Shown here in pieces: positions 1-64,000 of a DNA stretch of 64,000 nucleotides. Within the stretch, counting starts at the first letter, position 1. Each line of letters opens with the position of its first letter. A program made the position numbers and the translations under genes. This stretch comes from an uncultured delta proteobacterium (GTDB taxonomy: Bacteria > Desulfobacterota > Desulfomonilia > Desulfomonilales > Desulfomonilaceae). The stretch lies in NCBI GenBank assembly GCA_963789265.1, contig CAWBKB010000001.1, positions 2,527,716 through 2,591,715 of the forward strand, read 5' to 3'. The notes under the pieces are model-generated. The model had not been told where the DNA came from. It made no database searches and saw nothing but the letters and a program-made list of their open reading frames with translations.

Positions 1-203
1 ACTATCAGGCCGTGGGTAAGATCGTACGGAGAAAGGGCTACAGTCACTCGATCGCCCAACAACACTTTGATCCTGAACCTTGACATTCTGCCCGAAAGCT
101 TGGTTCGTATGCTTCGACCATCGTCCGTCTCAACCTGGTACATTCCCCCTGAATGGACCTTCACCACTGTTCCTTCAACCTTAACGTTGTCATCCCTACT
201 CAC
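1..203 (-). CDS. infA: Translation initiation factor IF-1 (runs off window start)
   Basis: Manual translation from GTG at 203: MSRDDNVKVEGTVVKVHSGGMYQVETDDGRSIRTKLSGRMSRFRIKVLLGDRVTVALSPYDLTHGLI, with IF-1 signatures SGRM...I...GDRV...SPYDL. Not in ORF track. Confidence 0.92.
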   Translation of the reverse strand, partial: MSRDDNVKVEGTVVKVHSGGMYQVETDDGRSIRTKLSGRMSRFRIKVLLGDRVTVALSPYDLTHGLI

Positions 204-334
204 TTGTTATACCCTTCCTGTTGTGCACAACATCACTTATTCTCCTATTCGTGAATGATATCATCACTCTTACGAGAGCCACCGAAAGGCGCGCTAAGTT
301 CCTTAAGAGAAGTATCACCCATCTTTCTTTTTTG

Positions 335-1090
335 TCAAATCATCTTTCCGTAGGTTTCACGGACTCTTTCCAGGTCTTCCAGCGTATCTACCTCTATGGA
401 ATCTTTATCTGTAATCACGACCTTAATGCGAAATCCATTCTCCAGTGCTCGGAGTTGCTCCAGATGTTCGGCACGTTCGAGAAAGCCTTGCGGAAGTTTT
501 GTAAATGTCTGAAGAAAATCGTTGCGATAGGCATATATGCCGTGATGCTTGAAGTAAATGGGACGCACTACGGACCCTCTGAAGAAAGGTATGGTGGATC
601 TGGAAAAATAGATTGCAAACCCTTCACAATCCATCACCGTCTTAACGGCATTGGGGTGGGTAATTTCTTCCTCCCTGACTATCTCATATATCAGGGTGCT
701 CATGGGGATCGCATCATCCGCCAGCAATGGCTGCACCACTTCTTCAATCATAACGGGATCGAACAGCGGCTGATCGCCCTGGATATTGACTGCAATGTCT
801 TGAGCTTCGAGTCCTGTGTCGCGGGCTGCCTGGGCGATTCGGTCGGTGCCCGACTGATGCTCCGTGGACGTCAGTAGAGCTGACCCGCCGTGTTCTTGAA
901 CGGCCTTCAGGATATCCTCCGAATCTGTTGCAACATATACTCTTTCCAGAAGTGCGGATTTGAGTGCCCGTTCGACTACCCGCATAATCATAGGTTTGCC
1001 ATGAATGTCTGCCAGGGGCTTCCCCGGGAAACGTGTGGACTCGGCTCTCGCGGGAATAAATCCGACTATTTTGCAGGAATTTTGAGGCAT
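335..1090 (-). CDS. kdsB: 3-deoxy-manno-octulosonate cytidylyltransferase (CMP-Kdo synthetase)
   Basis: IPARxxSTRFPGKPL, VATD, SGTDR, NIQGDQP, HHGIYAYR, LEQLRALENG motifs. Confidence 0.95.
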   Translation of the reverse strand: MPQNSCKIVGFIPARAESTRFPGKPLADIHGKPMIMRVVERALKSALLERVYVATDSEDILKAVQEHGGSALLTSTEHQSGTDRIAQAARDTGLEAQDIAVNIQGDQPLFDPVMIEEVVQPLLADDAIPMSTLIYEIVREEEITHPNAVKTVMDCEGFAIYFSRSTIPFFRGSVVRPIYFKHHGIYAYRNDFLQTFTKLPQGFLERAEHLEQLRALENGFRIKVVITDKDSIEVDTLEDLERVRETYGKMI

Positions 1091-1160
1091 TACTTCAGAT
1101 GTTCACGACCTCCCGACACAAAGCCGTCCAGCACTGGCGCATTTGCAGAAATTATGTGGC

Positions 1161-2366
1161 TCACAGAATCTCTTCCGCGGCTGCCTGCAGCTCCATGATC
1201 ATTCTTCGTATTCGCTCTTCGTCCATTTGCAGAGAAACCGGCAGGACCACTAATTTTTCCAAAATGGCTGAACTCTTTGGCAGCATATCTTTTGAATAAT
1301 TGGCCTCTTTTCCGTAAATAGGGCCGGCAAAAGGGTAAGGCCCCGGCCAAACGGTCTTGCGCCGGATCAAGTGCTCCCAATTTGGCGCAAAATGCCAGAG
1401 GTTGTTCTTGAAATAGATCGCATTCAAACCCTTTTCAGTAATACTTTTGTGAAAAGCCGACGCCATATCTCCATCGGGTAAGAAAAAACATACGTGAGTA
1501 TAACTATCCTTTCCATTTTCCGGCAGGTCCCTGACGGTTATGCCTGGAAAACTCTCCAGAGCTTCTCGAATAAGTTCCTGATTTTGTTGCTGTCGCTGAA
1601 TCATATCGTCCAGTTTGCTCAATTGGGCTACACCGATGGCCCCCTGCAATTCATTCATGCGATAATTGAAGCCGAAAAAACTCCTGCCTTCAAGCGCTCT
1701 TCCTACTTCCGGATTGTGGTCGTGACCGTGATCCGCATATTCGGATGCTCTCAGGTAAAGTTCGCGGTCATTGGTGATGACCATGCCGCCCTCTCCAGTG
1801 GTGATGGTCTTATAGAAATCGAACGAAAACGTCCCCATATCTCCCCATGTTCCCAATTTCTTGCCGCCGACCGCTGCCCCCAGGGCTTGGGCCGTATCTT
1901 CGAGGACCTTGAGATCGTGTTTGCGTGCGATCTGGATTATTTCTTGAATCCGAGCCGGTGCCCCGAGCATGTGGACCGGGATGACCGCTCTTGTTTTGTC
2001 CGTGATTTTCTTCTCAAAGTCCAACGGGTCCATGTTCAGGGTCCGGTCGATCTCGGTGGGAATAGGAACGGCACCCGACTCGATTATCGCTTCGTAAGTG
2101 GCGACAAAGGTGAAGCCCTGGGTTATCACTTCGTCACCGGGTCCAACTCCCAGGGCTGCAAGGGCCACCCGCAAGGCCGATGACCCCGAAGTAACCGCGT
2201 GGGCATAAACAGATCCGGTATATTGTGCGAACTTGTCCTCGAATTCCTTGACCTTAAAGAAACCCTTGCGCTCATTCTTGAATTCGTAGCGGAAGAGGAT
2301 CCCTGTTTCCAAGACGTCCTGTATCTGTTCTTTTTCCGATTCTCCCATCCATTCGTATCCAGGCAT
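1161..2366 (-). CDS. kdnA: DegT/DnrJ PLP aminotransferase, KdnA-like (8-amino-3,8-dideoxy-manno-octulosonate transaminase)
   Basis: MPGYE N-terminus, FSFDFYKTITTGEGG (PLP lysine), DHGHDH and NxWH..NW motifs as recalled for Shewanella KdnA; adjacent to kdsB. Confidence 0.75.
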   Translation of the reverse strand: MPGYEWMGESEKEQIQDVLETGILFRYEFKNERKGFFKVKEFEDKFAQYTGSVYAHAVTSGSSALRVALAALGVGPGDEVITQGFTFVATYEAIIESGAVPIPTEIDRTLNMDPLDFEKKITDKTRAVIPVHMLGAPARIQEIIQIARKHDLKVLEDTAQALGAAVGGKKLGTWGDMGTFSFDFYKTITTGEGGMVITNDRELYLRASEYADHGHDHNPEVGRALEGRSFFGFNYRMNELQGAIGVAQLSKLDDMIQRQQQNQELIREALESFPGITVRDLPENGKDSYTHVCFFLPDGDMASAFHKSITEKGLNAIYFKNNLWHFAPNWEHLIRRKTVWPGPYPFAGPIYGKEANYSKDMLPKSSAILEKLVVLPVSLQMDEERIRRMIMELQAAAEEIL

Positions 2367-2502
2367 GAAACCTCCTCAGCTATTAGCCACACGGCGCCCC
2401 TAGTCCGCCGTTAGAAAACTGACTTTTCTTTGTGCAACGGAAGATCTCGGGTTGTTTCGCCCAGAGAAAAAAAGTAACTACTCAAAACGCATGATTGACT
2501 CT

Positions 2503-3666
2503 TCACGCGAAAGCGAGCCTGTATATACGCTCAGCTTCTTTTTTACCCAGTTTCCTCGGATTGTTCTCAACAGGTCGGGTTACCTTCAGCGCTCCCTCTA
2601 CCAGGATCGGGATGTCTGATTCAGGAACACCGATTTCAGACAAGAACGCGGGGATTCCAATATCGGAAGAAAGCGTCCGTACGGCCTCGACAGCGGCGGC
2701 AGCAGCCCATCGACTTGGAAGTCCTTCCACCGGCTCTCCCATGCTCCGTGCTATGAGCGCAAATTGCCGCTCAGCGGCCGGAAGGTTGAACTCCATGACA
2801 TGCGGAATCAAGATGGCGTTTGCCAGCCCGTGAGGTATCCGGTAGTTTCCGCCAAGAGGGTACGCAAGAGCATGTGCGGCTCCAACGCCTGCATCGGCCA
2901 AGGCCAGCCCTCCAAGAAGACTGCCCATCAGCATGTTTTCCCTTGCCTGGATGTCGCTACCGTTAAAGACCGCCCGTCTCAGATTTTCACCGATGAGTCG
3001 GACGGCAGTTAGGGCCAATGCCTCAGTAAATATGGTTGAAGACCGACTGGTCACAGATTCTACCGCGTGAGTCAGGGCATCCATCCCGGTTGCCGCTGTG
3101 ACATCAGGCGGAAGCGAGACCGTAAGATCAGGATCGAGCAATGCTACATCGGGAAAGAGGAAAGGACTATTGATCCCACCTTTCGCTTTGGTCTCCCGAT
3201 TGGTGAAAACGGCCGTGAAAGTGACTTCCGATCCGGTCCCTGCTGTGGTGGGAATCATGATCGTCGCGGTGCTCGGCAACTCCACCTTGTCCAGGCCGAT
3301 GTAATCCTCAGCCTTTCCGTCATTGGTGACAAGAGCCGCCGCGGCTTTAGCCGTATCCATTGCAGAACCGCCACCCATTCCAACTACAAGGTCTGCTTCA
3401 ATCTCACGCCCGATAGCCGCCGCATCATCAGCATTGTCCAGGTAAGGTTCGGGTTCAACTTTCAGAAAAGTCTTCCCGTACAGGCCCGATTCGGTCAAAA
3501 TCTTGCGAGCCGTTTCCAACGTGCCGACGTTCTCCAAAGCCGGGTCCGCGACCAAGAGGAATGACCTTGCGCCCATGTCACAGGCCAATTCCCCGAGACT
3601 AAGGATTGCGCCTCTGCCAAAGAATACTTTGGTCTTGATTTGGAAATTTCTTATTTGCGCCGGCAT
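2503..3666 (-). CDS. Iron-containing alcohol dehydrogenase (candidate Kdo 8-oxidase by context)
   Basis: GGGSAMD, PTTAGTGSE, DALTHAVE, AHALA, PHG metal ligands. Confidence 0.85.
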   Translation of the reverse strand: MPAQIRNFQIKTKVFFGRGAILSLGELACDMGARSFLLVADPALENVGTLETARKILTESGLYGKTFLKVEPEPYLDNADDAAAIGREIEADLVVGMGGGSAMDTAKAAAALVTNDGKAEDYIGLDKVELPSTATIMIPTTAGTGSEVTFTAVFTNRETKAKGGINSPFLFPDVALLDPDLTVSLPPDVTAATGMDALTHAVESVTSRSSTIFTEALALTAVRLIGENLRRAVFNGSDIQARENMLMGSLLGGLALADAGVGAAHALAYPLGGNYRIPHGLANAILIPHVMEFNLPAAERQFALIARSMGEPVEGLPSRWAAAAAVEAVRTLSSDIGIPAFLSEIGVPESDIPILVEGALKVTRPVENNPRKLGKKEAERIYRLAFA

Positions 3667-3823
3667 TCAAACCTCGGCCGAAGTGATAGTGCGCCAAAAA
3701 GTTTTCAGGTTATATCAGAAATCCTGTGTGCGAGCAAGCACCGAAACGGGGCTTACATTTCCTCCCGGGCTATGATATGAAAAGAAGTTTCAGAGAAATT
3801 ACGTGGATCAGGAGGCATCCCGC

Positions 3824-5347
3824 GTGCTGGAAGTTCTTACCCGGGGATTCCGAGATGTTCGACAATTCTTCCAAGGACAGCGCACACTTACCGAAGAAAA
3901 CCTTGGCGAAGCGCTGAGCATGATTCGCGTCTCGCTTCTCGAAGCGGACGTTGAATTTCAGGTCACTCGCTCATTTCTGGAACGGGTCAAGGAACAAGCC
4001 CTTGGGCAAATAGTACAGGTCCAGGTCAAACACAGAGACAGGAAGCTTCGCGTATCCCCCGGCGATCATTTCATAAACCTTTGTCATGAAGAACTGGTAC
4101 GCCTCATGGGGCCGGCCGATTCGGCTCTGAACCTGCACTCGAAACCGGTCAGTTCGGTGATGATGGTCGGCTTACAGGGCTCCGGCAAGACTACCACAGC
4201 GGCTAAGCTGGCTCTGTACCTGACCAAGGCGGGCAAGAAGCCCATGCTTGTGGCCGCTGACGTGTACAGACCCGCAGCGGTGGATCAGCTCGTTAAGTTA
4301 GGGTCGGATCTCGACATTCCGGTTTTCGTTGACGGAGGAGCCCATCCTCCCGAGATTTGCGAACGGGCCGTCCGAGAAGCTGCTACGCAGGAGCGCGATG
4401 TCGCGATCTTCGACACGGCAGGACGGTTGACTGTAGATGAACCACTTATGGAGGAACTTCATCGGATTGAGGAGCTGACATCTCCCGACAACGTCTTGCT
4501 GGTCTGTGACGCCATGATCGGCCAGGAATCGGTGAAAATTGCCAAGGCGTTCAATGAGAAGATCCGGCTTACGGGATTCATTCTTACCAAAATGGACGGC
4601 GATGCCCGTGGGGGGGCGGCGATATCCATCAAAGAGGCAACTGGAGTCCCCATCAAGTTCGTCGGCATGGGAGAAGCTCTTGAGCGTCTCGACGAGTTTC
4701 GCCCTGACGGGATGGCTTCCAGAATTTTGGGATTCGGAGACGTCGTCGGCCTGGTGAAGGATTTCGAGGAGGTCGTAGACGAAAAAAAGGCCGAAGAAGA
4801 CGCGATGCGTATGCTTCAGGGCCATTTCGGTCTGGACGATTTCCTCAGCCAGATTCGCGCTATCAAGCAGATGGGGCCTTTGCAGGACCTTGTCGAGAAG
4901 TTGCCTTTCTTTTCGGGAGGGCTTCCTGATTCGGCCAAAGTGGATGACTACGAGTTGGTACGCATCGAATCGATAATCAATTCGATGACCCTTGCGGAAC
5001 GAAAGAGACCTGACGTCCTTAACGAGAGCAGAATACGCCGTGTTGCCAAGGGAGCCGGCCGCAAAGAGACTGAAGTCAAAGACCTTTTGACCAAGTTTAA
5101 GGACATGCGGGACCTAATGGTCGCTGTCGGTGGCGGCAAGATCCGGGGACGCTGGAAAGGGCTCAAGGGAATCAAGAAAATGTTTGCGGGAGGCATGGGA
5201 CTTGATGACTCGGCGTCCGGGCCTGCTAATCCATTCGGCCTGCCTGAAGTCAAGAAAGGAAAAATGTTCTCCAAAAAGTCTATTGAAAAGAAAAGAAAAA
5301 AAAGTAAACTGGCACGCCAGGCAAGAAAGAAGGCTAAGAAGCGTTGA
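3824..5347 (+). CDS. ffh: Signal recognition particle protein Ffh
   Basis: LLEADV, GLQGSGKTT, DVYRPAA, DTAGR, TKMDGDARGG, M domain IINSMT..ER. GTG start at 3824 follows a GGAGG SD. Confidence 0.95.
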   Translation: MLEVLTRGFRDVRQFFQGQRTLTEENLGEALSMIRVSLLEADVEFQVTRSFLERVKEQALGQIVQVQVKHRDRKLRVSPGDHFINLCHEELVRLMGPADSALNLHSKPVSSVMMVGLQGSGKTTTAAKLALYLTKAGKKPMLVAADVYRPAAVDQLVKLGSDLDIPVFVDGGAHPPEICERAVREAATQERDVAIFDTAGRLTVDEPLMEELHRIEELTSPDNVLLVCDAMIGQESVKIAKAFNEKIRLTGFILTKMDGDARGGAAISIKEATGVPIKFVGMGEALERLDEFRPDGMASRILGFGDVVGLVKDFEEVVDEKKAEEDAMRMLQGHFGLDDFLSQIRAIKQMGPLQDLVEKLPFFSGGLPDSAKVDDYELVRIESIINSMTLAERKRPDVLNESRIRRVAKGAGRKETEVKDLLTKFKDMRDLMVAVGGGKIRGRWKGLKGIKKMFAGGMGLDDSASGPANPFGLPEVKKGKMFSKKSIEKKRKKSKLARQARKKAKKR

Positions 5348-5525
5348 GCGACACCCATGCACTGCACTTTGAGTGATACAGCTTTAGCCCGAAATTACAG
5401 CCGCTTCAGCGGGTGTCCGGAGGCACCGTGTGCGGTGGCTGCAACAAGCGGTAATTGGAAATGCGTGATTTTTATTGATTTTACCATAGGGCTCGATTCG
5501 AGTCCAAAAGCCGAAGGAGGTCAGG

Positions 5526-6062
5526 ATGCTGCTGAAGCTGTTTGGAATGATCGTCTTAGGTCTAATAAGTGCAACTCTTAGTTATTACAATAAAAACTAC
5601 TATGTGGGAGTATTCAACGATATCCTGGGAAAAGAGGAAGATGAGAAGGCAGTCTTGCGGGTCGGACGAGGCTTCATCTACGGCTTCTTCTTTCCGATTT
5701 ATCTGATTCTAATCGTTTTAGGGCTCATCGCACTCGCCCTCTTTCTCGTTGCAGCCGGCATAATTGCTGCAATAATTTTCGTACTGGTCTGGCTCACGGA
5801 AAACATTTTGCCTCACGAATGGTTCGGCAATCTGCTCCTCAAACTCTACACCAGCGTGGGGCTGGGTAGTGCCAAAGCCGCGCCACCTGCCGCGCCACCT
5901 GCCGCGCCGACCGAGGTTTCCGTTCCATCGCAGCCGACCACTCCCATGCCTTCTCCTTCCGCGACACCCGCCTCGGGCGCTCCCTCCCCGGAAGTGGAGA
6001 AAATGGGAAGCAAACAAGAGGAGCCCGGCATTAATGTGACGCGTAGGCACTCGCTCGACTGA
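5526..6062 (+). CDS. Hypothetical membrane protein with Pro/Ala-rich C-terminal tail
   Basis: SD AAGGAGG upstream; several hydrophobic segments; AAPP repeats. Confidence 0.7.
   Translation: MLLKLFGMIVLGLISATLSYYNKNYYVGVFNDILGKEEDEKAVLRVGRGFIYGFFFPIYLILIVLGLIALALFLVAAGIIAAIIFVLVWLTENILPHEWFGNLLLKLYTSVGLGSAKAAPPAAPPAAPTEVSVPSQPTTPMPSPSATPASGAPSPEVEKMGSKQEEPGINVTRRHSLD
5877..5908 (+). repeat. 12-bp coding tandem repeat GCCGCGCCACCT x2.7
   Basis: Read directly; encodes AAPP-AAPP-AAP. Confidence 0.85.
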
Positions 6063-6255
6063 TCTGGCGCCGTCCCGGTTCAGTCTCGAAGAACGGAAAA
6101 GCGAGGTTTCCGAAGGTGGCTGCCATTTTTGTCGATTGCAGCGATTCTCAAAGGTAGCGGCCCATGCAAAGAACATGATTTGGAACAACGGACATCTTTA
6201 ACTGGCGAGTGCTGGAAGCCCATAGGCGCAAAAATAGCGTCGCGGGCAGCGGATT

Positions 6256-6341
6256 TTCCCCCCTTTCTCAAAGAGGGGCAGGGGGGATTTTGGGTTAACC
6301 TATTGAAATCCCCCTATATCCCCCTTTACAAAAGGGGGACT
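6256..6341. repeat. Pair of inverted REP-like palindromes (CCCCCTTT-N-AAAGGGGG type)
   Basis: TCCCCCCTTTCTCAAAGAGGGGCAGGGGGGATTT ... AAATCCCCCTATATCCCCCTTTACAAAAGGGGGAC, between convergent genes. Confidence 0.7.
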
Positions 6342-6500
6342 TTGACGGCCCATGGGCCATCTGATGTGCGTACCACCTGGAACAACCATCCCTAATTTAA
6401 CGCCAATATGTTGGAAGCTGCCGCACCAGTCTATATTCGGCGCCGGCATGCACGCCTATGAGTACAAAATTGATAACCATACAGAATCCACCTTGGCTCT

Positions 6501-6998
6501 TCAAAAAACGATCACCGTAAGCCGCGCCGGGCCGTGCACACCGATGGTGAGCGTCAATTCAATGTCTGCTGTTCTGCTGGGCCCGGTTTCCAATGTAACA
6601 TTGGTGGGAGGCGAATCGCCTAAGGTGGAGAAGAAATCGTCCAGATTCTCGTATATGTTTTCCGAAGATACAATTGCAACGTGATGCGGCGGCAAAAGGC
6701 CTGCTTGAACCACTTTCCCCCCCTGACTGGAACAGACCAGACTGCCGGTCTCTGCTATTGCGGCGGAAACCTCTTCCACACAGACACCGGCTGAAGCATA
6801 GTTCTCCGTGCGTTTGTCCGGGGGCAACTGAACGGCCTTCTCCTTTTCTGTGACAACCGGGCAGAAAATGGATTCCGCCTGATTGAGAATCGTCTCGAGG
6901 GCATGGTTCAGTTCTTCGTAATCTTTCACGCGAATAGGTTCCGCGGCCACTTTGGCGGCATTCTTGATGAAGAGATCAATAAGTTCGTCCCGCGTCAT
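6501..6998 (-). CDS. lutC: Lactate utilization protein C (LUD domain)
   Basis: AIAETGS, LLPPHH, TGPSRTADIELTLTIGVHGP. Confidence 0.9.
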   Translation of the reverse strand: MTRDELIDLFIKNAAKVAAEPIRVKDYEELNHALETILNQAESIFCPVVTEKEKAVQLPPDKRTENYASAGVCVEEVSAAIAETGSLVCSSQGGKVVQAGLLPPHHVAIVSSENIYENLDDFFSTLGDSPPTNVTLETGPSRTADIELTLTIGVHGPARLTVIVF

Positions 6999-8359
6999 GA
7001 GAGCCTCCGCCTGAATGTTGTATCAACGGGCCGAGGCAGGCGATCGAGCGTATCCGTCGCTCCTAACTTTTTTGCTACAGGCCACATATAGTGTGCAGCG
7101 GTCTGCCCCAGATGAAAAAGGAATGGAGATTCGACGGCCTTGCCGAAACCGGCCATGCCTGTTTGCTCACTCTTAGGGGTAAACCCTTCTTCTACCCTTC
7201 GTTCACGCAACTTGCGCAGGAGCTGGGGGAGCGGCACCTTCACCGGGCAAACATCGCCGCAGGCTCCGCAAAGGGTAGTCGCGTCCAGGAGCGGGTGAGC
7301 CGTCTGCATTCCTTCCAACAGATTGGTCAACACGATTCCCATGGGCCCCGGATACGTCGAGCCGTACGCATGCCCTCCGACTAAGCGGTAAACAGGACAT
7401 GCGTTCAAGCAGGCGCCGCACCGGATACACTTGAGCATTTCGCGATATTTACCTGTGACTATTTTGGATCTGCCATTATCCACAAGTACGATGTGCATCT
7501 CCGCTGCACCCGTCGAATCCCCGGGCTTTCTGGTTCCGGTAATCACCGACATGTACGTGGTCTGCACTTGGCCTGTGGCAGATCGAGGAAGCAGCCTGAT
7601 GAATTTGGGCAAATCTGCAAGAGACGGGATCATCTTTTCGATTGACAATACGGCAATATGGAGCGCCGGTAGAGAGGTGCACATGCGCCCGTTCCCTTCA
7701 TTTGTGAACAGAACGATGCTGCCTGAGTCGGCTACCGCGAAGTTCGCGCCGGATATTCCTGCCTTAGCAGACAGGAATTCCCCCCTGAGGATTTTTTTTG
7801 CAATTACAGTGAGAATCGCCGGATCGTCCGAGTACTCGCATCCCAGCTTTTCGGCGAAAAGCTTCCCCACTTGCCTGCGATCCTTGTGAATTGCCGGGAC
7901 AATTATGTGAGACGGCCCTTCCCCGGCGATCTGTATAATGTATTCGCCCAGGTCGGTCTCCACCGCTGTGATTCCCTGTTTCTCCAGGAAGTCATTGAGG
8001 TGGATTTCCTCGCTGACCATGGATTTCGACTTCACTACCTTTTCGATCCGATGGTCTTTGAGTATGGAGGCAATTAGCTCTCTGGCTTCCGGAGCGTCTT
8101 TCGCTCTGTGAACCCTGGCCCCGGCTCTGGCGGCATTCTTTTCGAAGCGATCAACATAATCCGACAGGTTGTCGAGAACTCTCAAACGCAGAGCCGAAGC
8201 TTGCTCGCGCCATTCTTCGAGGGGCACCCCGGAGATCGCTTCCGCTCTCTTTATTGTGAAGGTCTCCGTTGCATTGCGCATCGCACCTCGAAGAGCATCG
8301 TTTTTCAGGGCCAGGGCCGCATTGGCTCGAAAAGGTATGCTCGTTGTAGAGAGGCTCAT
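6995..8359 (-). CDS. lutB: Lactate utilization protein B (Fe-S)
   Basis: KSKSMVSEE, ETDLGEY, PSHIIVPAIH, NEGNGR, CIRCGACLNACPVY, CGACGDVCPVK; ATG at 8359 overlaps the lutA stop. Confidence 0.93.
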   Translation of the reverse strand: MSLSTTSIPFRANAALALKNDALRGAMRNATETFTIKRAEAISGVPLEEWREQASALRLRVLDNLSDYVDRFEKNAARAGARVHRAKDAPEARELIASILKDHRIEKVVKSKSMVSEEIHLNDFLEKQGITAVETDLGEYIIQIAGEGPSHIIVPAIHKDRRQVGKLFAEKLGCEYSDDPAILTVIAKKILRGEFLSAKAGISGANFAVADSGSIVLFTNEGNGRMCTSLPALHIAVLSIEKMIPSLADLPKFIRLLPRSATGQVQTTYMSVITGTRKPGDSTGAAEMHIVLVDNGRSKIVTGKYREMLKCIRCGACLNACPVYRLVGGHAYGSTYPGPMGIVLTNLLEGMQTAHPLLDATTLCGACGDVCPVKVPLPQLLRKLRERRVEEGFTPKSEQTGMAGFGKAVESPFLFHLGQTAAHYMWPVAKKLGATDTLDRLPRPVDTTFRRRLS

Positions 8360-9086
8360 GTCAGACCCTCCGCAAGCACTGCCGCTATATGTTTGACCTT
8401 GACGGCACTGCCCCGTCGCTTGATTGCATCGGCGATACTCATGAGACAACCATGGTCGCAGCCGGTGACCGTTTCCGCGCCGGTTGCCAGAATTGTGTCC
8501 ACCTTTTCGTCCGCCAGAGCCATCGAGACTTCAGGAAGTTTGACCATGAAGATCCCTCCGAAACCGCAACAACGGTCCGCGTGGGGGAGATGAACAAATT
8601 CCGCTCCCTTGAGCGATTGCAAAAGTAGCAGCGGTTCTTCCCTGACACCAAGCTCTCGGGTGAGCTGACAGGAGGCGTGGTAGGTGATCTTCCCTTTTCC
8701 GGAGAGGTTAGCTTCGTGAACTTTCAGAAACGTGGACAAGGAATTGGCTCAGTTCGTAAGTCCGGACTGCTATGGCTTCCGCCTTTGAGCGCATCCGGGC
8801 ATCATCCCGGAACAGGTCGGGATAATGATTCTTCACCATGGAAGCACACGACCCTGATGGAATCACAATAGGATCGTTGCTACCCTCAAACACGGAAATA
8901 AAATGTTCTGCAGCTTTTCCTGGACTCACGTCTATATCCCCCACTGTCCGCCGGTTTTCCGCAGCAAGTCTGGCCCTTGGGATAAGTCACTTCCACACCG
9001 AAGTGGTTCAGAAGACGAACTGTGGCTTCGCCTGTTTCGGGAAACATTGTATCGATCAGGCATGTGCCGAATAGTTGAACACGCAT
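8356..9086 (-). CDS. lutA: Lactate utilization protein A (two CCG domains), split by two +1 frameshifts
   Basis: Three ORF pieces join: MRVQLFGTCL..QTCCGKP / KAAEHF..PSGSC..YELSQFLV / YHASC..CCGFGG..GCDHGCLM; shifts near 8917 and 8730. Confidence 0.85.
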
Positions 9087-9204
9087 CAAGACCTCCGTGG
9101 GCTTAGACAAACTCCTAGAGGCGTCCGGTACAGCCCGCTGACTATTCAGCGGGCTACCGGCATAGTATCATGTGTGCCGCTTGGCTCCGCTTTACTATTT
9201 TTTT

Positions 9205-9393
9205 TACCGACTTGCTCTCAAGTAGGTGGTGCCGTGTTCCTAGTGGGACAGGCATCCTGCCTGTCGTCATGCCCACGTACACGGGCATCCAGACTGGACC
9301 CAGGATCGGAACCCTAGGTATCGAATGGCAGGCAAGATGCCTGCCCCACTTTATCCTGTCTAAGATTATCACTTGTTTGACGGTGCAATGCTA
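9205..9393. repeat. Composite miniature element: imperfect terminal inverted repeats enclosing REP-like hairpins
   Basis: Internal GTGGGACAGGCATCCTGCCTGTC ... GGCAGGCAAGATGCCTGCCCCAC. The reverse complement of the right end matches 63348-63379 at 27 of 32 nt. Confidence 0.65.
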
Positions 9394-9458
9394 TCAGAAC
9401 GCTACAGAAACGTGTCACAATTTTCGGACGAGCCCGTGTAAGCCCCTCTGGAACAGAG

Positions 9459-10421
9459 CTATGTGTTGCAATTCAAGCAATTGGGAGGAATCTTTCCCGC
9501 CAATCCTGCGATGAGGTTTTCAGCCGCCAACCAGGCCATCTTGGTTCTGGTTTCAATTGTAGCGCTGCCTATGTGAGGAAGCAGCACGACGTTGTCCAGA
9601 TCGGTAAGCCCCGGGCTGAGTTCAGGTTCCCTTTCATAAACATCTAACCCGGCGCCGGCTATCTTGCTCGCCTTCAATGCCCCAACAAGAGCCTCTTCAT
9701 CGACCACCGGCCCTCGGGCAGCGTTGATCAGGAAGGCGGTCGGCTTCATGAGTTCGAGTTCATTCTGCCCTATCAAATGCCGAGTCTGCTCGGTCAACGG
9801 CACGTGAAGGGAGACAAAATCGGACTCGGAAAGGAGGATTGCCAGGTCAACATAAGTGATCCCGAGTTCTTTCTCCTCAGTTTCTGCGATTCTGTGACGA
9901 CTGTGATAGAGGATGTTCATGCCAAAGCCGCTTGCACGGCGAGCCACAGCCTTACCGATTTGCCCCAATCCTACTATACCGAGCGTCTTCCCACTCACCT
10001 CGGAGCCAAGGAAAAGGAATGGAGCGAGGTACTTGAATTTGCCCCTTCTCACACGCGCGTCGCCTTCGATGAGCCGTCGTGAGACAGCAAGAATCAGCGC
10101 GAACGTAAGATCCGCGGTAGCATCGGTCAGAACACCGGGGGTATTGGAAACCCGCATTCCCCGCGCTGTGGCAGCATGAATGTCAATATTGTCGTATCCC
10201 ACAGCGTAATTGGCAATCATCCTTAAATTAGGGGCACGGTCCATCAATTCGGCATCTATCCTATCCGTGAGTATGGAAATTAGTCCATGTTTGTCTGTAA
10301 TATTGGCCAGGATGTCCTCCCGCGGCATGGGCTGGTCCAACTCGTTGGCAACGACTTCATGGTCGGCTCTTAGCATAGCTATGACAGCTTCAGGAAGCCT
10401 CCCGGTTACAAGAATCTTCAT
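9459..10421 (-). CDS. D-isomer 2-hydroxyacid dehydrogenase (glyoxylate reductase / D-glycerate dehydrogenase family)
   Basis: AVGYDNID, NTPGVLT, GLGQIG, INAARG, GLDVYEREP, PHIGSAT. Confidence 0.92.
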   Translation of the reverse strand: MKILVTGRLPEAVIAMLRADHEVVANELDQPMPREDILANITDKHGLISILTDRIDAELMDRAPNLRMIANYAVGYDNIDIHAATARGMRVSNTPGVLTDATADLTFALILAVSRRLIEGDARVRRGKFKYLAPFLFLGSEVSGKTLGIVGLGQIGKAVARRASGFGMNILYHSRHRIAETEEKELGITYVDLAILLSESDFVSLHVPLTEQTRHLIGQNELELMKPTAFLINAARGPVVDEEALVGALKASKIAGAGLDVYEREPELSPGLTDLDNVVLLPHIGSATIETRTKMAWLAAENLIAGLAGKIPPNCLNCNT

Positions 10422-10495
10422 TCTCGCCTTTCCCCCTTCTCCGCATATTAATATGCAAGATCAAAGTATCAGCTTGAGGCAACAGCTCCCGCGAA

Positions 10496-10657
10496 TTATA
10501 GCAACAAATTTCCACTGTACGGAAGGTGCCTGGGGAAAGTCGTCATTCCCGCGTACGCGGTCCCCGCGCGACGCGGGACAGACTGGACCCCGGATCGGAG
10601 TCCGGGGTGACGGTTTCGTCCTCGAAAATCGGACAAAATTTATGACAATTGCTATAA
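10496..10657. repeat. Miniature inverted-repeat element with internal GTCATTCCCGCG-type REP
   Basis: Ends TTATAGCAA / TTGCTATAA; internal GTCATTCCCGCG...CTGGACCCCGGATCGGGAGTCCGGGGTGAC. Confidence 0.65.
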
Positions 10658-10691
10658 ACCGGAACCTCTCATGGCAGGAGTCAGGATTCAC

Positions 10692-11654
10692 TCAAGTGAC
10701 CAAGATAATTTTACCTTGTGCTCCTGTCTCCATGACTGCAACGTGAGCCTGAGGTGCCTCGGCCAATGGAATTTCTCGCCCTATAATCGGGCGAAGCGTG
10801 CGGTTTTCAAGGCCCGCGACCAATCCTGCATGGATAGCCGCCAGTTCGCGTTCCGACACGTTGAACAAAGATATACCCAGGATCGAGGCATCGCGACTCA
10901 TTGCGTCACACGGGTCAATCTCTACGGTCCCTCGACAGCCAATAACAACGATGCGGCCTCTCCGGCTGAGAATCTTGAGGTCCTTGCCCAGGTTGACATT
11001 CGACAACATTTCGAGAATGACATCTACCCCTCGATCGTGGGTCAAGGCCAGAACTTGCTCGAAATGGTCCGCAGCCCTATGACTGACTGTATGATGAGCC
11101 CCCTGCTCGCGGACCAGTTCCAAACCCATTTCGGTTCCTCCGGTCGCGATGACTTTCAGGCCGGCCGCACGGGCCAACTGAACTGCCGCGGTCCCTACGC
11201 CTCCGGTTGCCCCATGCACCAGGACAGTCTCCCCTGCCCTGGCAAAAGCGCGATTGAACAGAGAGCGATATGCTATCCCGTAGGGGACGCCCATTGCCGC
11301 GCCCTGCTGAAAGGTCACGTGTTGAGGCAAGGGATGGACCTGAGATTCACTGCATAGAACCTCTTCGGCATAAGCCCCGGTGAGCGTACCGGACGTGTAA
11401 ACTCTGTCGCCTGCTGCCACACTGCTGACTCCGTCGCCCACTGATTTCACGGTGCCTGCCGCATCCGCGCCGGGGGTATAAGGAAGCGGGGGCCTGACAA
11501 CGTACCCGTCCGAACGGATGTAAGCATCGACAGGATTAACGCCTACTGCCTTCACGCTTAACACCACTTGCCCGGGGCCGGGTCGAAGATCAGCGACTTC
11601 TTCCAGTCGCATCACCTCGGGACCGCCAAATTCGTGCACTCTAATTGCCTTTAT
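10692..11654 (-). CDS. NADPH:quinone reductase (zeta-crystallin/MDR family)
   Basis: GVNPVD, PYTPG, VLVHGATGGVG, GKIIL. The family N-terminus KAIRVHEFGGPEV begins at an ATA codon (11654) behind SD GGAGGAGG. Confidence 0.9.
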   Translation of the reverse strand: MKAIRVHEFGGPEVMRLEEVADLRPGPGQVVLSVKAVGVNPVDAYIRSDGYVVRPPLPYTPGADAAGTVKSVGDGVSSVAAGDRVYTSGTLTGAYAEEVLCSESQVHPLPQHVTFQQGAAMGVPYGIAYRSLFNRAFARAGETVLVHGATGGVGTAAVQLARAAGLKVIATGGTEMGLELVREQGAHHTVSHRAADHFEQVLALTHDRGVDVILEMLSNVNLGKDLKILSRRGRIVVIGCRGTVEIDPCDAMSRDASILGISLFNVSERELAAIHAGLVAGLENRTLRPIIGREIPLAEAPQAHVAVMETGAQGKIILVT

Positions 11655-11850
11655 AATTGCCTCCTCCCTGGTATCAATTGTTAGTACACTTTAGAGTGTG
11701 GATCTCTCGAAACGGTCCCTTTGACATATCCGAAAAGACTGGAAAGAGGTACCCGGCAAGGCTAAGATAGGATGGCATTTGCCGGCAAGACTGCCTTCGC
11801 GCCCGGCAACTGTCATCGGCTAGGTCGTTAGGTCCCAAGGAAATTCTTCT

Positions 11851-12459
11851 ATGAAGAAAGAGTCGAGTCTTGAGAGAAAGATGCTCTCTTATTTCGGATT
11901 GATAGCCGCCGCGTCCCTTTTGATAACTGTGGAATTTGTGTGGGCCATTAGAGCGGCAACGCCGCTGGTTTCGCCCGGTCAATCCGCATTCTCGGCCGCT
12001 GTCGCACTGGAAGCCGCGAGGCGCTCTATGGAATCGTTGCAGAATAAGGCCCTGCTCATGTTTGTGGTCCAGGCGGTGGTGACGCTCATCGTTCTCATCA
12101 TGTTTATGAGAAGAATCACGAGTCCTCTGCAGGAAATGGTGGAAGAGGCGAAGAATATTTCCGAAGGCGATTTGAGCCGTACGATTCCTGTGCATTCCCA
12201 GGATGAGATCGGCCTTATCGGAGAGACCATAAACAGTCTGACCAGCAATATCCAGGAAATCGTGAGCTTGGGCTTATCCACCGAAGCGGCGATGCGCGCG
12301 CCCCTCGGCCAACTTCGACAGCTACTTGACGGAAATCCGGAATCCGCGAGACAGCTCGATTTCATGGAAGCACGACTGGATGGTTTCAAGGATATAGCCG
12401 AGTGCTTTAAACTGCTGCCGCCTCCTCTGGAGGTAAGAGAAGGCGAGAACCAGTCATGA
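11851..12459 (+). CDS. Two-TM HAMP-domain protein
   Basis: Two TM segments, then ITSPLQEM...ISEGDLS...QDEIGLIG..IN HAMP motif; no kinase or full MCP domain. Confidence 0.8.
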   Translation: MKKESSLERKMLSYFGLIAAASLLITVEFVWAIRAATPLVSPGQSAFSAAVALEAARRSMESLQNKALLMFVVQAVVTLIVLIMFMRRITSPLQEMVEEAKNISEGDLSRTIPVHSQDEIGLIGETINSLTSNIQEIVSLGLSTEAAMRAPLGQLRQLLDGNPESARQLDFMEARLDGFKDIAECFKLLPPPLEVREGENQS

Positions 12460-12579
12460 TGGACATGGCAAGCTCGTTCACCGGAAGCGAATGGACAGGT
12501 CTTCCGATTGGAGTTGTGGGAATCGGTCCTACGAAGAAGGTGTCCCCAATCTTACTGCTTTGAATGAGAAGTGTGTTGT

Positions 12580-13321
12580 TCATCGGGACGGCCTGGCGTC
12601 CTCCCTGTCTGTGAGAAGTCGCAAAGAAAGATAGGAAATGAGCGACACGGCGGTGTTCGATTTTTCGATGCTGCAATCCAAAGTGTGACCTCCGGCCTTC
12701 TTGTCCGCTGTGATAAAGTGAAAATGATACCCCGGAACGTTAAGCCCATCCATGTAGAGGGGAAAACGGAAGCCTACCAGAGTGCCCCGAACATTCTTCA
12801 ACTGAAACTCGGTTTGATGTTTAATAGCATCCTCCAGTCCCGGGTAAGGCTTCTCCTGCCGAGGCACACTTCGGACCTTCACGTATTTGAAGTCTCCATC
12901 AATCCTTATGGCGCAAGGGTTTTCTGCGGATGAGAGCATCCGATCCAGAATTTCCTGCAATTCCTTTAGGTCCCTGATCCTAGGCAAGGAAATTTTCTTG
13001 TCAACCTTGAAAAAAGTCACTACGGCAAAGGGAGTCTTTTGGTCATCGGCGATGGGATACACCTTGCCATCAGCCTTGATCTGAAAGAATTCGCCGTCTA
13101 GGGTGACCATTTCTCCATCCAGAACCGTCTAATGTCCCCAGGCCGAAGTCGCCATACTTCTTGAGTTCCCCGAAAGTCGTTTCACCATCGTACATGCCTA
13201 GCTTCAAAGCTTGAAGTGTGGATACCTGGTAAATAGAATGGTCCACTGACTGTGCGTGAAGCAGGCCGGATGCGGCAATTACGATGAACAAAGCAAAAAC
13301 AATAACCCATAACCGTTTCAT
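12580..13321 (-). CDS. budA: Alpha-acetolactate decarboxylase with signal peptide, frameshifted near 13122
   Basis: YQVSTL..L..G.YDG, GDFGLGT.DG(L)DGEM, TPFAVVTFF, RSVP, GYHFHF. Confidence 0.85.
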
Positions 13322-13902
13322 ACGCTCTCCTTACTAATCGAGGTTGACTTGAAGGACAGGAACGCCAACAAACAAAACCCATTCTGAATATTCTCTGATC
13401 AGGTTCGCATTAAGCTGATTTCCACTCTGATTTACTCTACGCCAGCAAGATAAGTAATTCAGATTGTAAGTTCAAGCAAATCAGAGCGACAAGATGAAGT
13501 CAGTCTGGATCCCATTAGAAATCTTTAAGTAGGTTATAAGCTGAGCTTATATTTTCATTAGCTTTTGTGACTTGACTAGTCGAGTCCATCCGTTGTATAC
13601 GATCATACTTGACTTCGACGTCCGATGACCACAAAGCGTTGACGGCCTCTTTTCTTGAGCACGATTCTTCCCCGCAGGGTTTACCGGAAAATCTGCCTGT
13701 TGGAGTGCAAATCTGCCGAATTGAGGCTCAGTGCTCTTAAAATACGCGCAGTCTTATCGCGACAAGAGCAATTCAAACTCCAAATTGTGCAACATCAGGA
13801 AGGAGATGGAGGTGCTGCGCGCTGTAATCACGCAGCTTGCGGATCTGTAGGACTGTCATAACACACTTTGTTTAAGCATAGACCTCGATGCAGGAGAGGA
13901 GT

Positions 13903-15127
13903 ATGAATCGTTCCTGGTTTATTTGGCTATGGGGCTTGGTCCTCGTGGGTTTCTATCGCGTCGGCCCAACAGACGACTGTAAATCTAGGCTTCATCACCG
14001 CGACGTCCGGTCGCATGGCTACCTTTGGTGCAGTGGCCAAGCAGGGGGCGGAAACCGCTGTCAACGAGCTCAACCAGGCGGTCGCCGCTGGTGGCACCAA
14101 GTTCAATCCTTTCTTTGAGGATGCCGGCAAAGATGCGAAAACAGCCGAAGCGGCATTCAAGAAGCTCGTGGAAAAAGACAGGGCGGACGTGGTGATGGGT
14201 TACGTTCCCGATGCGATTGCCCCGGCGCTGGCAGCAATGGCGGAACGTTCTCAGATACCCTTTATTGTGATCGGCGCGCAGTCCACGGCACTCACAGGGG
14301 ACCAGTGCAACCGCTTCACTTTTCGGTTGTCGCCCAGCAGCGTTCATAATGCCAAAACCGCCGCCCTCTTGGCGAGTTGGACAAAGGCGAGGACTTGGAC
14401 CACGATCGCTACGGACGATGTAGGTAACCGCGAGTTGTGGGCACTATTCAAGAAGTACACTAGTCAACTGAACAAGGGTACGTCGTTCGCTGCGGATGCC
14501 TCAGCTTCTTTCATTGGCGGCGAGAGCCCCGACCTGGACGCTGTGGCCAAGTCCGTAATTCGGTCCAAGGTGGAAGGCATGTTGATTTCGCTGCCAGGCG
14601 GCCTTTTCGTGGATTTCATCAGAAAAGGGGATGCGTGCGGGCTGTTCGACGGCAAGCGGGAGGTCGTTGTGGTTAACGGCTCTCTGGCCCAATTGCTCGC
14701 CTTGGGGCTTGAAATGCCTGAGGGTATATGGTGGTCCACGCCGTACTGGTACCAGGCAAGCTGGAGCCCGGCGAACAGGTCCTTTGCTCAGAAGTACGAA
14801 GCTGTATTTGGCGCACCTCCTTCTTGGGAGGCCCAGTCCGCGTACGCCGCAGTTAAGATCTACGCGGCAGCTTTGCAGAAAGCCGGGTCTTCGGACAAAA
14901 AGGCGGTGGTGACGGCCTTGGAGGGACTCGTAGCAGACATGCCGGTCGGAAACATCTTGATCCGCGCGGCCGATCATCAGAGCGTGTGTCCCACAATGGC
15001 AGGAAAGACTGCTCGCATCGGAGTGACGAACCGCAAGTACCGTTTCAGAAGTTTGGCAACCATGATGCTTTTCCGAGTCAAAGAAATCTCTGATCCTGAC
15101 GTGGAAAAGGGCTGCAACATGAGGTGA
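13903..15127 (+). CDS. Branched-chain amino acid-type ABC substrate-binding protein; +1 frameshift in signal peptide near 13948
   Basis: Signal peptide MNRSWFIWLWGLVL in one frame continues as SIASAQQTTVNLGFITATSGRMA in the main ORF; family motifs (AV.ELN, CNRFTFR, IRAADHQ). Confidence 0.8.
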
Positions 15128-15228
15128 GGTGGCACCTGCCGATCGCTGTACAGGCCTGAAGACAGTGAAAACGAGGCGCCGGTCTCTGAACATCCCGCAC
15201 GGGAAGCCTTCTTACGAGAGGTCTTACA

Positions 15229-16527
15229 ATGACTATGAGTAATAGGAAAGCGGAAAAGATATTCACTCGCCGGGAGTTTATGAAGGGGGTTGGGGCAGCC
15301 GGCCTTGCACTGGGAGCGGCAGCGACGTTCGTGGACGTGAATCCCGCGGCCGCCGAAATGCGCGGCCACATTGTAATCGGCCACCCAAACCCGTCAACGG
15401 GTATGTTGTCCGATTTGGGAGCGGTCTCTCCATGGGCCGATGAACGCGCGGTAGCTGCGGTGAACCGCAAGGGCGGCATATTCGTCAAGGAATTGAACAA
15501 ATCGCTCCCGGTGCAGGTTAAGCTGGTGGACACCCAGAGCGATCCGGATAGGGCCGCGAAGGTTGCGACGGATCTCATTCTCAACGAAAAGATCGACATG
15601 ATGGTCGTTCTGCACACGCCGGTCACAGTGAACCCAGTCAGTAAAGTATGCGACAAATTTCATGTGCCGTGCGTCTCGATGGTAGTCCCTCTGGAATCGT
15701 GGCTTTCGGGAGGGCCGTACGAGTGGTGTTACCACGCGTTTTGGTCAGTGGACTCTTTGAGCGACCTTTTTGTAGGAATGTGGGACGAGTACGCGGACAA
15801 AACTACCAAGGTCTTTGGCGGATTGTGGCCCGACGATCCCGACGGCAAAGCCTGGGGGGAATCCTTCACGAAGAAGCTCGTCGCCAAAGGGTACAAAGTC
15901 GTGGATCCGGGGCGATTCCGCTATTGGATTCCGGACTTTACCGACATGATCAGCCGCTTCAAACGAGAAAAGGTTGAAATAATGAGCGGTGTGCTCATTC
16001 CTCCCGACTGGGCCAACTTCTGGCGGCAGGCGAGGCAAGACGGGCTTTTGCCCAAGGTGGCCACGGTTTGCAAGGCCATACTTTGCCCTGGGGCACTGAA
16101 TGCTCTGCCCGGCAATTTGCCCGAGGGACTAACGACTGAGGTGTGGTGGAGTCCAAACCATCCGTTCAGATCGTCCATCACCGGAGAAACCTCGATGGAA
16201 CTGAGCGAAGCGTGGGCCAGGGAAACGAAAAACCAATGGACAATGCCCCTGGGTTATGCGTACGCAGGAATAGAGATCGCTCTCGACGCCCTGAAGCGGG
16301 CGGGAAGCTTGGACAAGAACAAAATAAGAGAAGCCGTCGCTCAGACCGATCTGACGACCATTGTAGGTCCGATCAAATTCAGGAAGGACCACTGTTGCGA
16401 GACACCACTGGTCGTAGGGCAATGGGAACCCGGTGGAAAATGGCCCTGGGACCTCGGCATCTGCTATAACAAGCAGCACCCGGAAATCAAGACCACGTCA
16501 AAGCTTGTTTTCCCCATTCCCGGCTGA
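15229..16527 (+). CDS. Tat-exported Liv-type ABC substrate-binding protein
   Basis: TRREFMK twin-arginine signal; DTQSDP.RA, WPDDPDG, EVWWSP.HPF.SS, TPLVVGQW. Confidence 0.88.
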   Translation: MTMSNRKAEKIFTRREFMKGVGAAGLALGAAATFVDVNPAAAEMRGHIVIGHPNPSTGMLSDLGAVSPWADERAVAAVNRKGGIFVKELNKSLPVQVKLVDTQSDPDRAAKVATDLILNEKIDMMVVLHTPVTVNPVSKVCDKFHVPCVSMVVPLESWLSGGPYEWCYHAFWSVDSLSDLFVGMWDEYADKTTKVFGGLWPDDPDGKAWGESFTKKLVAKGYKVVDPGRFRYWIPDFTDMISRFKREKVEIMSGVLIPPDWANFWRQARQDGLLPKVATVCKAILCPGALNALPGNLPEGLTTEVWWSPNHPFRSSITGETSMELSEAWARETKNQWTMPLGYAYAGIEIALDALKRAGSLDKNKIREAVAQTDLTTIVGPIKFRKDHCCETPLVVGQWEPGGKWPWDLGICYNKQHPEIKTTSKLVFPIPG

Positions 16528-16796
16528 TGGTTTCAAGAAACAAAGAGGGTAAACAGTAGGCGCTCTTTCAGTGAAGAGACAGCGCGCGTGACATGCGTGG
16601 GCCCGAGAAGCCCGGGGGAGCTGTCCCACGATCCACGGGATTCCAATCACTTTGCAGCTCTGTGCTACGCCTGCTCTGGTACGACGCGGCGATAAGATGA
16701 AATCGTGGCGCGAAACCGCTGAATTGCATTCTTTGAGTGACAATTGCGATTCGCCTCGTTCACCATATCCGTGGCTTGGCTTACGGTGAAGAAACG

Positions 16797-17630
16797 ATGA
16801 ATCTTGGCGAAGCTGTAGTCGTAAGGACCTATGCCGGGAAAGCGATCGCAAGCATTGCCGCTTCGCGCCTCGAATCTGAAGGCATAGAAACGCACATCCA
16901 ATCGGATGACTGTGGAGGTGCGTACCCGCCGCTGCAGATGTCGAGAGGCGTGCGGCTCCTGGTCAAGCCCGAGGACCTGGATGATGCTGAAAAGATTCTT
17001 CACGCAATTGAGGCTGAAGACGCGGACGAAGTTGCGGCACCTGAAGCACAAGAAGGCCGCAAAAAGACGAAATCCAATCTCATCATATTAATCGGCTTGT
17101 TCTTGCTGGGCTTTGCGGTAGGATATTATTGGTCACCCGCGCTCACAGACCGTAGCACGTACACCGGCATCATCGAGCGTGATCGAAAAGGCGGCAAACC
17201 CGGTGCTGTTTATCATTACGTGGACGGCCACCTTGCGCTCTTAGAAGAAGACCGCAATTATGACGGCAAACCGGATGCCTGGCACAGGTATGTAGCCGGG
17301 ACATTGCGTACAAGTGAATATGACAACAACTTTGATGGCAAGCCGGACGTATGGGTTACACACAAAGATCGATTCACTTTCGTGGAGAAGGTGGACACCA
17401 ATTTTGACGGAAAGCCGGATGTAACGATCTTTTACGCCTTTGGTCTGAAGAAAAGAGTGGACTGGTATCCCAATGATTCCGCCATCATCGAGCGAAGAGA
17501 GTTTTATGAGCACGGATTGCTGAAAGAAGCTCTTGTTGATACCGACGGAGATGGCATTTTCGATCGGAGAATTACTTATGATGCGTATGAGAAACCGATA
17601 GCTACGACCAAGTGCTGGATTCCAAACTGA
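16797..17630 (+). CDS. Membrane protein: DUF2007-like N-domain, one TM helix, DxNxDGxxD repeats
   Basis: A.IAASRLESEGIE...GVRLLVKPEDLDDAEKIL; four repeats DRNYDGKPD, DNNFDGKPD, DTNFDGKPD, DTDGDGIFD. Confidence 0.75.
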   Translation: MNLGEAVVVRTYAGKAIASIAASRLESEGIETHIQSDDCGGAYPPLQMSRGVRLLVKPEDLDDAEKILHAIEAEDADEVAAPEAQEGRKKTKSNLIILIGLFLLGFAVGYYWSPALTDRSTYTGIIERDRKGGKPGAVYHYVDGHLALLEEDRNYDGKPDAWHRYVAGTLRTSEYDNNFDGKPDVWVTHKDRFTFVEKVDTNFDGKPDVTIFYAFGLKKRVDWYPNDSAIIERREFYEHGLLKEALVDTDGDGIFDRRITYDAYEKPIATTKCWIPN

Positions 17631-17777
17631 CTGGAACCGATTGCCGAATCCTGTGGAAATTTTGTCGGGGCAATCGTGATTCGGCCATCCGGAGAAGCCA
17701 GCGGAGACACAAGCGCTGCTCCTTAATCGGACAAACGAGTCCGGCAATTGCTATTAGCCGACAACAGGGAGTTGCAG

Positions 17778-18110
17778 ATGCCTCGATCTCTTCCCAATTT
17801 GATCACTAACCTGCCAATGATTCAAAGCCCTATCAAAGGAATCAATGGCCACCTCTTGCAAGGCGAGGACATCCAAGGCTTGTTTTTCACGGTCGGGGGC
17901 GGTGTCGTATTTCCTGAACATTCCCACGAAGCCCAATGGGGCATCATAATTGAAGGAGAGTTCGACATTACAATAGATGGCGAGACAATGACGTATAGAA
18001 AAGGAGACACCTATTACATTCCGGAAGGCGTCATCCATGCCGGTCACTACAAAACCGATGTTATTTCATTCGATGTTTTCAACGCCAAGGACAAGTTTAA
18101 AAGAAAATGA
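17778..18110 (+). CDS. Cupin domain protein
   Basis: PEHSHEAQWG...GDTYYIPEGVIH. Confidence 0.85.
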   Translation: MPRSLPNLITNLPMIQSPIKGINGHLLQGEDIQGLFFTVGGGVVFPEHSHEAQWGIIIEGEFDITIDGETMTYRKGDTYYIPEGVIHAGHYKTDVISFDVFNAKDKFKRK

Positions 18111-18218
18111 TGAAAAGCATCCTCCTGCCGGCGGGCAAATAGAGCTTCCTTTAATGTAGTCCAGGCACGGAGCCTGCAGACGCTCCCCCTGGCGGCATGT
18201 GAGCTTCATTCCCCACGT

Positions 18219-18917
18219 TCAAGACCGAAGCCTCTTGCGGACTGCTTCACTTGTCAGTTCGCGAATCGCATTGGCCGCAATCCATCTTGCAGCCGGCGAA
18301 TCTATTTGCTTGATTTCGTTGGCAGTTGCAATCGCGGCCCGGTTCAAATTCAGGTTGCGCTTACCGATCTGCCTCAACGCCCAATTGACCGCTTTTTTAA
18401 CGAAATTCCTGCTATCGACAGATTCTCTCTTTATTAGCAAGAGGAATTCCAGAAACTCCTCATCGCGAGCTTTCTTGTCGTGAACCGCGAGGCACGCCAC
18501 GAGCACAAAACCTGCCCTTTTCACGAATTCCCCTTCGCGTGAGCTCCATTCCAATGCCTTCCTGTGGGCATCTACGGATTTCCGAAATAGATTATTGCAA
18601 CACTGATCGCATAGGTCCCACGAATTGAATTCGAACGCCCATGCTTCCATTTGCTCGCCCGTGATGTCTGCAGACGGGTAGATCATTCCCGCCAGTATTC
18701 TTGCTTCATGAATTCCAGATGACCAGAGTTCCTCCGCGAGGGGACCGTTCATCCCTATCTTGCGGGCGATTTTCCTGAGATTCAGGATTGACACTCCCAA
18801 CGCCTTTTCGGTGTTGATCCCGAAGCGCGCCATGCCTTCCGCTGCGGCGGCGTTACCCAGCGATTTAAGTTGCTGTAGTATTTGTTTGCATTGGATTGAG
18901 GAATCAGGTGCGGACAT
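18219..18917 (-). CDS. DNA alkylation repair protein (AlkD-like)
   Basis: GMARFGI, LW.SG.HEARILA, SWDLCD, RNFVKKAVNWALRQIGKR. Confidence 0.88.
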   Translation of the reverse strand: MSAPDSSIQCKQILQQLKSLGNAAAAEGMARFGINTEKALGVSILNLRKIARKIGMNGPLAEELWSSGIHEARILAGMIYPSADITGEQMEAWAFEFNSWDLCDQCCNNLFRKSVDAHRKALEWSSREGEFVKRAGFVLVACLAVHDKKARDEEFLEFLLLIKRESVDSRNFVKKAVNWALRQIGKRNLNLNRAAIATANEIKQIDSPAARWIAANAIRELTSEAVRKRLRS

Positions 18918-19074
18918 AAACTCTACGCTTTCAAGATGAAATTATCAGCTTCCGTGGAGTGCGAGACCTCCGCGCTTCTTGCGGGACTCGAGCCACTCGC
19001 ACTTCCAAAATGGTGTACATCACCTTTTCGCGACCCATCCGATTCATCTCGTGAAATGCGGGATTCACTACATC

Positions 19075-19545
19075 TCACGAGTGCAAATCCGATGCGCGCT
19101 TCTGGGCCGTTGCGCCCTTGCCCGAAGTTGACACATGCTTGTAAGGTACATCCATTTCTCTCAATTCTTTTAACAAATCAGGATGCTTCTCTATCAGTTT
19201 GAGCAGCTTGACCAAAGCAACCGACGGCTGAGTCTTACCCTGCTCATAACGAGAAAATGCCAATTTTCCCAGCCCGAGATTTTCTGCCAATTTTGCCTGA
19301 GTAAGTTTCAGCGCCTTTCGGATGCGCCTGATATCAGCACTCGCTTGAAGTCTTGCAGCATCTATCAATTCCGTCTGCGCCTCATCAAGACGCCTGTTGC
19401 TTTCTGTATCCCATATCCCCTCGTCACAATCCGGACAGAATTGACCTTTTAGGTTCTCGACAGTCACAGATCGGCCACCGTAGGAAAGTGTCTCATCTCG
19501 GATCTGTTCTTCCATCTGCGGATGCCCACATGCTGGACACTGCAT
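19075..19545 (-). CDS. mqsA: Type II antitoxin MqsA (Zn finger + HTH)
   Basis: CPAC..CPDC zinc finger and Xre HTH (IRKALKLTQ...FSRYEQGKTQP). Confidence 0.9.
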   Translation of the reverse strand: MQCPACGHPQMEEQIRDETLSYGGRSVTVENLKGQFCPDCDEGIWDTESNRRLDEAQTELIDAARLQASADIRRIRKALKLTQAKLAENLGLGKLAFSRYEQGKTQPSVALVKLLKLIEKHPDLLKELREMDVPYKHVSTSGKGATAQKRASDLHS

Positions 19546-19554
19546 AATTTCACC

Positions 19555-19863
19555 TCATTTTTCCTTAAACGAAATGATGGGGGGCCGTCCGTCTGTATAG
19601 CCTGTGATCTTGATATACACAGCCTTCCCATCTTGAGTCATGCCATGATACACGTCTTGCCAGACCTTGTTATCTTGGTAGGTTGTCATGGATTTGTAGA
19701 AATCTGTTGAGGAGAGCGACAGGACAACCTCTCTCATCTCCTGTGGCTTCAGGCCCAATGCAGTCCCTTCGCGCCTCGCCCTTGCTGTGAACGGGTAAAT
19801 AGATGGATCAGCTACCATCTTCTTCACCGCTTCCAGATCATAGTGTGGTTTGCGCTTCTCCAT
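19555..19863 (-). CDS. mqsR: Type II toxin MqsR (mRNA interferase)
   Basis: MEKRKPHYDL, FYKSMTTY, WQDVY, VYIK, IISFKEK. Confidence 0.93.
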   Translation of the reverse strand: MEKRKPHYDLEAVKKMVADPSIYPFTARARREGTALGLKPQEMREVVLSLSSTDFYKSMTTYQDNKVWQDVYHGMTQDGKAVYIKITGYTDGRPPIISFKEK

Positions 19864-19948
19864 CCCCCGAAAAATAATCGATCTCATCAAATTAATCAAT
19901 GTGATAAATTTGACAAACTTACACCGTCAAAGTTCCGATGTCCGCCAT

Positions 19949-20115
19949 TATAGCCATTGCCAAATGTAATGACCTGTTCACCACCCGTCACCCCGGCGAA
20001 AGCCTGGGTCCAGTCCCGCGAGGAACGCGGGATTGAAAAGACTGGATTCCGGCCTCCGCCGGAATGACGGTGTCAGGCTATCCCCAATCGGACAGAACTT
20101 TTGGCAATGGGTATA
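19949..20115. repeat. Miniature inverted-repeat element (16-bp TIR) enclosing a REP doublet
   Basis: TATAGCCATTGCCAAA ... TTTGGCAATGGGTATA (15/16 complementary); internal CCGTCACCCCGGCGAAAGCCTGGGTCCAG...CTGGATTCCGGCCTCCGCCGGAATGACGG. Confidence 0.75.
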
Positions 20116-20234
20116 AGCGATCCACTCGCAACTTCCATTCTTAGAAATACCTTCCCCGGATATGAAGTGAACCGATTTATAGAGAGTCTTGGGATCAACC
20201 GACTTTTGGGGGGCTAGGAGGCTTCGCTCCGGTT

Positions 20235-23189
20235 TCACCCCGCTGCCCGCTTCTTCCTGTTGCTGGCCCGAGCAGGGACTTTCTTCGTAGTGGTCGCAAA
20301 AGCCAGGGGCTTGGTTTCGGATTCAGCTTCTCCTGCAATGGGATCCACTGAAAATGGGCGATATCCCTTTTCGTTCTTGAGCACCTCTCTAAGGTAAAGG
20401 CCGGTGTAAGAACCGGGTGTAACCGCTATCTTCTCCGGAGATCCGGTGCCGATCAGCTTGCCGCCTTCTTCCCCCCCTTCAGGGCCAAGATCGATGATAT
20501 AGTCGGCAACCTTTATCACGTCCATGTTATGCTCGATCACAACCACCGTGTTACCCGCGTCCACCAGGCTTACCAGCACGTCAAGAAGCTTGCGCACGTC
20601 CGCGAAGTGAAGGCCCGTCGTCGGCTCATCCAGGATGTAGAGAGTTCGGCCGGTACTGCGTTTGGAAAGCTCCTTGGAAAGCTTGATCCGCTGCGCCTCG
20701 CCACCGGAAAGGGTCGTTGCAGGCTGCCCCAGCTTGATGTAGCCAAGCCCGACCGCTTGAACGGTCTGGAGCTTGTTGGCTATGGATGGAATGTTCCCCA
20801 TGAATTCGTACGCCTGGCTCACGGTCATGTCCAGGACATCCGATATGTTTTTTCCCTTGTATTTGATGTCGAGGGTTTCACGATTGTAACGCTTTCCATG
20901 ACAAACGTCGCACTTCACGTAAACGTCCGGCAGAAAGTGCATTTCAATTTTTATGATCCCATCCCCACGACAGGCTTCGCACCGCCCTCCTTTGACGTTG
21001 AAACTGTAACGACCCGGCTTGTAGCCTCGAACGCGAGACTCGGGGATGTTGGCGAATAGGTCTCGAACGAACGTGAACACACCCGTGTACGTCGCAGGGT
21101 TGGACCGAGGTGTCCGCCCTATGGGGCTCTGGTCGATGTCAATAACCTTGTCGATGAAAGAAATGCCTTCGATCGCGTCCACTTCTCCCGCTTTCTGTCG
21201 GCTGCGGTAAAGCCGCTGTGACAGGACTCGATGCAAAATGTCCACCACGAGGGTACTCTTGCCGGAGCCGGACACTCCGGTCACGCACGTGAACAGTCCC
21301 AGAGGGATAGCCACATCAATCCCTTTGAGATTATTGGCACGGGCTCCCCGTATGACAAGCTTCTTTCTGCCGGGCGTGCGTCGACGCTGCGGTATGGGGA
21401 TGAACTCTCGACCGGACAAGTACTTTCCGGTCAACGATGTCTCAGATTCCAGAATATCCTCCGGCCTTCCCGAAAAGACGACTTCCCCACCCATCCGGCC
21501 TGCACCCGGGCCCATGTCAATCACGTGATCCGCGCTGAGAATCGTCTCCGGATCGTGTTCGACCACGAGCACTGAGTTCCCTTGGTCTCTGAGGTTCACA
21601 AGTGTCGAGAGAAGGCGCTGGTTGTCCCGCTGGTGAAGTCCGATGCTCGGCTCATCGAGTATATAGAGGACACCTACAAGAGAAGAGCCGACCTGCGTCG
21701 CCAGCCTGATCCTCTGAGATTCGCCCCCGGAAAGCGTCGCCGAACTCCTGTCCAGAGTGAGATAGCCCAGGCCGACCTTTTCCAGGAAGCCAAGACGATC
21801 GCGTATCTCTTTGAGCACTCGTCGGGCGATTTCCATGCGCCGGTCGTCCAGCTTGAGATCCGCTATAAAGTCCGAGGCCTGCCGAACTGAAAGAGCGGTC
21901 AACTTGTGTATGGGCATGTCCCCCATCAGCACGAACCGAGCCTCTTTTTTCAGCCGCGCTCCGCCGCATGAGGGGCACGCGACCATGCTCATGTACCGCC
22001 CTAATTCATCATCCAAGTTGTCCTTTTCTGCTTCGCGATATCTGCGGTCCAGGTTCGGGATAGCCCCCTCGTAGGTCTTCCGGAAGAAGTGCCTTCGGCC
22101 ATCCCGCTCATAATAGAAATCAATCTCTTCTTCGCCTGAGCCGAAGAGAAGCATGTTCTGTATTTTTTGGGGGAGTTCTCCGAACGGCGTGTCGATGTCA
22201 AAGCTGTAATGCTTCGCCAGGGCGTCAAGCATCTGATAGTAGAAGATCGAACTGCGATGAGCCCAAGGAGCAATGGCTCCCCGTCGAAGGGACAGGCCGG
22301 GATCGGGGACCACAAGATCCGGATCGAATAGTACCTGAATGCCTAACCCGCCGCACGCTTCACACGCGCCGAAAGGGTTGTTGAAGGAGAATAATCTGGG
22401 AGATATTTCTCCTAAAGATACCCCGTGCTCGGGACAAGCAAAATTCTCACTGAAGAGGTGGATCGGACCGCCCTCCTCTTCCACCAGGGCTGTCCCTTGA
22501 CCCAGACGCACCGACGTCTCCAGGGAATCTGCGAGGCGCTTTTCTATTCCGTGCTTAACCACCAGGCGATCCACCACCACCTCGATGGAATGTTTCTTCT
22601 TTTTGTCCAGGCGAATCTCTTCAGAAAGGTCCCGGGGCTCGCCGTCGACCTTCACCCGGACAAACCCCTCCCGCGCCAGGTGCTGCAACTCCTTGTGGTA
22701 CTCCCCTTTGCGGCCGCTCACCACGGGTGCCATTAAGTGAACCCTGGTCCCCGTGGGGAATTCCATTATCCGGTCGACCATTTGCTGAATGGTCATGGAA
22801 CTTATAGGGCGCCCGCACTCCCAGCAATGAGGAATTCCCACTCGAGCGTACAGTAATCGCAGATAATCATATACTTCTGTAACCGTACCAACTGTGGAAC
22901 GCGGGTTTTTCGATGTGGTCTTCTGCTCGATACTAATAGCCGGAGACAGACCTTCAATCAGATCGACATCCGGCTTGTCCATCATCTCCAGAAACTGTCG
23001 CGCGTACGCTGACAGTGATTCGACGTATCGCCGCTGCCCTTCGGCATAGATGGTATCAAACGCCAGCGTAGACTTCCCGGATCCCGACAAGCCGGTGATA
23101 ACGACCAGCTTGTCCCGGGGAATCTTTAGGTCAATATTCTTGAGATTATGTTCTCGAGCCCCTCTGATGACTATTTCTTTTGCTGCCAC
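20235..23189 (-). CDS. uvrA: Excinuclease ABC subunit A
   Basis: GAREHNLKN, two Walker A motifs ([16 protein letters not shown]), LSGGE x2, zinc fingers. Confidence 0.98.
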
Positions 23190-23529
23190 TTTAGATCCTG
23201 ACCTCTATGGGGACACAGAAATTATTCTAGGCGAGCGCGCGGGCCTTGCTACATAAGACCACCCGAGAGTGCATCAAGGTTCCGAAGAGGCCGCCTCGGC
23301 TTTCGGAACGCACTATAATAAATGACCTTCCGAGTGTGAGCCCGGAGCCTACCAGCAACAGTGCAAGAAATGCAGAAAGAAGTCGCCTCCCCGATGCCGG
23401 CCAACTCGTCGGAACATTCATTATCTATTTTTTTTCTTTTTCATCAGCGTGATATCCAAAAACTATAAACTATTTCTTGACTCAGTGTTTGGGACGTGTT
23501 ATCTGCGCATTGTTTTCTGAGAGGCGGGC

Positions 23530-24006
23530 ATGTCGGACCCCCTCTCGTGTTTCACCTTTCCTGTAGGAGGTATGGTTATGCTGTTCTCTTTTTGTAATCC
23601 GGCCGCTGGAGTTTCCGAACCTCCCGGTGACTTCAACAGCAATTACCGTTATCTAAAAAAACTTATTAACCAGGCCCTTAAGGAGGGGACTCCCATAGAG
23701 GACCTTAACCTGGTCCCAAGACACTGTTCCACTTCTCCGCCCAGGAAGCTCTCCCGAGAAGATCTCCTCAAGCTCCTGCACACAATCAGGAGGATCAAAA
23801 CCCGCTATCAGAGACTATTGCAGTCTCCGGTTCCCCGAGAACTGGAAAGGGACATCCTGGCGAAGTCGCCCGAACAACGTTTACCCTGGGAGAACGAGGC
23901 CCTGGAAAAGGCAGAACAGTGGCGGCTGGCCGTGAATGCCGTTCGCTCACAGGTCCAAGCGGAATTGAACGACCACCTTAAAGGGGAGTTTTTTCGCGGA
24001 CTTTGA
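23530..24006 (+). CDS. Hypothetical protein
   Basis: 158-aa ORF filling the gap; AGGAGG SD before ATG at 23572 suggests a slightly later start. Confidence 0.6.
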   Translation: MSDPLSCFTFPVGGMVMLFSFCNPAAGVSEPPGDFNSNYRYLKKLINQALKEGTPIEDLNLVPRHCSTSPPRKLSREDLLKLLHTIRRIKTRYQRLLQSPVPRELERDILAKSPEQRLPWENEALEKAEQWRLAVNAVRSQVQAELNDHLKGEFFRGL

Positions 24007-24033
24007 ACCGACCAAAGCCTTCCCAGTGACGGA

Positions 24034-25126
24034 CTATTCCGGGTACTGATCAAAAAGCTTTCCCCATTTGCTCGTCTTCTTGAAGGCCTGCATTTGGGGT
24101 TTTGCTTTTAGGGGCCAATATACATAATCGTGATAAAAAAAGGATCCGAAAACGAAAGCATAAACCAGAGGGGTCCTGAAAAATAGCTTCTGAAGAGGTC
24201 TCAGCGGCCCGAACCAGATAAAGTTTCCCACTGCGGAAGCAGCGTTGTTTCCCACAGTGAAGCCCCAGTCCTCTTGTGAAATATCTTCGCCCACAACCTC
24301 AATCTCTTCCAGAAGCCCCTTACCCAAGCCGGATTCATGGGCTATGCGAATGAACTTCAGGGTCATGGGGTCAAACCCCATCATCTTGGCTGCTACAGCA
24401 TCTATGGCCGTGCTATCGCCGGCAGCGAGAATCAAATCCTTTTCCACAGGGAACATGGTCCGGGGACCGGGTCCCCTACCGCAGACTGTTCCGTCCATGA
24501 CGGTAAAGATCCCGGCGTGAATCTCCTTTTGGATGTCAAGCAGATCATTTAGGGTCTCATGGATCACCGAGTGAGTATAATGGCGTCTTGAAGTGAGCAG
24601 CCCACCAAAGGCGTTCTTCATGGATCCCGTAGTCCCCGTATATATGTGACACTTGACAGTGGGGAGATGGTACTATGTTTTTTCCTATGAAGTACTCCGG
24701 AATCCGCATGCCGTCAGGGAAAATTTCGTTGAGAACGCGCATCCGGGCCTTGGGTGTGTATGCGGTCCAGCGGACATCAGTTTCTTTGAAATTGTAAAGT
24801 ACCGGAATCTTGTACCTGTCAAAGATCGGCACATACTTGTTCAGCCGCTCACCTTTCCACGCGTTGGTCACGACTGTTTCGTTCTGCACACAAACGATCT
24901 TTTCGTAACCCGCGTCCTTTAGAGCAAGTATCACCCCTTCCAGTTGCCAGGGCGTGGTGTTTGCGCCTAGAAAGGGAAAGTGCCAAGAGATGTTGTCCTT
25001 GAGAATTACCGGCGCGGATGGATCGAGATAATCTCGAAAACGAGCCTGCTCCATCGCGACCCTAACGTCTTGCAGCACGGTTTCAGGTTGTGTTCTCTTG
25101 ACGGCTACTATCGGCTTTTCGTTCAT
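24034..25126 (-). CDS. DUF362 domain protein, +1 frameshift near 24669
   Basis: LKDNISWH..GANTTPWQLEG; rejoined VHLPTVKCHIY..TTGSMKNAFGGLL; DGT..G.GPGPR; AIDAVAAKMMGFDP. Confidence 0.85.
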
Positions 25127-25147
25127 CTTCTCCTCTGTTGGATCTAA

Positions 25148-26161
25148 TCAATCTAGGGACTCTTTGAAAACTCGTCCCAAGACACCCAGAATATGCAGGC
25201 CCTTATTGGACTCGCCGAAATCGCCGAAGGAGCCTGACAGCACGGCGGCGTCGCTTTTGGACTCTGCTCCCTTGAGCTTCATGAGTATTTCCTCGTCTTT
25301 CAGTCTCTCGATGTCCGCGGCTTTGGCCTTTTGCAAACCCCCGTGGGCCACGAAGTCCATGATCTTTTCCATTTCACCCGGATCAAACCATATACCGTGC
25401 CCGTGACAAGTATCTATGATGATGCCGGAAATTTTGGCGAAATTTGTCCTGTTCATCATATTTCGGCAGACCGGGCATCTCACGTACCGAACCGTGGCCG
25501 CAGGCGACACTTGCGCCTTTTGAGCCGGGCTTATGGGAAATACTACCCTATCCGATCTGTCTTGCATCATTTCAAACGTTTCGTCGGGAATGAAGAAACC
25601 TCCACACTGACGGCATCCGACCACTGAAAAGTCCCCGATCTGCACTTCCCGCATCGGGACCTCGCAACGAGGGCATAGTCGATTCTCCAGGATCGCACCC
25701 TCATGTTCGACTCCCTCCAACGGCCGCGCGCAGCGTATGCAAAACCGGGCGTCAGCCGGGGTCGCGGCAAAGCAGTGGGGGCAATGGATAGTCTTTCCTC
25801 CGAGTGAGAAGTCCAGGTGCGCCCCACAGTACTCGCAAGCCTTGACTCCGCGTTCCACCGAAGCCCCACACGAAGGGCAGTGGAGAACTAATCCAGTGTC
25901 AAGGCTCACTGACTCCTTTCTTTCCAATTCGGAATCATGTGATCCTCCTGTGCGGCCAAATCGGATTCTCAAGTTTTCTTCCCGTTTGGAGAGAGTTTCC
26001 GGTGTAATCTCACCTCTTCCCTTGAGGATTCCCACAACGCGGGTCATCTGAGAGTGACCCAGGGAAAACTTCTGTTGCAACTCCTCTTCCGAACAGCCCC
26101 GAATGAAATCATCAAGGAAGCTCTTTACGTTTACTCTTTTTCCGCTTTCGTCTCGGCTCAC
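25148..26161 (-). CDS. Multi zinc-ribbon protein (double zinc ribbon + TFIIB-type zinc fingers)
   Basis: Seven CxxC plus a CxxH: CPSC, CEYC, CPHC, CIRC, CPRC, CRQC, CPVC, CHGH; GIWFDPGE. Confidence 0.8.
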   Translation of the reverse strand: MSRDESGKRVNVKSFLDDFIRGCSEEELQQKFSLGHSQMTRVVGILKGRGEITPETLSKREENLRIRFGRTGGSHDSELERKESVSLDTGLVLHCPSCGASVERGVKACEYCGAHLDFSLGGKTIHCPHCFAATPADARFCIRCARPLEGVEHEGAILENRLCPRCEVPMREVQIGDFSVVGCRQCGGFFIPDETFEMMQDRSDRVVFPISPAQKAQVSPAATVRYVRCPVCRNMMNRTNFAKISGIIIDTCHGHGIWFDPGEMEKIMDFVAHGGLQKAKAADIERLKDEEILMKLKGAESKSDAAVLSGSFGDFGESNKGLHILGVLGRVFKESLD

Positions 26162-26342
26162 GCTGGACCTCGCAAGGTGTCGCTACCATCGGATACATGA
26201 TACCCTCGTACGCACTCGATATTCAACCATGTAGTGGGGCTACCGGAAACGACATCGTACCGCAATATCGGACCTCGACTGATTGGCCGATTCTACGCGA
26301 TCGTACGTTTCGGGCCCGGCTTCTGAAAGGGCTCGACGAATC

Positions 26343-26371
26343 TTGACAAAGGCTCGTGTTGAAGGTATTTT
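26343..26371 (+). promoter_or_regulatory. Sigma70-type promoter of tRNA-Lys
   Basis: TTGACA-17 bp-TATTTT ending 15 nt before the tRNA. Confidence 0.6.
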
Positions 26372-26385
26372 TAGACCTTCCGGGA

Positions 26386-26461
26386 GGGCCGTTAGCTCAA
26401 CTGGTAGAGCAACTGACTCTTAATCAGTAGGTTTGGGGTTCGAGCCCCCGACGGCCCACCA
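26386..26461 (+). tRNA. tRNA-Lys(CTT)
   Basis: 76 nt; GGGCCGT/ACGGCCC acceptor stem, anticodon arm CTGA-CTCTTAA-TCAG, GTTCGA T loop, CCA end. Confidence 0.96.
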
Positions 26462-26468
26462 AAAAGAC

Positions 26469-27611
26469 TCAACATTCCGCTATGTTGGTAACACAATTGT
26501 GGCGGATGTTTTTCTTTAGGATAATGAGTGCGGGACTTTTGCGGGACTCCTCACCACAGATCTTGTTCGCCGCGAGGGTTAGGTTCTCCAGTTCCGCTTG
26601 AGAATAGTGGGTGGTAATACGGGCCGACTTGTGACCCAACAGATCTTGGCGGTCTTCAAAGCAAACGCCGGCAGCCCGCAACCTTCGCCCAAAAGTATGT
26701 TTGAGGTCGTGAACTCGTACATCAGGTAATCCTGCCCTCTCCCTTGCCGACCTCCATGCCTCTCGACACATTTTACGGACCGGCCTGCCTTTACTGTTTA
26801 CAAAGATGAATCCCTTATGCTGGCCTCGCATCTCTTCGATCACTGCCTTCGCAACTCGATTTAGGACCACTAGTCTATCCTCTCGATTCTTAACCCTGTG
26901 GGCAGGAATAATGAAGAGGCTGGTATCAAGTTCGGGTACGCGTACCTCACACTCCCATCGGAGATTACATACCTCTTGATCACGGCATACCGTATTGACT
27001 GCAAATAGAGCCATTTTTGCCAGGTAAGGGAGTAGCTGATTGAAGAGACGGACCTGCTCCTGCCATGACAACGGGTAAGGCTCCTTCTTATCGTCTTCCC
27101 TCAGCAATTTGATTTTAGGAGCGTGAGCCAGCCACGTCATACCGAACTCATCCATCCATTCCCGCGAGGCAAGGTTAAGTATATGGCGAACAGTCTGGAG
27201 CGCGTAGTTGATCGTACGCGCTTTAATTATCTTTTTCCTGTCTTCTTTCTTGCCCTTTAGAGCCCGCTTCCGCGCGTCAATGAACGGTTGCAGACTCCCC
27301 ATGTGGACCGCTTCCAACTGCAAATCTCCTATGAATGGATCCAGCTGTGCCAAGTGACGCGCGTCTTCGCGCAGGGTGGCTTTAGACGCTTCGTTGAGAT
27401 ATTTCGTCGCAGCTTGACGCCACGTGCGCTTGGGCCGTACGCCGAATATGTCAGCCTGCCGGACCTCATCTATACGACGAGCTAGATACTCTTCCGCTTT
27501 CTCGATTTCGCTTTCCCCAGTGCTCTCGCAAATTCTTCTTCCTCGGACAATTTTGTCGATATGCCAGATGCCCTTCCAGTTGATAAGACCGACGACTTTC
27601 TTTCGTCCCAT
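26469..27611 (-). CDS. Tyrosine recombinase / phage-type integrase
   Basis: NT(V)CRDQEV, KNRE.R, HDLKHTFGRRL, LLGH, ITTHY; 3' end abuts tRNA-Lys. Confidence 0.92.
   Translation of the reverse strand: MGRKKVVGLINWKGIWHIDKIVRGRRICESTGESEIEKAEEYLARRIDEVRQADIFGVRPKRTWRQAATKYLNEASKATLREDARHLAQLDPFIGDLQLEAVHMGSLQPFIDARKRALKGKKEDRKKIIKARTINYALQTVRHILNLASREWMDEFGMTWLAHAPKIKLLREDDKKEPYPLSWQEQVRLFNQLLPYLAKMALFAVNTVCRDQEVCNLRWECEVRVPELDTSLFIIPAHRVKNREDRLVVLNRVAKAVIEEMRGQHKGFIFVNSKGRPVRKMCREAWRSARERAGLPDVRVHDLKHTFGRRLRAAGVCFEDRQDLLGHKSARITTHYSQAELENLTLAANKICGEESRKSPALIILKKNIRHNCVTNIAEC
26529..26548. repeat. Direct repeat TGCGGGACT x2 (candidate integrase arm-type site)
   Basis: TGCGGGACT-TT-TGCGGGACT about 70 bp from the tRNA 3' end. 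Confidence 0.5.
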
Positions 27612-27838
27612 GGCTTATTTACACCTTTCTGCTTGCCGGGACGACCGTTGCGAGCCTTATACTCTTCAAACAAGTTGTCCAAGTCAAGCCGATCAAATCC
27701 AACGCCCTGATCTCCGATGGGGAATTCGGTCAGGGAGGGACGGACTTCTCGATCAAATCGATTCTTGTACATTCCCAGATACGTAGCTGCGTGCCTGAGT
27801 CGAATCACCCTTGGCATTAGGATTACGTTGGATGCCAT
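27482..27838 (-). CDS. Excisionase-like DNA-binding protein overlapping the integrase start
   Basis: PRVIRLRHAATYLGM..NRFD.EVRP...FDRLDLD; SD GAGGGAGG. Confidence 0.7.
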   Translation of the reverse strand: MASNVILMPRVIRLRHAATYLGMYKNRFDREVRPSLTEFPIGDQGVGFDRLDLDNLFEEYKARNGRPGKQKGVNKPWDERKSSVLSTGRASGISTKLSEEEEFARALGKAKSRKRKSI

Positions 27839-28018
27839 ATCCTCCCTCACCGTATTCATCGGGGCGTGAACATTTCCCCGAATAAAAAACCCGCTCTCGC
27901 CTGAGTGGCGGGAACGGGTCATGAGAGTCCCTTGCACTTTTAGCGAGAATTTCTAACGCGCCTTAGCAAGCCATGCTTCAAATCGGCGCCAAACCATTTT
28001 TTTATGATGACAAACTTC

Positions 28019-29032
28019 TCAAAGTCGTCCCGACCTATGTTTGCTTCCCACTCCTTGATAAGCCAATTTCAAGCTGCCTTCGGCAAGTTGAGCCAATCTT
28101 CCTCCAGGGCTTTCTGAAGATTCGGATTCAACCACAGACATTCTGTCTTGAGAACTTTCAGTCCCTTTGGGGTCGGGATCGTCTTCATTTTCGTCGCGGT
28201 TTTCAGCCTGGTCCATTTCCAACAGAACCTTGGAGATCTGCGATTGAGAAAGGCCCTTTGCTTTAGGAAGCTTCTCCTTGAGCTCCTGGGATATCTTTGC
28301 CTCAGAAGCCCCTTGCGCGTGGAGTTCCACAATCAACTCTTCCTTGTCTTATTAAAAATCCTCAACTAGATCGCTTACATAAGCCTTGAAGACCTTACGG
28401 CTAATCTTGATGAGCTTCGCCAATTCTTGGACCGGAGCGCCTGGATTGTCCTGGTACACCTGACGAGCTATCTTCTTGTAGTCTTCGGATGTGAGGGGCT
28501 TGCCGTGCTTCAGGTTGTCTTTCATGGCGAAGATCATTGGATGTATATCCGGTGGGATGGGGTCGATGGAGCACACCAAGCTGTTCAATTCAGTGTCCGA
28601 GATAGGTGGCAAAGGATCGTCGTAAAAGTCCCCAACGAGTTTGCCAGTGTACACGTCTCGGCGAAGGTAGTACGCCTCGAAACGGTGTACGCGTTTCAAG
28701 ACTCTGTATTTCTCTTTCCCTATGGCCTCTATTGTGATCGGCGGAGGCCGTTCTCCACGGATGAGAGCGGCTGCATACTGTTTCACGGTGTACTTGTCCA
28801 ACGAGGCACGAGGGAATATAGAGCCGTCAACTTCGATCTGATCCAAGGGAACTCTTGTGGAGCCATCCGTCCTAATTTCGGATTCGGGATTGGGGGTTGC
28901 AGACATGTGAGAAGGAGCCGTATCTCCCTCGGTCTCAGTATACGAGTTTTCCGCTCCTGTTTTTGGGCCATTTGGGTGACGTTCCGGAACAGGAACGGTC
29001 AAGTTTTCCCCTTGAATTGCTTGTGCTTTCAA
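28019..29032 (-). pseudogene. ParB-N-like + HTH protein interrupted by in-frame TAA TAA
   Basis: FPR..LD..TV..YA..L..GE.PPPI..HRFEAY and NLKHGKPLT..D motifs. The 28019-28336 ORF is in the same frame after two stops at 28349-28354. Confidence 0.6.
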
Positions 29033-29131
29033 CTTTCATGCCTCCTCTTTTTGAGATGTAGGCGTGACGCCAACTTCTTTTCAACGGAGCCGGAACAATC
29101 GGAAGAGACCCAGAGATATATCGACGGCAGA

Positions 29132-29377
29132 ATGGATGTGGAAAGCCTCAGGCTTGAACTTGCTAAGAGAGTGGAAGCGGAAAAGCAAGGCACGAAGAGG
29201 CGAGCAAAATTCGCACGCCAATATGACTTGTTCGTGAATCTGCACCGGTTACTAGGGGAAGTGGACTCAGAAAAGAAGGCATTCAGGATTCTTTCGCAAC
29301 AGCTAGGAGTCAATCAGAAGACTGTACTTCGAGACCTTGCCGCGATCAGGATGTACTTGAGTTCTCTCTTTCAATAG
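29132..29377 (+). CDS. Small HTH protein (sigma region-4-like fragment)
   Basis: C-terminal LSQQLGVNQKTVLRDLAAIR; lies directly upstream of a ZAS-motif gene. Confidence 0.45.
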   Translation: MDVESLRLELAKRVEAEKQGTKRRAKFARQYDLFVNLHRLLGEVDSEKKAFRILSQQLGVNQKTVLRDLAAIRMYLSSLFQ

Positions 29378-29396
29378 TCAAAAAGGACAAAGGACC

Positions 29397-29732
29397 ATGT
29401 TTTTTTTCTTTTTTCCGCAATTTGCCGAAGCTTTGAAAAGCGACAAAACTTTTATGGACCTGCTGCGGCGCGATGCTCAGTCCAAAAAAAGCGAGCAGAA
29501 GGTCGCTCTATTCTTTCATCCAGACGTGGACACGCTTCACGACTATGTCCTCGGATCCCTGAGTAACGAACGGATGAGAAAAGTAATGGATCACGTCTCT
29601 GAATGTGAGAAGTGTGCGCGCAAGGCGCTAGAAATAAGACGATTAGATAAAGAAATGACGAAGGATTTGCGGCATTGGCTAAGAGGTCCAGGGTCCGAAC
29701 CCAAAGACTCTTCATACGAGGAACCCAAGTAG
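29397..29732 (+). CDS. zf-HC2 (zinc anti-sigma-like) domain protein
   Basis: HPD...L..YV.G.L......V..HVSECEKC (H...HxxxCxxC). Confidence 0.7.
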   Translation: MFFFFFPQFAEALKSDKTFMDLLRRDAQSKKSEQKVALFFHPDVDTLHDYVLGSLSNERMRKVMDHVSECEKCARKALEIRRLDKEMTKDLRHWLRGPGSEPKDSSYEEPK

Positions 29733-29948
29733 GTGCGTATAGCTGTATTGGCCTCCCATTAATAATCTTTTATAAGATGTTCGTCACCGAACGCCGCCTG
29801 CCGGGTGAATGAATTGTGTCGAGTTCAGTGGAGCCCTTTACCGGAAATGACCCTCGGCACATTTCCGGTAAACTAATAGGCTGAAATGCGGATGACCGGT
29901 CTTGAGAATTCTGGATAGCCAGGTGGTTGATATGTGGCCTGTTTATTT

Positions 29949-29992
29949 TGGCGTCCCCAAGGGGATTTGAACCCCTGTCGCCGGCGTCAAAG
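29949..29992 (-). other. 3' fragment of tRNA-Glu (integration att site)
   Basis: Reverse complement CTTTGACGCCGGCGACAGGGGTTCAAATCCCCTTGGGGACGCCA gives T arm + acceptor + CCA typical of tRNA-Glu; 5' half absent. Confidence 0.8.
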
Positions 29993-30120
29993 AAATCTTA
30001 CATAGTTTCGATATGTTATTATGAACGCCTTTTCTGCTAAGTATTTCAGGACTTGCCGATTTTAGACATGAATGAATTATAGATCTTTTTTCCCTTTTTG
30101 GGAAGATTTTTTCCAAAAAA

Positions 30121-30143
30121 GGCCCCCATGAGGGCCCCCATGA
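30121..30143. repeat. Direct repeat GGCCCCCATGA x2 (candidate arm-type site)
   Basis: 11-bp perfect direct repeat about 130 bp from the tRNA-Glu fragment. Confidence 0.55.
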
Positions 30144-30353
30144 ATTCATGACCCGGCGATGTCCCCCCTTTCCCTCTCAGGTCGCTGGGTAATATGTTGT
30201 GTAATTGTCGCCAACCCTGCCGTTTGACCAGTGGCTAATTCGTGCCATAACTATATCACCCATACCGTTTAGCAAGCTCCACAATCTCGTGTCGAAGTCT
30301 CTGTACGGCATCTTGATGTTCGGGTACGAGCCCTTGGGCAGATCTCGGCTGAC

Positions 30354-30788
30354 TCACTGCCCGACATGCACGCCTCTCCGACACTCTCAGTTCCTCACGC
30401 AGGTGCGAAACACATCTTCGGCGGCGCTCGGGGCTTAGTAGTTTCCCTCAAGCGCCTCCCTCAAGATAAGCTTGTCCAGAGTCAAGTCGGCAACTGCCCG
30501 CTTCAATCGAGCATTCTCCTGTTCAAGCTCCTTCAGACGCCTGGCCTGAGATACCTCCATACCGCCATACTCTTTCCTCCACCGGTAATAGGTCTGCTCG
30601 GTAATCCCCAACTCTCGGCTCACCGGCTTGACGCTTTTACCCTGTGACAGATGGACCTCCGCCTCCCGAAGCATCCTGATGATCTGCTCCACTGTAAAAC
30701 GATTCCGCTTCATTCTGACCTCCATATTTAGCCCAGGTCTTACTCTATACTAACTTAGAACTTGGACCAGTTTTTGGGGGTCAGGCCA
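30354..30788 (-). mobile_element. IS3-family (IS407-group-like) remnant: left IR, intact orfA, truncated orfB
   Basis: IR TGGCCTGACCCCCAAAAACTGGTCCA (30763-30788); orfA 30435-30713 MKRNRFTVEQII..LKELEQENARLK; GGGAAAC frameshift site 30441-30447; orfB LSPERRR..VSERRACRVVGQ stops at 30354. Confidence 0.88.
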
Positions 30789-31054
30789 TTTGGGGGCAAG
30801 CCACACAGGTGATCAACTGATGGCTTCCACGATGTGTGCTGAGCAAGTTCAATAGGCGGTCTTCCGGATATGCCTTTATCGTGTCGATTCGGAACATATC
30901 GCTTCCTGTCAGTTTCTGAATCATTGTTGCTGCCACTTCGGTGTTCCCGATAGGCAAATTTACGATATTCCCGTTGACATAATTGTTTCCCGCTCGGGAA
31001 AAACAGAAAAATAGGCGATTAGGCGTTTGGTTTCATTCATCATTTGTCTCCAAA

Positions 31055-32077
<1,023 letters not shown>

Positions 32078-32189
32078 TTACCGTTGCCTTAAGCGAGTTT
32101 GAATCCGTGCGACTGCAAATCATACGTTTGTGATGCAAAATTGTGTCGAAATGCTGACAGAGTGCTCTTTCACCTGTCGGAACAGTTCA

Positions 32190-33275
32190 TCAATCCAATC
32201 CTTTGTCCTCAAGCCATTTGGACAATAAGTCCGCAATTTCAAGATTATTTAGATCAGAGAAGGGGAAATGCGTGTTGCCACGAATGCCTATTTCGGGCAG
32301 ATGCACTACAGTGACATCACCGCCGTGGCGGTTCACGGCGTCCGCCCAAAGCCTGGCCATCTTCAGCCGAACACGCCATTGGTCTTGACCCGGGTTTGCG
32401 GAGGGTTGCTCCGGGATATTGTCGCCGTAATAGATGACAATCGGTATCTTTGTGAGCTTCATGAAATCTGACAAAGGAACGCCAACCGCCTTAAGCGTGC
32501 CGCCGGAGCTAGGCTTCGGAGGAGGCACTTCACCTTCCGGGAAAACGAAATTACTGCCCGGTTCATAGGAAGCGACAGCCCGGATATTCTGACTTTTGAT
32601 TACAGTTTGCCAGCCCATGCCGCCACTATGCGAATGGGTCACAAGAATTCCCTGGCCGATTTTGTCGAAGAGCGCCGCGACGGCGTCTGAGTTAACGTCG
32701 ATATCAATAGGGCCGGTGTCAGGCGTCATCTGACGGAAATATTGCTCCAAGGCCATAGGGTCTTTAGAGAATTGCACGCCAGGGAAGAAGTTTGGCCAGA
32801 CCCCGACGCGAAATATGTTGAACCATTTTTGCTCGTCCGGCATAGGCGTTATGGAGATCGGCTTGGTGCTTCGCCCAGCATTGCCGCGACGAGGCTGGTC
32901 AATCACGTAAACGCTGAAACCTCGTCGAAGGAAAATGTTTTGATAACCTTCGCGTCCGTCAGGGGTGGTTTCCCAAGTTTTTGAGAACTGCCCGTAGCCA
33001 TGCCAGAGAATGAGTGGTAATTTGCGAGCGTTCGGCGGTATCTGGTAAAACACATACGCGTGATCTCCGTGGAACGTTTGTCCTTCGGGCACCATTTTGA
33101 CAGAATCGAAATTACCGGGATTCGTTATGACGGTTCCACCGACGGCAAAACTGCCTTGTTCCTGGATACTCAGCAGGCCTGGCTTGCTGTTTGCCGCAGT
33201 CGTGAAACACGCGGACATAAGAATGCTGGCGATAACCAGGAAGATGGTGAAGAGTTTTTGATGTTTTGAACTCAT
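32190..33275 (-). CDS. Exported alpha/beta hydrolase
   Basis: Signal peptide; QGSFAVGG, WETTPDGREG, DQPRRG, THSHSG nucleophile elbow, GNTHFPF. Confidence 0.88.
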   Translation of the reverse strand: MSSKHQKLFTIFLVIASILMSACFTTAANSKPGLLSIQEQGSFAVGGTVITNPGNFDSVKMVPEGQTFHGDHAYVFYQIPPNARKLPLILWHGYGQFSKTWETTPDGREGYQNIFLRRGFSVYVIDQPRRGNAGRSTKPISITPMPDEQKWFNIFRVGVWPNFFPGVQFSKDPMALEQYFRQMTPDTGPIDIDVNSDAVAALFDKIGQGILVTHSHSGGMGWQTVIKSQNIRAVASYEPGSNFVFPEGEVPPPKPSSGGTLKAVGVPLSDFMKLTKIPIVIYYGDNIPEQPSANPGQDQWRVRLKMARLWADAVNRHGGDVTVVHLPEIGIRGNTHFPFSDLNNLEIADLLSKWLEDKGLD

Positions 33276-33352
33276 AGAAAACTCCTTTCTTGATGTCCGG
33301 ATTTCACGCTTGTGTTAGAAATCTCTGGCAAAGGCTGAGGATTGAGTGTGAA

Positions 33353-34510
33353 TCAATTGCCGTAATGCTCGTCGTTGACCTTTTCCATCCATTCAGTAGA
33401 TTTGCCATCGAGGGGCTCAAGGATGGCGATATGGGTCATTGCAGTATCCGGGGCGGCCCCGTGCCAGTGCTTTTGAAGAGGGAGAATCCAGACAACATCT
33501 CCTTCCCGAATCTCGTCGGCTCGGTCGCCCCAGCGCTGTACCCGTCCGGTGCCAGACGTCACGATCAGGAGTTGACCCATCGGATGGGCATGCCATGCGG
33601 TTCGTGCGCCTGGTTCGAAAGAGACGCTCGCCCCCCTAAAGTGTGCCGGATCGCGAGCCTGGAACGGGGTATCGATACGTACGAAACCCGTAAACCATTC
33701 GGCTGGCCCTTTGCGGGAAGGCTGTGAACCACTCCGCGTAATGACTCTTTTCTGCGGATTCTGCTCTGCCTGCCCGTTGGTGGAAACCTTCCCCATACCG
33801 CTGAGAACATCACCTAATACGGCAGAGGCGATATCGGCCTGTTTCTTGCCGAACTTGGATTCGATGACTGATATCAAACTCCTTAATTGCGCCTCGGTCA
33901 GCCCAGTATTAAAAGCGACTCTGAAATGAGATCTCATCTGGGGATTGAGTCCCTCAATATTGGCCAGGGCGGAAATCGTTGCGATCTCCCTGCTTTGGAA
34001 ATCCAGGTTGTTTCGCCCGAAGATGTCTCCGAAAAGGTGGCTTTTCAGAAAACGGTCAATAGCTGGAGTAAAGGTGATATACCTGCCGGAAGCCGGTTTA
34101 CCTATCAGGTGGGTCTGAATTTCCGTTCCGAGTTCGATGGTGCTTTTGTTGGCAGGCATGAGACTTGCTTCTTTGCCAAGCTCATCGTTGATCCCTTTAT
34201 GTTCCCGATCATCCAGGACGCTCATAAAAGTACCGATAGCGTTCAGGCTGCGGGGGAATCCCGCATAAGCGTACATCTGTACGAGTACTTCCTTGATTTC
34301 ATTGATGGTCAAGCCAGCATCCAGCCCTTCGTTCAGGGCTTTTCCCAGTTTTTGCAGATCGCCGCTGGCTGTGAAGGCAGCAATCGTGACTATCTTTTCC
34401 TGCTTGGCGTTCAGCCCTCCCATTTCCGTGGCCAGCGCATCCGAAATGGTCATTATGCCCAGCACAGTGACAACAATGCCTACCAGAAATTTCGCAAGTC
34501 TTATGTTCAT
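33353..34510 (-). CDS. Carboxymuconolactone decarboxylase-like (AhpD/CMD) + cupin fusion with signal peptide
   Basis: [20 protein letters not shown]-terminal [21 protein letters not shown]. Confidence 0.88.
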
Positions 34511-34520
34511 GGCATTCCCC

Positions 34521-35565
34521 TTACTCGCTGAGTGCTTTGCCGAAGAATTCCTTCAACTTTGCGACTGCCGGAGTCACATATTCAGGTTTGTCATACAAAT
34601 CAATATGCGACGCACTAGGAATGACAAAAAGCTCTTTCGGCTCTTTTGCTTTTTTCTGTACGCATCCTCACTGAAATAGAGCGTATCCGCCTCGGAACCT
34701 GCAATCATAAGGAGGGGACGAGGAGAGATGGTTTCTATTTGCTGGAAGGCGAAAAACGCCATCTGCATACCGAGACTTGTGAACATGTAGCGATTGGGAG
34801 AGTTGGGATGCTGCGCTCGTGGTGTGCGGTAATACTCATACCCCTCTCGATAGAGCCTTGGCATATCGTCAGTGAGTTGGTCTACCGAATCGACCACAAC
34901 CGGGACAAGTGGGACAGGTTCGCCACGGGCTTCACGTGTTCGTTGTTTGCCGACCTCTTCCAGGCGCTTCATGCGTTCTGCATAGGAAACTGTACCGCCG
35001 ACTCCTTCTCTGCGCGCTCTTCCCAAATCAAAGACACTGACACCTGCAACCGCTTTGATACGGAGTTCGGTCTGAGCCGCGTTGATCGCATATCCCCCAC
35101 CTGCACATATTCCCAACGCTCCAATGCGGTTTTCATCCACGTCGGAAAGATTACTGAGATAATCGATCGCGCTGTGGATATCTTCGATGCGGGTGGTAGG
35201 ATTTTCTATCAAGCGAGGTTCTCCGCCACTTTCTCCCTGATGAGAAGCGTCATAGGCCAACGTGATGAATCCCTGTTCGGCGAGCTTCTTCGCGTACAAC
35301 CCGGAGGTCTGCTCTTTGACGCCACCAAAAGGGTGAACGACGACAATGGCCGCATACTTCTTGCTCTTGTCGAAGTTGGGGGCCTGAACAGATTCCCGAC
35401 CACGGTAATCGTATTATTCGGAAATGAAACTTTTTCGACAGTGACGCCCTGAACTTTGTCATCCATATTCTTGGCCTCCAAATTCTGAATAATTCCAAAG
35501 CATGAGAAGACAACTATCAAAAATATACTTCCCACCGGGAATGAAACGTGTTTTCGAGTCAACAT
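34521..35565 (-). CDS. Alpha/beta hydrolase (DLH/DUF1100-like), two frameshifts in homopolymers
   Basis: [35 protein letters not shown]; tail KEPKELF...HIDLYD; shifts near 35380 (C5 run) and 34653 (A run). Confidence 0.8.
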
Positions 35566-35605
35566 GGCTGTTTCCTTTCGATTTATGTCATTTCTTGATC
35601 TTATG

Positions 35606-36517
<912 letters not shown>

Positions 36518-36556
36518 TTATGAAATGAACCAGGCTCGTTCTGTCATGCGGATCTC

Positions 36557-37318
36557 CTATTCTGTCATTTCTGTCACTTCGTTTATGGCCTTGAGCGCGT
36601 TGAGTGTGCGCGGATAGCCAATAAAAGGCAGTAATTGCGTGATGACATCAATAAGCCTGGTGCGGTCATTGCCCACACGAAGATTGGCCTGGATGTGGCC
36701 CTTGACCTGTGGTTCGCATCCGCCTAAGGAAACCAGCATACTGAGCGTGAGCAGTTCACGGGTCGGAATATCAATCCCTCGACGGGTGTAATAGTCTCCA
36801 AAACAGTTGCTGCTTAAGTAATGCTGAATATGGATGAGATCTTCGGGTGAAGACTCATACAGTTGCGCAACCATAGCCTCACCGATAACTTGCTTCTGCA
36901 CTTCGAGCCCTTTTTCCATGCGCGTGTCCGGCGTAGTGGTGGATTGGGCGGGCAAGGGAAGCTCGATGCCACGTTCTTTGACCACTTCGTTCGTACTGTA
37001 CAGAAAATCAAACACCTTGGCGATGCCCACATAGGGGACGGCCTGGTAAATGATCTCTTTCACCTCAACTGGGGTGACGCCTACGTTCAGTGCTGCGCCA
37101 AGCATCACTTTGTATTCGCTCAATGTCTGTTGGGCGATGAGTGAAGCCAGGATCACCATCAGCCTGGTTTTCGTCTCCAGGTCGCCATGGGAGGCCACTT
37201 CGTCAAAGGCGAAATTGTCGAACATTTCGACCAATTCGGGATCGGTGATGGTGAGTGTTGATTGATGGTCCGGGAACAGCTCATCATGGTTCTTACGTGC
37301 TGTCTCAGTGATAGCCAC
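36557..37318 (-). CDS. Tandem carboxymuconolactone decarboxylase family protein
   Basis: TDPE..E.FDNFAFDEV, YQAVPYVG, NCFGDYYTR, IGYPRTLNA. Confidence 0.9.
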   Translation of the reverse strand: MAITETARKNHDELFPDHQSTLTITDPELVEMFDNFAFDEVASHGDLETKTRLMVILASLIAQQTLSEYKVMLGAALNVGVTPVEVKEIIYQAVPYVGIAKVFDFLYSTNEVVKERGIELPLPAQSTTTPDTRMEKGLEVQKQVIGEAMVAQLYESSPEDLIHIQHYLSSNCFGDYYTRRGIDIPTRELLTLSMLVSLGGCEPQVKGHIQANLRVGNDRTRLIDVITQLLPFIGYPRTLNALKAINEVTEMTE

Positions 37319-37330
37319 GAAAACCTCCGT

Positions 37331-37738
37331 TTACTTTAAGGCGTTGTAGTCTTCGTCCGCTACAGGTTCCAGCCAAGTGGCCGGGCCTTTTTCCGGGCTG
37401 ACCTCGATGGCAAGGTGGACGAACCAGCTATCTTTGGCCGCGCCGTGCCAATGCTTTACATCGGCTGGGATATTGACAACATCGCCGGCGTGAAGCTCCC
37501 GGGGCGGTTTTCCCCATTCCTGGTAGTAACCTCGTCCTCCTGTCACGAGGAGAATCTGGCCACCAGCGTGCTTGTGCCAGTTATTGCGGCAGCCCGGTTC
37601 AAAGGTCACATTGCCGATGGGACAAGCCGAACCGAAAGGCGACAACATGTTAAGCCATACGGTTCCTTTAAAATTCTCGCTTTCCAATTTTTCTCCGATG
37701 GGGAAGATGACGCTTCCGCGGAGCTTTTCTGTACTCAT
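37331..37738 (-). CDS. Cupin domain protein
   Basis: NVTFEPGCRNNWHKH.GGQ, KHWHGA; start after SD CAGGAGG. Confidence 0.9.
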   Translation of the reverse strand: MSTEKLRGSVIFPIGEKLESENFKGTVWLNMLSPFGSACPIGNVTFEPGCRNNWHKHAGGQILLVTGGRGYYQEWGKPPRELHAGDVVNIPADVKHWHGAAKDSWFVHLAIEVSPEKGPATWLEPVADEDYNALK

Positions 37739-37826
37739 GATTTCCTCCTGATGATGCATGGCGGATTCATGCCATCTTCTTTTTTGAGGCAAAAGAATGT
37801 AAGCCGAACCTCTTTGCCTGATTCCT

Positions 37827-38817
<991 letters not shown>

Positions 38818-38842
38818 CTATCTCGTGTTTCAGAGTGTTCGA

Positions 38843-39671
38843 TCACTTCGGACCAAGTTCACCGTACCAGTAGGCGGCAGTGACTCCGCCGTCCATAAGG
38901 AAGTCGCTGCCCGTGATGAACGCTCCGTCCGGCCCCATCAGAAGAGCACCAACGGTTCCGACCTCGTCCGGGGTGCCGGCACGCCCAGCCGGGCACAGCT
39001 CGAGGCATGCGCCTGTAGCCTTCACCTCGGGGACCGTTCAATTCGTCCTTGGCAAGCGGAGTGATAATGATGCCGGGGCTGATCGTGTTGACTCGCGCAC
39101 CGCGCTTGCCCCACCGTACCGCCTCGGCCATCACCCGTAGCGAGTTCCCGCGTTTGGAGATTTGGTAGGCGTAGAGCGGGTCCGTCACTTGGTCTGGTTG
39201 GAGCATCGGAAGGGCGAGCAACTCGTCGGCGGGCGTGGCCGCCAGCGCCTTGTTTTGCTCGGGGGTCAGCGCTGGGAGACGGTGCCCCGACTGAGAGGCG
39301 ATAACGACGCCCGCTCCGCCGTGCGCAATGAGGTTTCCGAACTCCTCAAGTACGAGAGCGGTACCATACAGATCGACCTGTAGGATCGTGGCAGGCGATG
39401 CCTGCGTGGGGGAAACACCGGCGGCATGAATGACTCCGGTAATGGTACCAATCGCTGTGGCTGCCTCGACGAGTGCGTGGACTGACTTGCGTGAAGAGAC
39501 GTCGACGATCACGGTACTCACCTCAAAACCGGCGTCGCTAAGGACTTTTGCGGCCGCATTGGCGTTTTCCTGGTGCAGATCACCCAGCAGAATGTGCTTT
39601 CCTGAGCTAATGCGCCGCGCGATTGCCTGACCGATCGATCCGGCACCGATGACGACGATAACATTGGTCAT
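38843..39671 (-). CDS. Short-chain dehydrogenase/reductase, +1 frameshift near 39005
   Basis: GAGSIG, HAAGVSP, YQISK, VNTISPG; tail CPAGRAGTPDE..FITGSDFLMDGG in the second frame. Confidence 0.88.
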
Positions 39672-39760
39672 TGTATTCTCCTTTCTCGAGCTAAGCGCTT
39701 CGCCTAATTCACGCTTTTGCACTCTTTGTTCCTCCCATAGGATTGCTCAATTAATGGGAG

Positions 39761-40948
39761 TTACAAGGCCGTCCTCAGAACCTCTACGATATCCTCTTTG
39801 CTCATGGGCGGACGTCCGGGCAGGTTGCCATTCCCGTCGTGGACGACAAGCACCGCATCCTCTGCGTAGCGCGAAAACAGTTCATCACCGATGCCAAGCT
39901 CCGAAAGACGTGTGGGGCACCCAATGGAACGTAAAAAGTCTTCGAACTTATCAATACCTTCCATGGCCAGGCTGATGTCGTCTTTATCAGTCACCGATAA
40001 GCCGAAGATGCGCTGCGCGAACTGCGCAAAGCGTTCGGGACGGGCCTTGGCGGCAAAACGCATCCAGGCCGGATTGAGCACAGCCAATCCGGCTCCATGC
40101 GTGATGGCATGGTGAGCGGAGAGCGCATGCTCGATCATGTGCACCGGGGGTGTGTAGTTCGTGCCGACTTGCACCCACCCGTTAAGGGCCACAATTGATG
40201 CCCACTGCACTTGAGTGCGAGCTTCGGGGTCACGCCCGTCGGCTACTGCCTTCCGACCCCACTCTATGGCGTTGATGATGACGCCTTCGGCGAAACGGTC
40301 CTGGATTGGCGTGCCGTCGACACCGGTAAAGTACCCCTCGGTCACATGGGTGATAATGTCGCAGATGCCGTATGCGGTCTGATCTTTCGGGACGGTCAGG
40401 GTCAGTTCTGGATCGACCAGTGCGACTTTCGGAAAAAGGCAGTCGGCGACCACGAACGATTTCACTTTCGAATCGTCGTTGCTTATGACTGCGCCTTTGT
40501 TCATTTCCGAACCGGTGGCGGCCAGAGTGGGCACGGTGATGATAGGCAGGGCGTGCGTCGGGATTGCCCAGTTATCCTGTCCGTGGCCGATCATATCCCA
40601 GGGGTCACCATCATATAGGGCCGCTGCCGCGATCACCTTGGACGCGTCCATGGTACTGCCGCCGCCGAGTGCGATAACCACGTCGCAGCCTTCGTTGCGA
40701 GCCATGTCCGCGCCGCGGACCACGGAGGTGATTCGAGGATTGGGCTCGACACCGGAGCATTCCTTCACTGAAACACCAGCGTCCTTCAGACTCGCCACAG
40801 CGCGATCAAACACGCCGTTGCGCTTGATACTGCCGCCGCCGGTGACGACGAGGGCGCGATTGCCGTAGGAACGAGCCACCTCGCCTAGGCGCGATAACGT
40901 CCCAGCTCCAAAGATGATCTTCGTCGGATTTTGGAATTCGAATTCCAT
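39761..40948 (-). CDS. Iron-containing alcohol dehydrogenase (butanol dehydrogenase/YqhD-like)
   Basis: NPTKIIFG, GVEPNP, GGGSTMD, TLAATGSE, HMIEH, HGAGLA. Confidence 0.92.
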   Translation of the reverse strand: MEFEFQNPTKIIFGAGTLSRLGEVARSYGNRALVVTGGGSIKRNGVFDRAVASLKDAGVSVKECSGVEPNPRITSVVRGADMARNEGCDVVIALGGGSTMDASKVIAAAALYDGDPWDMIGHGQDNWAIPTHALPIITVPTLAATGSEMNKGAVISNDDSKVKSFVVADCLFPKVALVDPELTLTVPKDQTAYGICDIITHVTEGYFTGVDGTPIQDRFAEGVIINAIEWGRKAVADGRDPEARTQVQWASIVALNGWVQVGTNYTPPVHMIEHALSAHHAITHGAGLAVLNPAWMRFAAKARPERFAQFAQRIFGLSVTDKDDISLAMEGIDKFEDFLRSIGCPTRLSELGIGDELFSRYAEDAVLVVHDGNGNLPGRPPMSKEDIVEVLRTAL

Positions 40949-41136
40949 TATCGTCTCCTTGCTTGATGTCGTCTTGATGATCACAATCTAATCCTGATCG
41001 AATAGAACTAGGTAGCTCGATCCTGTCGGATTATTGCCTATTCGTCCGAATGGTCGAAAACGGTTGCCGGAAGAAGGTCGGGCGTGATATTTTCAGATCT
41101 GGATTCTATCTACGACAGTAGCAAGGCAGTAACCAC

Positions 41137-42048
41137 ATGAAGACGGACGACACCATGGAACATGCGCTTGATGAATTAGGAAAGAGTATTGCCCGATGGA
41201 CCGAGCAGGGCGAGCTACAGACGACCGCCGTTCCCGGTTTGTCACTTTTTCGACGGAACCAACCGACGGACCCGATCAGCGGAATGTATGAACCGAGCAT
41301 TTGCGTAATCGCACAAGGTGCAAAGCGTGTGATTCTCGGTGACGACACCTATGTGTATGACGGTCACCACTACTTGATTACGTCCGTGCATCTGCCCACG
41401 GTTGTGCAAATCATCGATGCGAGCGAGGAAAGGCCTTATCTGGGTCTAAGGTTGAAACTCGATATGCGCGAGATTTCGCAAATGATGGTGGACAGTAATC
41501 TTCCTGCGCCCCGCGTGCAGCAATCAAGCCGCGGCATGGCGACCGGCGAGGTGACACTTCCTCTGCTTCACGCTTTTCAGCGGTTGGTCGCTTTACTTGC
41601 CGATGAAAAGGACATCCCCATTCTTGCGCCAACAATCCAGCGGGAAATCGTTTACCGCTTGCTTGTGGGCGATCAAGGCTCACGCCTGCGTCAAATTGCG
41701 TCGGCGGGAAGCCAGAGTCAGCAGATCTCCCGGACAATTGAATGGTTGAAGGGGAACTTCGCCCAGCCGTTGCGTGTCGACGATCTATCGGCCAAGGCGG
41801 GGATGAGCGCCTCAACCTTTCATCACCATTTCCGGTCGATGACCGCTTTAAGCCCCTTACAGTTCCTGAAACAGCTACGCTTGCAAGAAGCCAGACGACT
41901 GATGCTTACGGATCACCTGGATGCTGCGACTGCAGCTTTCCAAGTCGGTTACGAGAGTCCTTCGCAATTCAGCCGTGAATACAGCCGCTTATTCGGCGCA
42001 CCGCCGTTGCGAGATATTGCAAGCTTGCGTCAAATGGCGGCTGTTTAA
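41137..42048 (+). CDS. AraC-family regulator (YqhC-like, AraC_N domain)
   Basis: YEPSIC.IAQG.K, REI.YRLL, SPLQF.K..RLQEAR, VGYESPSQFSREY.RLFG; divergent from the oxidoreductase cluster. Confidence 0.95.
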   Translation: MKTDDTMEHALDELGKSIARWTEQGELQTTAVPGLSLFRRNQPTDPISGMYEPSICVIAQGAKRVILGDDTYVYDGHHYLITSVHLPTVVQIIDASEERPYLGLRLKLDMREISQMMVDSNLPAPRVQQSSRGMATGEVTLPLLHAFQRLVALLADEKDIPILAPTIQREIVYRLLVGDQGSRLRQIASAGSQSQQISRTIEWLKGNFAQPLRVDDLSAKAGMSASTFHHHFRSMTALSPLQFLKQLRLQEARRLMLTDHLDAATAAFQVGYESPSQFSREYSRLFGAPPLRDIASLRQMAAV

Positions 42049-42269
42049 GAAGTCCGATAGTGCGCAGGCACGGAGACATGAATGCGAAAGCGACTCTTCG
42101 AGCAGGGGTTTTGAGAATAACGGAATGGAAGTTCCGCTCGAAGCTCCGGGAAGGAGAATTGCCCGATTGGACCTCGCTGGATAAAATGTTGTAACCACGC
42201 AATGCCGTTGAAAGTGGCTGCTCACTAGCCTTCGATTCCCAAAAATCGGCTATTATTGCGTGTGTAACT

Positions 42270-43409
42270 TTACTCGAAGTATTTATCAAGCCCCATCAGG
42301 CTGTGTAATTTTTCAAAATTTGTCCTTTTCATTCGAAACATGACGGTTGCATAACTTAACCCCTCGAAGGGTAGAGCATATCGTTCAAGTCCCGGTTCCG
42401 TGCAGATGAGGCACTCTTGATGAGTGCCGGCGGTCCTACGAAACCGGGAGGCTTGATGCGATCGGACCAGGTTTTCAAAGGACTTGTCCTGAATGTTGCC
42501 AATGGAATAGTTGATAAGCGGGCAAGGATACACATCGCCGGTGCTTCGTATAAAGAAATAGTTGAATCCAGTAGTACAGGGTTTCTCCACACTCCCTGTT
42601 CGGAAATAATTCTGCAAGACGTTTCTGTGATAGCTCCAAGGAAATAGCTCCGTGGAATAGAAACTAGCGAGTTTGTCCAAATCTTTGGCACTGAATTGTA
42701 GTTCCTCACTATGATCGAGGTTGGCGTAGCGGACCTTCGTGAGAATCCGTGGAGAAATGATGGTGAATAATTCTCGATCTTGTGCAAACATTGCGATGGA
42801 AGTCAGGTGGTCGACATTTGCGGGAACGACGGTGGTTTTGAGACCGACCACAAGGTTTGGAAAAGCACGTCGCATTCTGCGGAGGCCGTCAATCGTTTGG
42901 AGAACCTTTGGCCAGGCACCCGATACGCCGCGGATTTTTTCATGGACCTCACCGATTGCATCGACGGCAACTGCAAACACCAAATCGATATGCCTACTAT
43001 TGAGGCGATCTGCCATGACGCCGGCCTTATTCAGTATGCGCCGCGTCAACAGACCGTTCGTTGTGACAGCCACGGTTCGCAATTTGGCGTACAGATCTGG
43101 TTTGTTGTGTGAAATCGCCTCCACGAGATTGACGATATCATCACTTAGGAACGGTTCGCCGCCGGTGATGTCAATTTCTCGGAGTTGCTTCAGCTCGCTT
43201 GACGCCAGGAGTTTCAACCACTCGGAAAGGGGAAGGTCTTTAACAGTGGCAGGAATCTTCCATATATTACACATCATGCATCGAGCGATGCACCGGTGAG
43301 TGATTTCCAAGGACAGCGCTTGAATTGGACAGCTCCCACCGGTTAGCCGGGAAATACGATAGCGGAGGCCGTTTCTTGCCAGCCTCAGCAAAAGTGGCAG
43401 GCTGCTCAT
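42270..43409 (-). CDS. Radical SAM protein with SPASM/Twitch-type C-terminus, last gene of the mft cluster
   Basis: CIARCMMC, ITGGEPF, TTNG, C-terminal CTTG...GDVYPC...CLIC. Confidence 0.88.
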   Translation of the reverse strand: MSSLPLLLRLARNGLRYRISRLTGGSCPIQALSLEITHRCIARCMMCNIWKIPATVKDLPLSEWLKLLASSELKQLREIDITGGEPFLSDDIVNLVEAISHNKPDLYAKLRTVAVTTNGLLTRRILNKAGVMADRLNSRHIDLVFAVAVDAIGEVHEKIRGVSGAWPKVLQTIDGLRRMRRAFPNLVVGLKTTVVPANVDHLTSIAMFAQDRELFTIISPRILTKVRYANLDHSEELQFSAKDLDKLASFYSTELFPWSYHRNVLQNYFRTGSVEKPCTTGFNYFFIRSTGDVYPCPLINYSIGNIQDKSFENLVRSHQASRFRRTAGTHQECLICTEPGLERYALPFEGLSYATVMFRMKRTNFEKLHSLMGLDKYFE

Positions 43410-43416
43410 GCGAACC

Positions 43417-44976
43417 TCACCGGGGGGAATCCGCAGCAAGAGATCTTTGATGTTTACGTTTTACCGACAGCCCCGGAAACACGGGAGAGAAGAACTTTTC
43501 CCTGAAACAGCCGAACCACACTCCTGACTGATACGAAAGCTGCTCCAAGGAAAAAATACCCAAAAAATACAGAATATTAATGTGTGGCTTTCGACTGGAA
43601 AACTCAATTGTTCCCACTCCTAAATGTGCCAGCCATATTGCCGCGGCAGCCACCGGAAAGGCAGGTGCCAGCAAGGTGGCGATAATAAGATAATATCGGG
43701 AGACAAACGAGCAAATCTGGTACATGAAGCTAAAATAGCTGCGAAACACCGCGACCAATACCTGCATCAACGGAACCGGGATTCCCATGTCGCGCACGCT
43801 TCGCCTTCTCATGACGGCGTCGCCCAGAGCCGTCACCGCGGCAAATGCGGCCGCCACAGGTTCTGCAAAAAGTGCCGTAATCAACAGTAACCAAAAGCAT
43901 ACCGCGGCAGGCAAGAGAGCGAACGTTTTTCTTCTTGCCGGATGAAGCGCCTGCAAGAGCGGTTCGCTTGTTCCGTATTCAAACCGTCTCATGCAAAAAG
44001 CTCTCAAGCGGTTTCTGTGCCGATGCAATACTCTTGCCGAGGGACGAAATTCGATCGAGCGGTTGCTGTCCATTATTCGCCAACAGAGGTCCACATCTTC
44101 GCCTACTTCCAGGGCTTCGTTGAATCCCCCCACCTTGAGAAAAAGCTCTCGACGTACCGCAAAATTGCAGGAGGGGAGGTAAAAGAATTTGCTTTTAAGG
44201 GTAGAATCGTTGCAGCGGATTTCAACCTGGAGCGGCGATTTAACCTTTTCGTAACGATCTAGAGGCTCTGTATCATCGTATGAATCTACCAATCCCCCCG
44301 CTGCTCCCACTTGCGGATCCTCGAAGACCGATGTAATTTCCAACAGCCACATTGAGTCCACGACACAATCTGAATCCACGAAGAGCAGTGTTTCGCCATC
44401 TGCTTGCCTTGCACCACGGTTGCGGCACGCTGACGCTCCCTGCCTCTTAGTCATGCGTTCCACCCTTACGGGAAAACGACTGACCACGTCGACGGTTTCA
44501 TCCTCGGAAGCATCGTCTACCACAACGATCTGCAGCTTCTCTTTGGGGTACGCGACCTCGAGAAGAGACTCGAGACATAGCTTGATTTCCGCGGCCCTGT
44601 TGCGGACCGGGATGACAACCGAAACAGTGGCCAGTGGCTCATGCACTGTTGCGCCGTAGCTCTCCAAAAAACCCATCTTTTCAAATCGATAAAGTAAGTG
44701 GTCCAACGAAGTCTCAGCGAGCGAAGGGGTGAGCTTAACCAGATTTTCGGCCGATCGAGGGCCCAAATCTTCTAGGTGGCGGAAGATCTCAGTGAGACCT
44801 GCTCCTAATCGAAGTGCCTTAAGCGGGTAGTTCCGCAGCAGGAATGAATGAGGGACTCTTTGTACCAGTCGTACACCTGTGGCGAGCTTGTAGGTTCGGG
44901 TGCCCAATCGAGCACTGATTGTGTCAATTTTCGACCTGTCGATATGGCCCTCCATGCCAAGACTTTCCGGTGACAT
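43417..44976 (-). CDS. mftF: Mycofactocin glycosyltransferase MftF (GT2)
   Basis: VVIPVRNR, VVDDAS, FVDSDC, RYE...SPL, YLPSCN, VGEDVDLCWR, YGTSE.LL..LHP; TAATG coupling with etfB. Confidence 0.88.
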   Translation of the reverse strand: MSPESLGMEGHIDRSKIDTISARLGTRTYKLATGVRLVQRVPHSFLLRNYPLKALRLGAGLTEIFRHLEDLGPRSAENLVKLTPSLAETSLDHLLYRFEKMGFLESYGATVHEPLATVSVVIPVRNRAAEIKLCLESLLEVAYPKEKLQIVVVDDASEDETVDVVSRFPVRVERMTKRQGASACRNRGARQADGETLLFVDSDCVVDSMWLLEITSVFEDPQVGAAGGLVDSYDDTEPLDRYEKVKSPLQVEIRCNDSTLKSKFFYLPSCNFAVRRELFLKVGGFNEALEVGEDVDLCWRIMDSNRSIEFRPSARVLHRHRNRLRAFCMRRFEYGTSEPLLQALHPARRKTFALLPAAVCFWLLLITALFAEPVAAAFAAVTALGDAVMRRRSVRDMGIPVPLMQVLVAVFRSYFSFMYQICSFVSRYYLIIATLLAPAFPVAAAAIWLAHLGVGTIEFSSRKPHINILYFLGIFSLEQLSYQSGVWFGCFREKFFSPVFPGLSVKRKHQRSLAADSPR

Positions 44977-45839
44977 TACAACAGACCTTTGTCCTTCAGG
45001 AATTGAATCATGCTGCGTGCAAGGTCGCCAGGTTCGGCTTCCAGCAGAGCCCCATCCTTTTTTGCCTCGTCCCGGGAGAGTAGAAGCCTGATGCGCTCCA
45101 CCGCGGGAAGTTCGCTGTCGGGAACGGGAATCCATTTCGGCCGCGGCTTGGGCTCTGTCACCCGACCTAGTCTCACCGCCGGGATGAGGTCGGCGCTTTC
45201 AAGAGACAGATCTTCGCCGTTCCAAGTAATAATCTCTTTATCGGCCGCTTTCAGCATGTCCCGATGGCTCGGATAGCGGGGCTCGCACAAGGTCCTTTCC
45301 ACGCCGACAACAGCAGGCAATGCGCATTCCAGTTCCTGTAACCGACCTCTGCCTAAACTACGCCGGACAAGCATTGTTTTTGAATTTGAGGACAGGTTCA
45401 ATCGCACAGTGGATGACAGATAGGGGTAATCAAGGTTGGAGGCCAAATAGCACCCCACTTGTCCTTGGGCCAGATCGAGAGAACGGGCCCCGCATAAGAC
45501 CAAATCAGCCGAAATTTTCCGAACGGCTTTGCTTAACACTAGAGCTGTCGTTCGGGCGTCTATAACACTCCATTCGGAATCATAAAGGTGAACCAGTTTG
45601 TCTCCGCCAATGGCCAGGGCCCGTCGAGCTTCTTTGTCGAAGAATTCCGGACCGGCCGACAGGATCCACACTTCGCCTCCTACGGCGTCTTTCAACTGTA
45701 CGGCTCTTTCAAGGGCCACCTCGTCCAGCGGGTTATTCAGGCGAACAATGTCATGGGCGGCAACAAAGTTTTTGTCAGGACAGAGTCCACTCCTGGCATA
45801 AACAAAGCTGATCTGCTTCAAACAAACTGCGATCCTCAT
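44976..45839 (-). CDS. etfB: Electron transfer flavoprotein beta subunit (mycofactocin-associated)
   Basis: IAVCLKQ, NPLDEVALE.A, ALAIG.D, DLVLCG.RS.D, LPAVV, PRYP. Confidence 0.9.
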   Translation of the reverse strand: MRIAVCLKQISFVYARSGLCPDKNFVAAHDIVRLNNPLDEVALERAVQLKDAVGGEVWILSAGPEFFDKEARRALAIGGDKLVHLYDSEWSVIDARTTALVLSKAVRKISADLVLCGARSLDLAQGQVGCYLASNLDYPYLSSTVRLNLSSNSKTMLVRRSLGRGRLQELECALPAVVGVERTLCEPRYPSHRDMLKAADKEIITWNGEDLSLESADLIPAVRLGRVTEPKPRPKWIPVPDSELPAVERIRLLLSRDEAKKDGALLEAEPGDLARSMIQFLKDKGLL

Positions 45840-45959
45840 AGGAATGATCTCAACGCCTCCCGCACGAATTTGATTCCAAACAATGAATCGTCCCTTTACT
45901 CCAGCATGGGAGCGCCTTAGACGTCAGATTTCTGATACTCACTCGGAAAGCTACAGGGA

Positions 45960-46125
45960 TTCTCGAAAGTAATCACAAGAATGAATGATTTGATGGTGAC
46001 GGGAATTTTGCTTGGTGGGGATGGGCATCTTGCCCGTCCTTCCCAATAGACAGGCTAGAAGCCTGTCCCACCAATCTAAATCTGGTGCCGAGATGCATCA
46101 TGCACAATGACAACTTTTTCGAGAA
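45960..46125. repeat. Miniature inverted-repeat element with REP doublet inside the mft operon
   Basis: Ends TTCTCGAAA / TTTCGAGAA; internal TTGGTGGGGATGGGCATCTTGCCCGTC...GACAGGCTAGAAGCCTGTCCCACCAA, related to the hairpins at 9243-9350. Confidence 0.65.
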
Positions 46126-46138
46126 CCTCCTTGCACGA

Positions 46139-48709
46139 TCAACGGGTGACCATCTCCACAATCTCGATCACGTCTAAAACCGTTTGCGGTCCAGGACTCA
46201 CCTCGCCTAGGCCATCCTCTATCATTGCCACACAATAAGGACAGGACGTGCTGACCACCTCCGCGGCAGTTTCAGCGCATTGTTTCGCCCTGAGCACGTT
46301 GATTCTACTACCAGTTTCATGAAGCCACATTCGGCCGCCACCTGCTCCGCAGCAAAAAGTGCTGTCCGCTGTGTTGGGCATTTCTTTCAGCCGAGAGTCG
46401 CATACAAGCCCGAGTATTGCCCTTGGGAAATCCGCGAGCCTGTTGACGCGGGAAAGGTAGCACGGATCGTGATATGTCAACTGCTTGCTGAACTGCCTTT
46501 TGGGCCTCAAGAGACCGTTTTGCAGGAGCGATGCAGTCCATTCAACAGCGTGGATTACCCTGAAGTCAGCCCCGAAATCGGGATATTCGTGAGCAAGAGT
46601 GTTGAAGCAATGAGGGCACAGAGTGACAATCCTCTTGACTCCTTGAACTTTGAAGCGCTCCATGTTTCTCTGAACCAATTCCTGAAAAAGAGCTTCCTGC
46701 CCGAGTCGCCGAACGGGGTCGCCACAGCAATTTTCTTGTTCGCCGAGAATCTCCATCCGTTGTCCGGCCCTATTTGCAAGCGCGATGAAAGCCTTTGCCA
46801 CCTCGCGAGCCCGAGGATGAAAAGAAGCCTGACAACCCACCCAGAAAAGAAAATCCTCTTTATCGCCGCCCTCCACAAAATTCTTTTCTAGGCTTTTTGC
46901 CCATATTGTCCTTGAAGCACGACCATATCCAAAAGGATCGCCGTAAACGTCGATGTTTCTCAGGAGTTTTATCGCTTCGGGCGGGACTTTGCCCTGTTCC
47001 AGCACCAATCCGCGGCGTAAATTCATCAGCTTGTTCACATGTTCTACCCCCACGGGGCAAGAACTCTCACACGCGTGACAGCTTGTACACGCCCATATTT
47101 CCTCTTCGGAGATATATTGTGACACAAGCTCCTGACTTCGCGATGTGCTGCCTTTTCGCCTCGTCTCCAGCGCACAGTTACCGATCTCTTGAATTATCTT
47201 CATGGGGTTCAGGGGCTTTTGAGAAGCGTACGCCGGGCAAGAGTCGCGGCATTGGCCGCAACTAACACATGCCTCCGTGTCCAGGAGGTCTTTCCAGGTC
47301 AGATCGTTTGCGGTCGTTATGCCCAGCGGCTGCTCCGAATTCGTACAGCATGGTACCAGTTTCCCGGCAGGTCCCAGCCTGTGAAAAAACAAGTTGAGCG
47401 GCGCAGTAAAAATGTGGCGCAGCGGACTGAACGGCATAGCGGCTAACAGGGCAAAAACCAGGCCGAAGTGAACATACCAGGCTATGGCGATCGCCGCTGG
47501 GGACGGGGGCAAGACGGCAGCCAGTGCCCAACCGACCGGATGGCGCCAGATATCTGATTCCGGAGCGATGGAGATTCGGAATCCTTCGGTCAGGAAGCCC
47601 GTGAGCACTATGAGAACCAGTATGACGAGCACCGTCAATCCAGCAAGTCCTGTTGAAGGAGATGCGTCTAAAGGCTGAAACCGTCTCCGTAGGGCATAGA
47701 CAACCCCGCCCAGCAGAGCGAGCCCGACAATCTCCAGGAACAGAGATGCAAACCCGGCGGCAAGTGCGGGAACAGGAGGATCGAATTGCAGAGCCAGTAC
47801 GATCAAGCCCGGTATCAGTACACCCAAGAATATAAAATAATGACTGAATCCAACGCTAGGACGGCGAAAGACCCTTCGCTGGCCTATGGTGGCCCACCAC
47901 AGAGCAACGAGTCTCCGCCCGGGTTTGTCCCACCGTCTGAGGGATCTGCCTGACATCCAGAAAAGGAGGCGATTCACCCACCCCCAAAAAAATACCACGA
48001 TACAGCATCCCAGAAACAGCGGGTATGCCAACGTCCAAATCGTTGCGGAATCGGATGCAGTCTGCCATCTGGTGGGGTGCGGGGCCCCTATGAGAAAGCG
48101 GGAGCCTGGGCTGGAATTGTGACATTTCGTACATAAAACCCCGGCTGGCGGACTCGATTCTCGATGAGCGACGTGCTTGAAGTGACAGGAAAGGCACTGA
48201 TATCTCGAATACGGTCTGCTGGCGTCTGCCTTTCCGTGGGCTGTGATGCGAAAAACCCACAGAGACTTCAACAAGGACCCGGCGCCTATCTGTTCCGGGT
48301 GGCAGCGGCCGCACGTTGCAGCGATCCGCTTAGGATTGAGCGTCGAGAGGGGGTTTTCCGGAGGGAGCACGTTGTGCCCGCCGTGACAGACTGCACATGA
48401 AACCGGTTGGCCCATTCTCCTCGGGTGAGAGCTGACCTCGGAATGGCAGTCACCACAGACGGCGGCCGAAACGGCTTGGCTCTTCTGATGCGCCTGAGTG
48501 GCCGCAGTCGGATGACACGACAAGCAAGAAACATTTCGGCCATGAACCGAGGACCGGAGGGTGTCGATGTTAATTTCAAACTTACTCTTGCCGCTCCCGG
48601 CCAGATGACACGCGAGGCATTCTTGATCGTTTCTGGCGGCATAGGACACCAGGCAACAGAACTCTACGGCCATCACGACACACGCCAAGCACAAGCATCT
48701 CCAGTTCAT
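46139..48709 (-). CDS. Fusion: heptaheme cytochrome c + NarI-like cytochrome b membrane domain + 2x[4Fe-4S] + two CCG domains (FadF/HdrD/EMO-like)
   Basis: Signal-like N-terminus; CLACH, CLSCH, CGDCH, CAVCH, CGRCH, CLSCH, CTKCH; about 6 TM helices with His; CVSCGQCRDSCP, CTSCHACESSCP; NCCG..CPHC, HDPC..FCCGAGGG..CPYC. Confidence 0.88.
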   Translation of the reverse strand: MNWRCLCLACVVMAVEFCCLVSYAARNDQECLACHLAGSGKSKFEINIDTLRSSVHGRNVSCLSCHPTAATQAHQKSQAVSAAVCGDCHSEVSSHPRRMGQPVSCAVCHGGHNVLPPENPLSTLNPKRIAATCGRCHPEQIGAGSLLKSLWVFRITAHGKADASRPYSRYQCLSCHFKHVAHRESSPPAGVLCTKCHNSSPGSRFLIGAPHPTRWQTASDSATIWTLAYPLFLGCCIVVFFWGWVNRLLFWMSGRSLRRWDKPGRRLVALWWATIGQRRVFRRPSVGFSHYFIFLGVLIPGLIVLALQFDPPVPALAAGFASLFLEIVGLALLGGVVYALRRRFQPLDASPSTGLAGLTVLVILVLIVLTGFLTEGFRISIAPESDIWRHPVGWALAAVLPPSPAAIAIAWYVHFGLVFALLAAMPFSPLRHIFTAPLNLFFHRLGPAGKLVPCCTNSEQPLGITTANDLTWKDLLDTEACVSCGQCRDSCPAYASQKPLNPMKIIQEIGNCALETRRKGSTSRSQELVSQYISEEEIWACTSCHACESSCPVGVEHVNKLMNLRRGLVLEQGKVPPEAIKLLRNIDVYGDPFGYGRASRTIWAKSLEKNFVEGGDKEDFLFWVGCQASFHPRAREVAKAFIALANRAGQRMEILGEQENCCGDPVRRLGQEALFQELVQRNMERFKVQGVKRIVTLCPHCFNTLAHEYPDFGADFRVIHAVEWTASLLQNGLLRPKRQFSKQLTYHDPCYLSRVNRLADFPRAILGLVCDSRLKEMPNTADSTFCCGAGGGRMWLHETGSRINVLRAKQCAETAAEVVSTSCPYCVAMIEDGLGEVSPGPQTVLDVIEIVEMVTR

Positions 48710-49755
48710 GAGCCTTGCCTCTCAAATTCTTGGGCGTCGTGCTTGTCCTGTTCGAGCAGCCTTAGCAGTTGAACTAGAACATCTCTTCCGTATCCGACCA
48801 GGCCCAAATCGGAAAACCGGAATATCCTAGCCTGAGGATCTTTGTTTATTGCCACTATAGTCTGCGCTTCTTCTATCCCGGTTGTGAACTCGTTTGCTCC
48901 GGAAATTCCCCATGCGAATAGAAGTCTAGGGGAAACCGTTGTGCCGGTCTGTCCGATTTGTCGCTCAAACGGTAACAGACCCGAGTCCACCACCGGTCTG
49001 GTCCCTGCCATAACGCCGCGAAAGATGTTTCTTAGTTCGTGCAGTTGTGGCAAGTCCTCGGGGGCCATTCCCCGCCCGAATGCAATGACTGTTTCCGCCT
49101 CCCCAAGAGTCACAGCTTCGGGATCTTCCTGAATGACTCGCAGCAATTTCACTCGATCCGATTTCGGAGCAGATAAGGGATCAATCTGAACCAACTGTGC
49201 GCTTCGATCGGGCTCCGGTCGAAAGCGGCTTAGAGCCTCGGGGTCCCAGCATAGCACCGAGACGCCTAGGCCGGACAGAAATACGTGCTGGTGCAGTCTG
49301 CCTCCTTGAATTGACTGCACGGCCCGGATGCCGGCTGTCGGATCCCATTGAGCGTCGGTGCAGTTCGAGACCAGAGGCGAATCGAGCTCTACAGCTACAC
49401 GAGGAGAGAGATCGGCTGCCCATCCACTTCCTGCGAATGCGACCACCGCGACATTGACTTGCCGCGCCAGTCCGGCCACGGTTTCTGCCACACATTCAGG
49501 CAGGCTGGAGCTTGGGTCAGAGGGGCAACGATAAACAACGCTTGCACCGAATTGCCCCAAAACCGAAGCGGCATTGTTCTCGGGGCCAAATATCAGGGCC
49601 TTCACCCCGTCCGCAGCGTGCGGAAATAACGGGTAATTTCGAGAGTGCGCCACTAATGCCACCGAGGCAGGGGTTACCTGTCCCGCTTGGGTCTCGCACA
49701 CGACAAGAACGCCTTTGGCTTCCGGCGACGTAGCCTCCGGCATGTTCTCAGCCAT
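48706..49755 (-). CDS. etfA: Electron transfer flavoprotein alpha subunit
   Basis: FGRGM, GTRPVVD.G, QIGQTG..VSP, GISGA, IVAINKDP.A.IF. Confidence 0.9.
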   Translation of the reverse strand: MAENMPEATSPEAKGVLVVCETQAGQVTPASVALVAHSRNYPLFPHAADGVKALIFGPENNAASVLGQFGASVVYRCPSDPSSSLPECVAETVAGLARQVNVAVVAFAGSGWAADLSPRVAVELDSPLVSNCTDAQWDPTAGIRAVQSIQGGRLHQHVFLSGLGVSVLCWDPEALSRFRPEPDRSAQLVQIDPLSAPKSDRVKLLRVIQEDPEAVTLGEAETVIAFGRGMAPEDLPQLHELRNIFRGVMAGTRPVVDSGLLPFERQIGQTGTTVSPRLLFAWGISGANEFTTGIEEAQTIVAINKDPQARIFRFSDLGLVGYGRDVLVQLLRLLEQDKHDAQEFERQGS

Positions 49756-51716
49756 TATATTATTCTTCCGATCATCCGGCCTTCCAATATGGCTGAATCA
49801 AGCTTGCGGGGCGCAACGCAGTCCCCGATTCTGTACAACTCGTTCACTTTCCCTTTAAGTGAAAAGTACAAGTGGTCCACTGATTGATTTCTCGCTGCAA
49901 ACACAATGTTGTCGTGATCAGCAAACTCCAGAAATTCGCCTGAATAAACTTGCACACATTTGATGACCGTTCCCTGTATTTCCAGGACAGCCACATCATT
50001 GGTGAATGTCACGTTCTTGAGTGCCAGGCGCCGCCGAGACAAGTGGAAATCCTGCAGAGGGCCGAGGTTGCTCCCGATAGAGAGGGACGGCGTGAGAATG
50101 TGAACTTTCTTTCCTCTATCGGCCAGGAATTCAGCGGTAGCGTTACAACCGTGATGCCCGTCCATGTCCACGATGACCACCCGTTCACCCAAATTCACCT
50201 CTTCATTGAGCACCTGCCATAGGTTTACCGCCGTGGGCGGCCCGTATTCGCCGGGAAAGGGCTTCTCTGGGGGGGTCGAACCGGCGGCAACTACAACCGC
50301 GTCGGGATTTTGATCCAGCACCATTTGATCGGTTGCAGCAGTCAGAAGCCGCAACTCGATGTTGGCAAGCTTCGAAACCTGGCCAATCAGCCATCGGCTG
50401 ACGCCTTCTATTTCCGACCGGCCCGTTGCCTTGCTTGCTATCAGGATTTGGCCCCCCGGTTTTGCACCCTTTTCGAAAAGGATCACCGAGTGGCCTCGTA
50501 AGGCCAACACTCGTGCCGCTTCCAGACCGGCAGGACCAGCCCCTACGACCACAACTTTTTTGGCGCGATCCGCGGGCGAGAGGGTATCCGATCCGAGCTC
50601 TCCTTCTCGTCCCACTGCGGGGTTCTGAATGCAGCTCAAACCGTGCCCAAGCCCCATGCGACCGATGCACCCCTGATTGTCGGCTACGCAATGTCTTATG
50701 TCACCCGTACGGCCTTCTCTGGCCTTGTTGGGCAAATCGGGATCGCAAATCAAAGCTCTTACCATCCCGATCATATCTGCATGACCGTCCGCGAGTATTC
50801 GTTCAGCCAGATGAGGATCGTTGATGCGATTCGTGGCAAAAACCGGGAGCGTAACGCCGCTCTTTATGGTGGAGGCCAAAGGAACCGTGTAAGCTAAAGG
50901 TGTGTGCATGGAACCTTCTACGAGGTAGAGATTGTAAAAAGTCGCAATGCTCAGATCCACGAAGTCTATGAGGCCGGTGGCTTCCAGCCTTCTGGCTATC
51001 TCCGCCGCGTCCTTGACGGTGAGCCCGCCGCGCGGATGCATTTCATCGGCATTCAGCCGCACTCCCACGGTGAAATCGCTCCCTGTTGCTCTTCTAACTG
51101 CCTCAATCACCTCGCGACAGAAACGAAATCTGCCGTCGAGATTGCCGCCGTATTCGTCCTCTCTGCGATTGGTGAGTGGTGAGAGAAACTGCCTGATCAG
51201 CGAGCTATGCCCAATCTGAATCTCGATTCCGTCAAATCCCCCTTCGCGACAATGCTTAGCGGCTCCAGCGAAAGAGCGTACGCACTCCTCGATCTCTTCC
51301 AGTTCCATCTCTTTGCACCACTCACGAAATATGGGATCGAATGTCTGTGAAGGTCCCCATACTGCCTTCCGAGTGAAGCTCCCATCCCCCTGAGAGCCGT
51401 TATGGTTGAGCTGGGCAAAAATCTTGGTTTCGTACCGGTGGATAGTTTGTGTAAGCCGTTTAAAGCCGGGAATTACATCAGGGGCAAAAGCGAAAACCAA
51501 TTCTTCGTAAGGATGGTCCGAGGGGTGAACCGAAAGCTCCTCGGTTACAATGAGACCGGCCCCGCCTCTGGCCCTCTCGCGATAATAGTAGACGTGCTTT
51601 TCGCTTATTTTGTTGTTCTCTCCAAAGTTAGTCAGATGAGCGGAAAAGCTGATTCTGTTTGCGACCACCACAGAGCCCAGTCTGAGAGGCGAGAACAAGA
51701 GCTTGAATTCAGCCAT
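49755..51716 (-). CDS. FadH/OYE-family flavin-FeS oxidoreductase 2 (mycofactocin system)
   Basis: NRISFSAHLTNF, GGAGLIVTEELSVHPSDHPYE, SLIRQFLSPLTNRR.D.YGG, RALICDP, VGAGPAGLEAA. Confidence 0.9.
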   Translation of the reverse strand: MAEFKLLFSPLRLGSVVVANRISFSAHLTNFGENNKISEKHVYYYRERARGGAGLIVTEELSVHPSDHPYEELVFAFAPDVIPGFKRLTQTIHRYETKIFAQLNHNGSQGDGSFTRKAVWGPSQTFDPIFREWCKEMELEEIEECVRSFAGAAKHCREGGFDGIEIQIGHSSLIRQFLSPLTNRREDEYGGNLDGRFRFCREVIEAVRRATGSDFTVGVRLNADEMHPRGGLTVKDAAEIARRLEATGLIDFVDLSIATFYNLYLVEGSMHTPLAYTVPLASTIKSGVTLPVFATNRINDPHLAERILADGHADMIGMVRALICDPDLPNKAREGRTGDIRHCVADNQGCIGRMGLGHGLSCIQNPAVGREGELGSDTLSPADRAKKVVVVGAGPAGLEAARVLALRGHSVILFEKGAKPGGQILIASKATGRSEIEGVSRWLIGQVSKLANIELRLLTAATDQMVLDQNPDAVVVAAGSTPPEKPFPGEYGPPTAVNLWQVLNEEVNLGERVVIVDMDGHHGCNATAEFLADRGKKVHILTPSLSIGSNLGPLQDFHLSRRRLALKNVTFTNDVAVLEIQGTVIKCVQVYSGEFLEFADHDNIVFAARNQSVDHLYFSLKGKVNELYRIGDCVAPRKLDSAILEGRMIGRII

Positions 51717-51742
51717 CTAATGGTCTCCGTGGTTTGGCTGTT

Positions 51743-53695
51743 TCAGATAGCACGTGCAATCGTGTAGCCATCCATAATGGCTGTGTCGATTTTTCGAGGT
51801 GCAACGCAGTCACCGACTTTATAGAGGGCCGGTACTCTGCCTTTCAGTTCTCGGTAGAGCCTGTCTTCGCACACATTGCCGAGAGCCAAGACGATGGTGT
51901 CATAATCTGCTGTTTCAGAAATCTGTTCCGTGAACTTGTCTGCCACTACGGCGCGAGTACCCCGAATCTCCAGGACCACTGTATCAGGGATAAACCGGAC
52001 GCCCTTCTTGAGCAATCTTTGTCGGATCAAGAACAGGTCACCGATCGGAGCCAGATCCATGCCCACGAAAGGTTCGCCGGTCATGATGTCCACATTTCTA
52101 TTCCTGTCTGCCAGGAACTCCGCGGTGGAAAGAGCTCTGTAATGCCCGTCTTCATCCACGAGAAGAACTTTTTGGCCGATCTGATAGGTGCCTTTGAGCA
52201 CATCCCACACATTCAAAACCGTTGGTGGGCCGTATTTTCCTCTGACAGGGCGCGGATCAGGATACGATCCGGTCGCCACAATAACCACGTCAGGAGACAA
52301 GTCTATTACCGTAGCTGCGTCGAGAGGAGATCGAGTCAAAACAGTGACCCGCCATTTCTCCAGTTGTCTGGTCAGATTCTCGATTACGCCCCAGATTTCA
52401 CTTCGGCCCGGACCTATCCTTGCCAGTCGCAGTTGGCCACCGGGCTCATTTTCGCTCTCGTATACGGTAACATGATGCCCTCGTTTGGCTGCTGTAAGGG
52501 CCGACTCGAGGCCCGCGGGCCCGGCGCCGACGACAATGACCCGTTTGCTCGAAGTTCCAGTAGAGCTGTGCTCGCCGAGACCGAAAGTCTCTCTTCCTGC
52601 TCGCGGATTCAGAATGCAGGAGATCGGTTTGATTTGGGCGACCTTGCCCACACAGTTCTGATTGTCCGAGACGCAGTAAACGATCTCGTCAATTTTGCCT
52701 TCATACAATTTCCGCGGAAGCCAAGGATCGCAGATCAAGGGTCTGACCCAACCTACAAGATCCGCCTTGCCCTGCTTCAGCGCTTCCTCAACCCGCTCCG
52801 GAATGGGCATCCTGTTTCCGGCGAAAACAGGCACGGAAACAGCCTGCTTCAGCGTGGACACCATGTCCAAAGTCAGGGCCATAGGGTGGTGCATGGATGC
52901 CCTGGCCTGATGGAAGTTGTAATAGGTTCCGACAGTCGTGTTGAAAAAATCAACCAAGCCGAGAGATTCCAATTCCCGGGCAGCATTGAGAGAGTCCTCG
53001 AGCGTCAGCGCATTCCAGAACATTTCGTCCAGACAAAGCCTGATTCCCACGGGAAAGCCCGTTCCTACCGCTTGTTTCACACCCTGGAGCACTTCCTCAG
53101 TGAGCTTCATTCTTCCCTGGAAATTGACGCCGTAGCGGTCTTGCCGGTGATTGGTGAGCGGCGAGAGAAACTGCCGCAGGAGACTATCTTCGCCGACGTC
53201 TATCTCTAACCCGTCAAATCCTGCCTGTTCGAGGGAGGTTGCTGCTCGTGAAAATGACGCAACGAGCTCCTCGAAATCGCTGTTTTCCATGGCTTTGCAC
53301 ATCTCGCCATGGGCTATGTCGGCCGTAGGCTCCGGCCCCCAGATAGGCATCCTGCTTATTACGCCTTGACTTTGAAACCCGCGGTGAGTGAGCTGTGCGA
53401 AGACCAGTGAATTCTGCTCATGAATCCGCTCTGCCAGCTTTTCGAGCCGCGGTGTCTCACTACCTCGATGCAGGTGAATCATTTTCTCGTAAGGTCGATC
53501 GTTCGGGTGGATGCTGAATTCACCGACGATTACGAGGCCGCAACCGCCTTTGGCCCTTTCAGCATAATAGGCGATCAGCGCATCGCTAATTGTTCCTTTT
53601 CCTGCGAGATTGGTTCGATGGGCGCAAAAGGCAACCCGGTTGCGGACGCGAGCACGTCCAAGATTCAAAGGCGACAACAGCGTCTCAAACCGCAT
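51743..53695 (-). CDS. FadH/OYE-family flavin-FeS oxidoreductase 1 (mycofactocin system)
   Basis: NRVAFCAHRTNL, SIHPNDRPYE, SLLRQFLSPLTN.R.D.YG, RPLICDP, VGAGPAGLESA; paralog of the neighbour. Confidence 0.9.
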   Translation of the reverse strand: MRFETLLSPLNLGRARVRNRVAFCAHRTNLAGKGTISDALIAYYAERAKGGCGLVIVGEFSIHPNDRPYEKMIHLHRGSETPRLEKLAERIHEQNSLVFAQLTHRGFQSQGVISRMPIWGPEPTADIAHGEMCKAMENSDFEELVASFSRAATSLEQAGFDGLEIDVGEDSLLRQFLSPLTNHRQDRYGVNFQGRMKLTEEVLQGVKQAVGTGFPVGIRLCLDEMFWNALTLEDSLNAARELESLGLVDFFNTTVGTYYNFHQARASMHHPMALTLDMVSTLKQAVSVPVFAGNRMPIPERVEEALKQGKADLVGWVRPLICDPWLPRKLYEGKIDEIVYCVSDNQNCVGKVAQIKPISCILNPRAGRETFGLGEHSSTGTSSKRVIVVGAGPAGLESALTAAKRGHHVTVYESENEPGGQLRLARIGPGRSEIWGVIENLTRQLEKWRVTVLTRSPLDAATVIDLSPDVVIVATGSYPDPRPVRGKYGPPTVLNVWDVLKGTYQIGQKVLLVDEDGHYRALSTAEFLADRNRNVDIMTGEPFVGMDLAPIGDLFLIRQRLLKKGVRFIPDTVVLEIRGTRAVVADKFTEQISETADYDTIVLALGNVCEDRLYRELKGRVPALYKVGDCVAPRKIDTAIMDGYTIARAI

Positions 53696-54725
53696 GCTCT
53701 GCGCCCCGCACATTTTGTGAACTTTGGCATTGCACCAGGCATTCCGGATCGGCCAACCCCAATTCGCCGTGGCCATGGTAAGCCACGGCCGGACAGCCGC
53801 CCCGGCATGTCTCAAACCGGAAGCAGGTCTCGCATGACTTGACGTTCATCCCGCGGAATGTGGCAAAAATGTTCGAACGCAGCCAGATTTCGCGGAACTT
53901 GAGATCGCGTACATTACCGGCGAGGAATTCTGGCTCTTGCAAGAACGCACATGGATAGACGGAACCATCCGGAGAGAGGCAACAGGTCAGCTTTGCGGCT
54001 CCGCAGATATCAAGGCCCATTCTGCGCCTCTTTTCGGATGTCAGGCTGAAGAAAGAGTCGCCGGTCAACACCTGGCAGTGTTGATTCAGCCAGTGAGAAA
54101 AACCCTCGAGCTGATCTGCGTCAGGCGCCATCTCCTCCTGGCAATCTTTGCCTCTGCCGGAGGGACGAAATCTGCTGATTCTCAAGTTCGTACCCATGTC
54201 TCGGGCCATAGCATTGAGCGTGTCTATTTGAGGAAAGCTCCATCTGGTCAGGACAGTGTTTATGCTGAACTTGATCCCCTGCATAGCCAGGTTTTCTACG
54301 GCCTTACGTATCTGCCGGTACGTCCCTCTTCCGCGGATCCGATCGTTTGTGGCCTCGTCCGCCCCATCCAAGCTGACCTGCAAGTAGAGACCTTCTATTT
54401 CTGCGAGCTCCCGGCACGTTTCCTTGTCGAAGAAGGTCCCGTTGGAGCTGACGCATGAAACTATGCCAAGCCGTTCCGCAGCACGAAGGATTTGAAAGAT
54501 GTCGGGCCGTAGAAAAGGTTCGCCGCCTCCAAAATTAATTTGGAAGACCTGGAGTTTCGCAAGTTCACTCAACACATTGAGGGCTTCTTGCGTGGAAAGC
54601 TCATTCCGCAAGGGCTCGCCCGCATTCGACAGACAGTGTCTGCACTTCAGATTGCACCGCAGTGAAACTTCCCACGTCACGTTGACGGGCGCGGAGAGTC
54701 CTTCACGTGCCAGCCTTGCAAGCAT
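53685..54725 (-). CDS. mftC: Mycofactocin radical SAM maturase MftC
   Basis: APVNVTWE, CNLKCRHCLS, FQINFGGGEP, QVSLDGA, SRFRPSGRG, VLTGDSFF, CGA.KL.C...P.G.VYPCAF, C..C.....CRGGCPA. Confidence 0.95.
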   Translation of the reverse strand: MLARLAREGLSAPVNVTWEVSLRCNLKCRHCLSNAGEPLRNELSTQEALNVLSELAKLQVFQINFGGGEPFLRPDIFQILRAAERLGIVSCVSSNGTFFDKETCRELAEIEGLYLQVSLDGADEATNDRIRGRGTYRQIRKAVENLAMQGIKFSINTVLTRWSFPQIDTLNAMARDMGTNLRISRFRPSGRGKDCQEEMAPDADQLEGFSHWLNQHCQVLTGDSFFSLTSEKRRRMGLDICGAAKLTCCLSPDGSVYPCAFLQEPEFLAGNVRDLKFREIWLRSNIFATFRGMNVKSCETCFRFETCRGGCPAVAYHGHGELGLADPECLVQCQSSQNVRGAEHAV

Positions 54726-55002
54726 GCACTACTCCTTTTCTTTCCAAACGTTCCAGCGCCCTTTCCAGAGCCTTGACAATCTCCCGGCTTACGTTTCTTA
54801 TTTTACACCATCGTGCCGGGCTTTGTCTTGATGCAAAGAATTGCGGAGTAAGCAAGTCGCCCGATGATAGGAAATAGAGGCGCGGCCCATTGCGATCGTA
54901 AAAAAGGAGTCCCGAGCGCTCGTTTCTCACCCGCACATTAGGGGCTAGCACATAAGCCGGTGCGGGTCCCTCCAGCGACTCAGTACACACCGCAAATTCC
55001 AT
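54703..55002 (-). CDS. mftB: Mycofactocin RRE chaperone MftB (start uncertain, overlaps mftA end)
   Basis: Y.LAPNVRVRNE..GLLFY....PRLYFL; C-terminal ALERL..KG; lies between mftA and mftC. Confidence 0.85.
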   Translation of the reverse strand: MEFAVCTESLEGPAPAYVLAPNVRVRNERSGLLFYDRNGPRLYFLSSGDLLTPQFFASRQSPARWCKIRNVSREIVKALERALERLERKGVVHACKAGT

Positions 55003-55120
55003 CTATGGCTACCTCTTCGATGTCAATTTCGGTGAAGGTCAGATCCTCCTTTTCTGCCTGGCCATCGGCACGTTCATCTGTATTCGTATGCTCAGGTATG
55101 GTTTGTTCGGTTTGTTCCAT
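54980..55120 (-). CDS. mftA: Mycofactocin precursor peptide MftA (46 aa)
   Basis: Manual translation MEQTEQTIPEHTNTDERADGQAEKEDLTFTEIDIEEVAIDGICGVY*; SD AGAGG; canonical IDGxCGVY terminus. Confidence 0.96.
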   Translation of the reverse strand: MEQTEQTIPEHTNTDERADGQAEKEDLTFTEIDIEEVAIDGICGVY

Positions 55121-55441
55121 TGCGGACCTCTTTACTAATCAGTTAATCAGATGAGCCGCCCTTTATTCGGAGCCGGCTCTGGCCACAATCTTTCCCTCTT
55201 CTTGAGGGAAAGACCGTTCGCCAGCTTCTGAACTTGCTACAAATGGCGGGGACGCAGGATACGAACCAATTCCTCCGGTGTAGTTTAGGCTACGCAAGAT
55301 GTCCGGCCTGAAGTAAAGCTTACCGGCTTCCAGGTTTATCCGGAGCACCTTCAGCCTCGCCACGCCATTCAGCACCTGGGATTCCCGGATAAAAAGCTCT
55401 GTTTCCGTCGGCTGCCCTGAACCGCCGGACCTGCTGGAAGC

Positions 55442-56653
55442 TCAGATACAGGATCGCATAATCTCCTTGATCTGTTCAGGGGTGATGTCGCGAGGATTGG
55501 CTTCCCGCGAGAGATCGTTACTCGCCCATTTAGCCGTGTGCTCGATGTCGGCTTCGGAAAAATCAAAGGTGCTCAGCGGGACCTGTGGAATGCCCACATC
55601 ATTGCGGAGCCGTTCGATCTCTTCCAGGGTTTTCTCCGCGGCGTGGACCGGGTGCATGTGCCCCACATCCAGGCCCATGGCCTGACCGATTTCCTTGAAA
55701 CGTTCCGGGACGGCCACCACGTTGAAGCGTTCCACCGGAATCATCATGATCGCGTTTGTGTACCCATGATGAAGATCCTTGATTACTGACAACATGTGTG
55801 CGGTTCCGTGAACCATACCCATGCCTCCACCCATGTTGTAGGCCATGGAGGCAATGAACTGTGCCCAGGCCATGTTTTCAATGGCCACATCGTTGAACGG
55901 GTTAGCGTAGGCCTGGCGAATATTCTCGCTAAGGAGCTTGATGGCACGGAGGCCGACAGCATGCACGTGAGGCATATTGAACCGGCCGATGGTCGGCTCC
56001 ATAGCGTGACAGAATGCATCCATGCCCGCCCAGGCAATCATGTTCGGGGGCTGTAGCCTCATGAAGAGGGGATCGTTAATACCCACTGAGGGCCCCACTC
56101 CAGGGACCACGAGGATTAGCTTGTAGACCCACTCTACGTCATTGATGATTGCAAAGGCCGTACCCTCCGCCCCGGTGCCCGTGGTCGTATTGATTGCCAC
56201 GTGGGGGATTTGCACAATCTTGTATGTGGGTATGCGGGTAGTGTAATGCGGATCAAGGAAAGCGCAAAACTGCCTGAGGTCGGTGTCCGGTCCTTCATTG
56301 GTCATCATAATGCGAATGCCCTTGCCCGCGTCGTGGGCGCTCCCACCCCCGACTGAGACAATGCCGTCACACCCTGCCTCCTGGTAGACCTTGGCCCCGG
56401 CCTTGCATTCGTAGTCCTTGGGATTAGAGGTAACCCCGTCGAAAAGTGTCACAGCCACGCCGGCCGCCTTGAGTACTCCTTCGACCTCTTCAACGATGCC
56501 TGTCCCTCTCAGCCCGGTGGTGACCAGTAGGGCGTGCTTAATGGCGTAGGCCTGGCATTCTACGCCTGCCATTGTATGCGCACCCCAGCCCACAATCCCG
56601 CGTGAGTGTTGGTGTACATAAAGCAGTGGGAATTGCTTGCGTTCGAAGTTCAT
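55442..56653 (-). CDS. Group III (Fe-containing) alcohol dehydrogenase, Mno/Mdo nicotinoprotein-like
   Basis: TTGLRGTGIV, SNPKDY, GGGSAHDAGKG.RI, HVAINTT.GTG.E, HHG..NAI resemble NDMA-dependent methanol dehydrogenases; directly upstream of mftA. Confidence 0.8.
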   Translation of the reverse strand: MNFERKQFPLLYVHQHSRGIVGWGAHTMAGVECQAYAIKHALLVTTGLRGTGIVEEVEGVLKAAGVAVTLFDGVTSNPKDYECKAGAKVYQEAGCDGIVSVGGGSAHDAGKGIRIMMTNEGPDTDLRQFCAFLDPHYTTRIPTYKIVQIPHVAINTTTGTGAEGTAFAIINDVEWVYKLILVVPGVGPSVGINDPLFMRLQPPNMIAWAGMDAFCHAMEPTIGRFNMPHVHAVGLRAIKLLSENIRQAYANPFNDVAIENMAWAQFIASMAYNMGGGMGMVHGTAHMLSVIKDLHHGYTNAIMMIPVERFNVVAVPERFKEIGQAMGLDVGHMHPVHAAEKTLEEIERLRNDVGIPQVPLSTFDFSEADIEHTAKWASNDLSREANPRDITPEQIKEIMRSCI

Positions 56654-56706
56654 CGTATTACTCCTTTTCTGACAGAGGCGCGGCCAGTACCTCTTGTCTC
56701 GAGCCT

Positions 56707-58188
56707 TCACTTGAGGATCTGGTACCAGGGTTTGACAGCTTGGCCTGTCAGATCCAGATAGATATGTTTAGTAACTGTGTATTCTTCCAAAACCATTGTG
56801 GACAGATCCTTGCCCCATCCGGACTCCTTGCAACCTCCCCACGGCGTCTCGCAGAATAATATGAGATGCTCGTTTACCCACACTGTGCCGGCTTTGATCT
56901 GGGAAGCTGCCACGAGCCCCTGCGGAATATTCTTGGTCCATACCGAAGCGCACAAGCCATAGGGCGTGTCATTGGTAAGTGCAACCGCTTCTTCCAAAGA
57001 ACTGATCTTCACTAATCCAACTACAGGACCAAATATTTCCGATCTCATGAATTCCATGTCATTGGTACAGTTGCCGAAAACAGTGGGCGTAACGAAATAT
57101 CCATTCCGAGTCTCCGGTGTATTCGGACGCTCTCCTCCGCAAAGCAGTTTTGCCCCACTTTTCTTTGCAGATTCCACGAAGGACTCGATTTTGTCCCTGT
57201 GGGCCCGGGACGCGACCGGCCCCAAAACTGTAGCGGGGTCCATCGGATCGCCATAAGGTAGAGTCGAAGCGGCTTTCGCTAGTTTTTCTGCAAATTCGTC
57301 ATAGATAGATTCGTGGATATAGAACCGGCTTGCCGCAGCACATACTTGACCGCTGTTGAAGAAGGCTCCGAAAACAGCCCCCTCCACTGCAGAATCAACA
57401 TCTGCATCCGGCAGAACCACAAAGGAATTCTTTCCACCCAGCTCAAGTCCCACCTGTTTGACGCTGTCACTTGCGATGCGCATTATGCGCTTGCCGGTCG
57501 CCGTATCGCCTGTGAAACCTATCTTGGCCACTTTCGGGTGTCGTACGAGAGCTTCTCCGACTATGTCTCCGGCGCCGGTAAGGACGTTTACCGTGCCCGC
57601 GGGCGCTCCAGCTTCTACAAAGATCTCTGCAAGCTTGAGAGTGGTCAAGGGTGCAACGGACGGAGGCTTTACGATGCACGTGTTGCCGGTAACGAGGGCG
57701 GCTCCCAGTTTCCAAACCACCATCAGAGCAGGGAAGTTCCACGGAGTTATCAAACCGACCACTCCGTGCGGCTCACGCACAGTCATCGATAGACACCATG
57801 GACCGACAGGCAAAGTCTCGCCGGTCAATGACCGTGCAATACCTGCGAAATACTCCAATTGTTCAGCGCACATGGGCACATCGAAATTCATCGTTTTACG
57901 TATAGGGGACCCCTGCTCTGCAGTTTCGAGCATTGCAAGGGCCTCCTGCTGTTCCATGATCAGTTTGGAAGCTTTGTAAAGTATCTTAGAGCGATCCGTC
58001 ATCGTGCGGGCTGCCCAGCCCGGCGCTGCTGCCTCTGCAGCCTGGACGGCAGCGTCCACATCGGCAACTCCACATTTGGGGACCGTACCAACCACCTCTC
58101 CATTCGCGGGGTTGGTGACTTCGAAAGTTTCACCGCTTGCGGAGGATACCCATTGACCTCCGATGAGAACCTTGTAATCCTCTGCCAT
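56707..58188 (-). CDS. NAD(P)-dependent aldehyde dehydrogenase
   Basis: ITPWNFP, FTGDT.TG, LELGGKN, FFNSGQVC, EIFGPV, PWGG.KESG.G. Confidence 0.95.
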   Translation of the reverse strand: MAEDYKVLIGGQWVSSASGETFEVTNPANGEVVGTVPKCGVADVDAAVQAAEAAAPGWAARTMTDRSKILYKASKLIMEQQEALAMLETAEQGSPIRKTMNFDVPMCAEQLEYFAGIARSLTGETLPVGPWCLSMTVREPHGVVGLITPWNFPALMVVWKLGAALVTGNTCIVKPPSVAPLTTLKLAEIFVEAGAPAGTVNVLTGAGDIVGEALVRHPKVAKIGFTGDTATGKRIMRIASDSVKQVGLELGGKNSFVVLPDADVDSAVEGAVFGAFFNSGQVCAAASRFYIHESIYDEFAEKLAKAASTLPYGDPMDPATVLGPVASRAHRDKIESFVESAKKSGAKLLCGGERPNTPETRNGYFVTPTVFGNCTNDMEFMRSEIFGPVVGLVKISSLEEAVALTNDTPYGLCASVWTKNIPQGLVAASQIKAGTVWVNEHLILFCETPWGGCKESGWGKDLSTMVLEEYTVTKHIYLDLTGQAVKPWYQILK

Positions 58189-58417
58189 TTTGCTCTCCTT
58201 TATCGGCGCTGGAGCAACATCTTGGCGCTAACTCATCTTCCAGACGAGCCTTCCAAGTTCTGCCCTTGAGAGCGCCGACACGTCTTTAATCTGTTACGCA
58301 AACCGTCTGTCTTTAACGTCTTCGATTTCAGCAAACTGGAACTACAATTGCATTCCGTCTACGTTTACCGTCTCCCACTTATCCGGTTTTCCAACAGTCC
58401 TGGTTGCCCTAGGCCGT

Positions 58418-59638
58418 TTAGCGTTTATCCCATGGAGGTGCCAGCTTCACCTTCCACTTGGCCAAATCAAATGGGTAAACCATTTGCTGCTTACCGTCCC
58501 ACCACTGTGAACCCGTGCTCGTGAAAATGGCCACTCCATTGCTATCGTATTTTACCGGTCCCATGACCGTATCAAACTTGTTGGAGAGTACCGCATTCCG
58601 CACTTTGGCTCCGTCTAAAGTCCCTGAAGCCTCTATGGCCTTGAAGAGAGTCTGACACAACGCATAAGTTGCTCCCACGGAAACCGAATATTTCTTGAAC
58701 TCTTTGAAATATTTTTCTCCGAGTTCCTTGGCCCCGGGGTAAGGGAAATCCATTGTCCAGAAGCCGTCACACAGGACATACTGGGCATCTTTGTCCAATG
58801 CCTTCCAGAACTCCCCAGCCCAGGTGCCTTTCCAACCGTGCATGTACGGCACGCTGAAATTATTTTCCTTCATTTGTCTTACAAAAGTGATGCAGTCTGA
58901 ATCGGAAGTAAAGATGAGAATCGCATCTACTCCGGCCGTCTTCGCCTTGATGATTTGCGCCGAGTAGTCTCGAGAGTCCACGGCCAGCGGTTCGTCCAAG
59001 GCAAAACTGTAACCGTGCTTTTTGGCAATACTTCGAAACAGACCTGCGAACGCCCGACCGTCGGAGGTGTCCTCCATCAACAAAGCCGGCTTTTTAGGCC
59101 TGGTAGCTGCCGGAAGGGTTTCCCAGATTTGGAAGGGCACCGAACAGGCCTGCTGCAAATCAAAGAAATATAGGGTAGACCACTTGAAATGGTGCTCCAG
59201 CCATGGGGGTACCAGACATATAGACGTATGGTAGTACTTGTGATACTTCTCGGCCGCGATACACCCCGGGATGACGCCGAAAGGAGCGGCAAAACCGCCA
59301 AGGAGCATGTCAACCTTATCGACCTTGATCAATCTTTCGACCGCCTTACCGGCCTTTCCTGCATTGGACTCATCGTCGGCTACGATCAGTTTCACCTTGA
59401 GTTTCTTCCCATACTGCTTGACCAAGATGCCGCCTTTGGCGTTGACATCGTTAACCGCCTGTTCATACGACCACTTCTGCTCTCTCCCGGCACTGGACAA
59501 AATACCGGTCATGGGCAGGTTAGTCCCGATCAGGATTTCAGTCCTGTCCTGAGCTTGGGCAGGAAGACCCAAACCATAATCCATCATCGTTGCCGTCATT
59601 AGTAAAACAAGCAACACTTTCCATACCGATGTTTTCAT
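58418..59638 (-). CDS. Liv-type ABC transporter substrate-binding protein
   Basis: Signal peptide; AVNDVNAKGGI, DDES, ERLI..DKVD.LLG. Confidence 0.9.
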   Translation of the reverse strand: MKTSVWKVLLVLLMTATMMDYGLGLPAQAQDRTEILIGTNLPMTGILSSAGREQKWSYEQAVNDVNAKGGILVKQYGKKLKVKLIVADDESNAGKAGKAVERLIKVDKVDMLLGGFAAPFGVIPGCIAAEKYHKYYHTSICLVPPWLEHHFKWSTLYFFDLQQACSVPFQIWETLPAATRPKKPALLMEDTSDGRAFAGLFRSIAKKHGYSFALDEPLAVDSRDYSAQIIKAKTAGVDAILIFTSDSDCITFVRQMKENNFSVPYMHGWKGTWAGEFWKALDKDAQYVLCDGFWTMDFPYPGAKELGEKYFKEFKKYSVSVGATYALCQTLFKAIEASGTLDGAKVRNAVLSNKFDTVMGPVKYDSNGVAIFTSTGSQWWDGKQQMVYPFDLAKWKVKLAPPWDKR

Positions 59639-59688
59639 GCCGTCTCCTTTCCACATTGTGGACCATGCTTAAGAACGAATAGTCGACC

Positions 59689-60654
59689 TTACGAATCCGG
59701 AACGCTGCTTACTTCCACCTGCCTACGCGGGATGAGGCCCATTATCCCGTCCGGCAGCCACAAGGCTAAGATTATAATGAACGCCCCTGAAAACAGTGGG
59801 TGTATCCGGGGTAAGTGGAGACTCGTAAAATAAAACAAGCCTGACAACAGGAAGGAACCGATGATTGGACCCGACAAAGTGCCAACCCCCCCGGCGATAC
59901 ACATGAGGACCGGGAAGAGTGCCCATTGGAGTCCAAAAGCATCGTCCGGCGTAACCTGAAAGGTATTATATGCGTAAATACTCCCGGCTAGACCGGTCAA
60001 CGCGGCACTCACCGCAAACGCAAAAATTTTGTACCAGAGCACCGCTACCCCGCAAGCTGCAGCAGCTTGTTCATCCTCCCGGACACTTATCAAAGCTATT
60101 CCGAAGCGGGACCGCCTGATGGCCCAACTGACAAGAGTGGATCCCACAGCCAGTCCTAAGGCGATGTAGTAGTACGGCATCATCGAGGAATAGGAACTAG
60201 AGGGCAGTAATAAGCCAGTTGCGCCGCCCGTCGTCTGACCCCCTTGGGTAAAGATTACGCGCAAGATCTCTCCCAGCCCCAATGTTCCCAGTGCAAAGTA
60301 ATCCCCTCGGAGTTTTGAAAGCAGCGGGATACCTACCAGGATAGCTAAAACGGCCGGCGCCAGAGCGGAAATAGTCATTGCCCTGACATCAAGGAATCCG
60401 ACCCAGCCTGCCATCCACGCTATTCCTGTGGCATAAGCACCCACGCCCAGAAATGCATTCTGAGCGAGCGAAACTTGGCCGGTGTACCCTGCTACCAGGT
60501 TCCAGCCCTGAGAGATGGTCACAAAAAGAAAGGTCTGAAACAGGAAAGTGACGGCGTACGACGCCTCGACGTCCACCGTCAAAGGAAATACGATGAACCC
60601 GATGAGTAGGAGCAACCACAAGCCTTTTGTCCAGAGCGTTCTGTCGCTAAGCAC
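59689..60654 (-). CDS. livM: Liv-type ABC permease (LivM-like)
   Basis: WNLVAGYTGQVSL, LRGDYFALGTL, REDE.AA..CGV, GG.GTL.GP. Confidence 0.88.
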   Translation of the reverse strand: MLSDRTLWTKGLWLLLLIGFIVFPLTVDVEASYAVTFLFQTFLFVTISQGWNLVAGYTGQVSLAQNAFLGVGAYATGIAWMAGWVGFLDVRAMTISALAPAVLAILVGIPLLSKLRGDYFALGTLGLGEILRVIFTQGGQTTGGATGLLLPSSSYSSMMPYYYIALGLAVGSTLVSWAIRRSRFGIALISVREDEQAAAACGVAVLWYKIFAFAVSAALTGLAGSIYAYNTFQVTPDDAFGLQWALFPVLMCIAGGVGTLSGPIIGSFLLSGLFYFTSLHLPRIHPLFSGAFIIILALWLPDGIMGLIPRRQVEVSSVPDS

Positions 60655-60665
60655 TACAGTGCACC

Positions 60666-61547
60666 TCAAGCTTGACGTGAAAGACTGGAAAAGAGCCCTT
60701 CCGGCTTCACCATCAGGACTATCAAAAAGGCCAAGTAGGATATGGCATTGTTCCATATCCCGGGGAAAATGTAGGAACCCGCTGACTCTATAACTCCGAG
60801 GAAGATTCCTCCTAAAAACGTTCCGACGACGGAACCTTTGCCACCGATAACCACAGCTATTAGAGCCTTGAGGCTGAAGATGAATCCAAAATTGGGATTA
60901 AAAGAGTAAGATGCAGCCGTAGCCATGCCGGCCATGCCGGCCAGTGCAGTTCCTAGACCAAAGGTTATGGCCTTGACCTTATGTGGGCTTATGCCCATTA
61001 GAGTCGCAGCCTCCTGGTCTTCTGTGGCTGCACGCACTGCCTTGCCTGTCCGAGTCATCCGCAGCCACAGGCTGACGATTGCCGTCGACGCGACGGCCAA
61101 AGCGAATACAGATAATCGTGTAAACGAGATCTGCAAACCCCAAAGCGACAGCCCTAAGCTGCTGTATGATGTACGGACAGCTCTGGTGTCCGGCGTCCAA
61201 ACCACCGACATGAGGTTTTCCAGGAGAATCATTAAACCAAACGCGATGAGGAGTGACGAATTCTTGTTTGTGCTGGGCACTCGTCTGAATAAGAGGTGGT
61301 AAACGGCCAATCCGAGCACCATGAACCCGGGCAACACCAGAACAAGGGAAACGAAGGGGTCGATCTGATACAATCGAGAGAGGAAATAAGTGAAATATGC
61401 GGCTAGAATCATGACCGACCCTTGTGCGATGAAGATGATCTCCATGGAGCCAAAAATCAGGGAAAGGCCGATACCCGAAATCCCGTACATCGAGCCGAAA
61501 AGGATTCCATTGATCAGAAGCTGAAAGAAGACAGTCGTGTGGCTCAT
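60666..61547 (-). CDS. livH: Liv-type ABC permease (LivH-like)
   Basis: QLLINGIL.G..Y....IGLSLIFG, T..GKAVRA, A.LMGI, KPEGLF. Confidence 0.9.
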   Translation of the reverse strand: MSHTTVFFQLLINGILFGSMYGISGIGLSLIFGSMEIIFIAQGSVMILAAYFTYFLSRLYQIDPFVSLVLVLPGFMVLGLAVYHLLFRRVPSTNKNSSLLIAFGLMILLENLMSVVWTPDTRAVRTSYSSLGLSLWGLQISFTRLSVFALAVASTAIVSLWLRMTRTGKAVRAATEDQEAATLMGISPHKVKAITFGLGTALAGMAGMATAASYSFNPNFGFIFSLKALIAVVIGGKGSVVGTFLGGIFLGVIESAGSYIFPGIWNNAISYLAFLIVLMVKPEGLFSSLSRQA

Positions 61548-62263
61548 TTTTGGTCGGCACCGATTCCTAGAAATGCTTTTTGAACGCCAGAGTTGCCCAA
61601 CAGGGCTTGGCTAGGCCCGGAAAGGGTGATTGCACCGGCGTGCATGACGAAGCCTGCCTGAGAAATCTCCAGGCTCCGTCGCGGTTTTTGTTCAACCAGC
61701 AAAACCGTGATTCCCTGATTGTGCAAAGACTTGATCACTTCGAACATGTCCTGTACTACCAGTGGAGCCAACCCCAGACTGGGTTCATCCAACATCAAAA
61801 GACGAGGCAGGCTCATAAGGGCTCTCCCAATAGCCAACATCTGCTGCTGGCCGCCCGAAAGCACCATTGCCGGTTGGCGCAGTCTTCCCTTTAGGGCAGG
61901 GAACAATGTCAATACTCGATCTATGGAGTCGGCAGTCTTTCGGCGAGCACGCGTAGAGTATCCGCCCATTTCCAGGTTCTCCAGAACCGTCATTTTGGTA
62001 AAGAGCCGACGACCCTCGGGGACCAGGGAAATGCCCAGTTCCACAATACTTTCCGCTGATAGACCATTCAGGGTCTGACCCATAAACTTCACTTGCCCCT
62101 TACGAGGACGTATTAAACCGGAGATAGCCTTTAAAGTGGTACTCTTACCCGCACCGTTGGCCCCAACCAATGCCACGATGCTGCCCTCCGCAACGTGAAT
62201 GGATATGCCTTTCAACGCTTGCGCATCGCCGTAAAAGACGTGTATATTGGTCAGTTCTAGCAT
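61544..62263 (-). CDS. livF: ABC ATPase (LivF-like)
   Basis: GANGAGKST, VPEGRRLF, LSGGQQQMLAIGRALM, LDEPSLGLAP. Confidence 0.93.
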   Translation of the reverse strand: MLELTNIHVFYGDAQALKGISIHVAEGSIVALVGANGAGKSTTLKAISGLIRPRKGQVKFMGQTLNGLSAESIVELGISLVPEGRRLFTKMTVLENLEMGGYSTRARRKTADSIDRVLTLFPALKGRLRQPAMVLSGGQQQMLAIGRALMSLPRLLMLDEPSLGLAPLVVQDMFEVIKSLHNQGITVLLVEQKPRRSLEISQAGFVMHAGAITLSGPSQALLGNSGVQKAFLGIGADQK

Positions 62264-62991
62264 GCGCCTGCAAGCCACCCGCTTCCCAGATAGGCATCGA
62301 TAACCGTCTCGTTTTTGGCCACCTCAGTTGGGCTTCCCTCTGCTATTTTGATTCCGAAGTCTAGAACTATTATTCGATCGGACAATCCAAACACCGCTTC
62401 TATATTGTGTTCAACCCAAAACACCGCCATATCGGTCTCTTCGCGGATTCTACGAATCACTCCGGTCATAGTCCGGGTATCAGTGTCACTGAGGCCGGCC
62501 ATTGGCTCATCCAAGAGAATTAGATGAGGGTTGGTGGCCAGCGCTCGAGCCACTTCCAATCGGCGACGATCGGAAAAGGTCAGTCTCCCCACTAAGGTAT
62601 TCGCCTTGTTCCTCAAGCCCACGGCATCCAAGCATTCGATAGGTTCCAAACCTGGCCGCTTCTGCCAGAGACCGGGGCCGAACTCGGCCCCTAGCCGAAC
62701 GTTTTCAAGACAAGTCAGGCTCGCGAAAACCTTCACCAACTGGAAGGTTCGAGCAATTCCTAGATGACATATTCGGTGTGCTGGCAATCCTACCAGCTCG
62801 CTTTGACCGAGCCGAATAGAGCCGTTGCCCGGAGAAGAAATACCCGTAATGAGATTGAACAGAGTTGACTTGCCCGCACCGTTGGGGCCGATCAGTCCCA
62901 CTACCTCTTTTCGGCCGATCTCAGCGCTGAAATTGGTCAGCACACGGAGCCCACCGAACGATTTGTTCACATTTTTGATGGTCAACAGCAT
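62257..62991 (-). CDS. livG: ABC ATPase (LivG-like)
   Basis: FGGL, GPNGAGKST, GIARTFQ, LLDEPMAGL, VEH, V..AYLG. Confidence 0.93.
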   Translation of the reverse strand: MLLTIKNVNKSFGGLRVLTNFSAEIGRKEVVGLIGPNGAGKSTLFNLITGISSPGNGSIRLGQSELVGLPAHRICHLGIARTFQLVKVFASLTCLENVRLGAEFGPGLWQKRPGLEPIECLDAVGLRNKANTLVGRLTFSDRRRLEVARALATNPHLILLDEPMAGLSDTDTRTMTGVIRRIREETDMAVFWVEHNIEAVFGLSDRIIVLDFGIKIAEGSPTEVAKNETVIDAYLGSGWLAGAC

Positions 62992-63062
62992 GTTGAGTTG
63001 ACTACAGATTCATATAGATCGTAGGGGATCGCAGTTTTCCGGTCTGCTGAAGTTTATAGGGG

Positions 63063-63080
63063 AAGCAATTTCTATGCCGG
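63063..63080 (-). promoter_or_regulatory. Sigma54 (-24/-12) promoter
   Basis: Minus strand CCGGCATAGAAATTGCTT = GG-N10-GC, about 70 nt upstream of livG. Confidence 0.8.
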
Positions 63081-63347
63081 GGACAGTTGCAGAATTGTGA
63101 AGTTATTTCAAGTTATTGGGCGGGAGGATGGTGTTTCCGTTCATGCAGTCCTGTTACTTTTTGTGCCAATGTCTAGTTCAGAGTTTCACAAGACCGGTGC
63201 CAATTGCAAGATAGCGCCATCGCTGCCGGCGGACCGTAGTTGACCCCGCGTCCCGCGGGGAGGCCGGTCCGACCGATAGAGGGTCCTGAATGCGCGACCG
63301 TATTTGCGAAAACCAGACCCAAGTACTCCGAATGTGTTCGGATGCGT

Positions 63348-63598
63348 GATACCAGTGCGCCATCAAACAAGTGACAATCCCCGCGAGGATATGGTGGGCA
63401 TCCCGCGTTCCGCGGGATCACCCCGGACTTCGATCCGGGCTATGTAGTGGCGGACCCGCGTGTCCGCCCGGGGCAGACACATAGGTCTGCCACTACAATT
63501 GAAGCCCGCGTACGCGGGCTTCACGACAGGCAATCACGCCTAGGCGTGACTGCCCCACTAGAAGCACGATATCACTTGCCTGAAAGCGAATCGGCATG
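63348..63598. repeat. Composite miniature element with stacked REP-like hairpins
   Basis: Ends ..TCAAACAAGTGACA / TATCACTTGCCTGA..; internal ATCCCGCGTTCCGCGGGAT, GTAGTGGCGGACC...GGTCTGCCACTAC, GAAGCCCGCGTACGCGGGCTTC, GGCAATCACGCCTAGGCGTGACTGCC. Confidence 0.7.
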
Positions 63599-63754
63599 AG
63601 ACCTAGAAACCGCATTCTGGAAGACGAGGATTCAAATGGATCTAAGCTCTCACTGATTCACGACCATCGTCCCGGGCTCGCCTCATGACGGTTGTGCCAC
63701 CTTTTGACCCACCGGATTTCTCGATGTTACCAATATTCCCAAAACTAATGTTTC

Positions 63755-64000
63755 CTAACCCAAGTGAAACCGACGCATTCTTTCATAAAGGGACTTTCGG
63801 GAAATCCCCAAAGCTTTGGCCGTGAGCGAGCGATGACCATCAAACAGATTCAATGTTCTTGTTATGAGTTCTCGTTCCAATTCCTTTAAGGTAATTCCTC
63901 GTCCTGGCAGTCGATTGATAAGTCCTGGAAAATCTTCATCCTTTGAATCGCCGGCATCGCGCATGTAAGGTGGTAAGTCATTGAGAGTGATTTGCCCGCC
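63755..64000 (-). CDS. C-terminus of a sigma54-dependent (NtrC/Fis HTH) transcriptional activator, partial
   Basis: IT.NDLP...TLKELERELI..TL....GHRS.TAKALGISRKSLYERM. Confidence 0.85.
   Translation of the reverse strand, partial: GGQITLNDLPPYMRDAGDSKDEDFPGLINRLPGRGITLKELERELITRTLNLFDGHRSLTAKALGISRKSLYERMRRFHLG

Follow-up and report, generated by a model that had tools for sequence, protein, structure and literature searches.

The cluster of 12 genes at positions 42270..58188 of the 64-kb stretch of DNA analysed here (the window) probably encodes, with a likelihood that we put at roughly 55%, a self-contained, O2-independent mycofactocin redox system of a Desulfomonilaceae-like anaerobe, in which electrons would flow from an alcohol dehydrogenase (ADH) to mycofactocin, and from there via a pair of OYE-type flavoenzymes and an electron-transfer flavoprotein (ETF) to the membrane. 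All 12 genes of this mft locus lie on the minus strand, and their order agrees with that given by an earlier, sequence-only reading of the same DNA. Also borne out was the proposal made there that a pair of OYE/FadH flavoenzymes, an ETF and a membrane redox module are physically and evolutionarily tied to the mft cluster.

The gene for the 46-aa precursor peptide, mftA (54980..55120; TIGR03969 score 29.8, cut-off 25), is followed by those for the peptide chaperone, mftB (54703..55002; TIGR03967, 48.8, cut-off 33), and the radical SAM/SPASM maturase, mftC (53685..54725; TIGR03962, 332.5, cut-off 265). The glycosyltransferase gene mftF (43417..44976; TIGR03965, 350.2, cut-off 280) is found further downstream, next to the gene of a second radical SAM/SPASM protein of 379 aa, rSAM2 (42270..43409; PF04055 and PF13186). 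The mftF ORF extends to 45135, with the TIGR03965 model beginning at residue 86 of this long ORF; the likely ATG is at 44976, in 1-nt overlap with the etfB stop codon. MftA, MftB, MftC, MftF and one of the OYEs (OYEb) reach the curated NCBIfam cut-offs, and OYEa, EtfA and EtfB lie below the curated mft-specific ones. No NCBIfam family was found at cut-off for rSAM2, which has 1568 relatives at E <= 1e-10 out of 6699 scored. When junction lengths are computed from likely start codons, overlaps of 1-23 nt are observed at mftA/mftB, mftB/mftC, mftC/OYEa, OYEb/etfA, etfA/fusion and etfB/mftF, short gaps of 7-53 nt at ALDH/ADH, OYEa/OYEb and mftF/rSAM2, and long gaps of 321 nt ahead of mftA and 299 nt ahead of etfB. 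The earlier description of the genes as largely overlapping is therefore true inside blocks only and fails across the two long gaps, which count against the putative co-transcription of the locus.

The two flavoenzymes with FMN, Fe-S and FAD sites, OYEa (51743..53695; ORF extending to 53815, likely ATG at 53695) and its paralogue OYEb (49755..51716), belong to the FadH/OYE family and are 45% identical, with TIGR03997 scores of 712.3 and 857.9, respectively (cut-off 793.15). Their designation as OYE1 and OYE2 was inexact: with the OYE_1 profile the two proteins score only 347 and 395 bits (cut-off 627.9), OYE_1 identity was rejected for either, and both are OYE_2-like. The duplication is independent of the OYE1/OYE2 split in Streptomyces. 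Natural OYE1-OYE2 fusion proteins (P0364, 1334 aa; P0365, 1456 aa) suggest that such paralogues work together, and OYEa and OYEb probably form a heterodimer. The nearest solved relatives of both are 2-naphthoyl-CoA reductase (NCR; 6qkg for OYEa), FadH, trimethylamine dehydrogenase (TMADH) and histamine dehydrogenase. FadH and NCR have pyridine nucleotides or CoA esters as substrates, and TMADH and histamine dehydrogenase are amine dehydrogenases, TMADH passing single electrons via an Fe-S cluster to ETF. The best matches are reductases (NCR, 276-298 bits), so that the OYEs might act on another substrate. The GxGxxG motif of the NADPH site of FadH is absent from all 12 mft-linked OYEs examined, and TMADH likewise does not have this loop. 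The cluster motif of OYEa reads C-x2-D-x3-C-x11-C, the second Fe-S ligand being Asp instead of Cys in both paralogues. The ETF genes flank the membrane module: etfA, for the large subunit (48706..49755; PF00766 and PF01012), has NF038209 mft_etfA as its top NCBIfam family (120.5, cut-off 240), and etfB, for the small subunit (44976..45839; PF01012), has TIGR04503 mft_etfB (101.2, cut-off 200). The top PDB relative of EtfB is 1o94_C, the ETF beta subunit partnering TMADH.

The 856-aa fusion protein encoded between etfA and etfB combines cytochrome c7/paired CXXCH, NarI, 4Fe-4S dicluster and two CCG domains. Residues 1-215 (48065..48709) comprise a signal peptide and a periplasmic heptaheme cytochrome c domain (PF14522, 30.5 bits), residues ~216-450 (47360..48064) a NarI-like membrane domain (PF02665, 30.9 bits) with five helices predicted by hydropathy and NarI 1q16_C as PDB match, and residues ~451-856 (46139..47359) a cytoplasmic part with an HdrC-like 2x[4Fe-4S] domain (PF13183) and an HdrB-like domain with two CCG motifs (PF02754, 108.7 bits over two stretches). 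Residues 265-843 match 9ojn_A, an EMO-type ETF:menaquinone oxidoreductase, with an E value of 7.6e-87; the predicted membrane redox module thus has cytoplasmic and membrane parts homologous to a solved ETF:menaquinone oxidoreductase. His290, His414 and His432 are invariant in 10/10 fused forms and kept in 45-46 of 46 unfused relatives. Of the Fe-S cysteines (8 + 10), sixteen occur in every one of the 46 unfused relatives; C662 is present in 40 of them and C701 in 43. The seven CXXCH motifs and seven distal His of the heptaheme domain are invariant in 10/10 full-length fused homologues, at 31-40% domain identity, and by this pattern of conservation the heme domain is under selection. Three of the nine other fused homologues share an apparent source with an MftC or rSAM2 match, which is a proxy and not observed synteny. 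According to the available part of a preprint (10.64898/2026.08.18.745454), EMO transfers electrons from ETF to (methyl)menaquinone, its known donors being acyl-CoA dehydrogenases acting through ETF.

Upstream of mftA lie the genes of putative client enzymes. The iron-type (family III) ADH (55442..56653; PF00465 and PF25137) has an ORF extending to 56710, with the ATG at 56653, preceded by AAGGAG, as the likely start. Its top PDB relatives are DhaT 3bfj and the NAD-dependent methanol dehydrogenase 8zrl. The enzyme had been called Mno-like, an inexact label: Mno/Mdo orthology was ruled out by its TIGR04266 score (251.7, cut-off 625), and the protein shares 29% identity with an Fe-ADH from a mycobacterial plasmid. 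Nevertheless, it carries TSNPKDYEC, matching the SIMBAL motif TSNPKDYE tied to mft-linked Fe-ADHs by Haft 2011, and is a candidate mycofactocin-dependent nicotinoprotein. The adjacent aldehyde dehydrogenase (ALDH; 493 aa, 56707..58188; PF00171, 585 bits) has aminobutyraldehyde and betaine-aldehyde dehydrogenases as top NCBIfam families, neither reaching cut-off. Beyond it, also on the minus strand, genes for a Liv-type ABC transporter (58418..62991) encode two ATPases (PF00005), two permeases (PF02653) and a substrate-binding protein (PF13458) whose top solved relative, matched with a score of only 55 bits, binds an amino acid. This transporter, a possible substrate uptake system, belongs to the client part of the window, outside the conserved core.

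Conservation of the core was assessed in other genomes. A genome scan yielded 32 stretches matching a pattern, of which one locus, L001 in a Desulfomonilaceae MAG, was confirmed. It keeps the order mftA-B-C-OYEa-OYEb-etfA-fusion-etfB-mftF-rSAM2 at 54-89% identity (OYEb 89%, mftC 84%, rSAM2 69%). While the core is shared, the neighbouring dehydrogenases differ: upstream of the core L001 has a Zn-ADH (top family TIGR03989, 329, cut-off 440) and an AOR fragment, its ALDH (72% identical) lies downstream on the opposite strand, and the transporter has no counterpart beside the core. In both loci mftA is adjoined by a dehydrogenase of a class linked to mycofactocin by Haft 2011, an Fe-ADH in the window and a Zn-ADH in L001. 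A survey of 11 annotated plasmid mft loci, with an incomplete gene table and 12-14 kb inspected on either side, revealed seven with OYE and ETF genes and without annotated MftD or MftG, and four with MftD and without OYE/ETF. The seven represent two independent lineages only (five Streptomyces, two haloarchaea), and have the order mftC (or mftF) ... OYE(s)-etfA-[FAD oxidoreductase + 4Fe-4S ferredoxin]-etfB. Since the core order recurs in L001 and, with another ETF-acceptor gene, in these seven loci, the gene arrangement is not due to chance.

A point absent from the earlier reading is that MftD and MftE are missing: neither these nor MftG were detected in the window or L001 (4 MftD, 6 MftE and 2 MftG queries; E < 0.01), although they could be encoded elsewhere in the genome, outside the 64-kb window of a contig of about 2.59 Mb, and there is no obvious peptidase among the cluster genes. 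The MftA C-terminus is IDGICGVY, and the core IDG[IM]CGVY is invariant in 8/8 aligned MftA from both OYE/ETF and MftD locus types, so that an MftD-like oxidation is still required. The view of the OYEs as mere re-oxidases is therefore incomplete, and they may also make the redox-active cofactor. MftD's step is described as aerobic in the available part of PMC8406134.

We propose the following scheme. From family membership, MftA, MftB, MftC and MftF would produce the Val-Tyr-derived cofactor. The Fe-ADH, judging from its motif and position, would oxidise an imported alcohol and pass electrons via tightly bound NAD to mycofactocin. At their FMN, OYEa/OYEb would oxidise the cofactor at its carbon 3, thereby re-oxidising mycofactocinol, the task of MftG in mycobacteria. 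They would probably also catalyse the initial oxidative deamination of the amine precursor, for which other clusters have the O2-dependent MftD. Single electrons would leave the OYEs via their Fe-S cluster to ETF, as in trimethylamine dehydrogenase. By homology to solved and characterised EMOs, the fusion protein would re-oxidise ETF at its cytoplasmic non-cubane Fe-S domain and deliver the electrons to menaquinone, or via heme b to its heptaheme domain in the periplasm and the cytochrome pool there.

Alternatively, the OYE-ETF-membrane module could be purely biosynthetic, replacing MftD independently of O2 in the conversion of the amine precursor AHDP to premycofactocin and disposing of the electrons released, with no part in cofactor recycling. 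The complementarity of MftD and OYE/ETF in 11/11 plasmid loci, the window and L001, the amine dehydrogenases among the OYE relatives and the aerobic nature of the MftD step all speak for this. We nevertheless consider it unlikely: the recycler MftG is absent too, from 7/7 OYE/ETF loci, the window and L001, the occurrence of two paralogues, or of a fused pair, points to two activities, and a dedicated ETF and membrane quinone/cytochrome reductase are heavy equipment for a reaction occurring once per cofactor molecule. Electrons could also run the other way, from periplasmic cytochromes or menaquinol via the fusion protein and ETF to the OYEs, which would reduce mycofactocin or an enoate or aromatic substrate, the ADH acting as an aldehyde reductase. 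In sulfate reducers, electrons move inwards through the related Hmc and Tmc complexes. The best solved OYE relatives are reductases, and EMO has been shown running a reverse redox loop (available part of preprint 10.64898/2026.08.18.745454). Yet in three phyla the OYEs directly follow mftC regardless of which client enzymes lie nearby, the uptake transporter, ADH and ALDH read as a catabolic, oxidative route, and premycofactocin (E0' -255 mV) accepts electrons less readily than menaquinone (-74 mV; both values from the accessible text of PMC11778925), which makes such a reversal improbable.

A connection between mycofactocin and the NAD(P) pool through the OYEs, or their use of a CoA ester, with ETF and the EMO-like protein serving an unrelated acyl-CoA dehydrogenase through incidental co-regulation, would accord with the substrates of FadH and NCR and with the known donors of EMO. 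This appears highly improbable given that the glycine-rich NAD(P)H loop occurs in 0/12 mft-linked OYEs, that no Pfam match to acyl-CoA dehydrogenase was found in the 13 ORFs of the cluster or in 50 ORFs chosen by eye on its flanks, and that in Desulfomonilaceae, Streptomyces and haloarchaea alike mft genes and the etfA-X-etfB block are interleaved. Finally, the two long intergenic gaps, and nothing else, favour a set of neighbouring genes without common function; such an assemblage is scarcely credible in view of the order kept in L001, the architecture repeated in seven plasmid loci and the curated NCBIfam family names that exist for the mft-OYE/ETF association.

The redox chain from ADH to the membrane proposed here must be seen against what is known of mycofactocin. 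The bioinformatic link to OYE and ETF, recognised in the sequence-only reading, is already encoded in those family names, and our literature search found no biochemical study of an OYE/ETF-type mycofactocin cluster. The further claim of a respiratory route not yet described does not hold, as the available part of PMC11778925 already describes such a route via MftG in mycobacteria; it also states that ~25% of MftC genomes are without MftG and calls its replacement an open question. What is novel is thus a different, putative MftG-independent route, and its new part is the membrane fusion. As to gene order, rSAM2 occupies the position held by mftE in Streptomyces, and the slot between etfA and etfB, filled by FixCX-like genes in Streptomyces and haloarchaea, is taken here by an EMO homologue with a heptaheme domain.

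Twelve minus-strand genes between positions 42270 and 58188, identified from NCBIfam and Pfam scores in bits relative to curated cut-offs, make up the mycofactocin cluster, and the co-directional row proposed from the sequence alone is thereby upheld. In the order of transcription, they encode an aldehyde dehydrogenase (ALDH, 56707–58188; PF00171, 585 bits), an iron-type alcohol dehydrogenase (Fe-ADH, 55442–56653; PF00465 and PF25137), MftA (54980–55120; TIGR03969, 29.8 against a cut-off of 25, with the C-terminus IDGICGVY), MftB (54703–55002; TIGR03967, 48.8 against 33), MftC (53685–54725; TIGR03962, 332.5 against 265), two paralogous FadH/OYE-type flavoenzymes termed OYEa (51743–53695; TIGR03997, 712.3, below the cut-off of 793.15) and OYEb (49755–51716; 857.9, above it), EtfA (48706–49755; top family mft_etfA, NF038209, 120.5 below 240), an 856-aa fusion protein (46139–48709; cytochrome c, NarI, 4Fe-4S and CCG domains), EtfB (44976–45839; top family mft_etfB, TIGR04503, 101.2 below 200), MftF (43417–44976; TIGR03965, 350.2 against 280) and a second radical SAM/SPASM protein, rSAM2 (42270–43409), without a specific family. 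With likely start codons, neighbouring genes overlap by 1–23 nt or are separated by 7–53 nt, except for gaps of 321 nt 5′ of mftA and 299 nt 5′ of etfB. The fusion gene is placed between etfA and etfB and overlaps etfA by 4 nt. Two further ORFs, of 70 aa (55163–55375) and 106 aa (41969–42289), belong to no family and gave no tblastn match in L001, a related locus from a Desulfomonilaceae MAG, and were treated as non-genes. A Liv-type ABC transporter (58418–62991, minus strand) lies upstream of the cluster at a distance of 229 nt, and beyond it, at the window edge, is the C-terminal part of an activator with a Fis-type HTH (63755–64000).

Not all of the labels assigned in the sequence-only reading survived comparison with the mycofactocin families. 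MftA, MftB, MftC, MftF and, for OYEb, OYE_2 were recovered at cut-off, while OYE_1 and the mycofactocin-type EtfA and EtfB remained below it. The two flavoenzymes are therefore not an OYE1/OYE2 pair, as both are OYE_2-like and score just 347.4 and 394.7 against the OYE_1 family (TIGR03996, cut-off 627.9). The description of the alcohol dehydrogenase as “Mno-like” also had to be abandoned: its TIGR04266 score of 251.7 is far from the cut-off of 625 and near-equal to its lactaldehyde reductase score (253.3), and it is 29% identical to the Fe-ADH of a mycobacterial (M. chubuense) plasmid. This protein contains the sequence TSNPKDYEC, matching over the NAD site the motif TSNPKDYE, a stretch that marks the Fe-ADHs of mycofactocin genomes in the account of Haft 2011 (PMC3023750). 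A search for clues to the substrate yielded only weak and generic similarities for both the ADH and the binding protein of the ABC transporter. Three Fe-ADH paralogues are found in the window (2503–3666, 39761–40984 and 55442–56653).

The proteins that complete and recycle the cofactor in canonical systems, i.e. the premycofactocin synthase MftD, the peptidase MftE and the mycofactocinol dehydrogenase MftG, appear to be missing here. Pfam searches of 13 cluster and 50 flanking ORFs of the window revealed neither a creatininase (MftE) nor an FMN-dependent alpha-hydroxy-acid dehydrogenase (MftD). Tblastn with 4 MftD, 6 MftE and 2 MftG queries, all proteins of annotated plasmid mft loci, returned nothing below an E-value of 0.01 in the window or L001, the best value for the four MftD queries being 0.087; these absences apply to the 64-kb window of a contig of ~2.59 Mb, and copies may exist elsewhere in the genome. 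MftD, MftE and the regulator MftR were described as present in most, not all, mycofactocin species (Haft 2011, PMC3023750). The place of MftE 3′ of mftF is occupied by rSAM2, yet this is a radical SAM enzyme and not a peptidase.

Plasmid-borne mft loci provide a broader context for this gene complement. An MftC query retrieved 12 plasmid records at E ≤ 1e-50, of which the 11 annotated ones were compared; the twelfth, CP077967, is unannotated and stands outside the comparison, and two OYE matches were seen in it. Seven of the 11 loci (five from Streptomyces, one each from Haloterrigena and Halolamina) are of an OYE/ETF type, with mftA-B-C, one or two OYEs, etfA, a FixCX-like pair (a FAD oxidoreductase of ~440 aa and a 4Fe-4S ferredoxin of ~100 aa), etfB, mftF and mftE, and no annotated MftD or MftG within 12–14 kb on each side. 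The other four (Streptomyces NBC_00080, Thermomicrobium, M. chubuense and Tsukamurella) are canonical: all have MftD, and no OYE or ETF was found in the neighbourhoods inspected. MftD and the combination of OYE with ETF are thus complementary in 11 of 11 plasmid loci, a pattern that the window and L001 fit, with the reservation that the seven OYE/ETF loci represent two independent lineages only and that the comparison covers neighbourhoods in an incomplete PLSDB gene table. The order mftC, OYE(s), etfA, ETF acceptor, etfB is found in the window and L001 as in the plasmid loci. The MftA core IDG[IM]CGVY is invariant in all eight sequences aligned, from both types of locus, and therefore the same precursor is expected to be made in both, and an oxidation of the MftD type still to be needed.

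The sequence-only reading took these genes to belong together, and within the Desulfobacterota this was borne out by one related MAG locus. A scan of genome contigs with the fusion protein gave 32 pattern matches, of which a single locus, L001, was confirmed. Its core has the order found in the window, with identities of 54% (mftA), 71% (mftB), 84% (mftC), 79% (OYEa), 89% (OYEb), 72% (etfA), 78% (fusion), 82% (etfB), 70% (mftF) and 69% (rSAM2). No homologue of the window Fe-ADH was found in L001, which features upstream of the core a Zn-ADH with the mycofactocin-linked TIGR03989 as its top family (329, below 440) as well as a partial aldehyde:ferredoxin oxidoreductase, and downstream, on the opposite strand, an ALDH. 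Because L001 keeps the core order and not the dehydrogenases, the cofactor genes and the OYE/ETF/membrane module appear to form a conserved core to which client dehydrogenases are exchangeable, as would be expected for a cofactor system with its own recycling machinery. Alignment of the region 5′ of mftA with L001 did not extend beyond chance. In the source annotation of L001, the fusion (10001–12565) is represented by a protein of 611 aa (P0003) with the heptaheme domain left out; the frame is open throughout, and tblastn aligns residues 1–856 of the window fusion to it at 78% identity.

The closest solved relatives of OYEa and OYEb are 2-naphthoyl-CoA reductase (NCR, 276–298 bits), 2,4-dienoyl-CoA reductase, trimethylamine dehydrogenase (TMADH) and histamine dehydrogenase. 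At the NADPH site, the segment IIGCGGIG of FadH aligns with IVDMDGHHGC in OYEb and ILNADTYFMA in TMADH, and the GxGxxG motif of FadH is found in none of 12 mft-linked OYEs (from the window, L001, three Streptomyces pairs and two haloarchaea). Like TMADH and histamine dehydrogenase (1o94), the window OYEs are three-domain proteins with FMN and Fe-S, whose dinucleotide domain is vestigial and has no NADPH loop. The acceptor of these dehydrogenases is ETF, which TMADH supplies through its Fe-S cluster, and their chemistry, from amine to carbonyl, is what the MftD step needs. The match of the window OYEs to them nevertheless amounts to only 184–213 bits. The residue aligned to Cys30 of 1djn_A, which carries the covalent FMN in TMADH, is Leu. 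The second Cys of the Fe-S motif (C-x2-C-x2-C in NCR, FadH and TMADH) is replaced by Asp in all four OYEa and OYEb sequences of the window and L001 (residue 346 of OYEb and residue 384 of the long ORF of OYEa, window 49755–53695; L001 4895–8955), which suggests an Asp-ligated or a 3Fe cluster. This ligand is Cys in 8 of 8 Streptomyces and haloarchaeal plasmid OYEs; among the best 150 representatives it is Asp in 8 and Cys in 88. In a quick tree of 59 rows (SH-aLRT support, midpoint root), OYEa, OYEb and three Asp-bearing representatives formed one clade with a support of 99. Streptomyces OYE1 and OYE2 fell outside it, which argues for an independent duplication in the lineage of OYEa and OYEb. 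Natural single-chain fusions of OYE1-like and OYE2-like proteins (P0364, 1334 aa; P0365, 1456 aa) argue that paired mft OYE paralogues work as one unit.

The best candidate for the acceptor of the electrons is the fusion protein, of which residues 265–843 match the solved ETF:(methyl)menaquinone oxidoreductase (EMO) of M. smegmatis (9ojn_A, E 7.6e-87), with a weaker match to NarI. According to its description, EMO transfers electrons from ETF to (methyl)menaquinone and consists of one polypeptide, in which a heme b domain of five helices that resembles NarI and has its N-terminus in the periplasm is followed by HdrC-like two-cubane and HdrB-like non-cubane (CCG) domains (10.64898/2026.08.18.745454). 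The corresponding architecture is evident in the fusion (PF02665 for NarI, PF13183 and two copies of PF02754), which retains 8 cubane Cys, 10 Cys of the CCG domains and 3 membrane His; all but two of the 18 Cys and all but one of the His recur in each of 46 unfused relatives, the exceptions being C662 (found in 40), C701 (in 43) and H290 (in 45). By analogy with EMO, the fusion would thus act as ETF acceptor and reduce (methyl)menaquinone. Its N-terminus is different: behind a signal peptide, ~190 residues contain 7 CXXCH motifs and another 7 His. None of these varies in the 10 full-length homologues compared, even though the heme domain is just 31–40% identical between them. As five helices are predicted after this signal-peptide-led domain, heme c is expected to be periplasmic and the Fe-S domains cytoplasmic. 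Such fusions are few among the best relatives: 888 relatives were obtained at E ≤ 1e-10 among 8000 scored, and the best 120 of these 888 include nine full-length fusions besides that of the window, the other 110 (497–721 aa, 56–79% coverage) being without the N-terminal stretch that contains the heme domain. The CXXCH array was absent in the 27 of these 110 that were checked (P0003, P0004, P0014–P0029; P0014–P0059). Three of the nine other fused homologues appear to be co-located with MftC (P0005/P0247, P0008/P0263) or rSAM2 (P0007/P0185), as judged by a common source record and an equal length of the longest contig, a proxy for synteny. As for ETF itself, EtfA has bifurcating ETFs as its nearest relatives (5ol2, 6fah, 7qh2) and EtfB the non-bifurcating beta subunit that partners TMADH (1o94_C, 91.5 bits); mft_etfA and mft_etfB are the top-scoring families of the two subunits, though under cut-off.

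By their family membership, MftABC and MftF are predicted to make a mycofactocin-type cofactor, and the same criterion places an ETF and an EMO-type protein in the cluster. In the mechanism proposed here, the ADH would reduce the cofactor, the OYE pair would reoxidise it at FMN and pass electrons via Fe-S to ETF, ETF would reduce the non-cubane clusters of the fusion, and either menaquinone or the hemes on the periplasmic side would take the electrons up. Given the potentials reported for PMFT/PMFTH2 (−255 mV) and menaquinone (−74 mV; PMC11778925), this chain would be energetically allowed. Since MftD has been described to act aerobically (PMC8406134) and since, in the loci compared, MftD and MftG are absent wherever OYE and ETF are present, both oxidations at one carbon are most likely carried out by the OYE pair, from amine to keto once and from hydroxy to keto repeatedly. 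It is tempting to speculate further that OYEa and OYEb form a bifunctional, O2-independent enzyme with ETF as acceptor, which generates the redox-active keto-lactam in place of MftD and recycles mycofactocinol in place of MftG, and that the heptaheme-EMO protein carries the electrons to periplasmic or extracellular acceptors with no need for the quinone pool, a reading to which, taken as a whole, we give roughly one chance in five. If true, mycofactocin-dependent alcohol oxidation in anaerobic Desulfobacterota would feed directly into electron transfer outside the cytoplasm or into interspecies H2/formate production.

Among the remaining features of the cluster, rSAM2 belongs to a large family (1568 matches at E ≤ 1e-10 among 6699 scored), and its homologues, as well as a protein atlas, yielded only generic “radical SAM/SPASM” names. 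By the source-record and contig-length proxy, at least four further pairs (P0143/P0297, P0176/P0345, P0230/P0304, P0177/P0313) suggest that rSAM2 homologues and MftC lie on one contig, and the family may be regularly associated with mft clusters of the anaerobe type. Between 44000 and 63900, neither sigma-70-like promoters (5 against 10.4 expected) nor terminator-like sites (18 against 20.8 expected) were enriched, and the sigma-54 pattern was not above chance in the whole window (31 matches against 32.5 expected). Two sigma-54-like sites (63064–63079 and 63187–63202) are found 5′ of the transporter operon and beside the Fis-type HTH; the first would be suitably placed for this operon and is a lead only. 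The region upstream of the transporter (62992–63754) also contains several perfect palindromes, e.g. at 63500–63523. In the 299 nt that separate the fusion gene from etfB (45840–46138), the predicted RNA fold is unusually stable (−101.1 kcal/mol, z −3.12). This spacer matches nothing in Rfam and is not repeated elsewhere in the window; at the same junction, L001 has only ~100 nt. Local palindromes excepted, intergenic regions had no repeats elsewhere in the window.

Outside the cluster, the only Rfam match in the window is a tRNA gene (26386–26458, 69.4 bits), followed by a phage-type integrase (26469–27611) and ORFs without Pfam domains up to 29732, so that 26386–29732 may be an integrated element. 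Other features include an MqsR/MqsA toxin-antitoxin pair (19075–19899; PF15723, 115.6 bits, and PF15731, 145.4 bits), LUD-domain and 4Fe-4S proteins of the LutB/LutC lactate-utilisation type (6501–8449), and genes for aldo/keto reductase, carboxymuconolactone decarboxylase, cupin, SDR and Fe-ADH proteins with a divergent AraC regulator (31055–42048), some of which look truncated, e.g. an aldo/keto reductase (38155–38814) spanning profile positions 2–177 of 291.

Mycofactocin biology has so far been worked out almost wholly in aerobic Actinobacteria. About 25% of genomes with MftC have no MftG, whose replacement was posed as a question in the paper on MftG, the main text of which mentions no FadH, OYE, ETF, TIGR03996 or TIGR03997 (PMC11778925). 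Together with ETF and an ETF:quinone oxidoreductase, the OYE pair is a concrete candidate for the re-oxidase of such genomes, and the OYE/ETF module is also a candidate for making the redox-active cofactor in strict anaerobes. That OYE and ETF genes are tied to mft clusters is already known from NCBIfam family names, and, as the sequence-only reading had supposed, no biochemical study of this link was found; no paper studying the association emerged from the literature searched, reviews in subscription journals being outside its scope, Haft 2011 stood alone for anaerobes, and the phrase “mycofactocin-associated electron transfer” did not occur. The claim of a respiratory route not yet described would hold for the proposed MftG-free OYE/ETF route, unstudied in the literature found, and not for respiration as such, since MftG links mycofactocin to respiration in mycobacteria (PMC11778925). 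What is new is the make-up of this cluster, with an EMO-cytochrome fusion as putative ETF acceptor, no MftE, a further rSAM and presumably an Asp-type Fe-S cluster in the OYEs. Desulfobacterota metagenomes are rich in MftC relatives (5209 at E ≤ 1e-40 among 8000 scored), so that the route could be of importance to the anaerobic turnover of alcohols and aldehydes.

Among known systems, the cluster resembles the OYE/ETF-type clusters delineated by NCBIfam (TIGR03996, TIGR03997, TIGR04503, NF038209), which likewise comprise mftA-B-C, OYE(s), etfA, an ETF acceptor, etfB and mftF and, on plasmids, lack MftD and MftG. It differs from them in its OYEs, both OYE_2-like, independently duplicated and with Asp in the Fe-S motif, and in ETF subunits that fall below the mft cut-offs (120.5 against 240 and 101.2 against 200). 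Unlike the plasmid clusters of Streptomyces and haloarchaea, which keep MftE, it has no MftE and features an extra rSAM after mftF. The slot between etfA and etfB, filled by FixCX-like genes in those plasmid clusters, is taken in the window by the heptaheme-EMO fusion, a natural replacement experiment which suggests that selection in this slot acts on the role of “ETF acceptor”. With the canonical system of Mycobacteria (mftA-F with mftG and mftR), the window has in common an MftA with IDGxCGVY, MftB, MftC and MftF above cut-off, and an adjoining dehydrogenase of a cofactor-linked class; it lacks MftD, MftE, MftR and the GMC protein MftG that provides the link to respiration, and instead has two OYEs, ETF, a membrane module and a second rSAM.

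The fusion protein itself widens the newly described EMO family. Like the EMOs of Syntrophus aciditrophicus and Mycolicibacterium smegmatis, it unites NarI-like, HdrC-like and HdrB-like parts in one chain with conserved ligands and is encoded beside etfAB; in contrast to them, it is extended at the N-terminus by a signal peptide and a heptaheme cytochrome c part (~215 aa), and it sits in a mycofactocin cluster instead of a beta-oxidation context. The main text of the EMO preprint mentions neither cytochrome c nor mycofactocin (10.64898/2026.08.18.745454). The fusion also bears some likeness to the membrane complexes of sulfate reducers, although its NCBIfam scores for HmcF (85 bits), TmcB (80) and DsrK (58) are all far under the cut-offs. 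The Tmc, Hmc and DsrMKJOP complexes bring together a multiheme cytochrome c in the periplasm, a cytochrome b of the NarI type and, in the cytoplasm, a CCG protein resembling HdrD. In the window, the equivalent parts are found in a single polypeptide, the cytoplasmic partner would be ETF, and the electrons presumably flow outward.

Follow-up and report, generated by a model that had tools for sequence, protein, structure and literature searches.

A mycofactocin operon encoding a candidate O2-free route from alcohol to the membrane in an uncultured delta proteobacterium

We describe an operon from an uncultured delta proteobacterium whose products probably synthesise mycofactocin and employ it as an O2-free electron shuttle, with the flavoenzyme OYE2 replacing both MftD and MftG and feeding an electron-transfer flavoprotein (ETF) and a membrane EMO. 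We place the probability of this reading at about 0.6. Gene content, co-occurrence and ligand motifs were observed; from them we infer all the reactions, which way electrons flow, what the substrate is and where the electrons end. In Graca et al. 2025 (PMC11778925), about 25% of mftC genomes are without MftG, and cofactor recycling in those genomes is left open. The locus supplies a complete, purifiable candidate chain from alcohol to membrane for such MftG-less recycling, and in strict anaerobes it also offers a candidate to carry out the MftD step. A new electron donor would be added for EMO, which until now has been known from the beta-oxidation of fatty acids. NCBIfam names already imply that an OYE-ETF module serves mycofactocin, so what surprises is the outlet, together with the accessory genes, and not that such a module exists. 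Two uncharacterised proteins are highlighted: a radical SAM enzyme linked to mycofactocin, and the seven-heme cytochrome that accompanies EMO across Desulfobacterota.

Gene order, mycofactocin core and accessory enzymes

The window analysed is a 64,000-nucleotide stretch (GCA_963789265.1 CAWBKB010000001.1:2527716-2591715) of a genome (G000) that is 95.6% complete. The host is a relative of sulfate reducers. All 12 genes between positions 42270 and 58188 are real and lie on the minus strand (Table 1), bearing out the co-directional order given in a preliminary description of this DNA (ALDH-ADH-mftA-mftB-mftC-OYE-OYE-etfA-cytochrome/Fe-S fusion-etfB-mftF-rSAM). With likely start codons assumed, 6 of the 11 junctions overlap, three are gaps of 7-53 nt and two are gaps of about 300 nt (ADH/mftA, 321 nt; EMO/etfB, 299 nt). 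Neither promoter nor terminator scans gave an excess over shuffled sequences (7 sites vs. 9.9 and 16 vs. 17.4, respectively), and a sigma-54 pattern was absent from the five gaps scanned. The core order mftC-OYEa-OYEb-etfA-cytochrome/EMO was found again in 8 other loci, so the arrangement is not due to chance; these core genes are kept together elsewhere, a point on which the preliminary description had proposed a synteny check. The MftC scan of genome contigs gave 5 MftC-like loci (at least 48%) among the 80 loci listed. A metagenome scan with OYEa gave one locus (L166), which is not counted separately because its proteins duplicate those of L010.

Table 1. Features of the mycofactocin locus, with positions counted in the window.
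Feature	Position	Strand	Basis (score vs. cut-off where given)
Second radical SAM enzyme, short (twitch-type) Fe-S domain	42270..43409	-	PF04055 + PF13186
mftF glycosyltransferase	43417..44976	-	TIGR03965 350 vs. 280
etfB, non-bifurcating type, C-terminal extension as in mft EtfBs	44976..45839	-	TIGR04503 101 vs. 200
REP-like short multicopy intergenic repeat, EMO-etfB gap	46018..46073	.	141 BLAST pieces genome-wide, self-match counted
EMO/EtfD-type ETF:quinone oxidoreductase, 856 aa	46139..48709	-	EtfD 9ojn match, E 7.6e-87
etfA	48706..49755	-	PF00766 + PF01012; NF038209 120 vs. 240
OYEb, mycofactocin OYE2, TMADH-like FMN/[4Fe-4S] dehydrogenase (putative)	49755..51716	-	TIGR03997 858 vs. 793
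OYEa, FMN/[4Fe-4S] flavoprotein, OYE2 duplicate	51743..53695	-	TIGR03997 713 vs. 793; TIGR03996 348 vs. 628
mftC radical SAM/SPASM maturase	53685..54725	-	TIGR03962 332 vs. 265
mftB peptide chaperone	54703..55002	-	TIGR03967 48.8 vs. 33
mftA precursor, 46 aa, C-terminus IDGICGVY	54980..55120	-	TIGR03969 29.8 vs. 25
Fe-type (group III) alcohol dehydrogenase, 403 aa, TSNPKDYE motif	55442..56653	-	PF00465
Aldehyde dehydrogenase, 493 aa	56707..58188	-	PF00171 585 bits

The mycofactocin HMM check upheld the labels first given to mftA, mftB, mftC and mftF. The locus holds the invariant core of Haft 2011 (MftA with its conserved C-terminus, MftB, MftC and MftF, all over cut-off) together with a linked nicotinoprotein, here the Fe-ADH with its TSNPKDYE motif; a second cluster has an SDR (NF040490, 522 vs. 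385). It shares this core, the Gly-Val-Tyr precursor end and the linked nicotinoprotein-type dehydrogenase with the canonical mftABCDEF + mftG system of Mycobacterium and Rhodococcus. In contrast to that system, the genome is without MftD, MftE and MftG, and the locus instead has two OYEs, an ETF, a seven-heme EMO and a second radical SAM enzyme. The best genome match to MftD (TIGR03966) reached 22 bits vs. a cut-off of 471, and MftE (TIGR03964/creatininase family) had zero matches. MftG (TIGR03970) was found in 0/32 MftC-positive genomes at E 1e-20, this one among them, and MftD was over cut-off in none of 16. In M. smegmatis, mycofactocin is abolished by loss of MftD and is still made after loss of MftE (PMC7491314). 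The missing MftD and MftE were the main gap overlooked when a whole chain was claimed for this locus, and their absence suggests that the OYEs probably complete cofactor maturation too.

At the input end, the Fe-ADH is probably a mycofactocin-linked nicotinoprotein. TSNPKDYE, in the loop over the NAD site, occurs once in the whole genome and is the motif singled out by Haft 2011 for mycofactocin-linked Fe-ADHs. The enzyme had been called Mno-like; that identity is rejected (Mno/Mdo model TIGR04266, 252 vs. a cut-off of 625). Its relatives reach 43% in the Firmicutes mft cluster L133 and 41.5% in L177, compared to no more than 34% across 5 genomes of the same family; among the genomes examined, relatives above 40% occur only in mft-positive ones. 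The ADH-ALDH pair recurs in L133, and close relatives of the ALDH lie inside L133 (72%) and one other mft cluster, L013 (66%). The input enzyme is interchangeable among mft clusters, being an Fe-ADH, Zn-ADH or SDR, the three dehydrogenase classes named by Haft 2011, and many clusters have an ALDH or AOR-like gene inside or alongside.

Orthologues of the second radical SAM enzyme were found in 9/29 MftC-positive and 0/51 MftC-negative genomes, and the gene adjoins mftF in 7 of the 9 genomes carrying it. Judged from this distribution the enzyme is mycofactocin-linked, in agreement with its first listing as an extra rSAM of the system. None of its best 25 NCBIfam matches was over its own cut-off, and nothing beyond generic clusters of radical SAM enzymes and cytochromes came out of the atlas searches. 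Because it was not found in 20/29 MftC-positive genomes it is optional, and a role as general replacement for MftD/MftE is rejected.

Flavoenzymes, ETF and membrane outlet

OYEb retains its original OYE2 label and is the candidate stand-in for MftD and MftG. Within a 401-genome phylum sample, OYE2 was over cut-off in 16/19 MftC-positive genomes and in 0/382 MftC-negative ones. Two MftC-positive genomes, G340 and G397 (assemblies of about 400-460 contigs each), have a best OYE2 match of 36-40% identity, which is no orthologue, and no MftD over cut-off; OYE2 may therefore not be obligatory. Some mft clusters are without any OYE, and six precursors end Ile-Tyr.

The predicted model of OYEb (pLDDT 85) resembles two reductases and a group of amine-oxidizing dehydrogenases. 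Structural similarity is highest to 2-naphthoyl-CoA reductase (NCR, 6QKG; TM 0.91), with 2,4-dienoyl-CoA reductase FadH (1PS9) at TM 0.85, and Fe-S motif spacing is the same in these enzymes. NCR is the top match in both sequence and structure, which counts against reading OYE2 as a dehydrogenase. However, OYE2 has Ser at a Tyr kept by NCR and FadH and lacks their glycine-rich small-domain motif; the ene-reductase-type Tyr is present in 7/7 non-mft paralogues. With TMADH (2TMD, 1O94), histamine dehydrogenase and the HisD amine oxidase, OYE2 shares the three-domain FMN/[4Fe-4S]/nucleotide fold (TM 0.84-0.88; 0.88 for TMADH and histamine dehydrogenase), the active-site His (His170, retained in 22/22 OYE2-type sequences), an acidic small-domain signature in place of the glycines of FadH and NCR, and an ETF partner of the non-bifurcating type. 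The layout is that of TMADH and histamine dehydrogenase, with an FMN barrel, a [4Fe-4S] site and a nucleotide domain without NADPH motif; the ETF partner is suggested by gene order. OYE2 differs from the TMADH group in having no Cys for 6-S-cysteinyl FMN attachment (Leu, Met or Pro is found there). It has Glu and Gln where TMADH has its two active-site Tyr, and Asp replaces the second Fe-S Cys in both OYEa and OYEb.

The first OYE had been labeled OYE1, which we reject: OYEa misses both OYE cut-offs, whereas a true OYE1 (L122) scores 659 with TIGR03996. It is a His-less OYE2 duplicate that has neither the active-site His (residue 170 in OYEb) nor Glu59, and in a quick tree it falls within its own 9-member group adjoining OYE2, apart from actinobacterial OYE1.

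The best model matches of both ETF subunits are the mycofactocin ETF families, yet neither reaches its cut-off. L090 has a FixC-type pair that likewise falls short (NF038209, 137/240; TIGR04503, 78/200), so the models may be narrow. Among PDB entries, EtfB matches the ETF that partners TMADH best (1o94, E 5e-25), and a quick unrooted tree split 23 mft EtfBs from 13 others with SH-aLRT 96. The [IV]DGD motif, a mark of bifurcating ETFs, is visible in the 7koe alignment and occurs in 0/23 mft EtfBs. A bifurcating ETF is rejected on this basis, and the pair is assigned from sequence as a dedicated ETF of non-bifurcating type. The mft clusters behind the NCBIfam names (TIGR03996/TIGR03997 for OYE1/2, NF038209/TIGR04503 for ETF, FixCX-like outlet) likewise have OYE2 over cut-off, and etfA and etfB flanking a terminal oxidoreductase between mftC and mftF. 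Our locus differs in that its outlet combines EMO and a seven-heme cytochrome, its second OYE is not OYE1 but a duplicate of OYE2 with an independent origin, and the ETF subunits are below cut-off.

The protein between etfA and etfB, first described as a cytochrome/Fe-S fusion, is predicted to be a complete EMO/EtfD-type oxidoreductase, in which no heme b or Fe-S ligand is missing, fused to a seven-heme domain. It comprises a signal-like N-terminus, the seven-heme c domain (residues 31-197), a five-helix cytochrome b domain (called from hydropathy), two [4Fe-4S] motifs and two CCG domains with a blocking His. A single-sequence structural model was too poor for use (pLDDT 41). Seven CxxCH motifs and seven further invariant His make up the heme domain, whose predicted location is periplasmic. 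His290, His432 and His414 align with EtfD His78, His241 and His223 (counted from the alignment), the proximal pair and distal His of a NarI-type domain with roles taken from the EtfD literature, and are retained in 15/15 aligned EMOs. The EMO of Syntrophus aciditrophicus (SaEMO) and M. smegmatis EtfD (9OJN), which belong to the ETF:(methyl)menaquinone oxidoreductases, are built in the same way, with a five-helix NarI-type domain that carries the three conserved His, a pair of [4Fe-4S] motifs, two CCG domains including a His-blocked cluster, and adjacent etfAB. Unlike them, the locus EMO adds the N-terminal heme domain and has the full CCG Cys set, of which SaEMO and EtfD each lack one; the set is complete in 7/7 mft EMOs. 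EMO/EtfD elsewhere is fed by acyl-CoA dehydrogenase, whereas here the donor would be OYE.

The cytochrome-EMO module also occurs in beta-oxidation loci, from which it is borrowed; a mycofactocin-specific membrane module is rejected. The outlet is interchangeable among mft loci, being EMO in eight related loci and FixCX-like in others. As to menaquinone ring synthesis, no MqnA/D or MenB passed its cut-off here or in the 7 family members sampled, and no MqnC did so in this genome. A UbiA-UbiD pair is present, and 4/8 other EMO-type genomes have MqnA/D.

Proposed electron route and alternatives

An O2-free route from alcohol to respiration is likely at this locus. MftB and MftC would close a ring at the Val-Tyr terminus of MftA; a peptidase whose gene lies elsewhere would free AHDP, and MftF would attach sugars. 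Either by itself or together with the His-less twin OYEa, OYE2 would act as trimethylamine or histamine dehydrogenase does, taking a hydride from lactam C3 onto its FMN and passing single electrons via the [4Fe-4S] cluster to the dedicated ETF. Since C3 carries an amine in AHDP and a hydroxyl in reduced mycofactocin, one site could both deaminate, as MftD does, and re-oxidise, as MftG does. Electrons would then run from ETF along the Fe-S and heme b wire of EMO to membrane quinone and/or the fused periplasmic heme domain. At the input, the bound NAD of Fe-ADH would reduce mycofactocin and ALDH would clear the aldehyde.

This is the chain of the preliminary description (alcohol to bound NAD, mycofactocin, OYE, ETF and membrane). 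Comparative genomics gives the wiring good support: OYE2 is confined to MftC-positive genomes, MftG is missing from 32/32, the ETF is dedicated and non-bifurcating, and the EMO is complete. Transfer from reduced mycofactocin to menaquinone comes to about -35 kJ/mol, and from ethanol to mycofactocin to +11 kJ/mol vs. +24 kJ/mol to free NAD+ (with an assumed ethanol potential). Were this ETF at -10 mV, the value for beta-oxidation ETF, the step from ETF to menaquinone would be uphill by 12 kJ/mol, which counts against the chain, as do the sub-cut-off scores of ADH, both ETF subunits and the menaquinone ring enzymes. A bolder version, which we hold to be improbable, has OYE2 and OYEa act directly on the MftC-modified peptide, whose oxidation at C3 would give an acyl-imine and, after hydrolysis, premycofactocin; the pair would in this way stand in for both MftE and MftD before recycling the cofactor. 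The EMO-seven-heme fusion would move electrons across the membrane without quinone, in a host where no menaquinone ring synthesis can be recognised, and a new mycofactocin congener would come from the second radical SAM enzyme.

The alternative that survives best, although unlikely, is that the OYE-ETF-EMO chain does no more than stand in for MftD in an anaerobe, taking the two electrons of AHDP deamination, with reduced mycofactocin recycled otherwise. The module sits between mftC and mftF, the place of mftD in the canonical cluster, the nearest dehydrogenase relatives of OYE2 deaminate amines, and MftD is essential for mycofactocin in M. smegmatis. However, the 32/32 genomes are also without MftG, the EMO-type gene maps hold no other recycler candidate, and a dedicated ETF with a multi-heme membrane wire would seem oversized for trace biosynthesis. 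It is similarly doubtful that the OYEs act on a different cofactor from the same precursor, be it an amine/imine form or a congener that the second radical SAM enzyme has modified. The missing MftD and MftE, the mft-linked radical SAM enzyme, the OYE-less clusters and the Ile-Tyr precursors point that way, but the precursor here has the canonical end and passes TIGR03969, the radical SAM enzyme is optional, and M. smegmatis dispenses with MftE.

We give low odds to a reversed chain, in which periplasmic hemes or quinol would reduce EMO, ETF, OYE and mycofactocin in turn and drive aldehyde reduction or radical SAM enzymes. NCR as top match of OYE2 would suit this direction, and Syntrophus EMO works in both; against it, the ALDH or AOR-like genes in or near many clusters point to oxidation of alcohol to acid, and reducing PMFT (-255 mV) from a beta-oxidation-type ETF would cost about 47 kJ/mol. 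Finally, that ADH and ALDH are ordinary NAD-exchanging enzymes lying upstream by chance, with mycofactocin not used, is very improbable: the 321-nt gap, the low Mno score and the guarded reading of Haft 2011, where no clean model for this ADH group could be built, are set against the exact TSNPKDYE motif, the repeated ADH-ALDH pair in L133 and the restriction of the closest ADH relatives to mft-positive genomes.

A recurrent form of the mycofactocin cluster

The preliminary description reported a co-directional, largely overlapping mycofactocin (mft) gene set, and its gene content, strand and order are borne out. Twelve minus-strand genes encode, in turn, ALDH, Fe-ADH, MftA, MftB, MftC, two old yellow enzyme family proteins (OYEa, OYEb), EtfA, an 856-aa membrane protein, EtfB, MftF and a second radical SAM enzyme. 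The overlap holds for 6 of the 11 junctions, but two gaps measure about 300 nt. MftA, MftB, MftC, MftF and OYEb (the OYE2 family, TIGR03997) all scored above their NCBIfam cut-offs. A REP-like repeat lies in one of these, between the gene for the 856-aa protein and etfB; the corresponding gap is only about 100 nt in locus L010. The host genome containing the window, G000, is 6.06 Mb, 95.6% complete and 6.1% contaminated; its dsrA is probably split by a frameshift or sequencing error.

Gene maps showed three layouts. The EMO type, named for its ETF:quinone oxidoreductase, runs OYEa-OYEb-etfA-cytochrome/EMO, then etfB and mftF as far as the contig extends. This order recurs in eight loci besides the window (L010, L014, L091, L092, L094, L096, L099 and L101). 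The window, L010 and L014 encode cytochrome and EMO as one fusion, and the other six have separate genes. A different radical SAM/SPASM gene is present in the L094 cluster. The FixC type (OYE2-etfA-fixC-like-etfB) was seen in eight Desulfobacterota loci, in L013 and in several Firmicutes and actinobacterial loci; we infer the FixC-like identity of its outlet gene from position and an FAD-binding domain. The no-OYE type (SDR-mftABC-mftF-lar genes) includes L009, the second cluster of G000, whose mftA precursor ends in Ile-Tyr. That block, in which nickel-pincer cofactor genes (larE, larB, larC) accompany mycofactocin genes, recurs whole or in part in L093, L095, L097, L098, L100, L103, L107 and L109; an AOR-like gene frequently accompanies it.

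Locations of features in the window and in related loci
Feature	Location	Details
Downstream gene block	window:36557-42048	carboxymuconolactone-decarboxylase-like, cupin, aldo-keto reductase, SDR and YqhD-like Fe-ADH genes; divergent AraC regulator
REP-like repeat	window:46018-46073	EMO-etfB gap; ~140 related pieces genome-wide
OYEa and OYEb	window:49755-53695	Asp for second cysteine of [4Fe-4S] motif in both
Branched-chain-amino-acid-type ABC transporter	window:58418-62991	upstream, same strand as cluster
Second mft cluster of G000	L009:3877-15530, contig C4	DUF362, DUF362/Fer4, Mrp, mycofactocin SDR, mftA, mftB, mftC, mftF, larE, larB, larC
Second EMO-like gene of G000	G000:C1:894759-896795	adjoins etfAB; four cysteines of first CCG domain lost
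dsrA of G000	C6:339556-340795	matched as two pieces
Radical SAM/SPASM gene	L094:1932-3191	between etfB and mftF

The locus is a real, conserved form of a mycofactocin cluster type that is named in databases. OYE and ETF families already carry mycofactocin names in NCBIfam; these names precede our work, and the cluster type itself is not known to have been studied. Haft 2011 lists anaerobes among its carriers; neither "OYE" nor "old yellow" occurs in that paper by term search. In the literature searched we found no study of a mycofactocin OYE-ETF-EMO module; two reviews and the MftD paper, outside that set, may treat it.

OYE2 as a candidate substitute for MftD and MftG

MftD uses oxygen. It was not found in G000 (best match 22 bits against a cut-off of 471). 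In a test of 16 genomes it never scored above cut-off; five of them carry weaker homologues. MftG was likewise not found in any of 32 MftC-positive genomes, G000 among them, and G000 has no creatininase-family gene that could be MftE. Among 23 genomes, a long FMN_dh match occurred in three and a creatininase in 12, never inside an mft cluster. In M. smegmatis (PMC7491314), loss of MftE is partly compensated by an unknown peptidase and loss of MftD abolishes the cofactor, so the absence of MftE can be tolerated and that of MftD requires a substitute.

The distribution of OYE2 points to this family. Among 401 genomes evenly drawn from the host's phylum, 19 had MftC above cut-off; OYE2 passed in 16 of these versus none of the remaining 382, scoring the top two candidates per genome and with related genomes not being independent. 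In G215, one of the three MftC-positive genomes without an OYE2 pass, a 2.7-kb contig carries OYEa with a truncated OYEb. No OYE2 orthologue was found in the MftC-positive G340 and G397, which is evidence against OYE2 being obligatory.

The predicted fold of OYEb is confident (pLDDT 85), with TM scores of 0.91 to 2-naphthoyl-CoA reductase, 0.88 to TMADH and histamine dehydrogenase and 0.85 to 2,4-dienoyl-CoA reductase (FadH). His170, aligned to the TMADH histidine, is present in 22/22 OYE2-type sequences. Position 172 is Ser in OYE2 and Tyr in all seven non-mft paralogues. Like TMADH, histamine dehydrogenase and HisD, OYE2 bears an Asp-x-Asp-type signature in its small domain and lacks the glycine motif. 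All three motifs thus favor the amine dehydrogenases. OYE2 has no covalent-FMN cysteine.

Deamination of AHDP, the precursor-derived lactam that precedes the MftD step, and oxidation of mycofactocinol each take a hydride from one position, C3, of the same lactam. With ETF as its partner, an enzyme resembling TMADH would be capable of either reaction without oxygen. Our preferred reading, at a probability of roughly 0.6, is that OYE2 replaces both MftD and MftG, feeding ETF and then EMO.

The other OYE had been labeled OYE1, an assignment ruled out by its score on that model (TIGR03996; 348 bits versus the 628 needed). In a quick tree, OYEa forms a separate group next to OYE2 (support 99 for the joint group), and all nine members lack His170 and Glu59. 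The equivalent histidine is also lost in 5/5 actinobacterial OYE1 sequences. A His-less OYE partner thus seems to have arisen independently in two lineages, suggesting that it serves as another subunit or in another reaction. The Asp found in the [4Fe-4S] motif of both window OYEs occurs in 9/9 OYEa, 3/9 OYEb and 9/10 single OYE2 sequences; it may adjust the potential of the cluster.

ETF, the membrane module and a candidate quinone acceptor

Among solved structures, EtfB best matches the ETF from the TMADH complex. The 23 mft EtfBs separate from 13 others (support 96), and all 23 lack the sequence motif that we take to mark bifurcating-type EtfB. The 856-aa protein, an EMO fused to a seven-heme c domain, matches mycobacterial EtfD (9ojn) at E 7.6e-87. 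Its His290, His414 and His432, conserved in 15/15 aligned EMOs, coincide with the published heme b ligands of EtfD and of the Syntrophus EMO, and the CCG cysteine set is complete in 7/7 mft EMOs. The second EMO-like gene of G000 has lost four such cysteines, so one Fe-S cluster is probably absent from its product.

In 8/8 aligned sequences, the N-terminal heme domain carries seven CxxCH motifs together with seven additional invariant His; L091 has five motifs and is not among these sequences. Since the N-terminus of Syntrophus EMO is periplasmic, the fused hemes would by analogy sit outside, near the distal heme b.

A profile of this domain matched 108 of the 401 genomes. An EMO-like gene adjoins the heme-domain gene in all 14 best matches outside the training set, and etfAB lie next to it in all seven loci viewed over a wider span, G146 and six of the 14. 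Neighbors tested at loci with heme domain and EMO were acyl-CoA dehydrogenases (3/3). Many Desulfobacterota beta-oxidation loci (L140-L160) have a membrane-anchored seven-heme cytochrome gene beside EMO and etfAB, fused to EMO in L154 (883 aa). The mft EMOs group together (support 99). The membrane module, cytochrome plus EMO, is borrowed into mft clusters. We found no description of the cytochrome in the literature searched; the EMO alignment and phylogeny of bioRxiv 10.64898/2026.08.18.745454 may bear on it.

No MqnC, MqnA/D or MenB, which act in menaquinone ring synthesis, scored above cut-off in G000 (whole genome; L161), and MqnA/D and MenB were not found in 7/7 sampled family members. 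G000 has a UbiA-UbiD pair. MqnA/D is present in G401, its closest named relative, and in 4/8 other EMO-type genomes. A membrane quinone is thus a plausible candidate acceptor for this host. With an ethanol potential of −197 mV, transfer from alcohol to oxidized premycofactocin (PMFT) is computed to cost 11 kJ/mol versus 24 kJ/mol to free NAD+. Onward transfer from its reduced form to menaquinone would yield 35 kJ/mol, using −255 mV for PMFT and −74 mV for menaquinone from PMC7491314 and PMC11778925.

Dehydrogenases, tailoring and surroundings

The window ADH contains TSNPKDYE, an NAD-site loop that Haft 2011 links to mycofactocin. It has no relative above 34% in five same-family genomes; in the Firmicutes cluster L133, the same ADH (43%) precedes the same ALDH (72%). 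The linked dehydrogenase is Fe-ADH, Zn-ADH or SDR depending on the locus, the three classes tied to mycofactocin in Haft 2011, and an ALDH or AOR-like gene is often close by.

Orthologues of the second radical SAM enzyme occur in 9/29 MftC-positive versus 0/51 MftC-negative genomes, one 33% partial match aside, and the gene adjoins mftF in seven of the nine. Because the enzyme is optional, tailoring of glycosylated mycofactocin is our best guess for its role.

The downstream block looks unrelated to the mycofactocin cluster. Genes for 70% relatives of the upstream ABC transporter's binding protein also lie upstream of L014 and L091, both EMO-type clusters, so the transporter may import the substrate.

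Follow-up and report, generated by a model that had tools for sequence, protein, structure and literature searches.

A heptaheme cytochrome c joined to an EMO-type protein within a mycofactocin operon: a candidate route for mycofactocin-derived electrons

How might electrons derived from mycofactocin be passed on in organisms that do not carry MftG? In mycobacteria, this GMC flavoprotein is described as re-oxidizing mycofactocinol and delivering mycofactocin electrons to the respiratory chain (eLife 2025). However, approximately 25% of genomes that encode MftC are reported to be without MftG, and the question of what takes its place there is described as open (eLife 2025). The locus described here, which belongs to an uncultured anaerobe, gives this question a concrete form. 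Within its mycofactocin operon resides a gene for a single protein in which a heptaheme cytochrome c is joined to a membrane protein that resembles oxidoreductases for electron transfer flavoprotein (ETF). Three matters then need to be addressed: how the protein is built and oriented, whether it recurs in the same genetic setting, and in which direction it would carry electrons.

Modules and membrane orientation of the fusion protein

The fusion gene occupies positions 46139 to 48709 of the 64,000-nucleotide stretch of DNA that was analysed (the window) and encodes 856 amino acids from an ATG start. It is on the minus strand, which an earlier note on this DNA had left unstated, as are all other features discussed below. 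That note's reading of one 856-residue frame with a signal-like N-terminus was borne out. The protein begins with MNWR and a hydrophobic stretch of 20 residues that ends in SYA, and both sequence and hydropathy mark aa 1-24 (48638-48709) as a putative export signal. The heptaheme cytochrome c domain follows at aa 25-219 (48053-48637), as delimited by Pfam, motifs and alignments, with Pfam families Cytochrome_C7, Paired_CXXCH and Cytochrom_c3_2 matching aa 25-198. Its CxxCH motifs begin at aa 31, 62, 85, 105, 133, 172 and 193, in agreement with the seven that had been placed at about aa 31-198, and are accompanied by extra conserved histidines at aa 56, 74, 95, 112, 158, 182 and 211. The domain thus combines a signal-like N-terminus with CxxCH motifs and one additional histidine per heme, as befits an exported multiheme cytochrome c. 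From such motifs we infer heme attachment and the cofactor content of the protein.

The remainder of the chain comprises three further modules, which confirm the earlier description of a histidine-containing domain with several transmembrane (TM) segments, two ferredoxin motifs and two CCG domains. A NarI/EMO-type membrane domain (aa 220-441; 47387-48052) was assigned from PF02665, from DSSP on an AlphaFold2 model and from counts of lysine plus arginine. Nitrate_red_gam (PF02665) matches aa 294-442 with 30.9 bits (cut-off 22.9), five TM helices lie at approximately aa 220-252, 284-307, 315-344, 355-381 and 404-427 according to DSSP on the model, and His290, His414 and His432 are candidate heme b ligands. 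Next is an HdrC-like domain (aa 472-571; 46997-47296) that is matched by Pfam Fer4_8/9/10, with Fer4_8 spanning aa 479-555, and that carries two CxxCxxCxxxCP motifs at aa 481 and 541. An eighth CxxCH, at aa 541, falls within the second of these ferredoxin motifs and was rejected as a heme site. The chain ends with an HdrB-like non-cubane-cluster (CCG) domain (aa 596-856; 46142-46924), in which Pfam CCG matches two stretches (108.7 bits) and the CCG motifs are located at aa 661 and 786.

The C-terminal 610 residues belong to the ETF:(methyl)menaquinone oxidoreductase (EMO/EtfD) family. A phmmer search matches EtfD of M. smegmatis (9OJN_A) with an E-value of 7.6e-87, in an alignment that takes in aa 533-843. 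Foldseek aligns the AlphaFold2 model with 9OJN over 711 columns (E 1.4e-28, 28% identity) and also matches the CCG part of the model to HdrB chains. Mean pLDDT is 62 for the whole-protein model and below 50 for its heme domain, and the model served only to delimit helices and to compare the EMO part by Foldseek. Both SaEMO of S. aciditrophicus and M. smegmatis EtfD are likewise built from NarI-like five-TM, HdrC-like and HdrB-like parts, and genes of this family share with the fusion gene an adjacency to etfAB. The five-TM NarI-like domain, three histidines, two cubane motifs, two CCG motifs and likeness to 9OJN together place the fusion protein among them. However, it differs by carrying approximately 220 extra N-terminal residues, with the signal-like sequence and seven CxxCH motifs, and by its mycofactocin operon context, whereas EMO/EtfD genes are associated with fatty-acid oxidation.

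The EMO preprint describes three conserved histidines, of which two bind heme bP and one binds a distal heme. His290, His414 and His432 correspond to these ligands, a match made by description and not by residue-by-residue alignment with SaEMO. All three are invariant among 11 aligned fused sequences; in a wider comparison, each is retained by 12 or more of 13 fused sequences and by 80% or more of 106 unfused relatives. In the solved SaEMO, the N-terminus is periplasmic and the C-terminus is cytoplasmic (EMO preprint, section 5). The heme c domain, which precedes TM-I, is accordingly predicted on the side that holds the periplasmic N-terminus and the distal heme of the solved protein. Basic residues of the fusion protein gather in predicted cytoplasmic loops I-II and III-IV, with 10 lysines plus arginines in loop I-II versus none in loop II-III. 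Together, the five TM helices, this charge distribution and the known EMO orientation support the cytoplasm-to-periplasm topology that had been proposed; a cytoplasmic prediction for the heme domain, which would have spoken against it, did not arise. A complex of EtfA and EtfB with the CCG domain (aa 596-856) was predicted with a score of 0.01 against a mark of 0.32, and this outcome was counted neither way.

Recurrence of the build and relatives of the heme domain

The same build occurs in 13 further sequences with 29-48% identity, all from metagenomes or metagenome-assembled genomes (locus L001 plus P0004-P0012, P0138, P0316 and P0126). Each is a single uninterrupted frame with near-identical motif spacing. 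The seven CxxCH motifs and seven extra histidines show little or no variation among homologues that are 30-48% identical, and such conservation at this distance argues that the build is more than chance. Nevertheless, the fusion is uncommon: 10 of the 120 best relatives of the protein carry a c-heme domain, which bears out the earlier note's statement that EMO-type proteins normally do without one. In a tree, the fused forms separate into two subclades, both of which have a local support of 100%. A comparison of conservation in fused and unfused proteins yielded few residues specific to the former (Tyr229, Pro300, Arg412 and His797), whose meaning is not evident.

The heme domain is closest to two kinds of protein: stand-alone heptaheme cytochromes with a membrane anchor, and CbcL-like cytochrome bc fusions, whose multiheme part it resembles. 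The stand-alone proteins (approximately 246-293 aa; e.g. P0125, P0127 and P0132) are colinear with about aa 8-248 of the fusion protein, including the seven CxxCH motifs, the extra histidines and one final TM helix, and they end in a short basic tail without an EMO part. A word-based search with aa 1-250 returned 46 matches besides the query, all of them multiheme cytochromes and mostly CbcL-like proteins with PF01292; none of the 46 carries a CCG or NarI-type domain, and the known fused relatives are not among them. As judged from these matches, the relatives of the heme domain are periplasmic domains of membrane cytochromes. A second AlphaFold2 model, of aa 1-260 and supported by 25 stand-alone relatives, reached a mean pLDDT of 70, and confidence in the modelled heme domain is therefore low to moderate. 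Foldseek found no significant match to this model in the PDB (best hit MtrA, 6r2q_A, E 0.48), and the domain thus cannot be assigned to any solved multiheme fold.

CbcL itself is a nine-heme protein with a HydC/FdnI-type domain. CbcL-type fusions parallel the present protein in joining a homologous multiheme domain to a heme b membrane domain within one chain. They differ in having a PF01292 membrane domain and 9-19 hemes, whereas the fusion protein has PF02665, seven hemes and an additional iron-sulfur/CCG module, and its sequence (P0001) is not matched by PF01292 in Pfam.

The surrounding mycofactocin operon

Pfam matches to the neighbouring genes confirm that the fusion gene is placed between etfA and etfB. 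The EtfA-like gene (48706-49755; Pfam ETF_alpha and ETF) overlaps the start of the fusion gene by 4 bases, and the EtfB-like gene (44976-45839; Pfam ETF) lies 300 bases downstream of it. This 300-base gap revealed no Rfam family above chance, promoter-like site or terminator on the strand of the gene. For EtfA, the best NCBIfam model is mft_etfA (NF038209), whose cut-off of 240 bits is reached neither in the window (120.5) nor in L001 (124.6). For EtfB it is mft_etfB (TIGR04503), with 101.2 bits in the window and 102.8 in L001 against a cut-off of 200. EtfB is nearest to a non-bifurcating ETF (1O94), and EtfA to bifurcating ETFs (5OL2 and 6FAH).

Upstream of etfA reside two genes for FadH/OYE family oxidoreductases. 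The first (49755-51716) scores 857.9 bits with TIGR03997, the model for mycofactocin-system FadH/OYE family oxidoreductase 2 (cut-off 793), and its paralogue (51743-53815) scores 712 bits, below the cut-off. The true start of the paralogue is probably about 45 codons inside the open reading frame (ORF), given that its TIGR03997 alignment begins at aa 46. Relatives named for these two genes are BaiCD and bilirubin reductase, and such reductase names would fit an inward flow of electrons equally well.

Further upstream are the genes for mycofactocin production. The radical SAM maturase gene mftC (53685-54725) scores 332.5 bits with TIGR03962 (cut-off 265). Between it and mftA is a probable mftB (54703-55002; 99 aa), which gave no family match at the thresholds used and resembles an ORF in the equivalent place in L001. 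The precursor peptide gene mftA (54980-55120) was recognized by sequence and encodes 46 aa with the C-terminus IDGICGVY, which we take to be the mark of MftA; its counterpart in L001, a 49-aa ORF, ends identically. On the far side of mftA is an iron-type alcohol dehydrogenase gene (55442-56710; Pfam Fe-ADH) whose product contains TSNPKDYE, part of a TSNPKDYEVH stretch that has been tied to mycofactocin systems (Haft 2011, PMC3023750). Downstream of etfB, the glycosyltransferase gene mftF (43417-45135) scores 350 bits with TIGR03965 (cut-off 280). Its alignment begins at aa 86, and translation probably starts near 44880. Then comes a second radical SAM/SPASM gene (42270-43439; Pfam Radical_SAM and SPASM), which has no NCBIfam match above cut-off and occupies a place equivalent to that of a gene in L001 (14991-16142).

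The clustering of mftA, mftB, mftC and mftF in the window, and likewise in L001, identifies both loci as mycofactocin operons, as had been noted for the window. Gene context is readable for these two of the 14 fused sequences, and in both the order is mftA-mftB-mftC-OYE-OYE-etfA-fusion-etfB-mftF-rSAM, although the two fusion proteins are only 40% identical. Neither a GMC-type MftG nor mftD or mftE was found among the window ORFs scanned with Pfam and NCBIfam. Two features of this neighbourhood count against a role for the fusion protein in mycofactocin metabolism, namely the scores of both ETF subunits below the mycofactocin-ETF cut-offs and the failure to find mftD and mftE among these ORFs.

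Proposed electron path and alternative readings

The reading that we lean towards, by a modest degree of confidence, is that the protein is an EMO with a periplasmic heme c chain that re-oxidizes mycofactocin-derived electrons in place of MftG. In this scheme, a member of the EMO/EtfD family would have acquired an N-terminal, Sec-exported heptaheme cytochrome c domain. Reduced EtfAB, encoded on either side of the fusion gene, would dock on the CCG domain, and electrons would pass from FeS4 to FeS1, to heme bP, to the distal heme b and finally to seven bis-His c hemes. From these hemes electrons could go on to periplasmic acceptors, whether or not menaquinone takes part at the distal site. The complete path would lead from an alcohol/aldehyde dehydrogenase to mycofactocinol, an OYE-type flavoenzyme, ETF and the fusion protein, which would stand in for MftG in an anaerobe. 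Since the membrane potential aids outward flow, low-potential periplasmic cytochromes could be reached. We infer the passage of electrons between heme b and heme c, and mycofactocin as their source, from homology and gene order; the use of OYE-type enzymes as the link between mycofactocinol and ETF is a guess. The location of the fusion gene between mftC and mftF, beside two OYE genes, in two genomes whose fusion proteins are 40% alike makes mycofactocin re-oxidation its likeliest job. Its role would then be that of MftG, an unrelated protein.

Because the heptaheme and ETF-oxidoreductase build is found within a mycofactocin operon, the fusion protein may be the missing route for draining mycofactocin electrons in such anaerobes. 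The operon thereby offers a concrete and testable candidate route from OYE-type flavoenzymes through ETF to a membrane protein. The literature searched yielded no description of the fusion and no paper containing ‘mycofactocin’ together with ‘etf’ or ‘electron transfer flavoprotein’; the architecture is rare, and the earlier note's concern that it might already be common and characterized was not realized. EMO has recently been solved and discussed as a quinone-coupled reverse redox loop (EMO preprint). A natural EMO with a heme c chain on its distal side could serve as a test of whether the distal heme hands electrons to proteins rather than to quinone.

A bolder possibility, which we put forward tentatively, is that electrons from mycofactocin-dependent alcohol or aldehyde oxidation leave through OYE and a dedicated ETF to periplasmic cytochromes without the participation of quinone, assisted by the membrane potential. 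Such an exit would run through approximately 14 redox centres per chain (four FeS clusters, two or three hemes b and seven hemes c). If true, the system would be an anaerobic counterpart of MftG and would constitute a novel mode of reverse electron transport, serving extracellular electron transfer or the production of hydrogen or formate.

It is also conceivable, though we consider it unlikely, that the same protein and path operate inwards. Hydrogen or formate would then reduce periplasmic cytochromes, from which electrons would enter the c hemes and cross through the hemes b and FeS clusters to ETF. The FadH/OYE pair would act as terminal reductases, with either mycofactocin itself or an enoate-type substrate as the final acceptor. 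Energy would be conserved as in the enoyl-CoA respiration described for S. aciditrophicus. This reading agrees with the fact that the closest relatives named for the two OYE genes are reductases, and with a statement in the introduction of the EMO preprint that EMO also runs forward during crotonate growth. Furthermore, TmcABCD, HmcABCDEF and DsrMKJOP of sulfate reducers, which are described as transmembrane electron-transfer complexes, share with the fusion protein three kinds of module (a c-type cytochrome in the periplasm, a cytochrome b in the membrane and a CCG iron-sulfur protein in the cytoplasm) and are described as carrying periplasmic electrons inwards. However, the mycofactocin biosynthesis genes of the operon and its mycofactocin-linked dehydrogenase point to the donor side.

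The comparison with these complexes is also weakened by the CCG domain. Their CCG subunits are described as having one CCG motif plus a T/GECGH cysteine and as acting on DsrC. In contrast, all 12 fused sequences checked have two CCG motifs and none has ECG in this domain, and the fusion protein scores far under the NCBIfam cut-offs for TmcB (80.1 versus 735), HmcF (85.1 versus 750) and DsrK (58.2 versus 400). Moreover, the Tmc, Hmc and Dsr complexes consist of several polypeptides, whereas the fusion protein is one chain with ETF as its neighbour. That one chain provides what those systems build from several subunits makes it convenient for structural and electrochemical work. A protein of HotSeep-1 (Ca. 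Desulfofervidus) has been described that also unites hemes c with a CCG domain (Murali et al. 2023); compared by its description, it is encoded with HdrA and is proposed to reduce DsrC or ferredoxin.

A further reading, which appears to us improbable, retains ETF:menaquinone oxidoreductase as the chief function and treats the c hemes as a side branch that adds a CbcL-like menaquinol:cytochrome c oxidoreductase activity, such that ETF, the quinone pool and periplasmic cytochromes would meet at a three-way junction. Homology of the heme domain to the multiheme part of PF01292 cytochrome b proteins speaks for this arrangement, as does the term menaquinone oxidase applied to CbcL in a published abstract. 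The quinone site of SaEMO, which the EMO preprint models with residues E22 and H109 next to the distal hemes on the periplasmic side, would likewise suit it. However, at a few residues near the distal histidine the fused proteins differ consistently from unfused EMO, with Arg412 in place of tryptophan and with Tyr229.

Finally, it is extremely improbable that the fusion is an artefact (an assembly indel or a mis-called gene) or its heme domain a decaying relic: in the closest relative (81% identity) the heme region is a frameshifted fragment (P0121) and the called protein (P0002) begins after TM-I, and clade members P0014 and P0026 are short at the N-terminus, but the unbroken frame, build and near-identical motif spacing are shared by 13 sequences of different sources, with all heme motifs invariant at 30-48% identity. 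By this comparison of sequences, the fusion is not an assembly artefact, and the joining of two genes by an indel that the earlier note had envisaged did not come to pass. The 81%-identical relative nevertheless counts against the reading that we prefer, in that the heme domain may be dispensable or that assembly faulty.

A genome scan with four sequences and two narrow patterns gave at least 79 loci; the window's own genome was not among the matches listed, and none of 10 ORFs re-picked from these loci has a CCG motif. In a plasmid collection, 63 records match the fusion protein, none covering more than 80% of the query, and the 25 of the 63 that were listed start only from aa 411 onward. A profile search for longer proteins, amid crowding by other candidates, recovered at least six fused sequences.

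Architecture and predicted topology of the fusion protein

The fusion gene (46139..48709) begins with an ATG codon and lies on the minus strand, a detail absent from the earlier note. Its 856-residue product, P0001, opens with an apparent Sec signal, consisting of MNWR and 20 mostly hydrophobic residues that end in SYA. Seven CxxCH motifs start at residues 31, 62, 85, 105, 133, 172 and 193, and small multiheme-cytochrome families of Pfam match residues 25-198. An eighth CxxCH, at residue 541, was rejected as a heme site because it belongs to the second ferredoxin motif (CTSCHACESSCP). Downstream of the heme domain, Pfam recognizes Nitrate_red_gam (294-442), 4Fe-4S dicluster families (479-555) and two CCG stretches. 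The initial description of this ORF as a heptaheme cytochrome c joined to an ETF:quinone oxidoreductase-like protein is thus borne out. No NCBIfam model reached its cut-off for P0001, the highest-scoring being TfrB (177 bits versus 385).

The closest solved relative is the ETF:(methyl)menaquinone oxidoreductase (EMO, or EtfD) of M. smegmatis (9OJN; phmmer E 7.6e-87), which Foldseek also recovers (E 1.4e-28, 711 columns) ahead of HdrB chains and NarI. For the EMO of S. aciditrophicus, a preprint describes five transmembrane (TM) helices, with the N-terminus in the periplasm and the C-terminus in the cytoplasm, a heme bP held by two histidines, a distal twin heme that uses a third, an HdrC-like domain carrying a pair of cubane clusters, and an HdrB-like domain whose two non-cubane clusters take electrons from ETF; the three heme-b histidines are reported as conserved across EMO-like domains (Kosian and co-workers 2026). 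P0001 carries cubane and CCG motifs, two of each, and five helices are predicted downstream of its heme domain. A comparison of 13 fused proteins with 106 unfused relatives, made without the short sequences P0002, P0003, P0014 and P0026, finds His290, His414 and His432 each retained in at least 12 of the former and at least 80% of the latter. Basic residues number ten in the loop between helices I and II, zero between II and III, and two between III and IV. Together with the five helices, these charges fit the EMO topology and point to a heme-c domain on the periplasmic side, where it is predicted to lie adjacent to the distal-heme site.

Recurrence and possible origin of the fused form

A homologue search of 5.8 billion proteins yielded 892 matches in 8000 scored candidates. 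Seven N-terminal CxxCH motifs occur in 10 of the 120 best of these matches (P0001 and P0004-P0012), which are 836-871 residues long, 37-48% identical, and almost identical in motif spacing. Further members are P0138 (852 residues), the truncated P0126 (521 residues), P0316 (859 residues, six heme motifs) and the fused ORF of locus L001 (858 residues). The fused build appears to be rare, with 14 sequences found, every one from a metagenome or metagenome-assembled genome (MAG). We rejected an assembly artefact as the source of the window fusion, given these 14 sequences with conserved motifs and spacing; the indel alternative raised in the earlier note fails because the build recurs beyond the window with invariant motifs. 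In alignments, all seven CxxCH motifs are invariant, together with His56, 74, 112, 158, 182 and 211, and His95 is likewise invariant when stand-alone relatives are also aligned. These seven additional histidines would supply each heme with one candidate distal ligand, in line with bis-His coordination.

A FastTree phylogeny of 121 EMO-like proteins (658 columns, fragment P0003 excluded) places the fused forms in two subclades, with 9 and 6 tips, and local support is 100% for both. The join between these subclades has a support of 29, and a single origin of the fused forms is possible. Three shorter sequences nest within the subclades. Among short clade members, P0026 begins inside TM-I and P0002, the closest relative of P0001 (81% identity; source name Desulfomonilaceae bacterium), begins right after it. 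P0121 is a frameshifted fragment containing the heme region (81% identity), flanked by out-of-frame sequence. P0002, P0026 and P0121 look like partial or broken calls of the same gene, and the separate heme-region fragment of the closest relative (P0002/P0121) may reflect gene decay or assembly error. The identity to P0002 also hints that the window comes from an organism related to Desulfomonilaceae.

A HMMER pass with residues 1-250 of P0001 against 1.84 billion representatives gave 1269 matches (E up to 0.001). Among the 150 best of these, 3 are fused EMO forms (P0008, P0138 and the truncated P0126), 25 are stand-alone proteins of 195-293 residues with the same seven motifs, 36 are longer multiheme proteins with at least four TM helices, and 86 were left unclassified. 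The stand-alone heptaheme cytochromes, which lie among P0124-P0244 and share the motif order of P0001, could be a split form of this system. Those longer than 240 residues mostly end in one C-terminal TM helix and a short tail, which is basic in the eight examined. Such an anchor helix shares its orientation with TM-I of EMO, and the simplest history would be the fusion of a membrane-anchored heptaheme cytochrome to EMO via this helix. A genome scan with two narrow patterns returned at least 79 loci, and one fused type (locus L001) among the matches listed. In six of eight other loci put through Pfam, a PF01292 cytochrome b follows 9-19 hemes; we take these to be inner-membrane cytochromes of the CbcL kind. 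No solved fold was matched significantly by a structural model of this domain in P0001 (pLDDT 70).

A mycofactocin operon around the fusion gene

The surrounding genes all lie on the minus strand and are, in transcription order, an aldehyde dehydrogenase (56707-58188), an iron-type alcohol dehydrogenase (55442-56710), mftA (54980-55120; 46 residues ending in IDGICGVY), a probable mftB (54703-55002), mftC (53685-54725), two FadH/OYE-family flavoenzymes (51743-53815 and 49755-51716), an etfA-like gene (48706-49755), the fusion gene, an etfB-like gene (44976-45839), mftF (43417-45135) and a second radical SAM/SPASM gene (42270-43439). This confirms the reported placement between etfA and etfB. 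NCBIfam cut-offs are exceeded by mftC, mftF and the downstream flavoenzyme (TIGR03997); the upstream flavoenzyme falls under that of TIGR03997, both etf genes fall under those of their best matches, mycofactocin-associated ETF families, and the radical SAM/SPASM gene reaches none. Among ETFs of known structure, the etfB product lies nearest to a non-bifurcating one (1O94) and the etfA product to bifurcating ones (5OL2, 6FAH). Stop and start codons overlap at the OYE/etfA and etfA/fusion junctions, which suggests that these genes form one transcription unit. Between the fusion gene and etfB lie 300 non-coding bases (45840-46138), versus 19 in L001; this gap holds no Rfam family above chance, promoter-like site or gene-strand terminator.

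L001, a MAG contig from an uncultured delta proteobacterium, encodes a fused protein of 858 residues that is 40% identical to P0001. Its order is zinc-type alcohol dehydrogenase (nearest to the NDMA-dependent family), mftA (also ending in IDGICGVY), mftB, mftC, two OYE genes (4968-6908 and 6913-8877), etfA, fusion, etfB, mftF, radical SAM/SPASM (14991-16142) and an SDR nearest to mycofactocin-coupled families. Its mftC is split into two overlapping ORFs of 166 and 220 residues (3895-4957), through either a frameshift or a MAG sequencing error. The same mycofactocin operon thus accompanies both fused genes with readable context, out of the 14 sequences. No mftD, mftE or mftG was seen among the window ORFs scanned; the second radical SAM/SPASM gene, together with the unseen mftD and mftE, suggests that mycofactocin maturation may differ from the mycobacterial scheme.

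The window holds three iron-type alcohol dehydrogenase genes (2503-3666, 39761-40984 and 55442-56710), recalling the multiple copies listed for Geobacter and Pelotomaculum (Haft 2011, PMC3023750). The third, the only one checked for it, contains TSNPKDYE, a stretch singled out in mycofactocin-linked enzymes of this type in the same paper. Elsewhere, two LUD-domain genes (6501-8449), of which one also encodes a 4Fe-4S dicluster domain, are similar to the lactate-utilization genes LutB/LutC and bear no relation to the fusion gene. ORFs without family matches (23530-26161) are flanked by an MqsA-type antitoxin gene (19075-19545) and a phage-integrase-family gene (26469-27611), and this stretch may be a small mobile island.

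A proposed outlet for mycofactocin electrons

In mycobacteria, the GMC flavoprotein MftG re-oxidizes mycofactocinol, and about 25% of genomes with MftC lack MftG, its replacement being posed as an open question (eLife 2025). Because mftC and mftF enclose the module in both of two distant genomes, we propose that it drains electrons from mycofactocin; it is a directly testable candidate for what replaces MftG. Building on the established domain content, topology logic, cofactor-ligand conservation and operon, the two FadH/OYE flavoenzymes would connect mycofactocinol to ETF, and EtfAB would bind to the CCG domain in the manner of the solved EMO-ETF complex. From there, four FeS clusters would conduct the electrons to heme bP, the distal heme and the heme-c chain. 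Membrane potential would aid this outward transfer, bringing low-potential periplasmic cytochromes within reach. Such a path would resemble the step, driven by proton motive force, that has been put forward for EMO (Kosian 2026 preprint), but without need of a quinone.

Electrons might instead flow inward, with the OYE enzymes as terminal reductases. Tmc and Hmc are described as running in that direction. We consider this reading less likely than outward flow. Still less probable is a three-way junction with the quinone pool, resembling CbcL, which would be compatible with the proposed outward drain. Membership of the Tmc/DsrK kind was rejected: those proteins are described with a single CCG motif and a T/GECGH cysteine, whereas each of the 12 fused sequences checked has a pair of CCG motifs and lacks T/GECGH in the CCG domain.

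In the literature covered, we found no paper that connects mycofactocin with ETF; the names of NCBIfam models show that curators had earlier associated both ETF and OYE families with this cofactor. No description of an EMO with a heme-c domain was found in the literature searched. All separate parts of the fusion are already known, as are complexes that assemble the same three module types from several subunits. A protein with heme c and CCG, encoded beside HdrA, has been noted in HotSeep-1 (Murali et al. 2023).

Follow-up and report, generated by a model that had tools for sequence, protein, structure and literature searches.

By the usual account, mycofactocin matures along a fixed route from MftC through MftE and MftD to MftF, and MftG is, to our knowledge, the sole known link of mycofactocin to respiration. 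The locus described here, from a 64,000-nucleotide stretch of DNA of an uncultured delta proteobacterium (the window), raises the question of how the cofactor might be formed and re-oxidised by an operon in which two FadH/OYE-family genes follow mftC. A first-pass annotation of this DNA had proposed that mftD and mftE are missing and that one of the two OYEs may be an anaerobic substitute for MftD.

Gene content and order of the operon

Ten genes lie on the minus strand in the order mftA-mftB-mftC-OYEa-OYEb-etfA-(heptahaem c/NarI-like/HdrD-like membrane protein)-etfB-mftF-extra radical SAM (Table 1), unbroken on a contig at least 2.59 Mb long, and all ten overlap or abut with the single exception of a 299-nt gap. 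The mftB gene shares 23 nt with mftA and another 23 nt with mftC, the mftC stop is overlapped by 11 nt by the likely OYEa start (Met41 of an ORF open up to 53815, at position 53695), and 26 nt separate OYEa from OYEb, so that mftC does run directly into two FadH/OYE paralogues, as the first-pass annotation had it. The etfA gene abuts OYEb (1 nt overlap) and overlaps the membrane redox protein gene by 4 nt; mftF likely starts at Met54 (44976) of an ORF open up to 45135 and is overlapped by 23 nt by the second radical SAM gene, homologues of whose product follow mftF at four other loci (L130, L131, L137 and L039). A homologue of the aldehyde dehydrogenase was found near the G036 cluster (L039), and a passage of Haft 2011 places PF00465 alcohol dehydrogenases beside mftC in Geobacter and Desulfotomaculum. 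The Gly-Val-Tyr ending of the window MftA was shared by relatives and by actinomycete loci. The same genome holds a second mycofactocin cluster, with the core Gly-Ile-Tyr.

Table 1. Genes of the mycofactocin operon and the two dehydrogenase genes upstream of it, with the evidence for each assignment.
Feature	Position	Strand	Evidence
mftA precursor peptide	54980-55120	minus	46 aa, C-terminus IDGICGVY, from ORF translation
mftB peptide chaperone	54703-55002	minus	TIGR03967 48.8 bits (cut-off 33)
mftC radical SAM/SPASM maturase	53685-54725	minus	TIGR03962 332.5 bits (cut-off 265); Radical_SAM and SPASM domains
OYEa, FadH/OYE-family Fe-S flavoprotein, diverged OYE_2 paralogue	51743-53695	minus	TIGR03997 712 bits (cut-off 793); TIGR03996 347 bits (cut-off 628)
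OYEb, "mycofactocin system FadH/OYE family oxidoreductase 2"	49755-51716	minus	TIGR03997 858 bits (cut-off 793)
etfA, electron-transfer flavoprotein large subunit	48706-49755	minus	ETF_alpha and ETF domains; best family mft_etfA
Membrane redox protein, 856 aa	46139-48709	minus	Pfam domains, CXXCH sites, hydrophobic stretches
etfB, electron-transfer flavoprotein small subunit	44976-45839	minus	ETF domain; best family mft_etfB
mftF glycosyltransferase	43417-44976	minus	TIGR03965 350 bits (cut-off 280)
Second radical SAM/SPASM protein, no named family	42270-43439	minus	Best NCBIfam score 64 bits
Iron-type alcohol dehydrogenase, likely mycofactocin-coupled client	55442-56710	minus	Domain and family searches
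Aldehyde dehydrogenase	56707-58188	minus	Aldedh 585 bits; co-directional with the alcohol dehydrogenase gene, overlapping

Searches for MftD, MftE and MftG

Pfam scans of 59 window ORFs gave no match to Creatininase (PF02633) or FMN_dh (PF01070). Across the genome (6.06 Mb, 9 contigs, 95.57% complete, 6.07% contamination) the best MftD (TIGR03966) match reached 22 bits where the cut-off is 471, MftE (TIGR03964) gave none at E<=10, Pfam Creatininase none at E<=1, FMN_dh partial hits only (44-120 of 350 model positions, <=32 bits) and MftG (TIGR03970) no match. The absence of mftD and mftE from the window was thus confirmed and extends to the whole assembly. Neither MftD nor MftE scored over cut-off in any of 70 genomes of the window's order, 18 of them MftC-positive, so a gap confined to the assembly of the window genome does not account for their absence. 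MftD was also missing from all 12 further module-carrying genomes of the phylum, MftE did not pass its cut-off in the 12 other OYE_2-positive genomes of the phylum, and MftG did not do so in 5 further Thermodesulfobacteriota with the module or in 15 Pseudonocardiaceae with the OYE pair. A passage of the eLife 2025 MftG paper puts mftC genomes without MftG at a quarter and leaves them as an open question, and its supplement counts Saccharopolyspora, Amycolatopsis, Desulfonema, Desulfofarcimen and Geobacter in this MftG-less set.

Family and motifs of OYEa and OYEb

OYEb exceeded the TIGR03997 cut-off, which OYEa missed, and neither reached that of TIGR03996 (OYE_1; 395 bits for OYEb, Table 1). 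OYEb was 89% identical to a Desulfomonilaceae protein named mycofactocin system FadH/OYE family oxidoreductase 2, and its nearest solved structure was 6QKG, a 2-naphthoyl-CoA reductase; this enzyme (298 and 276 bits) and FadH (242 and 225 bits) were the closest solved structures of the two window OYEs. In a tree the mycofactocin OYEs stood apart from six other FadH/OYE paralogues of the same genome with support of 100/100, and OYEa was sister to the phylum's OYE_2 clade rather than grouping with actinomycete OYE_1, for which a single sequence, on a long branch, was sampled. Where the six other aligned FadH paralogues have the second glycine-rich NAD(P)H motif, G-GGxxG, the mycofactocin OYEs read VD-x-DGHH, and on this comparison the window pair, like the rest of its group, is unlikely to have an NAD(P)H site.

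Trimethylamine and histamine dehydrogenases are amine oxidisers that use ETF. The likeness to them drawn at first pass was upheld as homology (E 1e-53 to 1e-62) and broke down at two sites. The Cys of 1DJN and 3K30 that we take to form 6-S-cysteinyl FMN is Leu in OYEb and Arg in OYEa, and the Fe-S motif of both window OYEs is C-x2-D-x3-C...C, three Cys and an Asp instead of the four of C-x2-C-x3-C...C, the second Cys being kept in actinomycete OYE_1 and OYE_2 and in most OYE_2 of the phylum.

ETF and its probable membrane partner

Mft_etfA (NF038209) and mft_etfB (TIGR04503) were the best-scoring families for EtfA and EtfB, yet at 120 bits (cut-off 240) and 101 bits (cut-off 200) both subunits fell below the curated thresholds. 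Between their genes, in what we call slot X, the 856-aa membrane redox protein combines a signal peptide, seven CXXCH haem c sites (within residues 31-193), a NarI-like membrane domain, a 4Fe-4S dicluster and two CCG (HdrD-like) domains, with hydrophobic stretches at 221-428 and Pfam matches to Nitrate_red_gam (30.9 bits), Fer4 families and CCG twice. Slot X was filled by such a cytochrome/NarI/CCG protein at 7 loci (the window, L036, L039, L133, L135, L136 and L137, of which L036 and L039 overlap and show the same G036 gene) and by FixC plus FixX, ETF:quinone-type partners, at 6. This pattern would fit a non-homologous displacement, both alternatives being suited to re-oxidising ETF at the membrane. 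In Syntrophus, according to PMC8805022, an ETF:methylmenaquinone oxidoreductase (EMO) of the membrane dihaem/Fe-S type is established.

A putative path for electrons from mycofactocin to the membrane

Taken together, the OYEs, EtfAB and the membrane protein probably constitute an electron-transfer module that is enclosed by the core genes mftA, mftB, mftC and mftF and acts on a mycofactocin-derived substrate, from which it most likely carries electrons via ETF to the membrane independently of NAD(P) or O2. The OYE enzyme or enzymes would oxidise this substrate at FMN and pass the electrons via the iron-sulfur cluster to EtfAB, instead of to NAD(P), and EtfAB would hand them to the membrane protein for delivery to menaquinone or to cytochromes of the periplasm. 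In this protein a heptahaem cytochrome, predicted to be periplasmic, is joined with a NarI-like membrane domain and with HdrD-like Fe-S domains predicted to be cytoplasmic. Just upstream lie the genes of the alcohol and aldehyde dehydrogenases, which would thereby be coupled to anaerobic respiration, and the module would be the functional counterpart of the MftG that the window genome lacks. We infer which way the electrons flow, and also the substrate, which may be mycofactocinol, the biosynthetic amine AHDP, or both; since the nearest solved relatives, 2-naphthoyl-CoA reductase and FadH, are reductases, electrons might flow the opposite way. Also counting against such a path are the window EtfA and EtfB scores below the mft_etf cut-offs, and the 15 of 18 MftC-positive genomes of the order that have no module.

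Distribution of the module and possible substitution for MftD

A real, if lesser, possibility, compatible with the mycofactocin-to-membrane path, is that AHDP becomes premycofactocin when its C-N bond is oxidised by one OYE, ETF taking up the electrons, so that this enzyme stands in for the flavin oxidase MftD. The homology to amine-oxidising dehydrogenases argues for this, and the lack of their covalent-FMN Cys in both window OYEs argues against it. Support came from Pseudonocardiaceae, in which the mftC-OYE-OYE-etfA-X-etfB-mftF module recurs: mftD was present in 0 of the 40 clusters examined, with the OYE pair directly after mftC, and 22 of 48 OYE_2-positive genomes had no MftD over cut-off (best matches 220-332 bits against 471, three with none at E<=1e-60), although 26 keep MftD elsewhere in the genome. 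Several of the MftD-less assemblies are on contigs of 6-11 Mb. When 44 clusters were scored for the ETF/FixCX module and for MftD, 20 had the module only, 11 both, 0 neither and 13 MftD only, such that all 20 MftD-less clusters have the module and all 13 clusters without it are in MftD-positive genomes (Fisher p = 5e-5, from related genomes that are not independent). The BGCFlow preprint describes, in one part, Saccharopolyspora mft clusters without mftD and with TIGR03997, and an excerpt of PMC9679996 reports that S. erythraea makes the methylmycofactocins MMFT-2, MMFT-2H2 and MMFT-3; the mftD absence in S. erythraea applies to its cluster.

Outside this family the association weakened. The order mftB-mftC-[OYEa]-OYEb-etfA-X-etfB-mftF was conserved at 11/11 other Thermodesulfobacteriota OYE_2 loci with enough flank, ETF genes following the OYEs every time, but six of 14 clusters have a single OYE. 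All 18 MftC-positive genomes of the window's order are without MftD and MftE and only 3 have the OYE pair; because the other 15 lack all three, the pair is not a general MftD/MftE substitute, and four of these (G047, G058, G064 and G065) have clusters with a Gly-Val-Tyr core. The Speluncibacter cluster reads mftC-mftD-OYE_1-OYE_2-mftE, with the pair between mftD and mftE. Of five OYE_2-positive actinomycetes that are not Pseudonocardiaceae, three have MftG, two of these on the contig that carries the cluster, so the pair is not simply an MftG replacement either, and since five Pseudonocardiaceae genomes have the pair with neither the ETF module nor MftG, ETF is not always its partner.

The first-pass proposal therefore survives in part. 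The module tracks MftD loss in Pseudonocardiaceae, and the OYE pair is missing from most of the MftC-positive, MftD-less genomes of the window's order; the mycofactocin-specific clade, the ETF adjacency and the mftD slot, occupied in 40 of 40 Pseudonocardiaceae clusters examined, speak for a substitute, the single-OYE clusters and Speluncibacter against it. Anaerobic life as the explanation falls, because the same module is found in actinomycetes.

Further readings of the OYE pair

A wider and tentative reading takes the OYE pair and EtfAB as an O2-independent, respiration-coupled replacement for both missing flavoenzymes, one activity converting the MftC product to the keto-amide cofactor and the other re-oxidising mycofactocinol, each with electrons passing via ETF to the membrane. 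Where MftE is also missing, the ring might be attacked by the first of these activities while still bound to the peptide: oxidation of the N-acylated C3-H to an acyl-imine, followed by hydrolysis, would in a single step yield a peptide amide and premycofactocin and make both peptidase and deaminase unnecessary.

It is unlikely that the OYEs are instead consumers, reducing another substrate such as an enoyl or aromatic acyl-CoA with electrons from mycofactocinol or ETF. FadH and 2-naphthoyl-CoA reductase, the nearest solved structures, draw electrons from other donors, FadH paralogues are numerous in the genome (10 matches at E<=1e-100), and in Speluncibacter and a Rhodococcus MAG the pair coexists with a full set of mftC, D, E and G, which implies a role of its own beyond replacing MftD, MftE or MftG. 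Against this, the pair sits inside the biosynthetic operon, from mftC to mftF, in two phyla; its active-site motif G-H-S-S-L-x-R-Q, conserved within the OYE_2 clade, is unlike the H-G-Y-L of three other paralogues (G000p1, p2 and p5); and no acyl-CoA metabolism genes were conserved beside it at the related loci compared.

Somewhat less probable still is a different end product, a peptide-bound or amine-form (AHDP-type) glycosylated molecule arising without MftE and MftD and serving as substrate of the OYE/ETF module. The genome has no creatininase-family gene, MftE is missing throughout the order and from the OYE_2-positive genomes of the phylum, and neither a conserved peptidase nor another MftE replacement was found among 15 related loci; the Gly-Ile-Tyr core of the second cluster also indicates that the product varies in this lineage. 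However, MftB, MftC and MftF score as canonical proteins and the MftA core is the canonical one, a housekeeping peptidase could free the core, and mycofactocin-type dehydrogenases adjoin the clusters, which points to a working hydride carrier. That mftD and mftE simply reside in unassembled parts of the genome, at 95.57% completeness, 9 contigs and 6% contamination, is barely credible given the 70 genomes of the order (18 MftC-positive) without either, the 12 further module genomes without MftD and the uninterrupted operon.

Comparison with known systems

The OYE/ETF module appears as a conserved alternative in two phyla, tracking MftD loss in Pseudonocardiaceae and accompanying MftD, MftE and MftG absence in sulfate-reducer relatives, and is a testable candidate for O2-independent mycofactocin formation or recycling; it also flags the window's lineage as one where no gene found explains release of the core from the peptide.

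With the canonical mycobacterial cluster (mftA-F, mftR, mftG) the window shares the MftA end ...DG-x-CGVY, mftB, mftC and mftF over cut-offs, and adjoining nicotinoprotein-type dehydrogenases. It differs in having no MftD, MftE, MftG or TetR-type MftR, in the OYE pair, EtfAB and membrane cytochrome/Fe-S protein between mftC and mftF, and in the second radical SAM gene after mftF. The Pseudonocardiaceae-type cluster has the window's order from mftC to mftF, and likewise no mftD in the cluster and no MftG, but keeps mftE and mftR, and its X is FixC plus FixX where the window has the haem/NarI/CCG fusion. Its ETF (L154; mft_etfA 450 bits, mft_etfB 367 bits) passes the curated cut-offs that the window subunits miss, and actinomycetes have OYE_1 as their first OYE (893 bits for Speluncibacter L078, the only one scored on NCBIfam models), whereas the window OYEa is OYE_2-like.

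Trimethylamine and histamine dehydrogenases with their ETF share the three-domain fold family, a second Rossmann domain without the glycine-rich motif, and adjacent ETF genes; the window OYEs differ in the covalent-FMN Cys and in the second 4Fe-4S Cys, here Asp, and are closer overall to 2-naphthoyl-CoA reductase and FadH. The window resembles FixABCX and the syntroph EMO in an ETF pair around a membrane or quinone-linked partner, FixC and FixX themselves filling the slot in relatives. EMO, as part of PMC8805022 describes it, has in common with the window protein a NarI-like membrane domain, Fe-S and CCG, a likeness by description rather than sequence; the window protein adds an N-terminal heptahaem cytochrome c domain, and its donor would be an OYE-type enzyme rather than an acyl-CoA dehydrogenase or NADH.

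A mycofactocin operon with an electron-transfer flavoprotein module

The mycofactocin genes of the window lie in a single minus-strand operon at 42270-55120, as delimited by its open reading frames (ORFs) and by domain and profile scans, in which adjacent genes share 1 to 23 nt or are separated by 26 nt, the sole larger gap, of 299 nt, being found before etfB. The two tandem FadH/OYE-family genes, OYEa and OYEb, were compared with the NCBIfam profiles for mycofactocin system oxidoreductases 1 and 2 (OYE_1, TIGR03996; OYE_2, TIGR03997); OYEb scored over the OYE_2 cut-off (858 bits vs 793) and OYEa under it (712 bits), with neither reaching the OYE_1 cut-off. The 856-aa protein combines a signal peptide with seven CXXCH motifs (residues 31-193), about five hydrophobic stretches overlapping a NarI-like match, a 4Fe-4S dicluster domain and two CCG domains. 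When the ETF was compared with solved structures to type it as bifurcating or non-bifurcating, EtfA was nearest to the large subunits of 5OL2, 6FAH and 7QH2, and the nearest structure to EtfB was 1O94, each with modest scores only. Upstream of the operon, and in the same direction, are genes for an iron-type alcohol dehydrogenase, an aldehyde dehydrogenase and a Liv-type ABC transporter.

Genes of the mycofactocin operon and other located features of the window
Feature	Place in operon	Coordinates	Strand	Remarks
mftA	1st gene		-	46 aa, end IDGICGVY
mftB	2nd gene		-	NCBIfam cut-off passed
mftC	3rd gene		-	NCBIfam cut-off passed
OYEa and OYEb	4th and 5th genes	49755-53695	-	FadH/OYE-family Fe-S flavoproteins
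etfA	6th gene		-	after OYEb
membrane redox protein gene	7th gene		-	856 aa; between etfA and etfB
etfB	8th gene		-	after membrane redox protein gene
mftF	9th gene		-	NCBIfam cut-off passed
second radical SAM/SPASM gene	10th gene	42270-43439	-	overlaps mftF end
MqsR/MqsA toxin-antitoxin pair, phage-type integrase, transposase helper gene		19075-19899 and 26469-27611		upstream of the region; unrelated to the finding

The second radical SAM/SPASM gene could be assigned to no named family, its best NCBIfam score being 64 bits. Its product may carry out an additional modification step that needs no oxygen; homologues follow mftF at loci L130, L131, L137 and L039, that is, in only some relatives, which rules it out as a universal partner.

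MftD, MftE and MftG in the genome and its order

The first-pass annotation had reported that the window holds neither mftD nor mftE, and the scans bore this out, with no member of the creatininase or FMN alpha-hydroxy-acid oxidase families among the 59 window ORFs scanned. The same was found for the whole genome (6.06 Mb in 9 contigs, 95.57% complete, 6.07% contaminated), where the best match to MftD was 22 bits against a cut-off of 471, MftE and MftG gave no match, Pfam Creatininase gave none at E<=1, and Pfam FMN_dh gave short partial matches only. Such an absence by itself is not new. Nor was a conserved peptidase seen near the cluster, either in the window or among the clustered ORFs of 15 related loci. 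For a route lacking MftE it is chemically possible, we infer, that the peptide-bound ring would be oxidised first and then hydrolysed.

Across 70 genomes of the order, MftC was over cut-off in 18 (23 loci), MftE in none and MftD in none, one MftC-positive genome having only a partial 96-bit match to MftD. OYE_2 was over cut-off in just three, namely the window's genome (G000), G036 and G059, each with a tandem pair directly 3' of mftC. Mycofactocin systems without MftD and MftE are thus the rule within the order and most of them lack the OYE pair; since the pair is present in only 3 of the 18 MftC-positive genomes, it is rejected as the substitute for MftD throughout this lineage. Among named homologues, OYEb is closest (89% identity) to one annotated as from a Desulfomonilaceae bacterium, and Thermodesulfobacteriota is the label on other close homologues of MftC and OYE_2.

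Clustering of the mft neighbourhoods in the order gave three cluster types, of which the window's is type II. Type I, the commonest, comprises a sigma-54 regulator, two DUF362 proteins (one with Fer4 domains), Mrp, three small ORFs, a mycofactocin-coupled SDR, mftABCF and LarE/B/C, with an MftA ending in Gly-Ile-Tyr. Type III (a regulator, an iron-type alcohol dehydrogenase and mftABCF, with a Gly-Val-Tyr core) was found in four genomes, all of which also carry type I. A type I cluster is present in the window's genome too, as a second mft cluster on contig 4 (158000-178000): two DUF362 proteins (one with Fer4), an Mrp/ApbC-like protein and three small ORFs precede its core of mycofactocin-coupled SDR (NF040490, 522 bits), mftA (Gly-Ile-Tyr instead of Gly-Val-Tyr), mftB, mftC (367 bits) and mftF, and LarE, LarB and LarC, of nickel-pincer cofactor synthesis, follow it. 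An Ile-Tyr core would mean a cofactor homologue 14 Da heavier. At another locus of the order (L019, G064 contig 61) MftC contains one in-frame TGA, ORF calling giving pieces of 227 and 162 aa, which could mean that the gene is broken, that the sequence holds an error or that the codon stands for selenocysteine.

Conservation of the module in Thermodesulfobacteriota

OYE_2 was over cut-off in 13 of 401 evenly sampled genomes of the phylum, i.e. in 12 besides the window's genome. MftD was found in none of these 12 at E<=1e-20, which, together with the absence of MftD and MftE throughout the order, rules out an assembly gap as the cause; MftE was over cut-off in none, and creatininase-family paralogues scoring 69-123 bits occurred elsewhere in the genome in seven. 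The gene order mftB-mftC-[OYEa]-OYEb-etfA-X-etfB-mftF, where X is the gene or genes between etfA and etfB, was retained in all 11 loci that could be judged, the twelfth being too short. Five of the 11 encode an OYE pair and six a single OYE. X is a cytochrome/NarI/CCG protein at L133, L135, L136 and L137 (L134 stops at etfA), and in the single-OYE clusters it is a FixC-like flavoprotein with a FixX-like ferredoxin. MftG was over cut-off in none of five further genomes carrying the module.

The mycofactocin OYEs of this phylum are always encoded with ETF and an ETF-oxidising membrane partner, and the window's operon is one version of a cluster type that is conserved and recognised by databases but uncharacterised. 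The strongest argument for the passage of electrons between OYE(s), ETF and membrane is that two unrelated ETF-oxidising membrane or quinone partners share the X position.

Occurrence of the OYE pair with and without MftD in actinomycetes

When species genomes were scanned with an MftC alignment headed by an actinomycete sequence, 80 loci were obtained in Actinomycetota; 50 of them, chosen as named isolates and a spread of genera, were examined as genomes. MftD was over cut-off in 50/50, MftE in 49/50 and OYE_2 in 5/50, always lying a few kb or less from mftE, and three of the five OYE_2-positive genomes also had MftG. Speluncibacter jeojiensis has its genes arranged as mftR, mftA, mftC, mftD, OYE_1 (893 bits), OYE_2 (983 bits), mftE. 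Such coexistence shows that the OYE pair does not strictly exclude MftD, MftE or MftG, nor they the pair; on its own, this sample makes the pair an accessory found alongside the very enzymes for which it had been put forward as a replacement, a picture altered by the second sample.

The BGCFlow preprint describes Saccharopolyspora mft clusters without mftD and with a TIGR03997 gene, and Ellerhorst et al. (PMC9679996) report MMFT-2, MMFT-2H2 and MMFT-3 detected in S. erythraea; 301 genomes were therefore sampled from the family of a Pseudonocardia genome (G079). OYE_2 was over cut-off in 49, and after the unpublished G550 was left out, 48 remained; MftD was over cut-off in 26 of these and missing from the other 22. 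The loci of 20 of the 22 MftD-less and 20 of the 26 MftD-positive genomes (L138-L177) were examined, ETF and OYE_1 being assigned there by tblastn identity of 47-100% to one annotated reference each; at L154 the ETF subunits also scored 450 and 367 bits, above curated cut-offs. All 40 clusters had the order mftR / mftA (IDGMCGVY) - mftC - OYE_1-like - OYE_2-like ... mftF - mftE, a qualifying mftE match being absent at L157 and at L146, which stops at a contig end. MftE loss is specific to the Thermodesulfobacteriota carriers, and actinomycete clusters keep mftE. No mftD lay inside any of the 40 clusters; where MftD shared OYE_2's contig it was at least 0.8 Mb away, and otherwise it was on a different contig. 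Some genomes had more than one MftD over cut-off, and G808 had five matches at E<=1e-60, only one of them over cut-off.

An etfA-fixC-fixX-etfB module followed the OYE pair in 20/20 MftD-less clusters (one cut by a contig end before etfB) and in 11/20 MftD-positive ones, and was absent from all four MftD-positive clusters examined from the first sample. Fisher's test on this distribution gave p = 5e-5, which overstates the association, since related genomes are not independent; the samples were tool-drawn and partly hand-chosen, and completeness figures are not given for genomes reached through loci. Profiling OYE presence against mftD absence, as earlier proposed, yielded an association in part: the module accompanies the pair in every MftD-less Pseudonocardiaceae cluster examined, and the pair coexists with MftD in other genomes. 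MftG was over cut-off in none of 15 of these genomes, with or without module or MftD, and the supplement of the eLife 2025 MftG paper lists Saccharopolyspora and Amycolatopsis species, along with Desulfonema, Desulfofarcimen and Geobacter, as MftC-positive and MftG-negative.

ETF module and MftD in 44 actinomycete clusters
	MftD absent	MftD present
ETF module present	20	11
ETF module absent	0	13

Sequence features and relationships of the OYEs

In a maximum-likelihood tree of 22 sequences the mycofactocin OYEs formed one clade (support 100/100), and that they are mycofactocin-specific is secure. OYEa was sister to the phylum's OYE_2 (100/98), and actinomycete OYE_1 grouped with actinomycete OYE_2 (96/93). 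This last placement comes flagged for long branches and composition; if correct, it may point to two separate origins of the pair. The OYEs keep GAGPAG as their first dinucleotide motif, and the second Rossmann domain of all aligned mycofactocin OYEs, actinomycete ones included, reads VD-x-DGHH at a site where six other aligned FadH paralogues of the window's genome have a glycine-rich motif; these OYEs probably act without NAD(P)H. FadH/OYE-family matches are unusually many in that genome (ten at E<=1e-100).

The second cysteine of the Fe-S motif C-x2-C-x3-C...C is Asp in both OYEa and OYEb, a variant common to G036, G059 and two database homologues; the cysteine is kept in other OYE_2 and in actinomycete OYE_1 and OYE_2. 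Judged from the motif, C-x2-D-x3-C...C could hold an Asp-ligated or a 3Fe-4S cluster.

Proposed electron path and comparison with known enzymes

In the best-supported path, electrons from a mycofactocin-derived substrate would reach the membrane by way of OYE and ETF. The OYE would take electrons from the substrate and transfer them to ETF, which would pass them to the membrane partner; in the window's organism the path would end at the periplasmic heptahaem domain. Among literature on mycofactocin with OYE, or with anaerobes and ETF, only BGCFlow was relevant, and an earlier statement of such ideas in the review of Ayikpoe et al. (2019) or in the BGCFlow supplements is possible.

Two readings of the substrate fit. 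One is re-oxidation of mycofactocinol, a role like that of MftG, the known link of mycofactocin to respiration, and it agrees with the physiology and with the MftG absences. MftD is O2-dependent, and the other reading gives the OYEs an MftD-like role, the oxidative deamination of AHDP, the amine released by MftE; it agrees with the Pseudonocardiaceae pattern and the published S. erythraea product. That pattern likewise favours the first-pass proposal of one OYE as an MftD substitute, but a simple one-for-one replacement is blocked by those actinomycetes in which the pair occurs together with MftD, MftE and MftG, by the single-OYE clusters, and by 15 MftC-positive genomes of the window's order that have neither MftD nor the OYE pair.

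Trimethylamine dehydrogenase partners ETF, and a likeness of the window's OYEs to the trimethylamine/histamine dehydrogenase type had been drawn. Both OYEs are nearest to 2-naphthoyl-CoA reductase (6QKG; 298 and 276 bits), next to FadH and only then to these dehydrogenases. That type is ruled out for them on two residues: in HMMER alignments, where the dehydrogenases have the cysteine that carries covalent FMN, OYEb has Leu and OYEa has Arg, and in both OYEs the second cysteine of the Fe-S motif is replaced by Asp.
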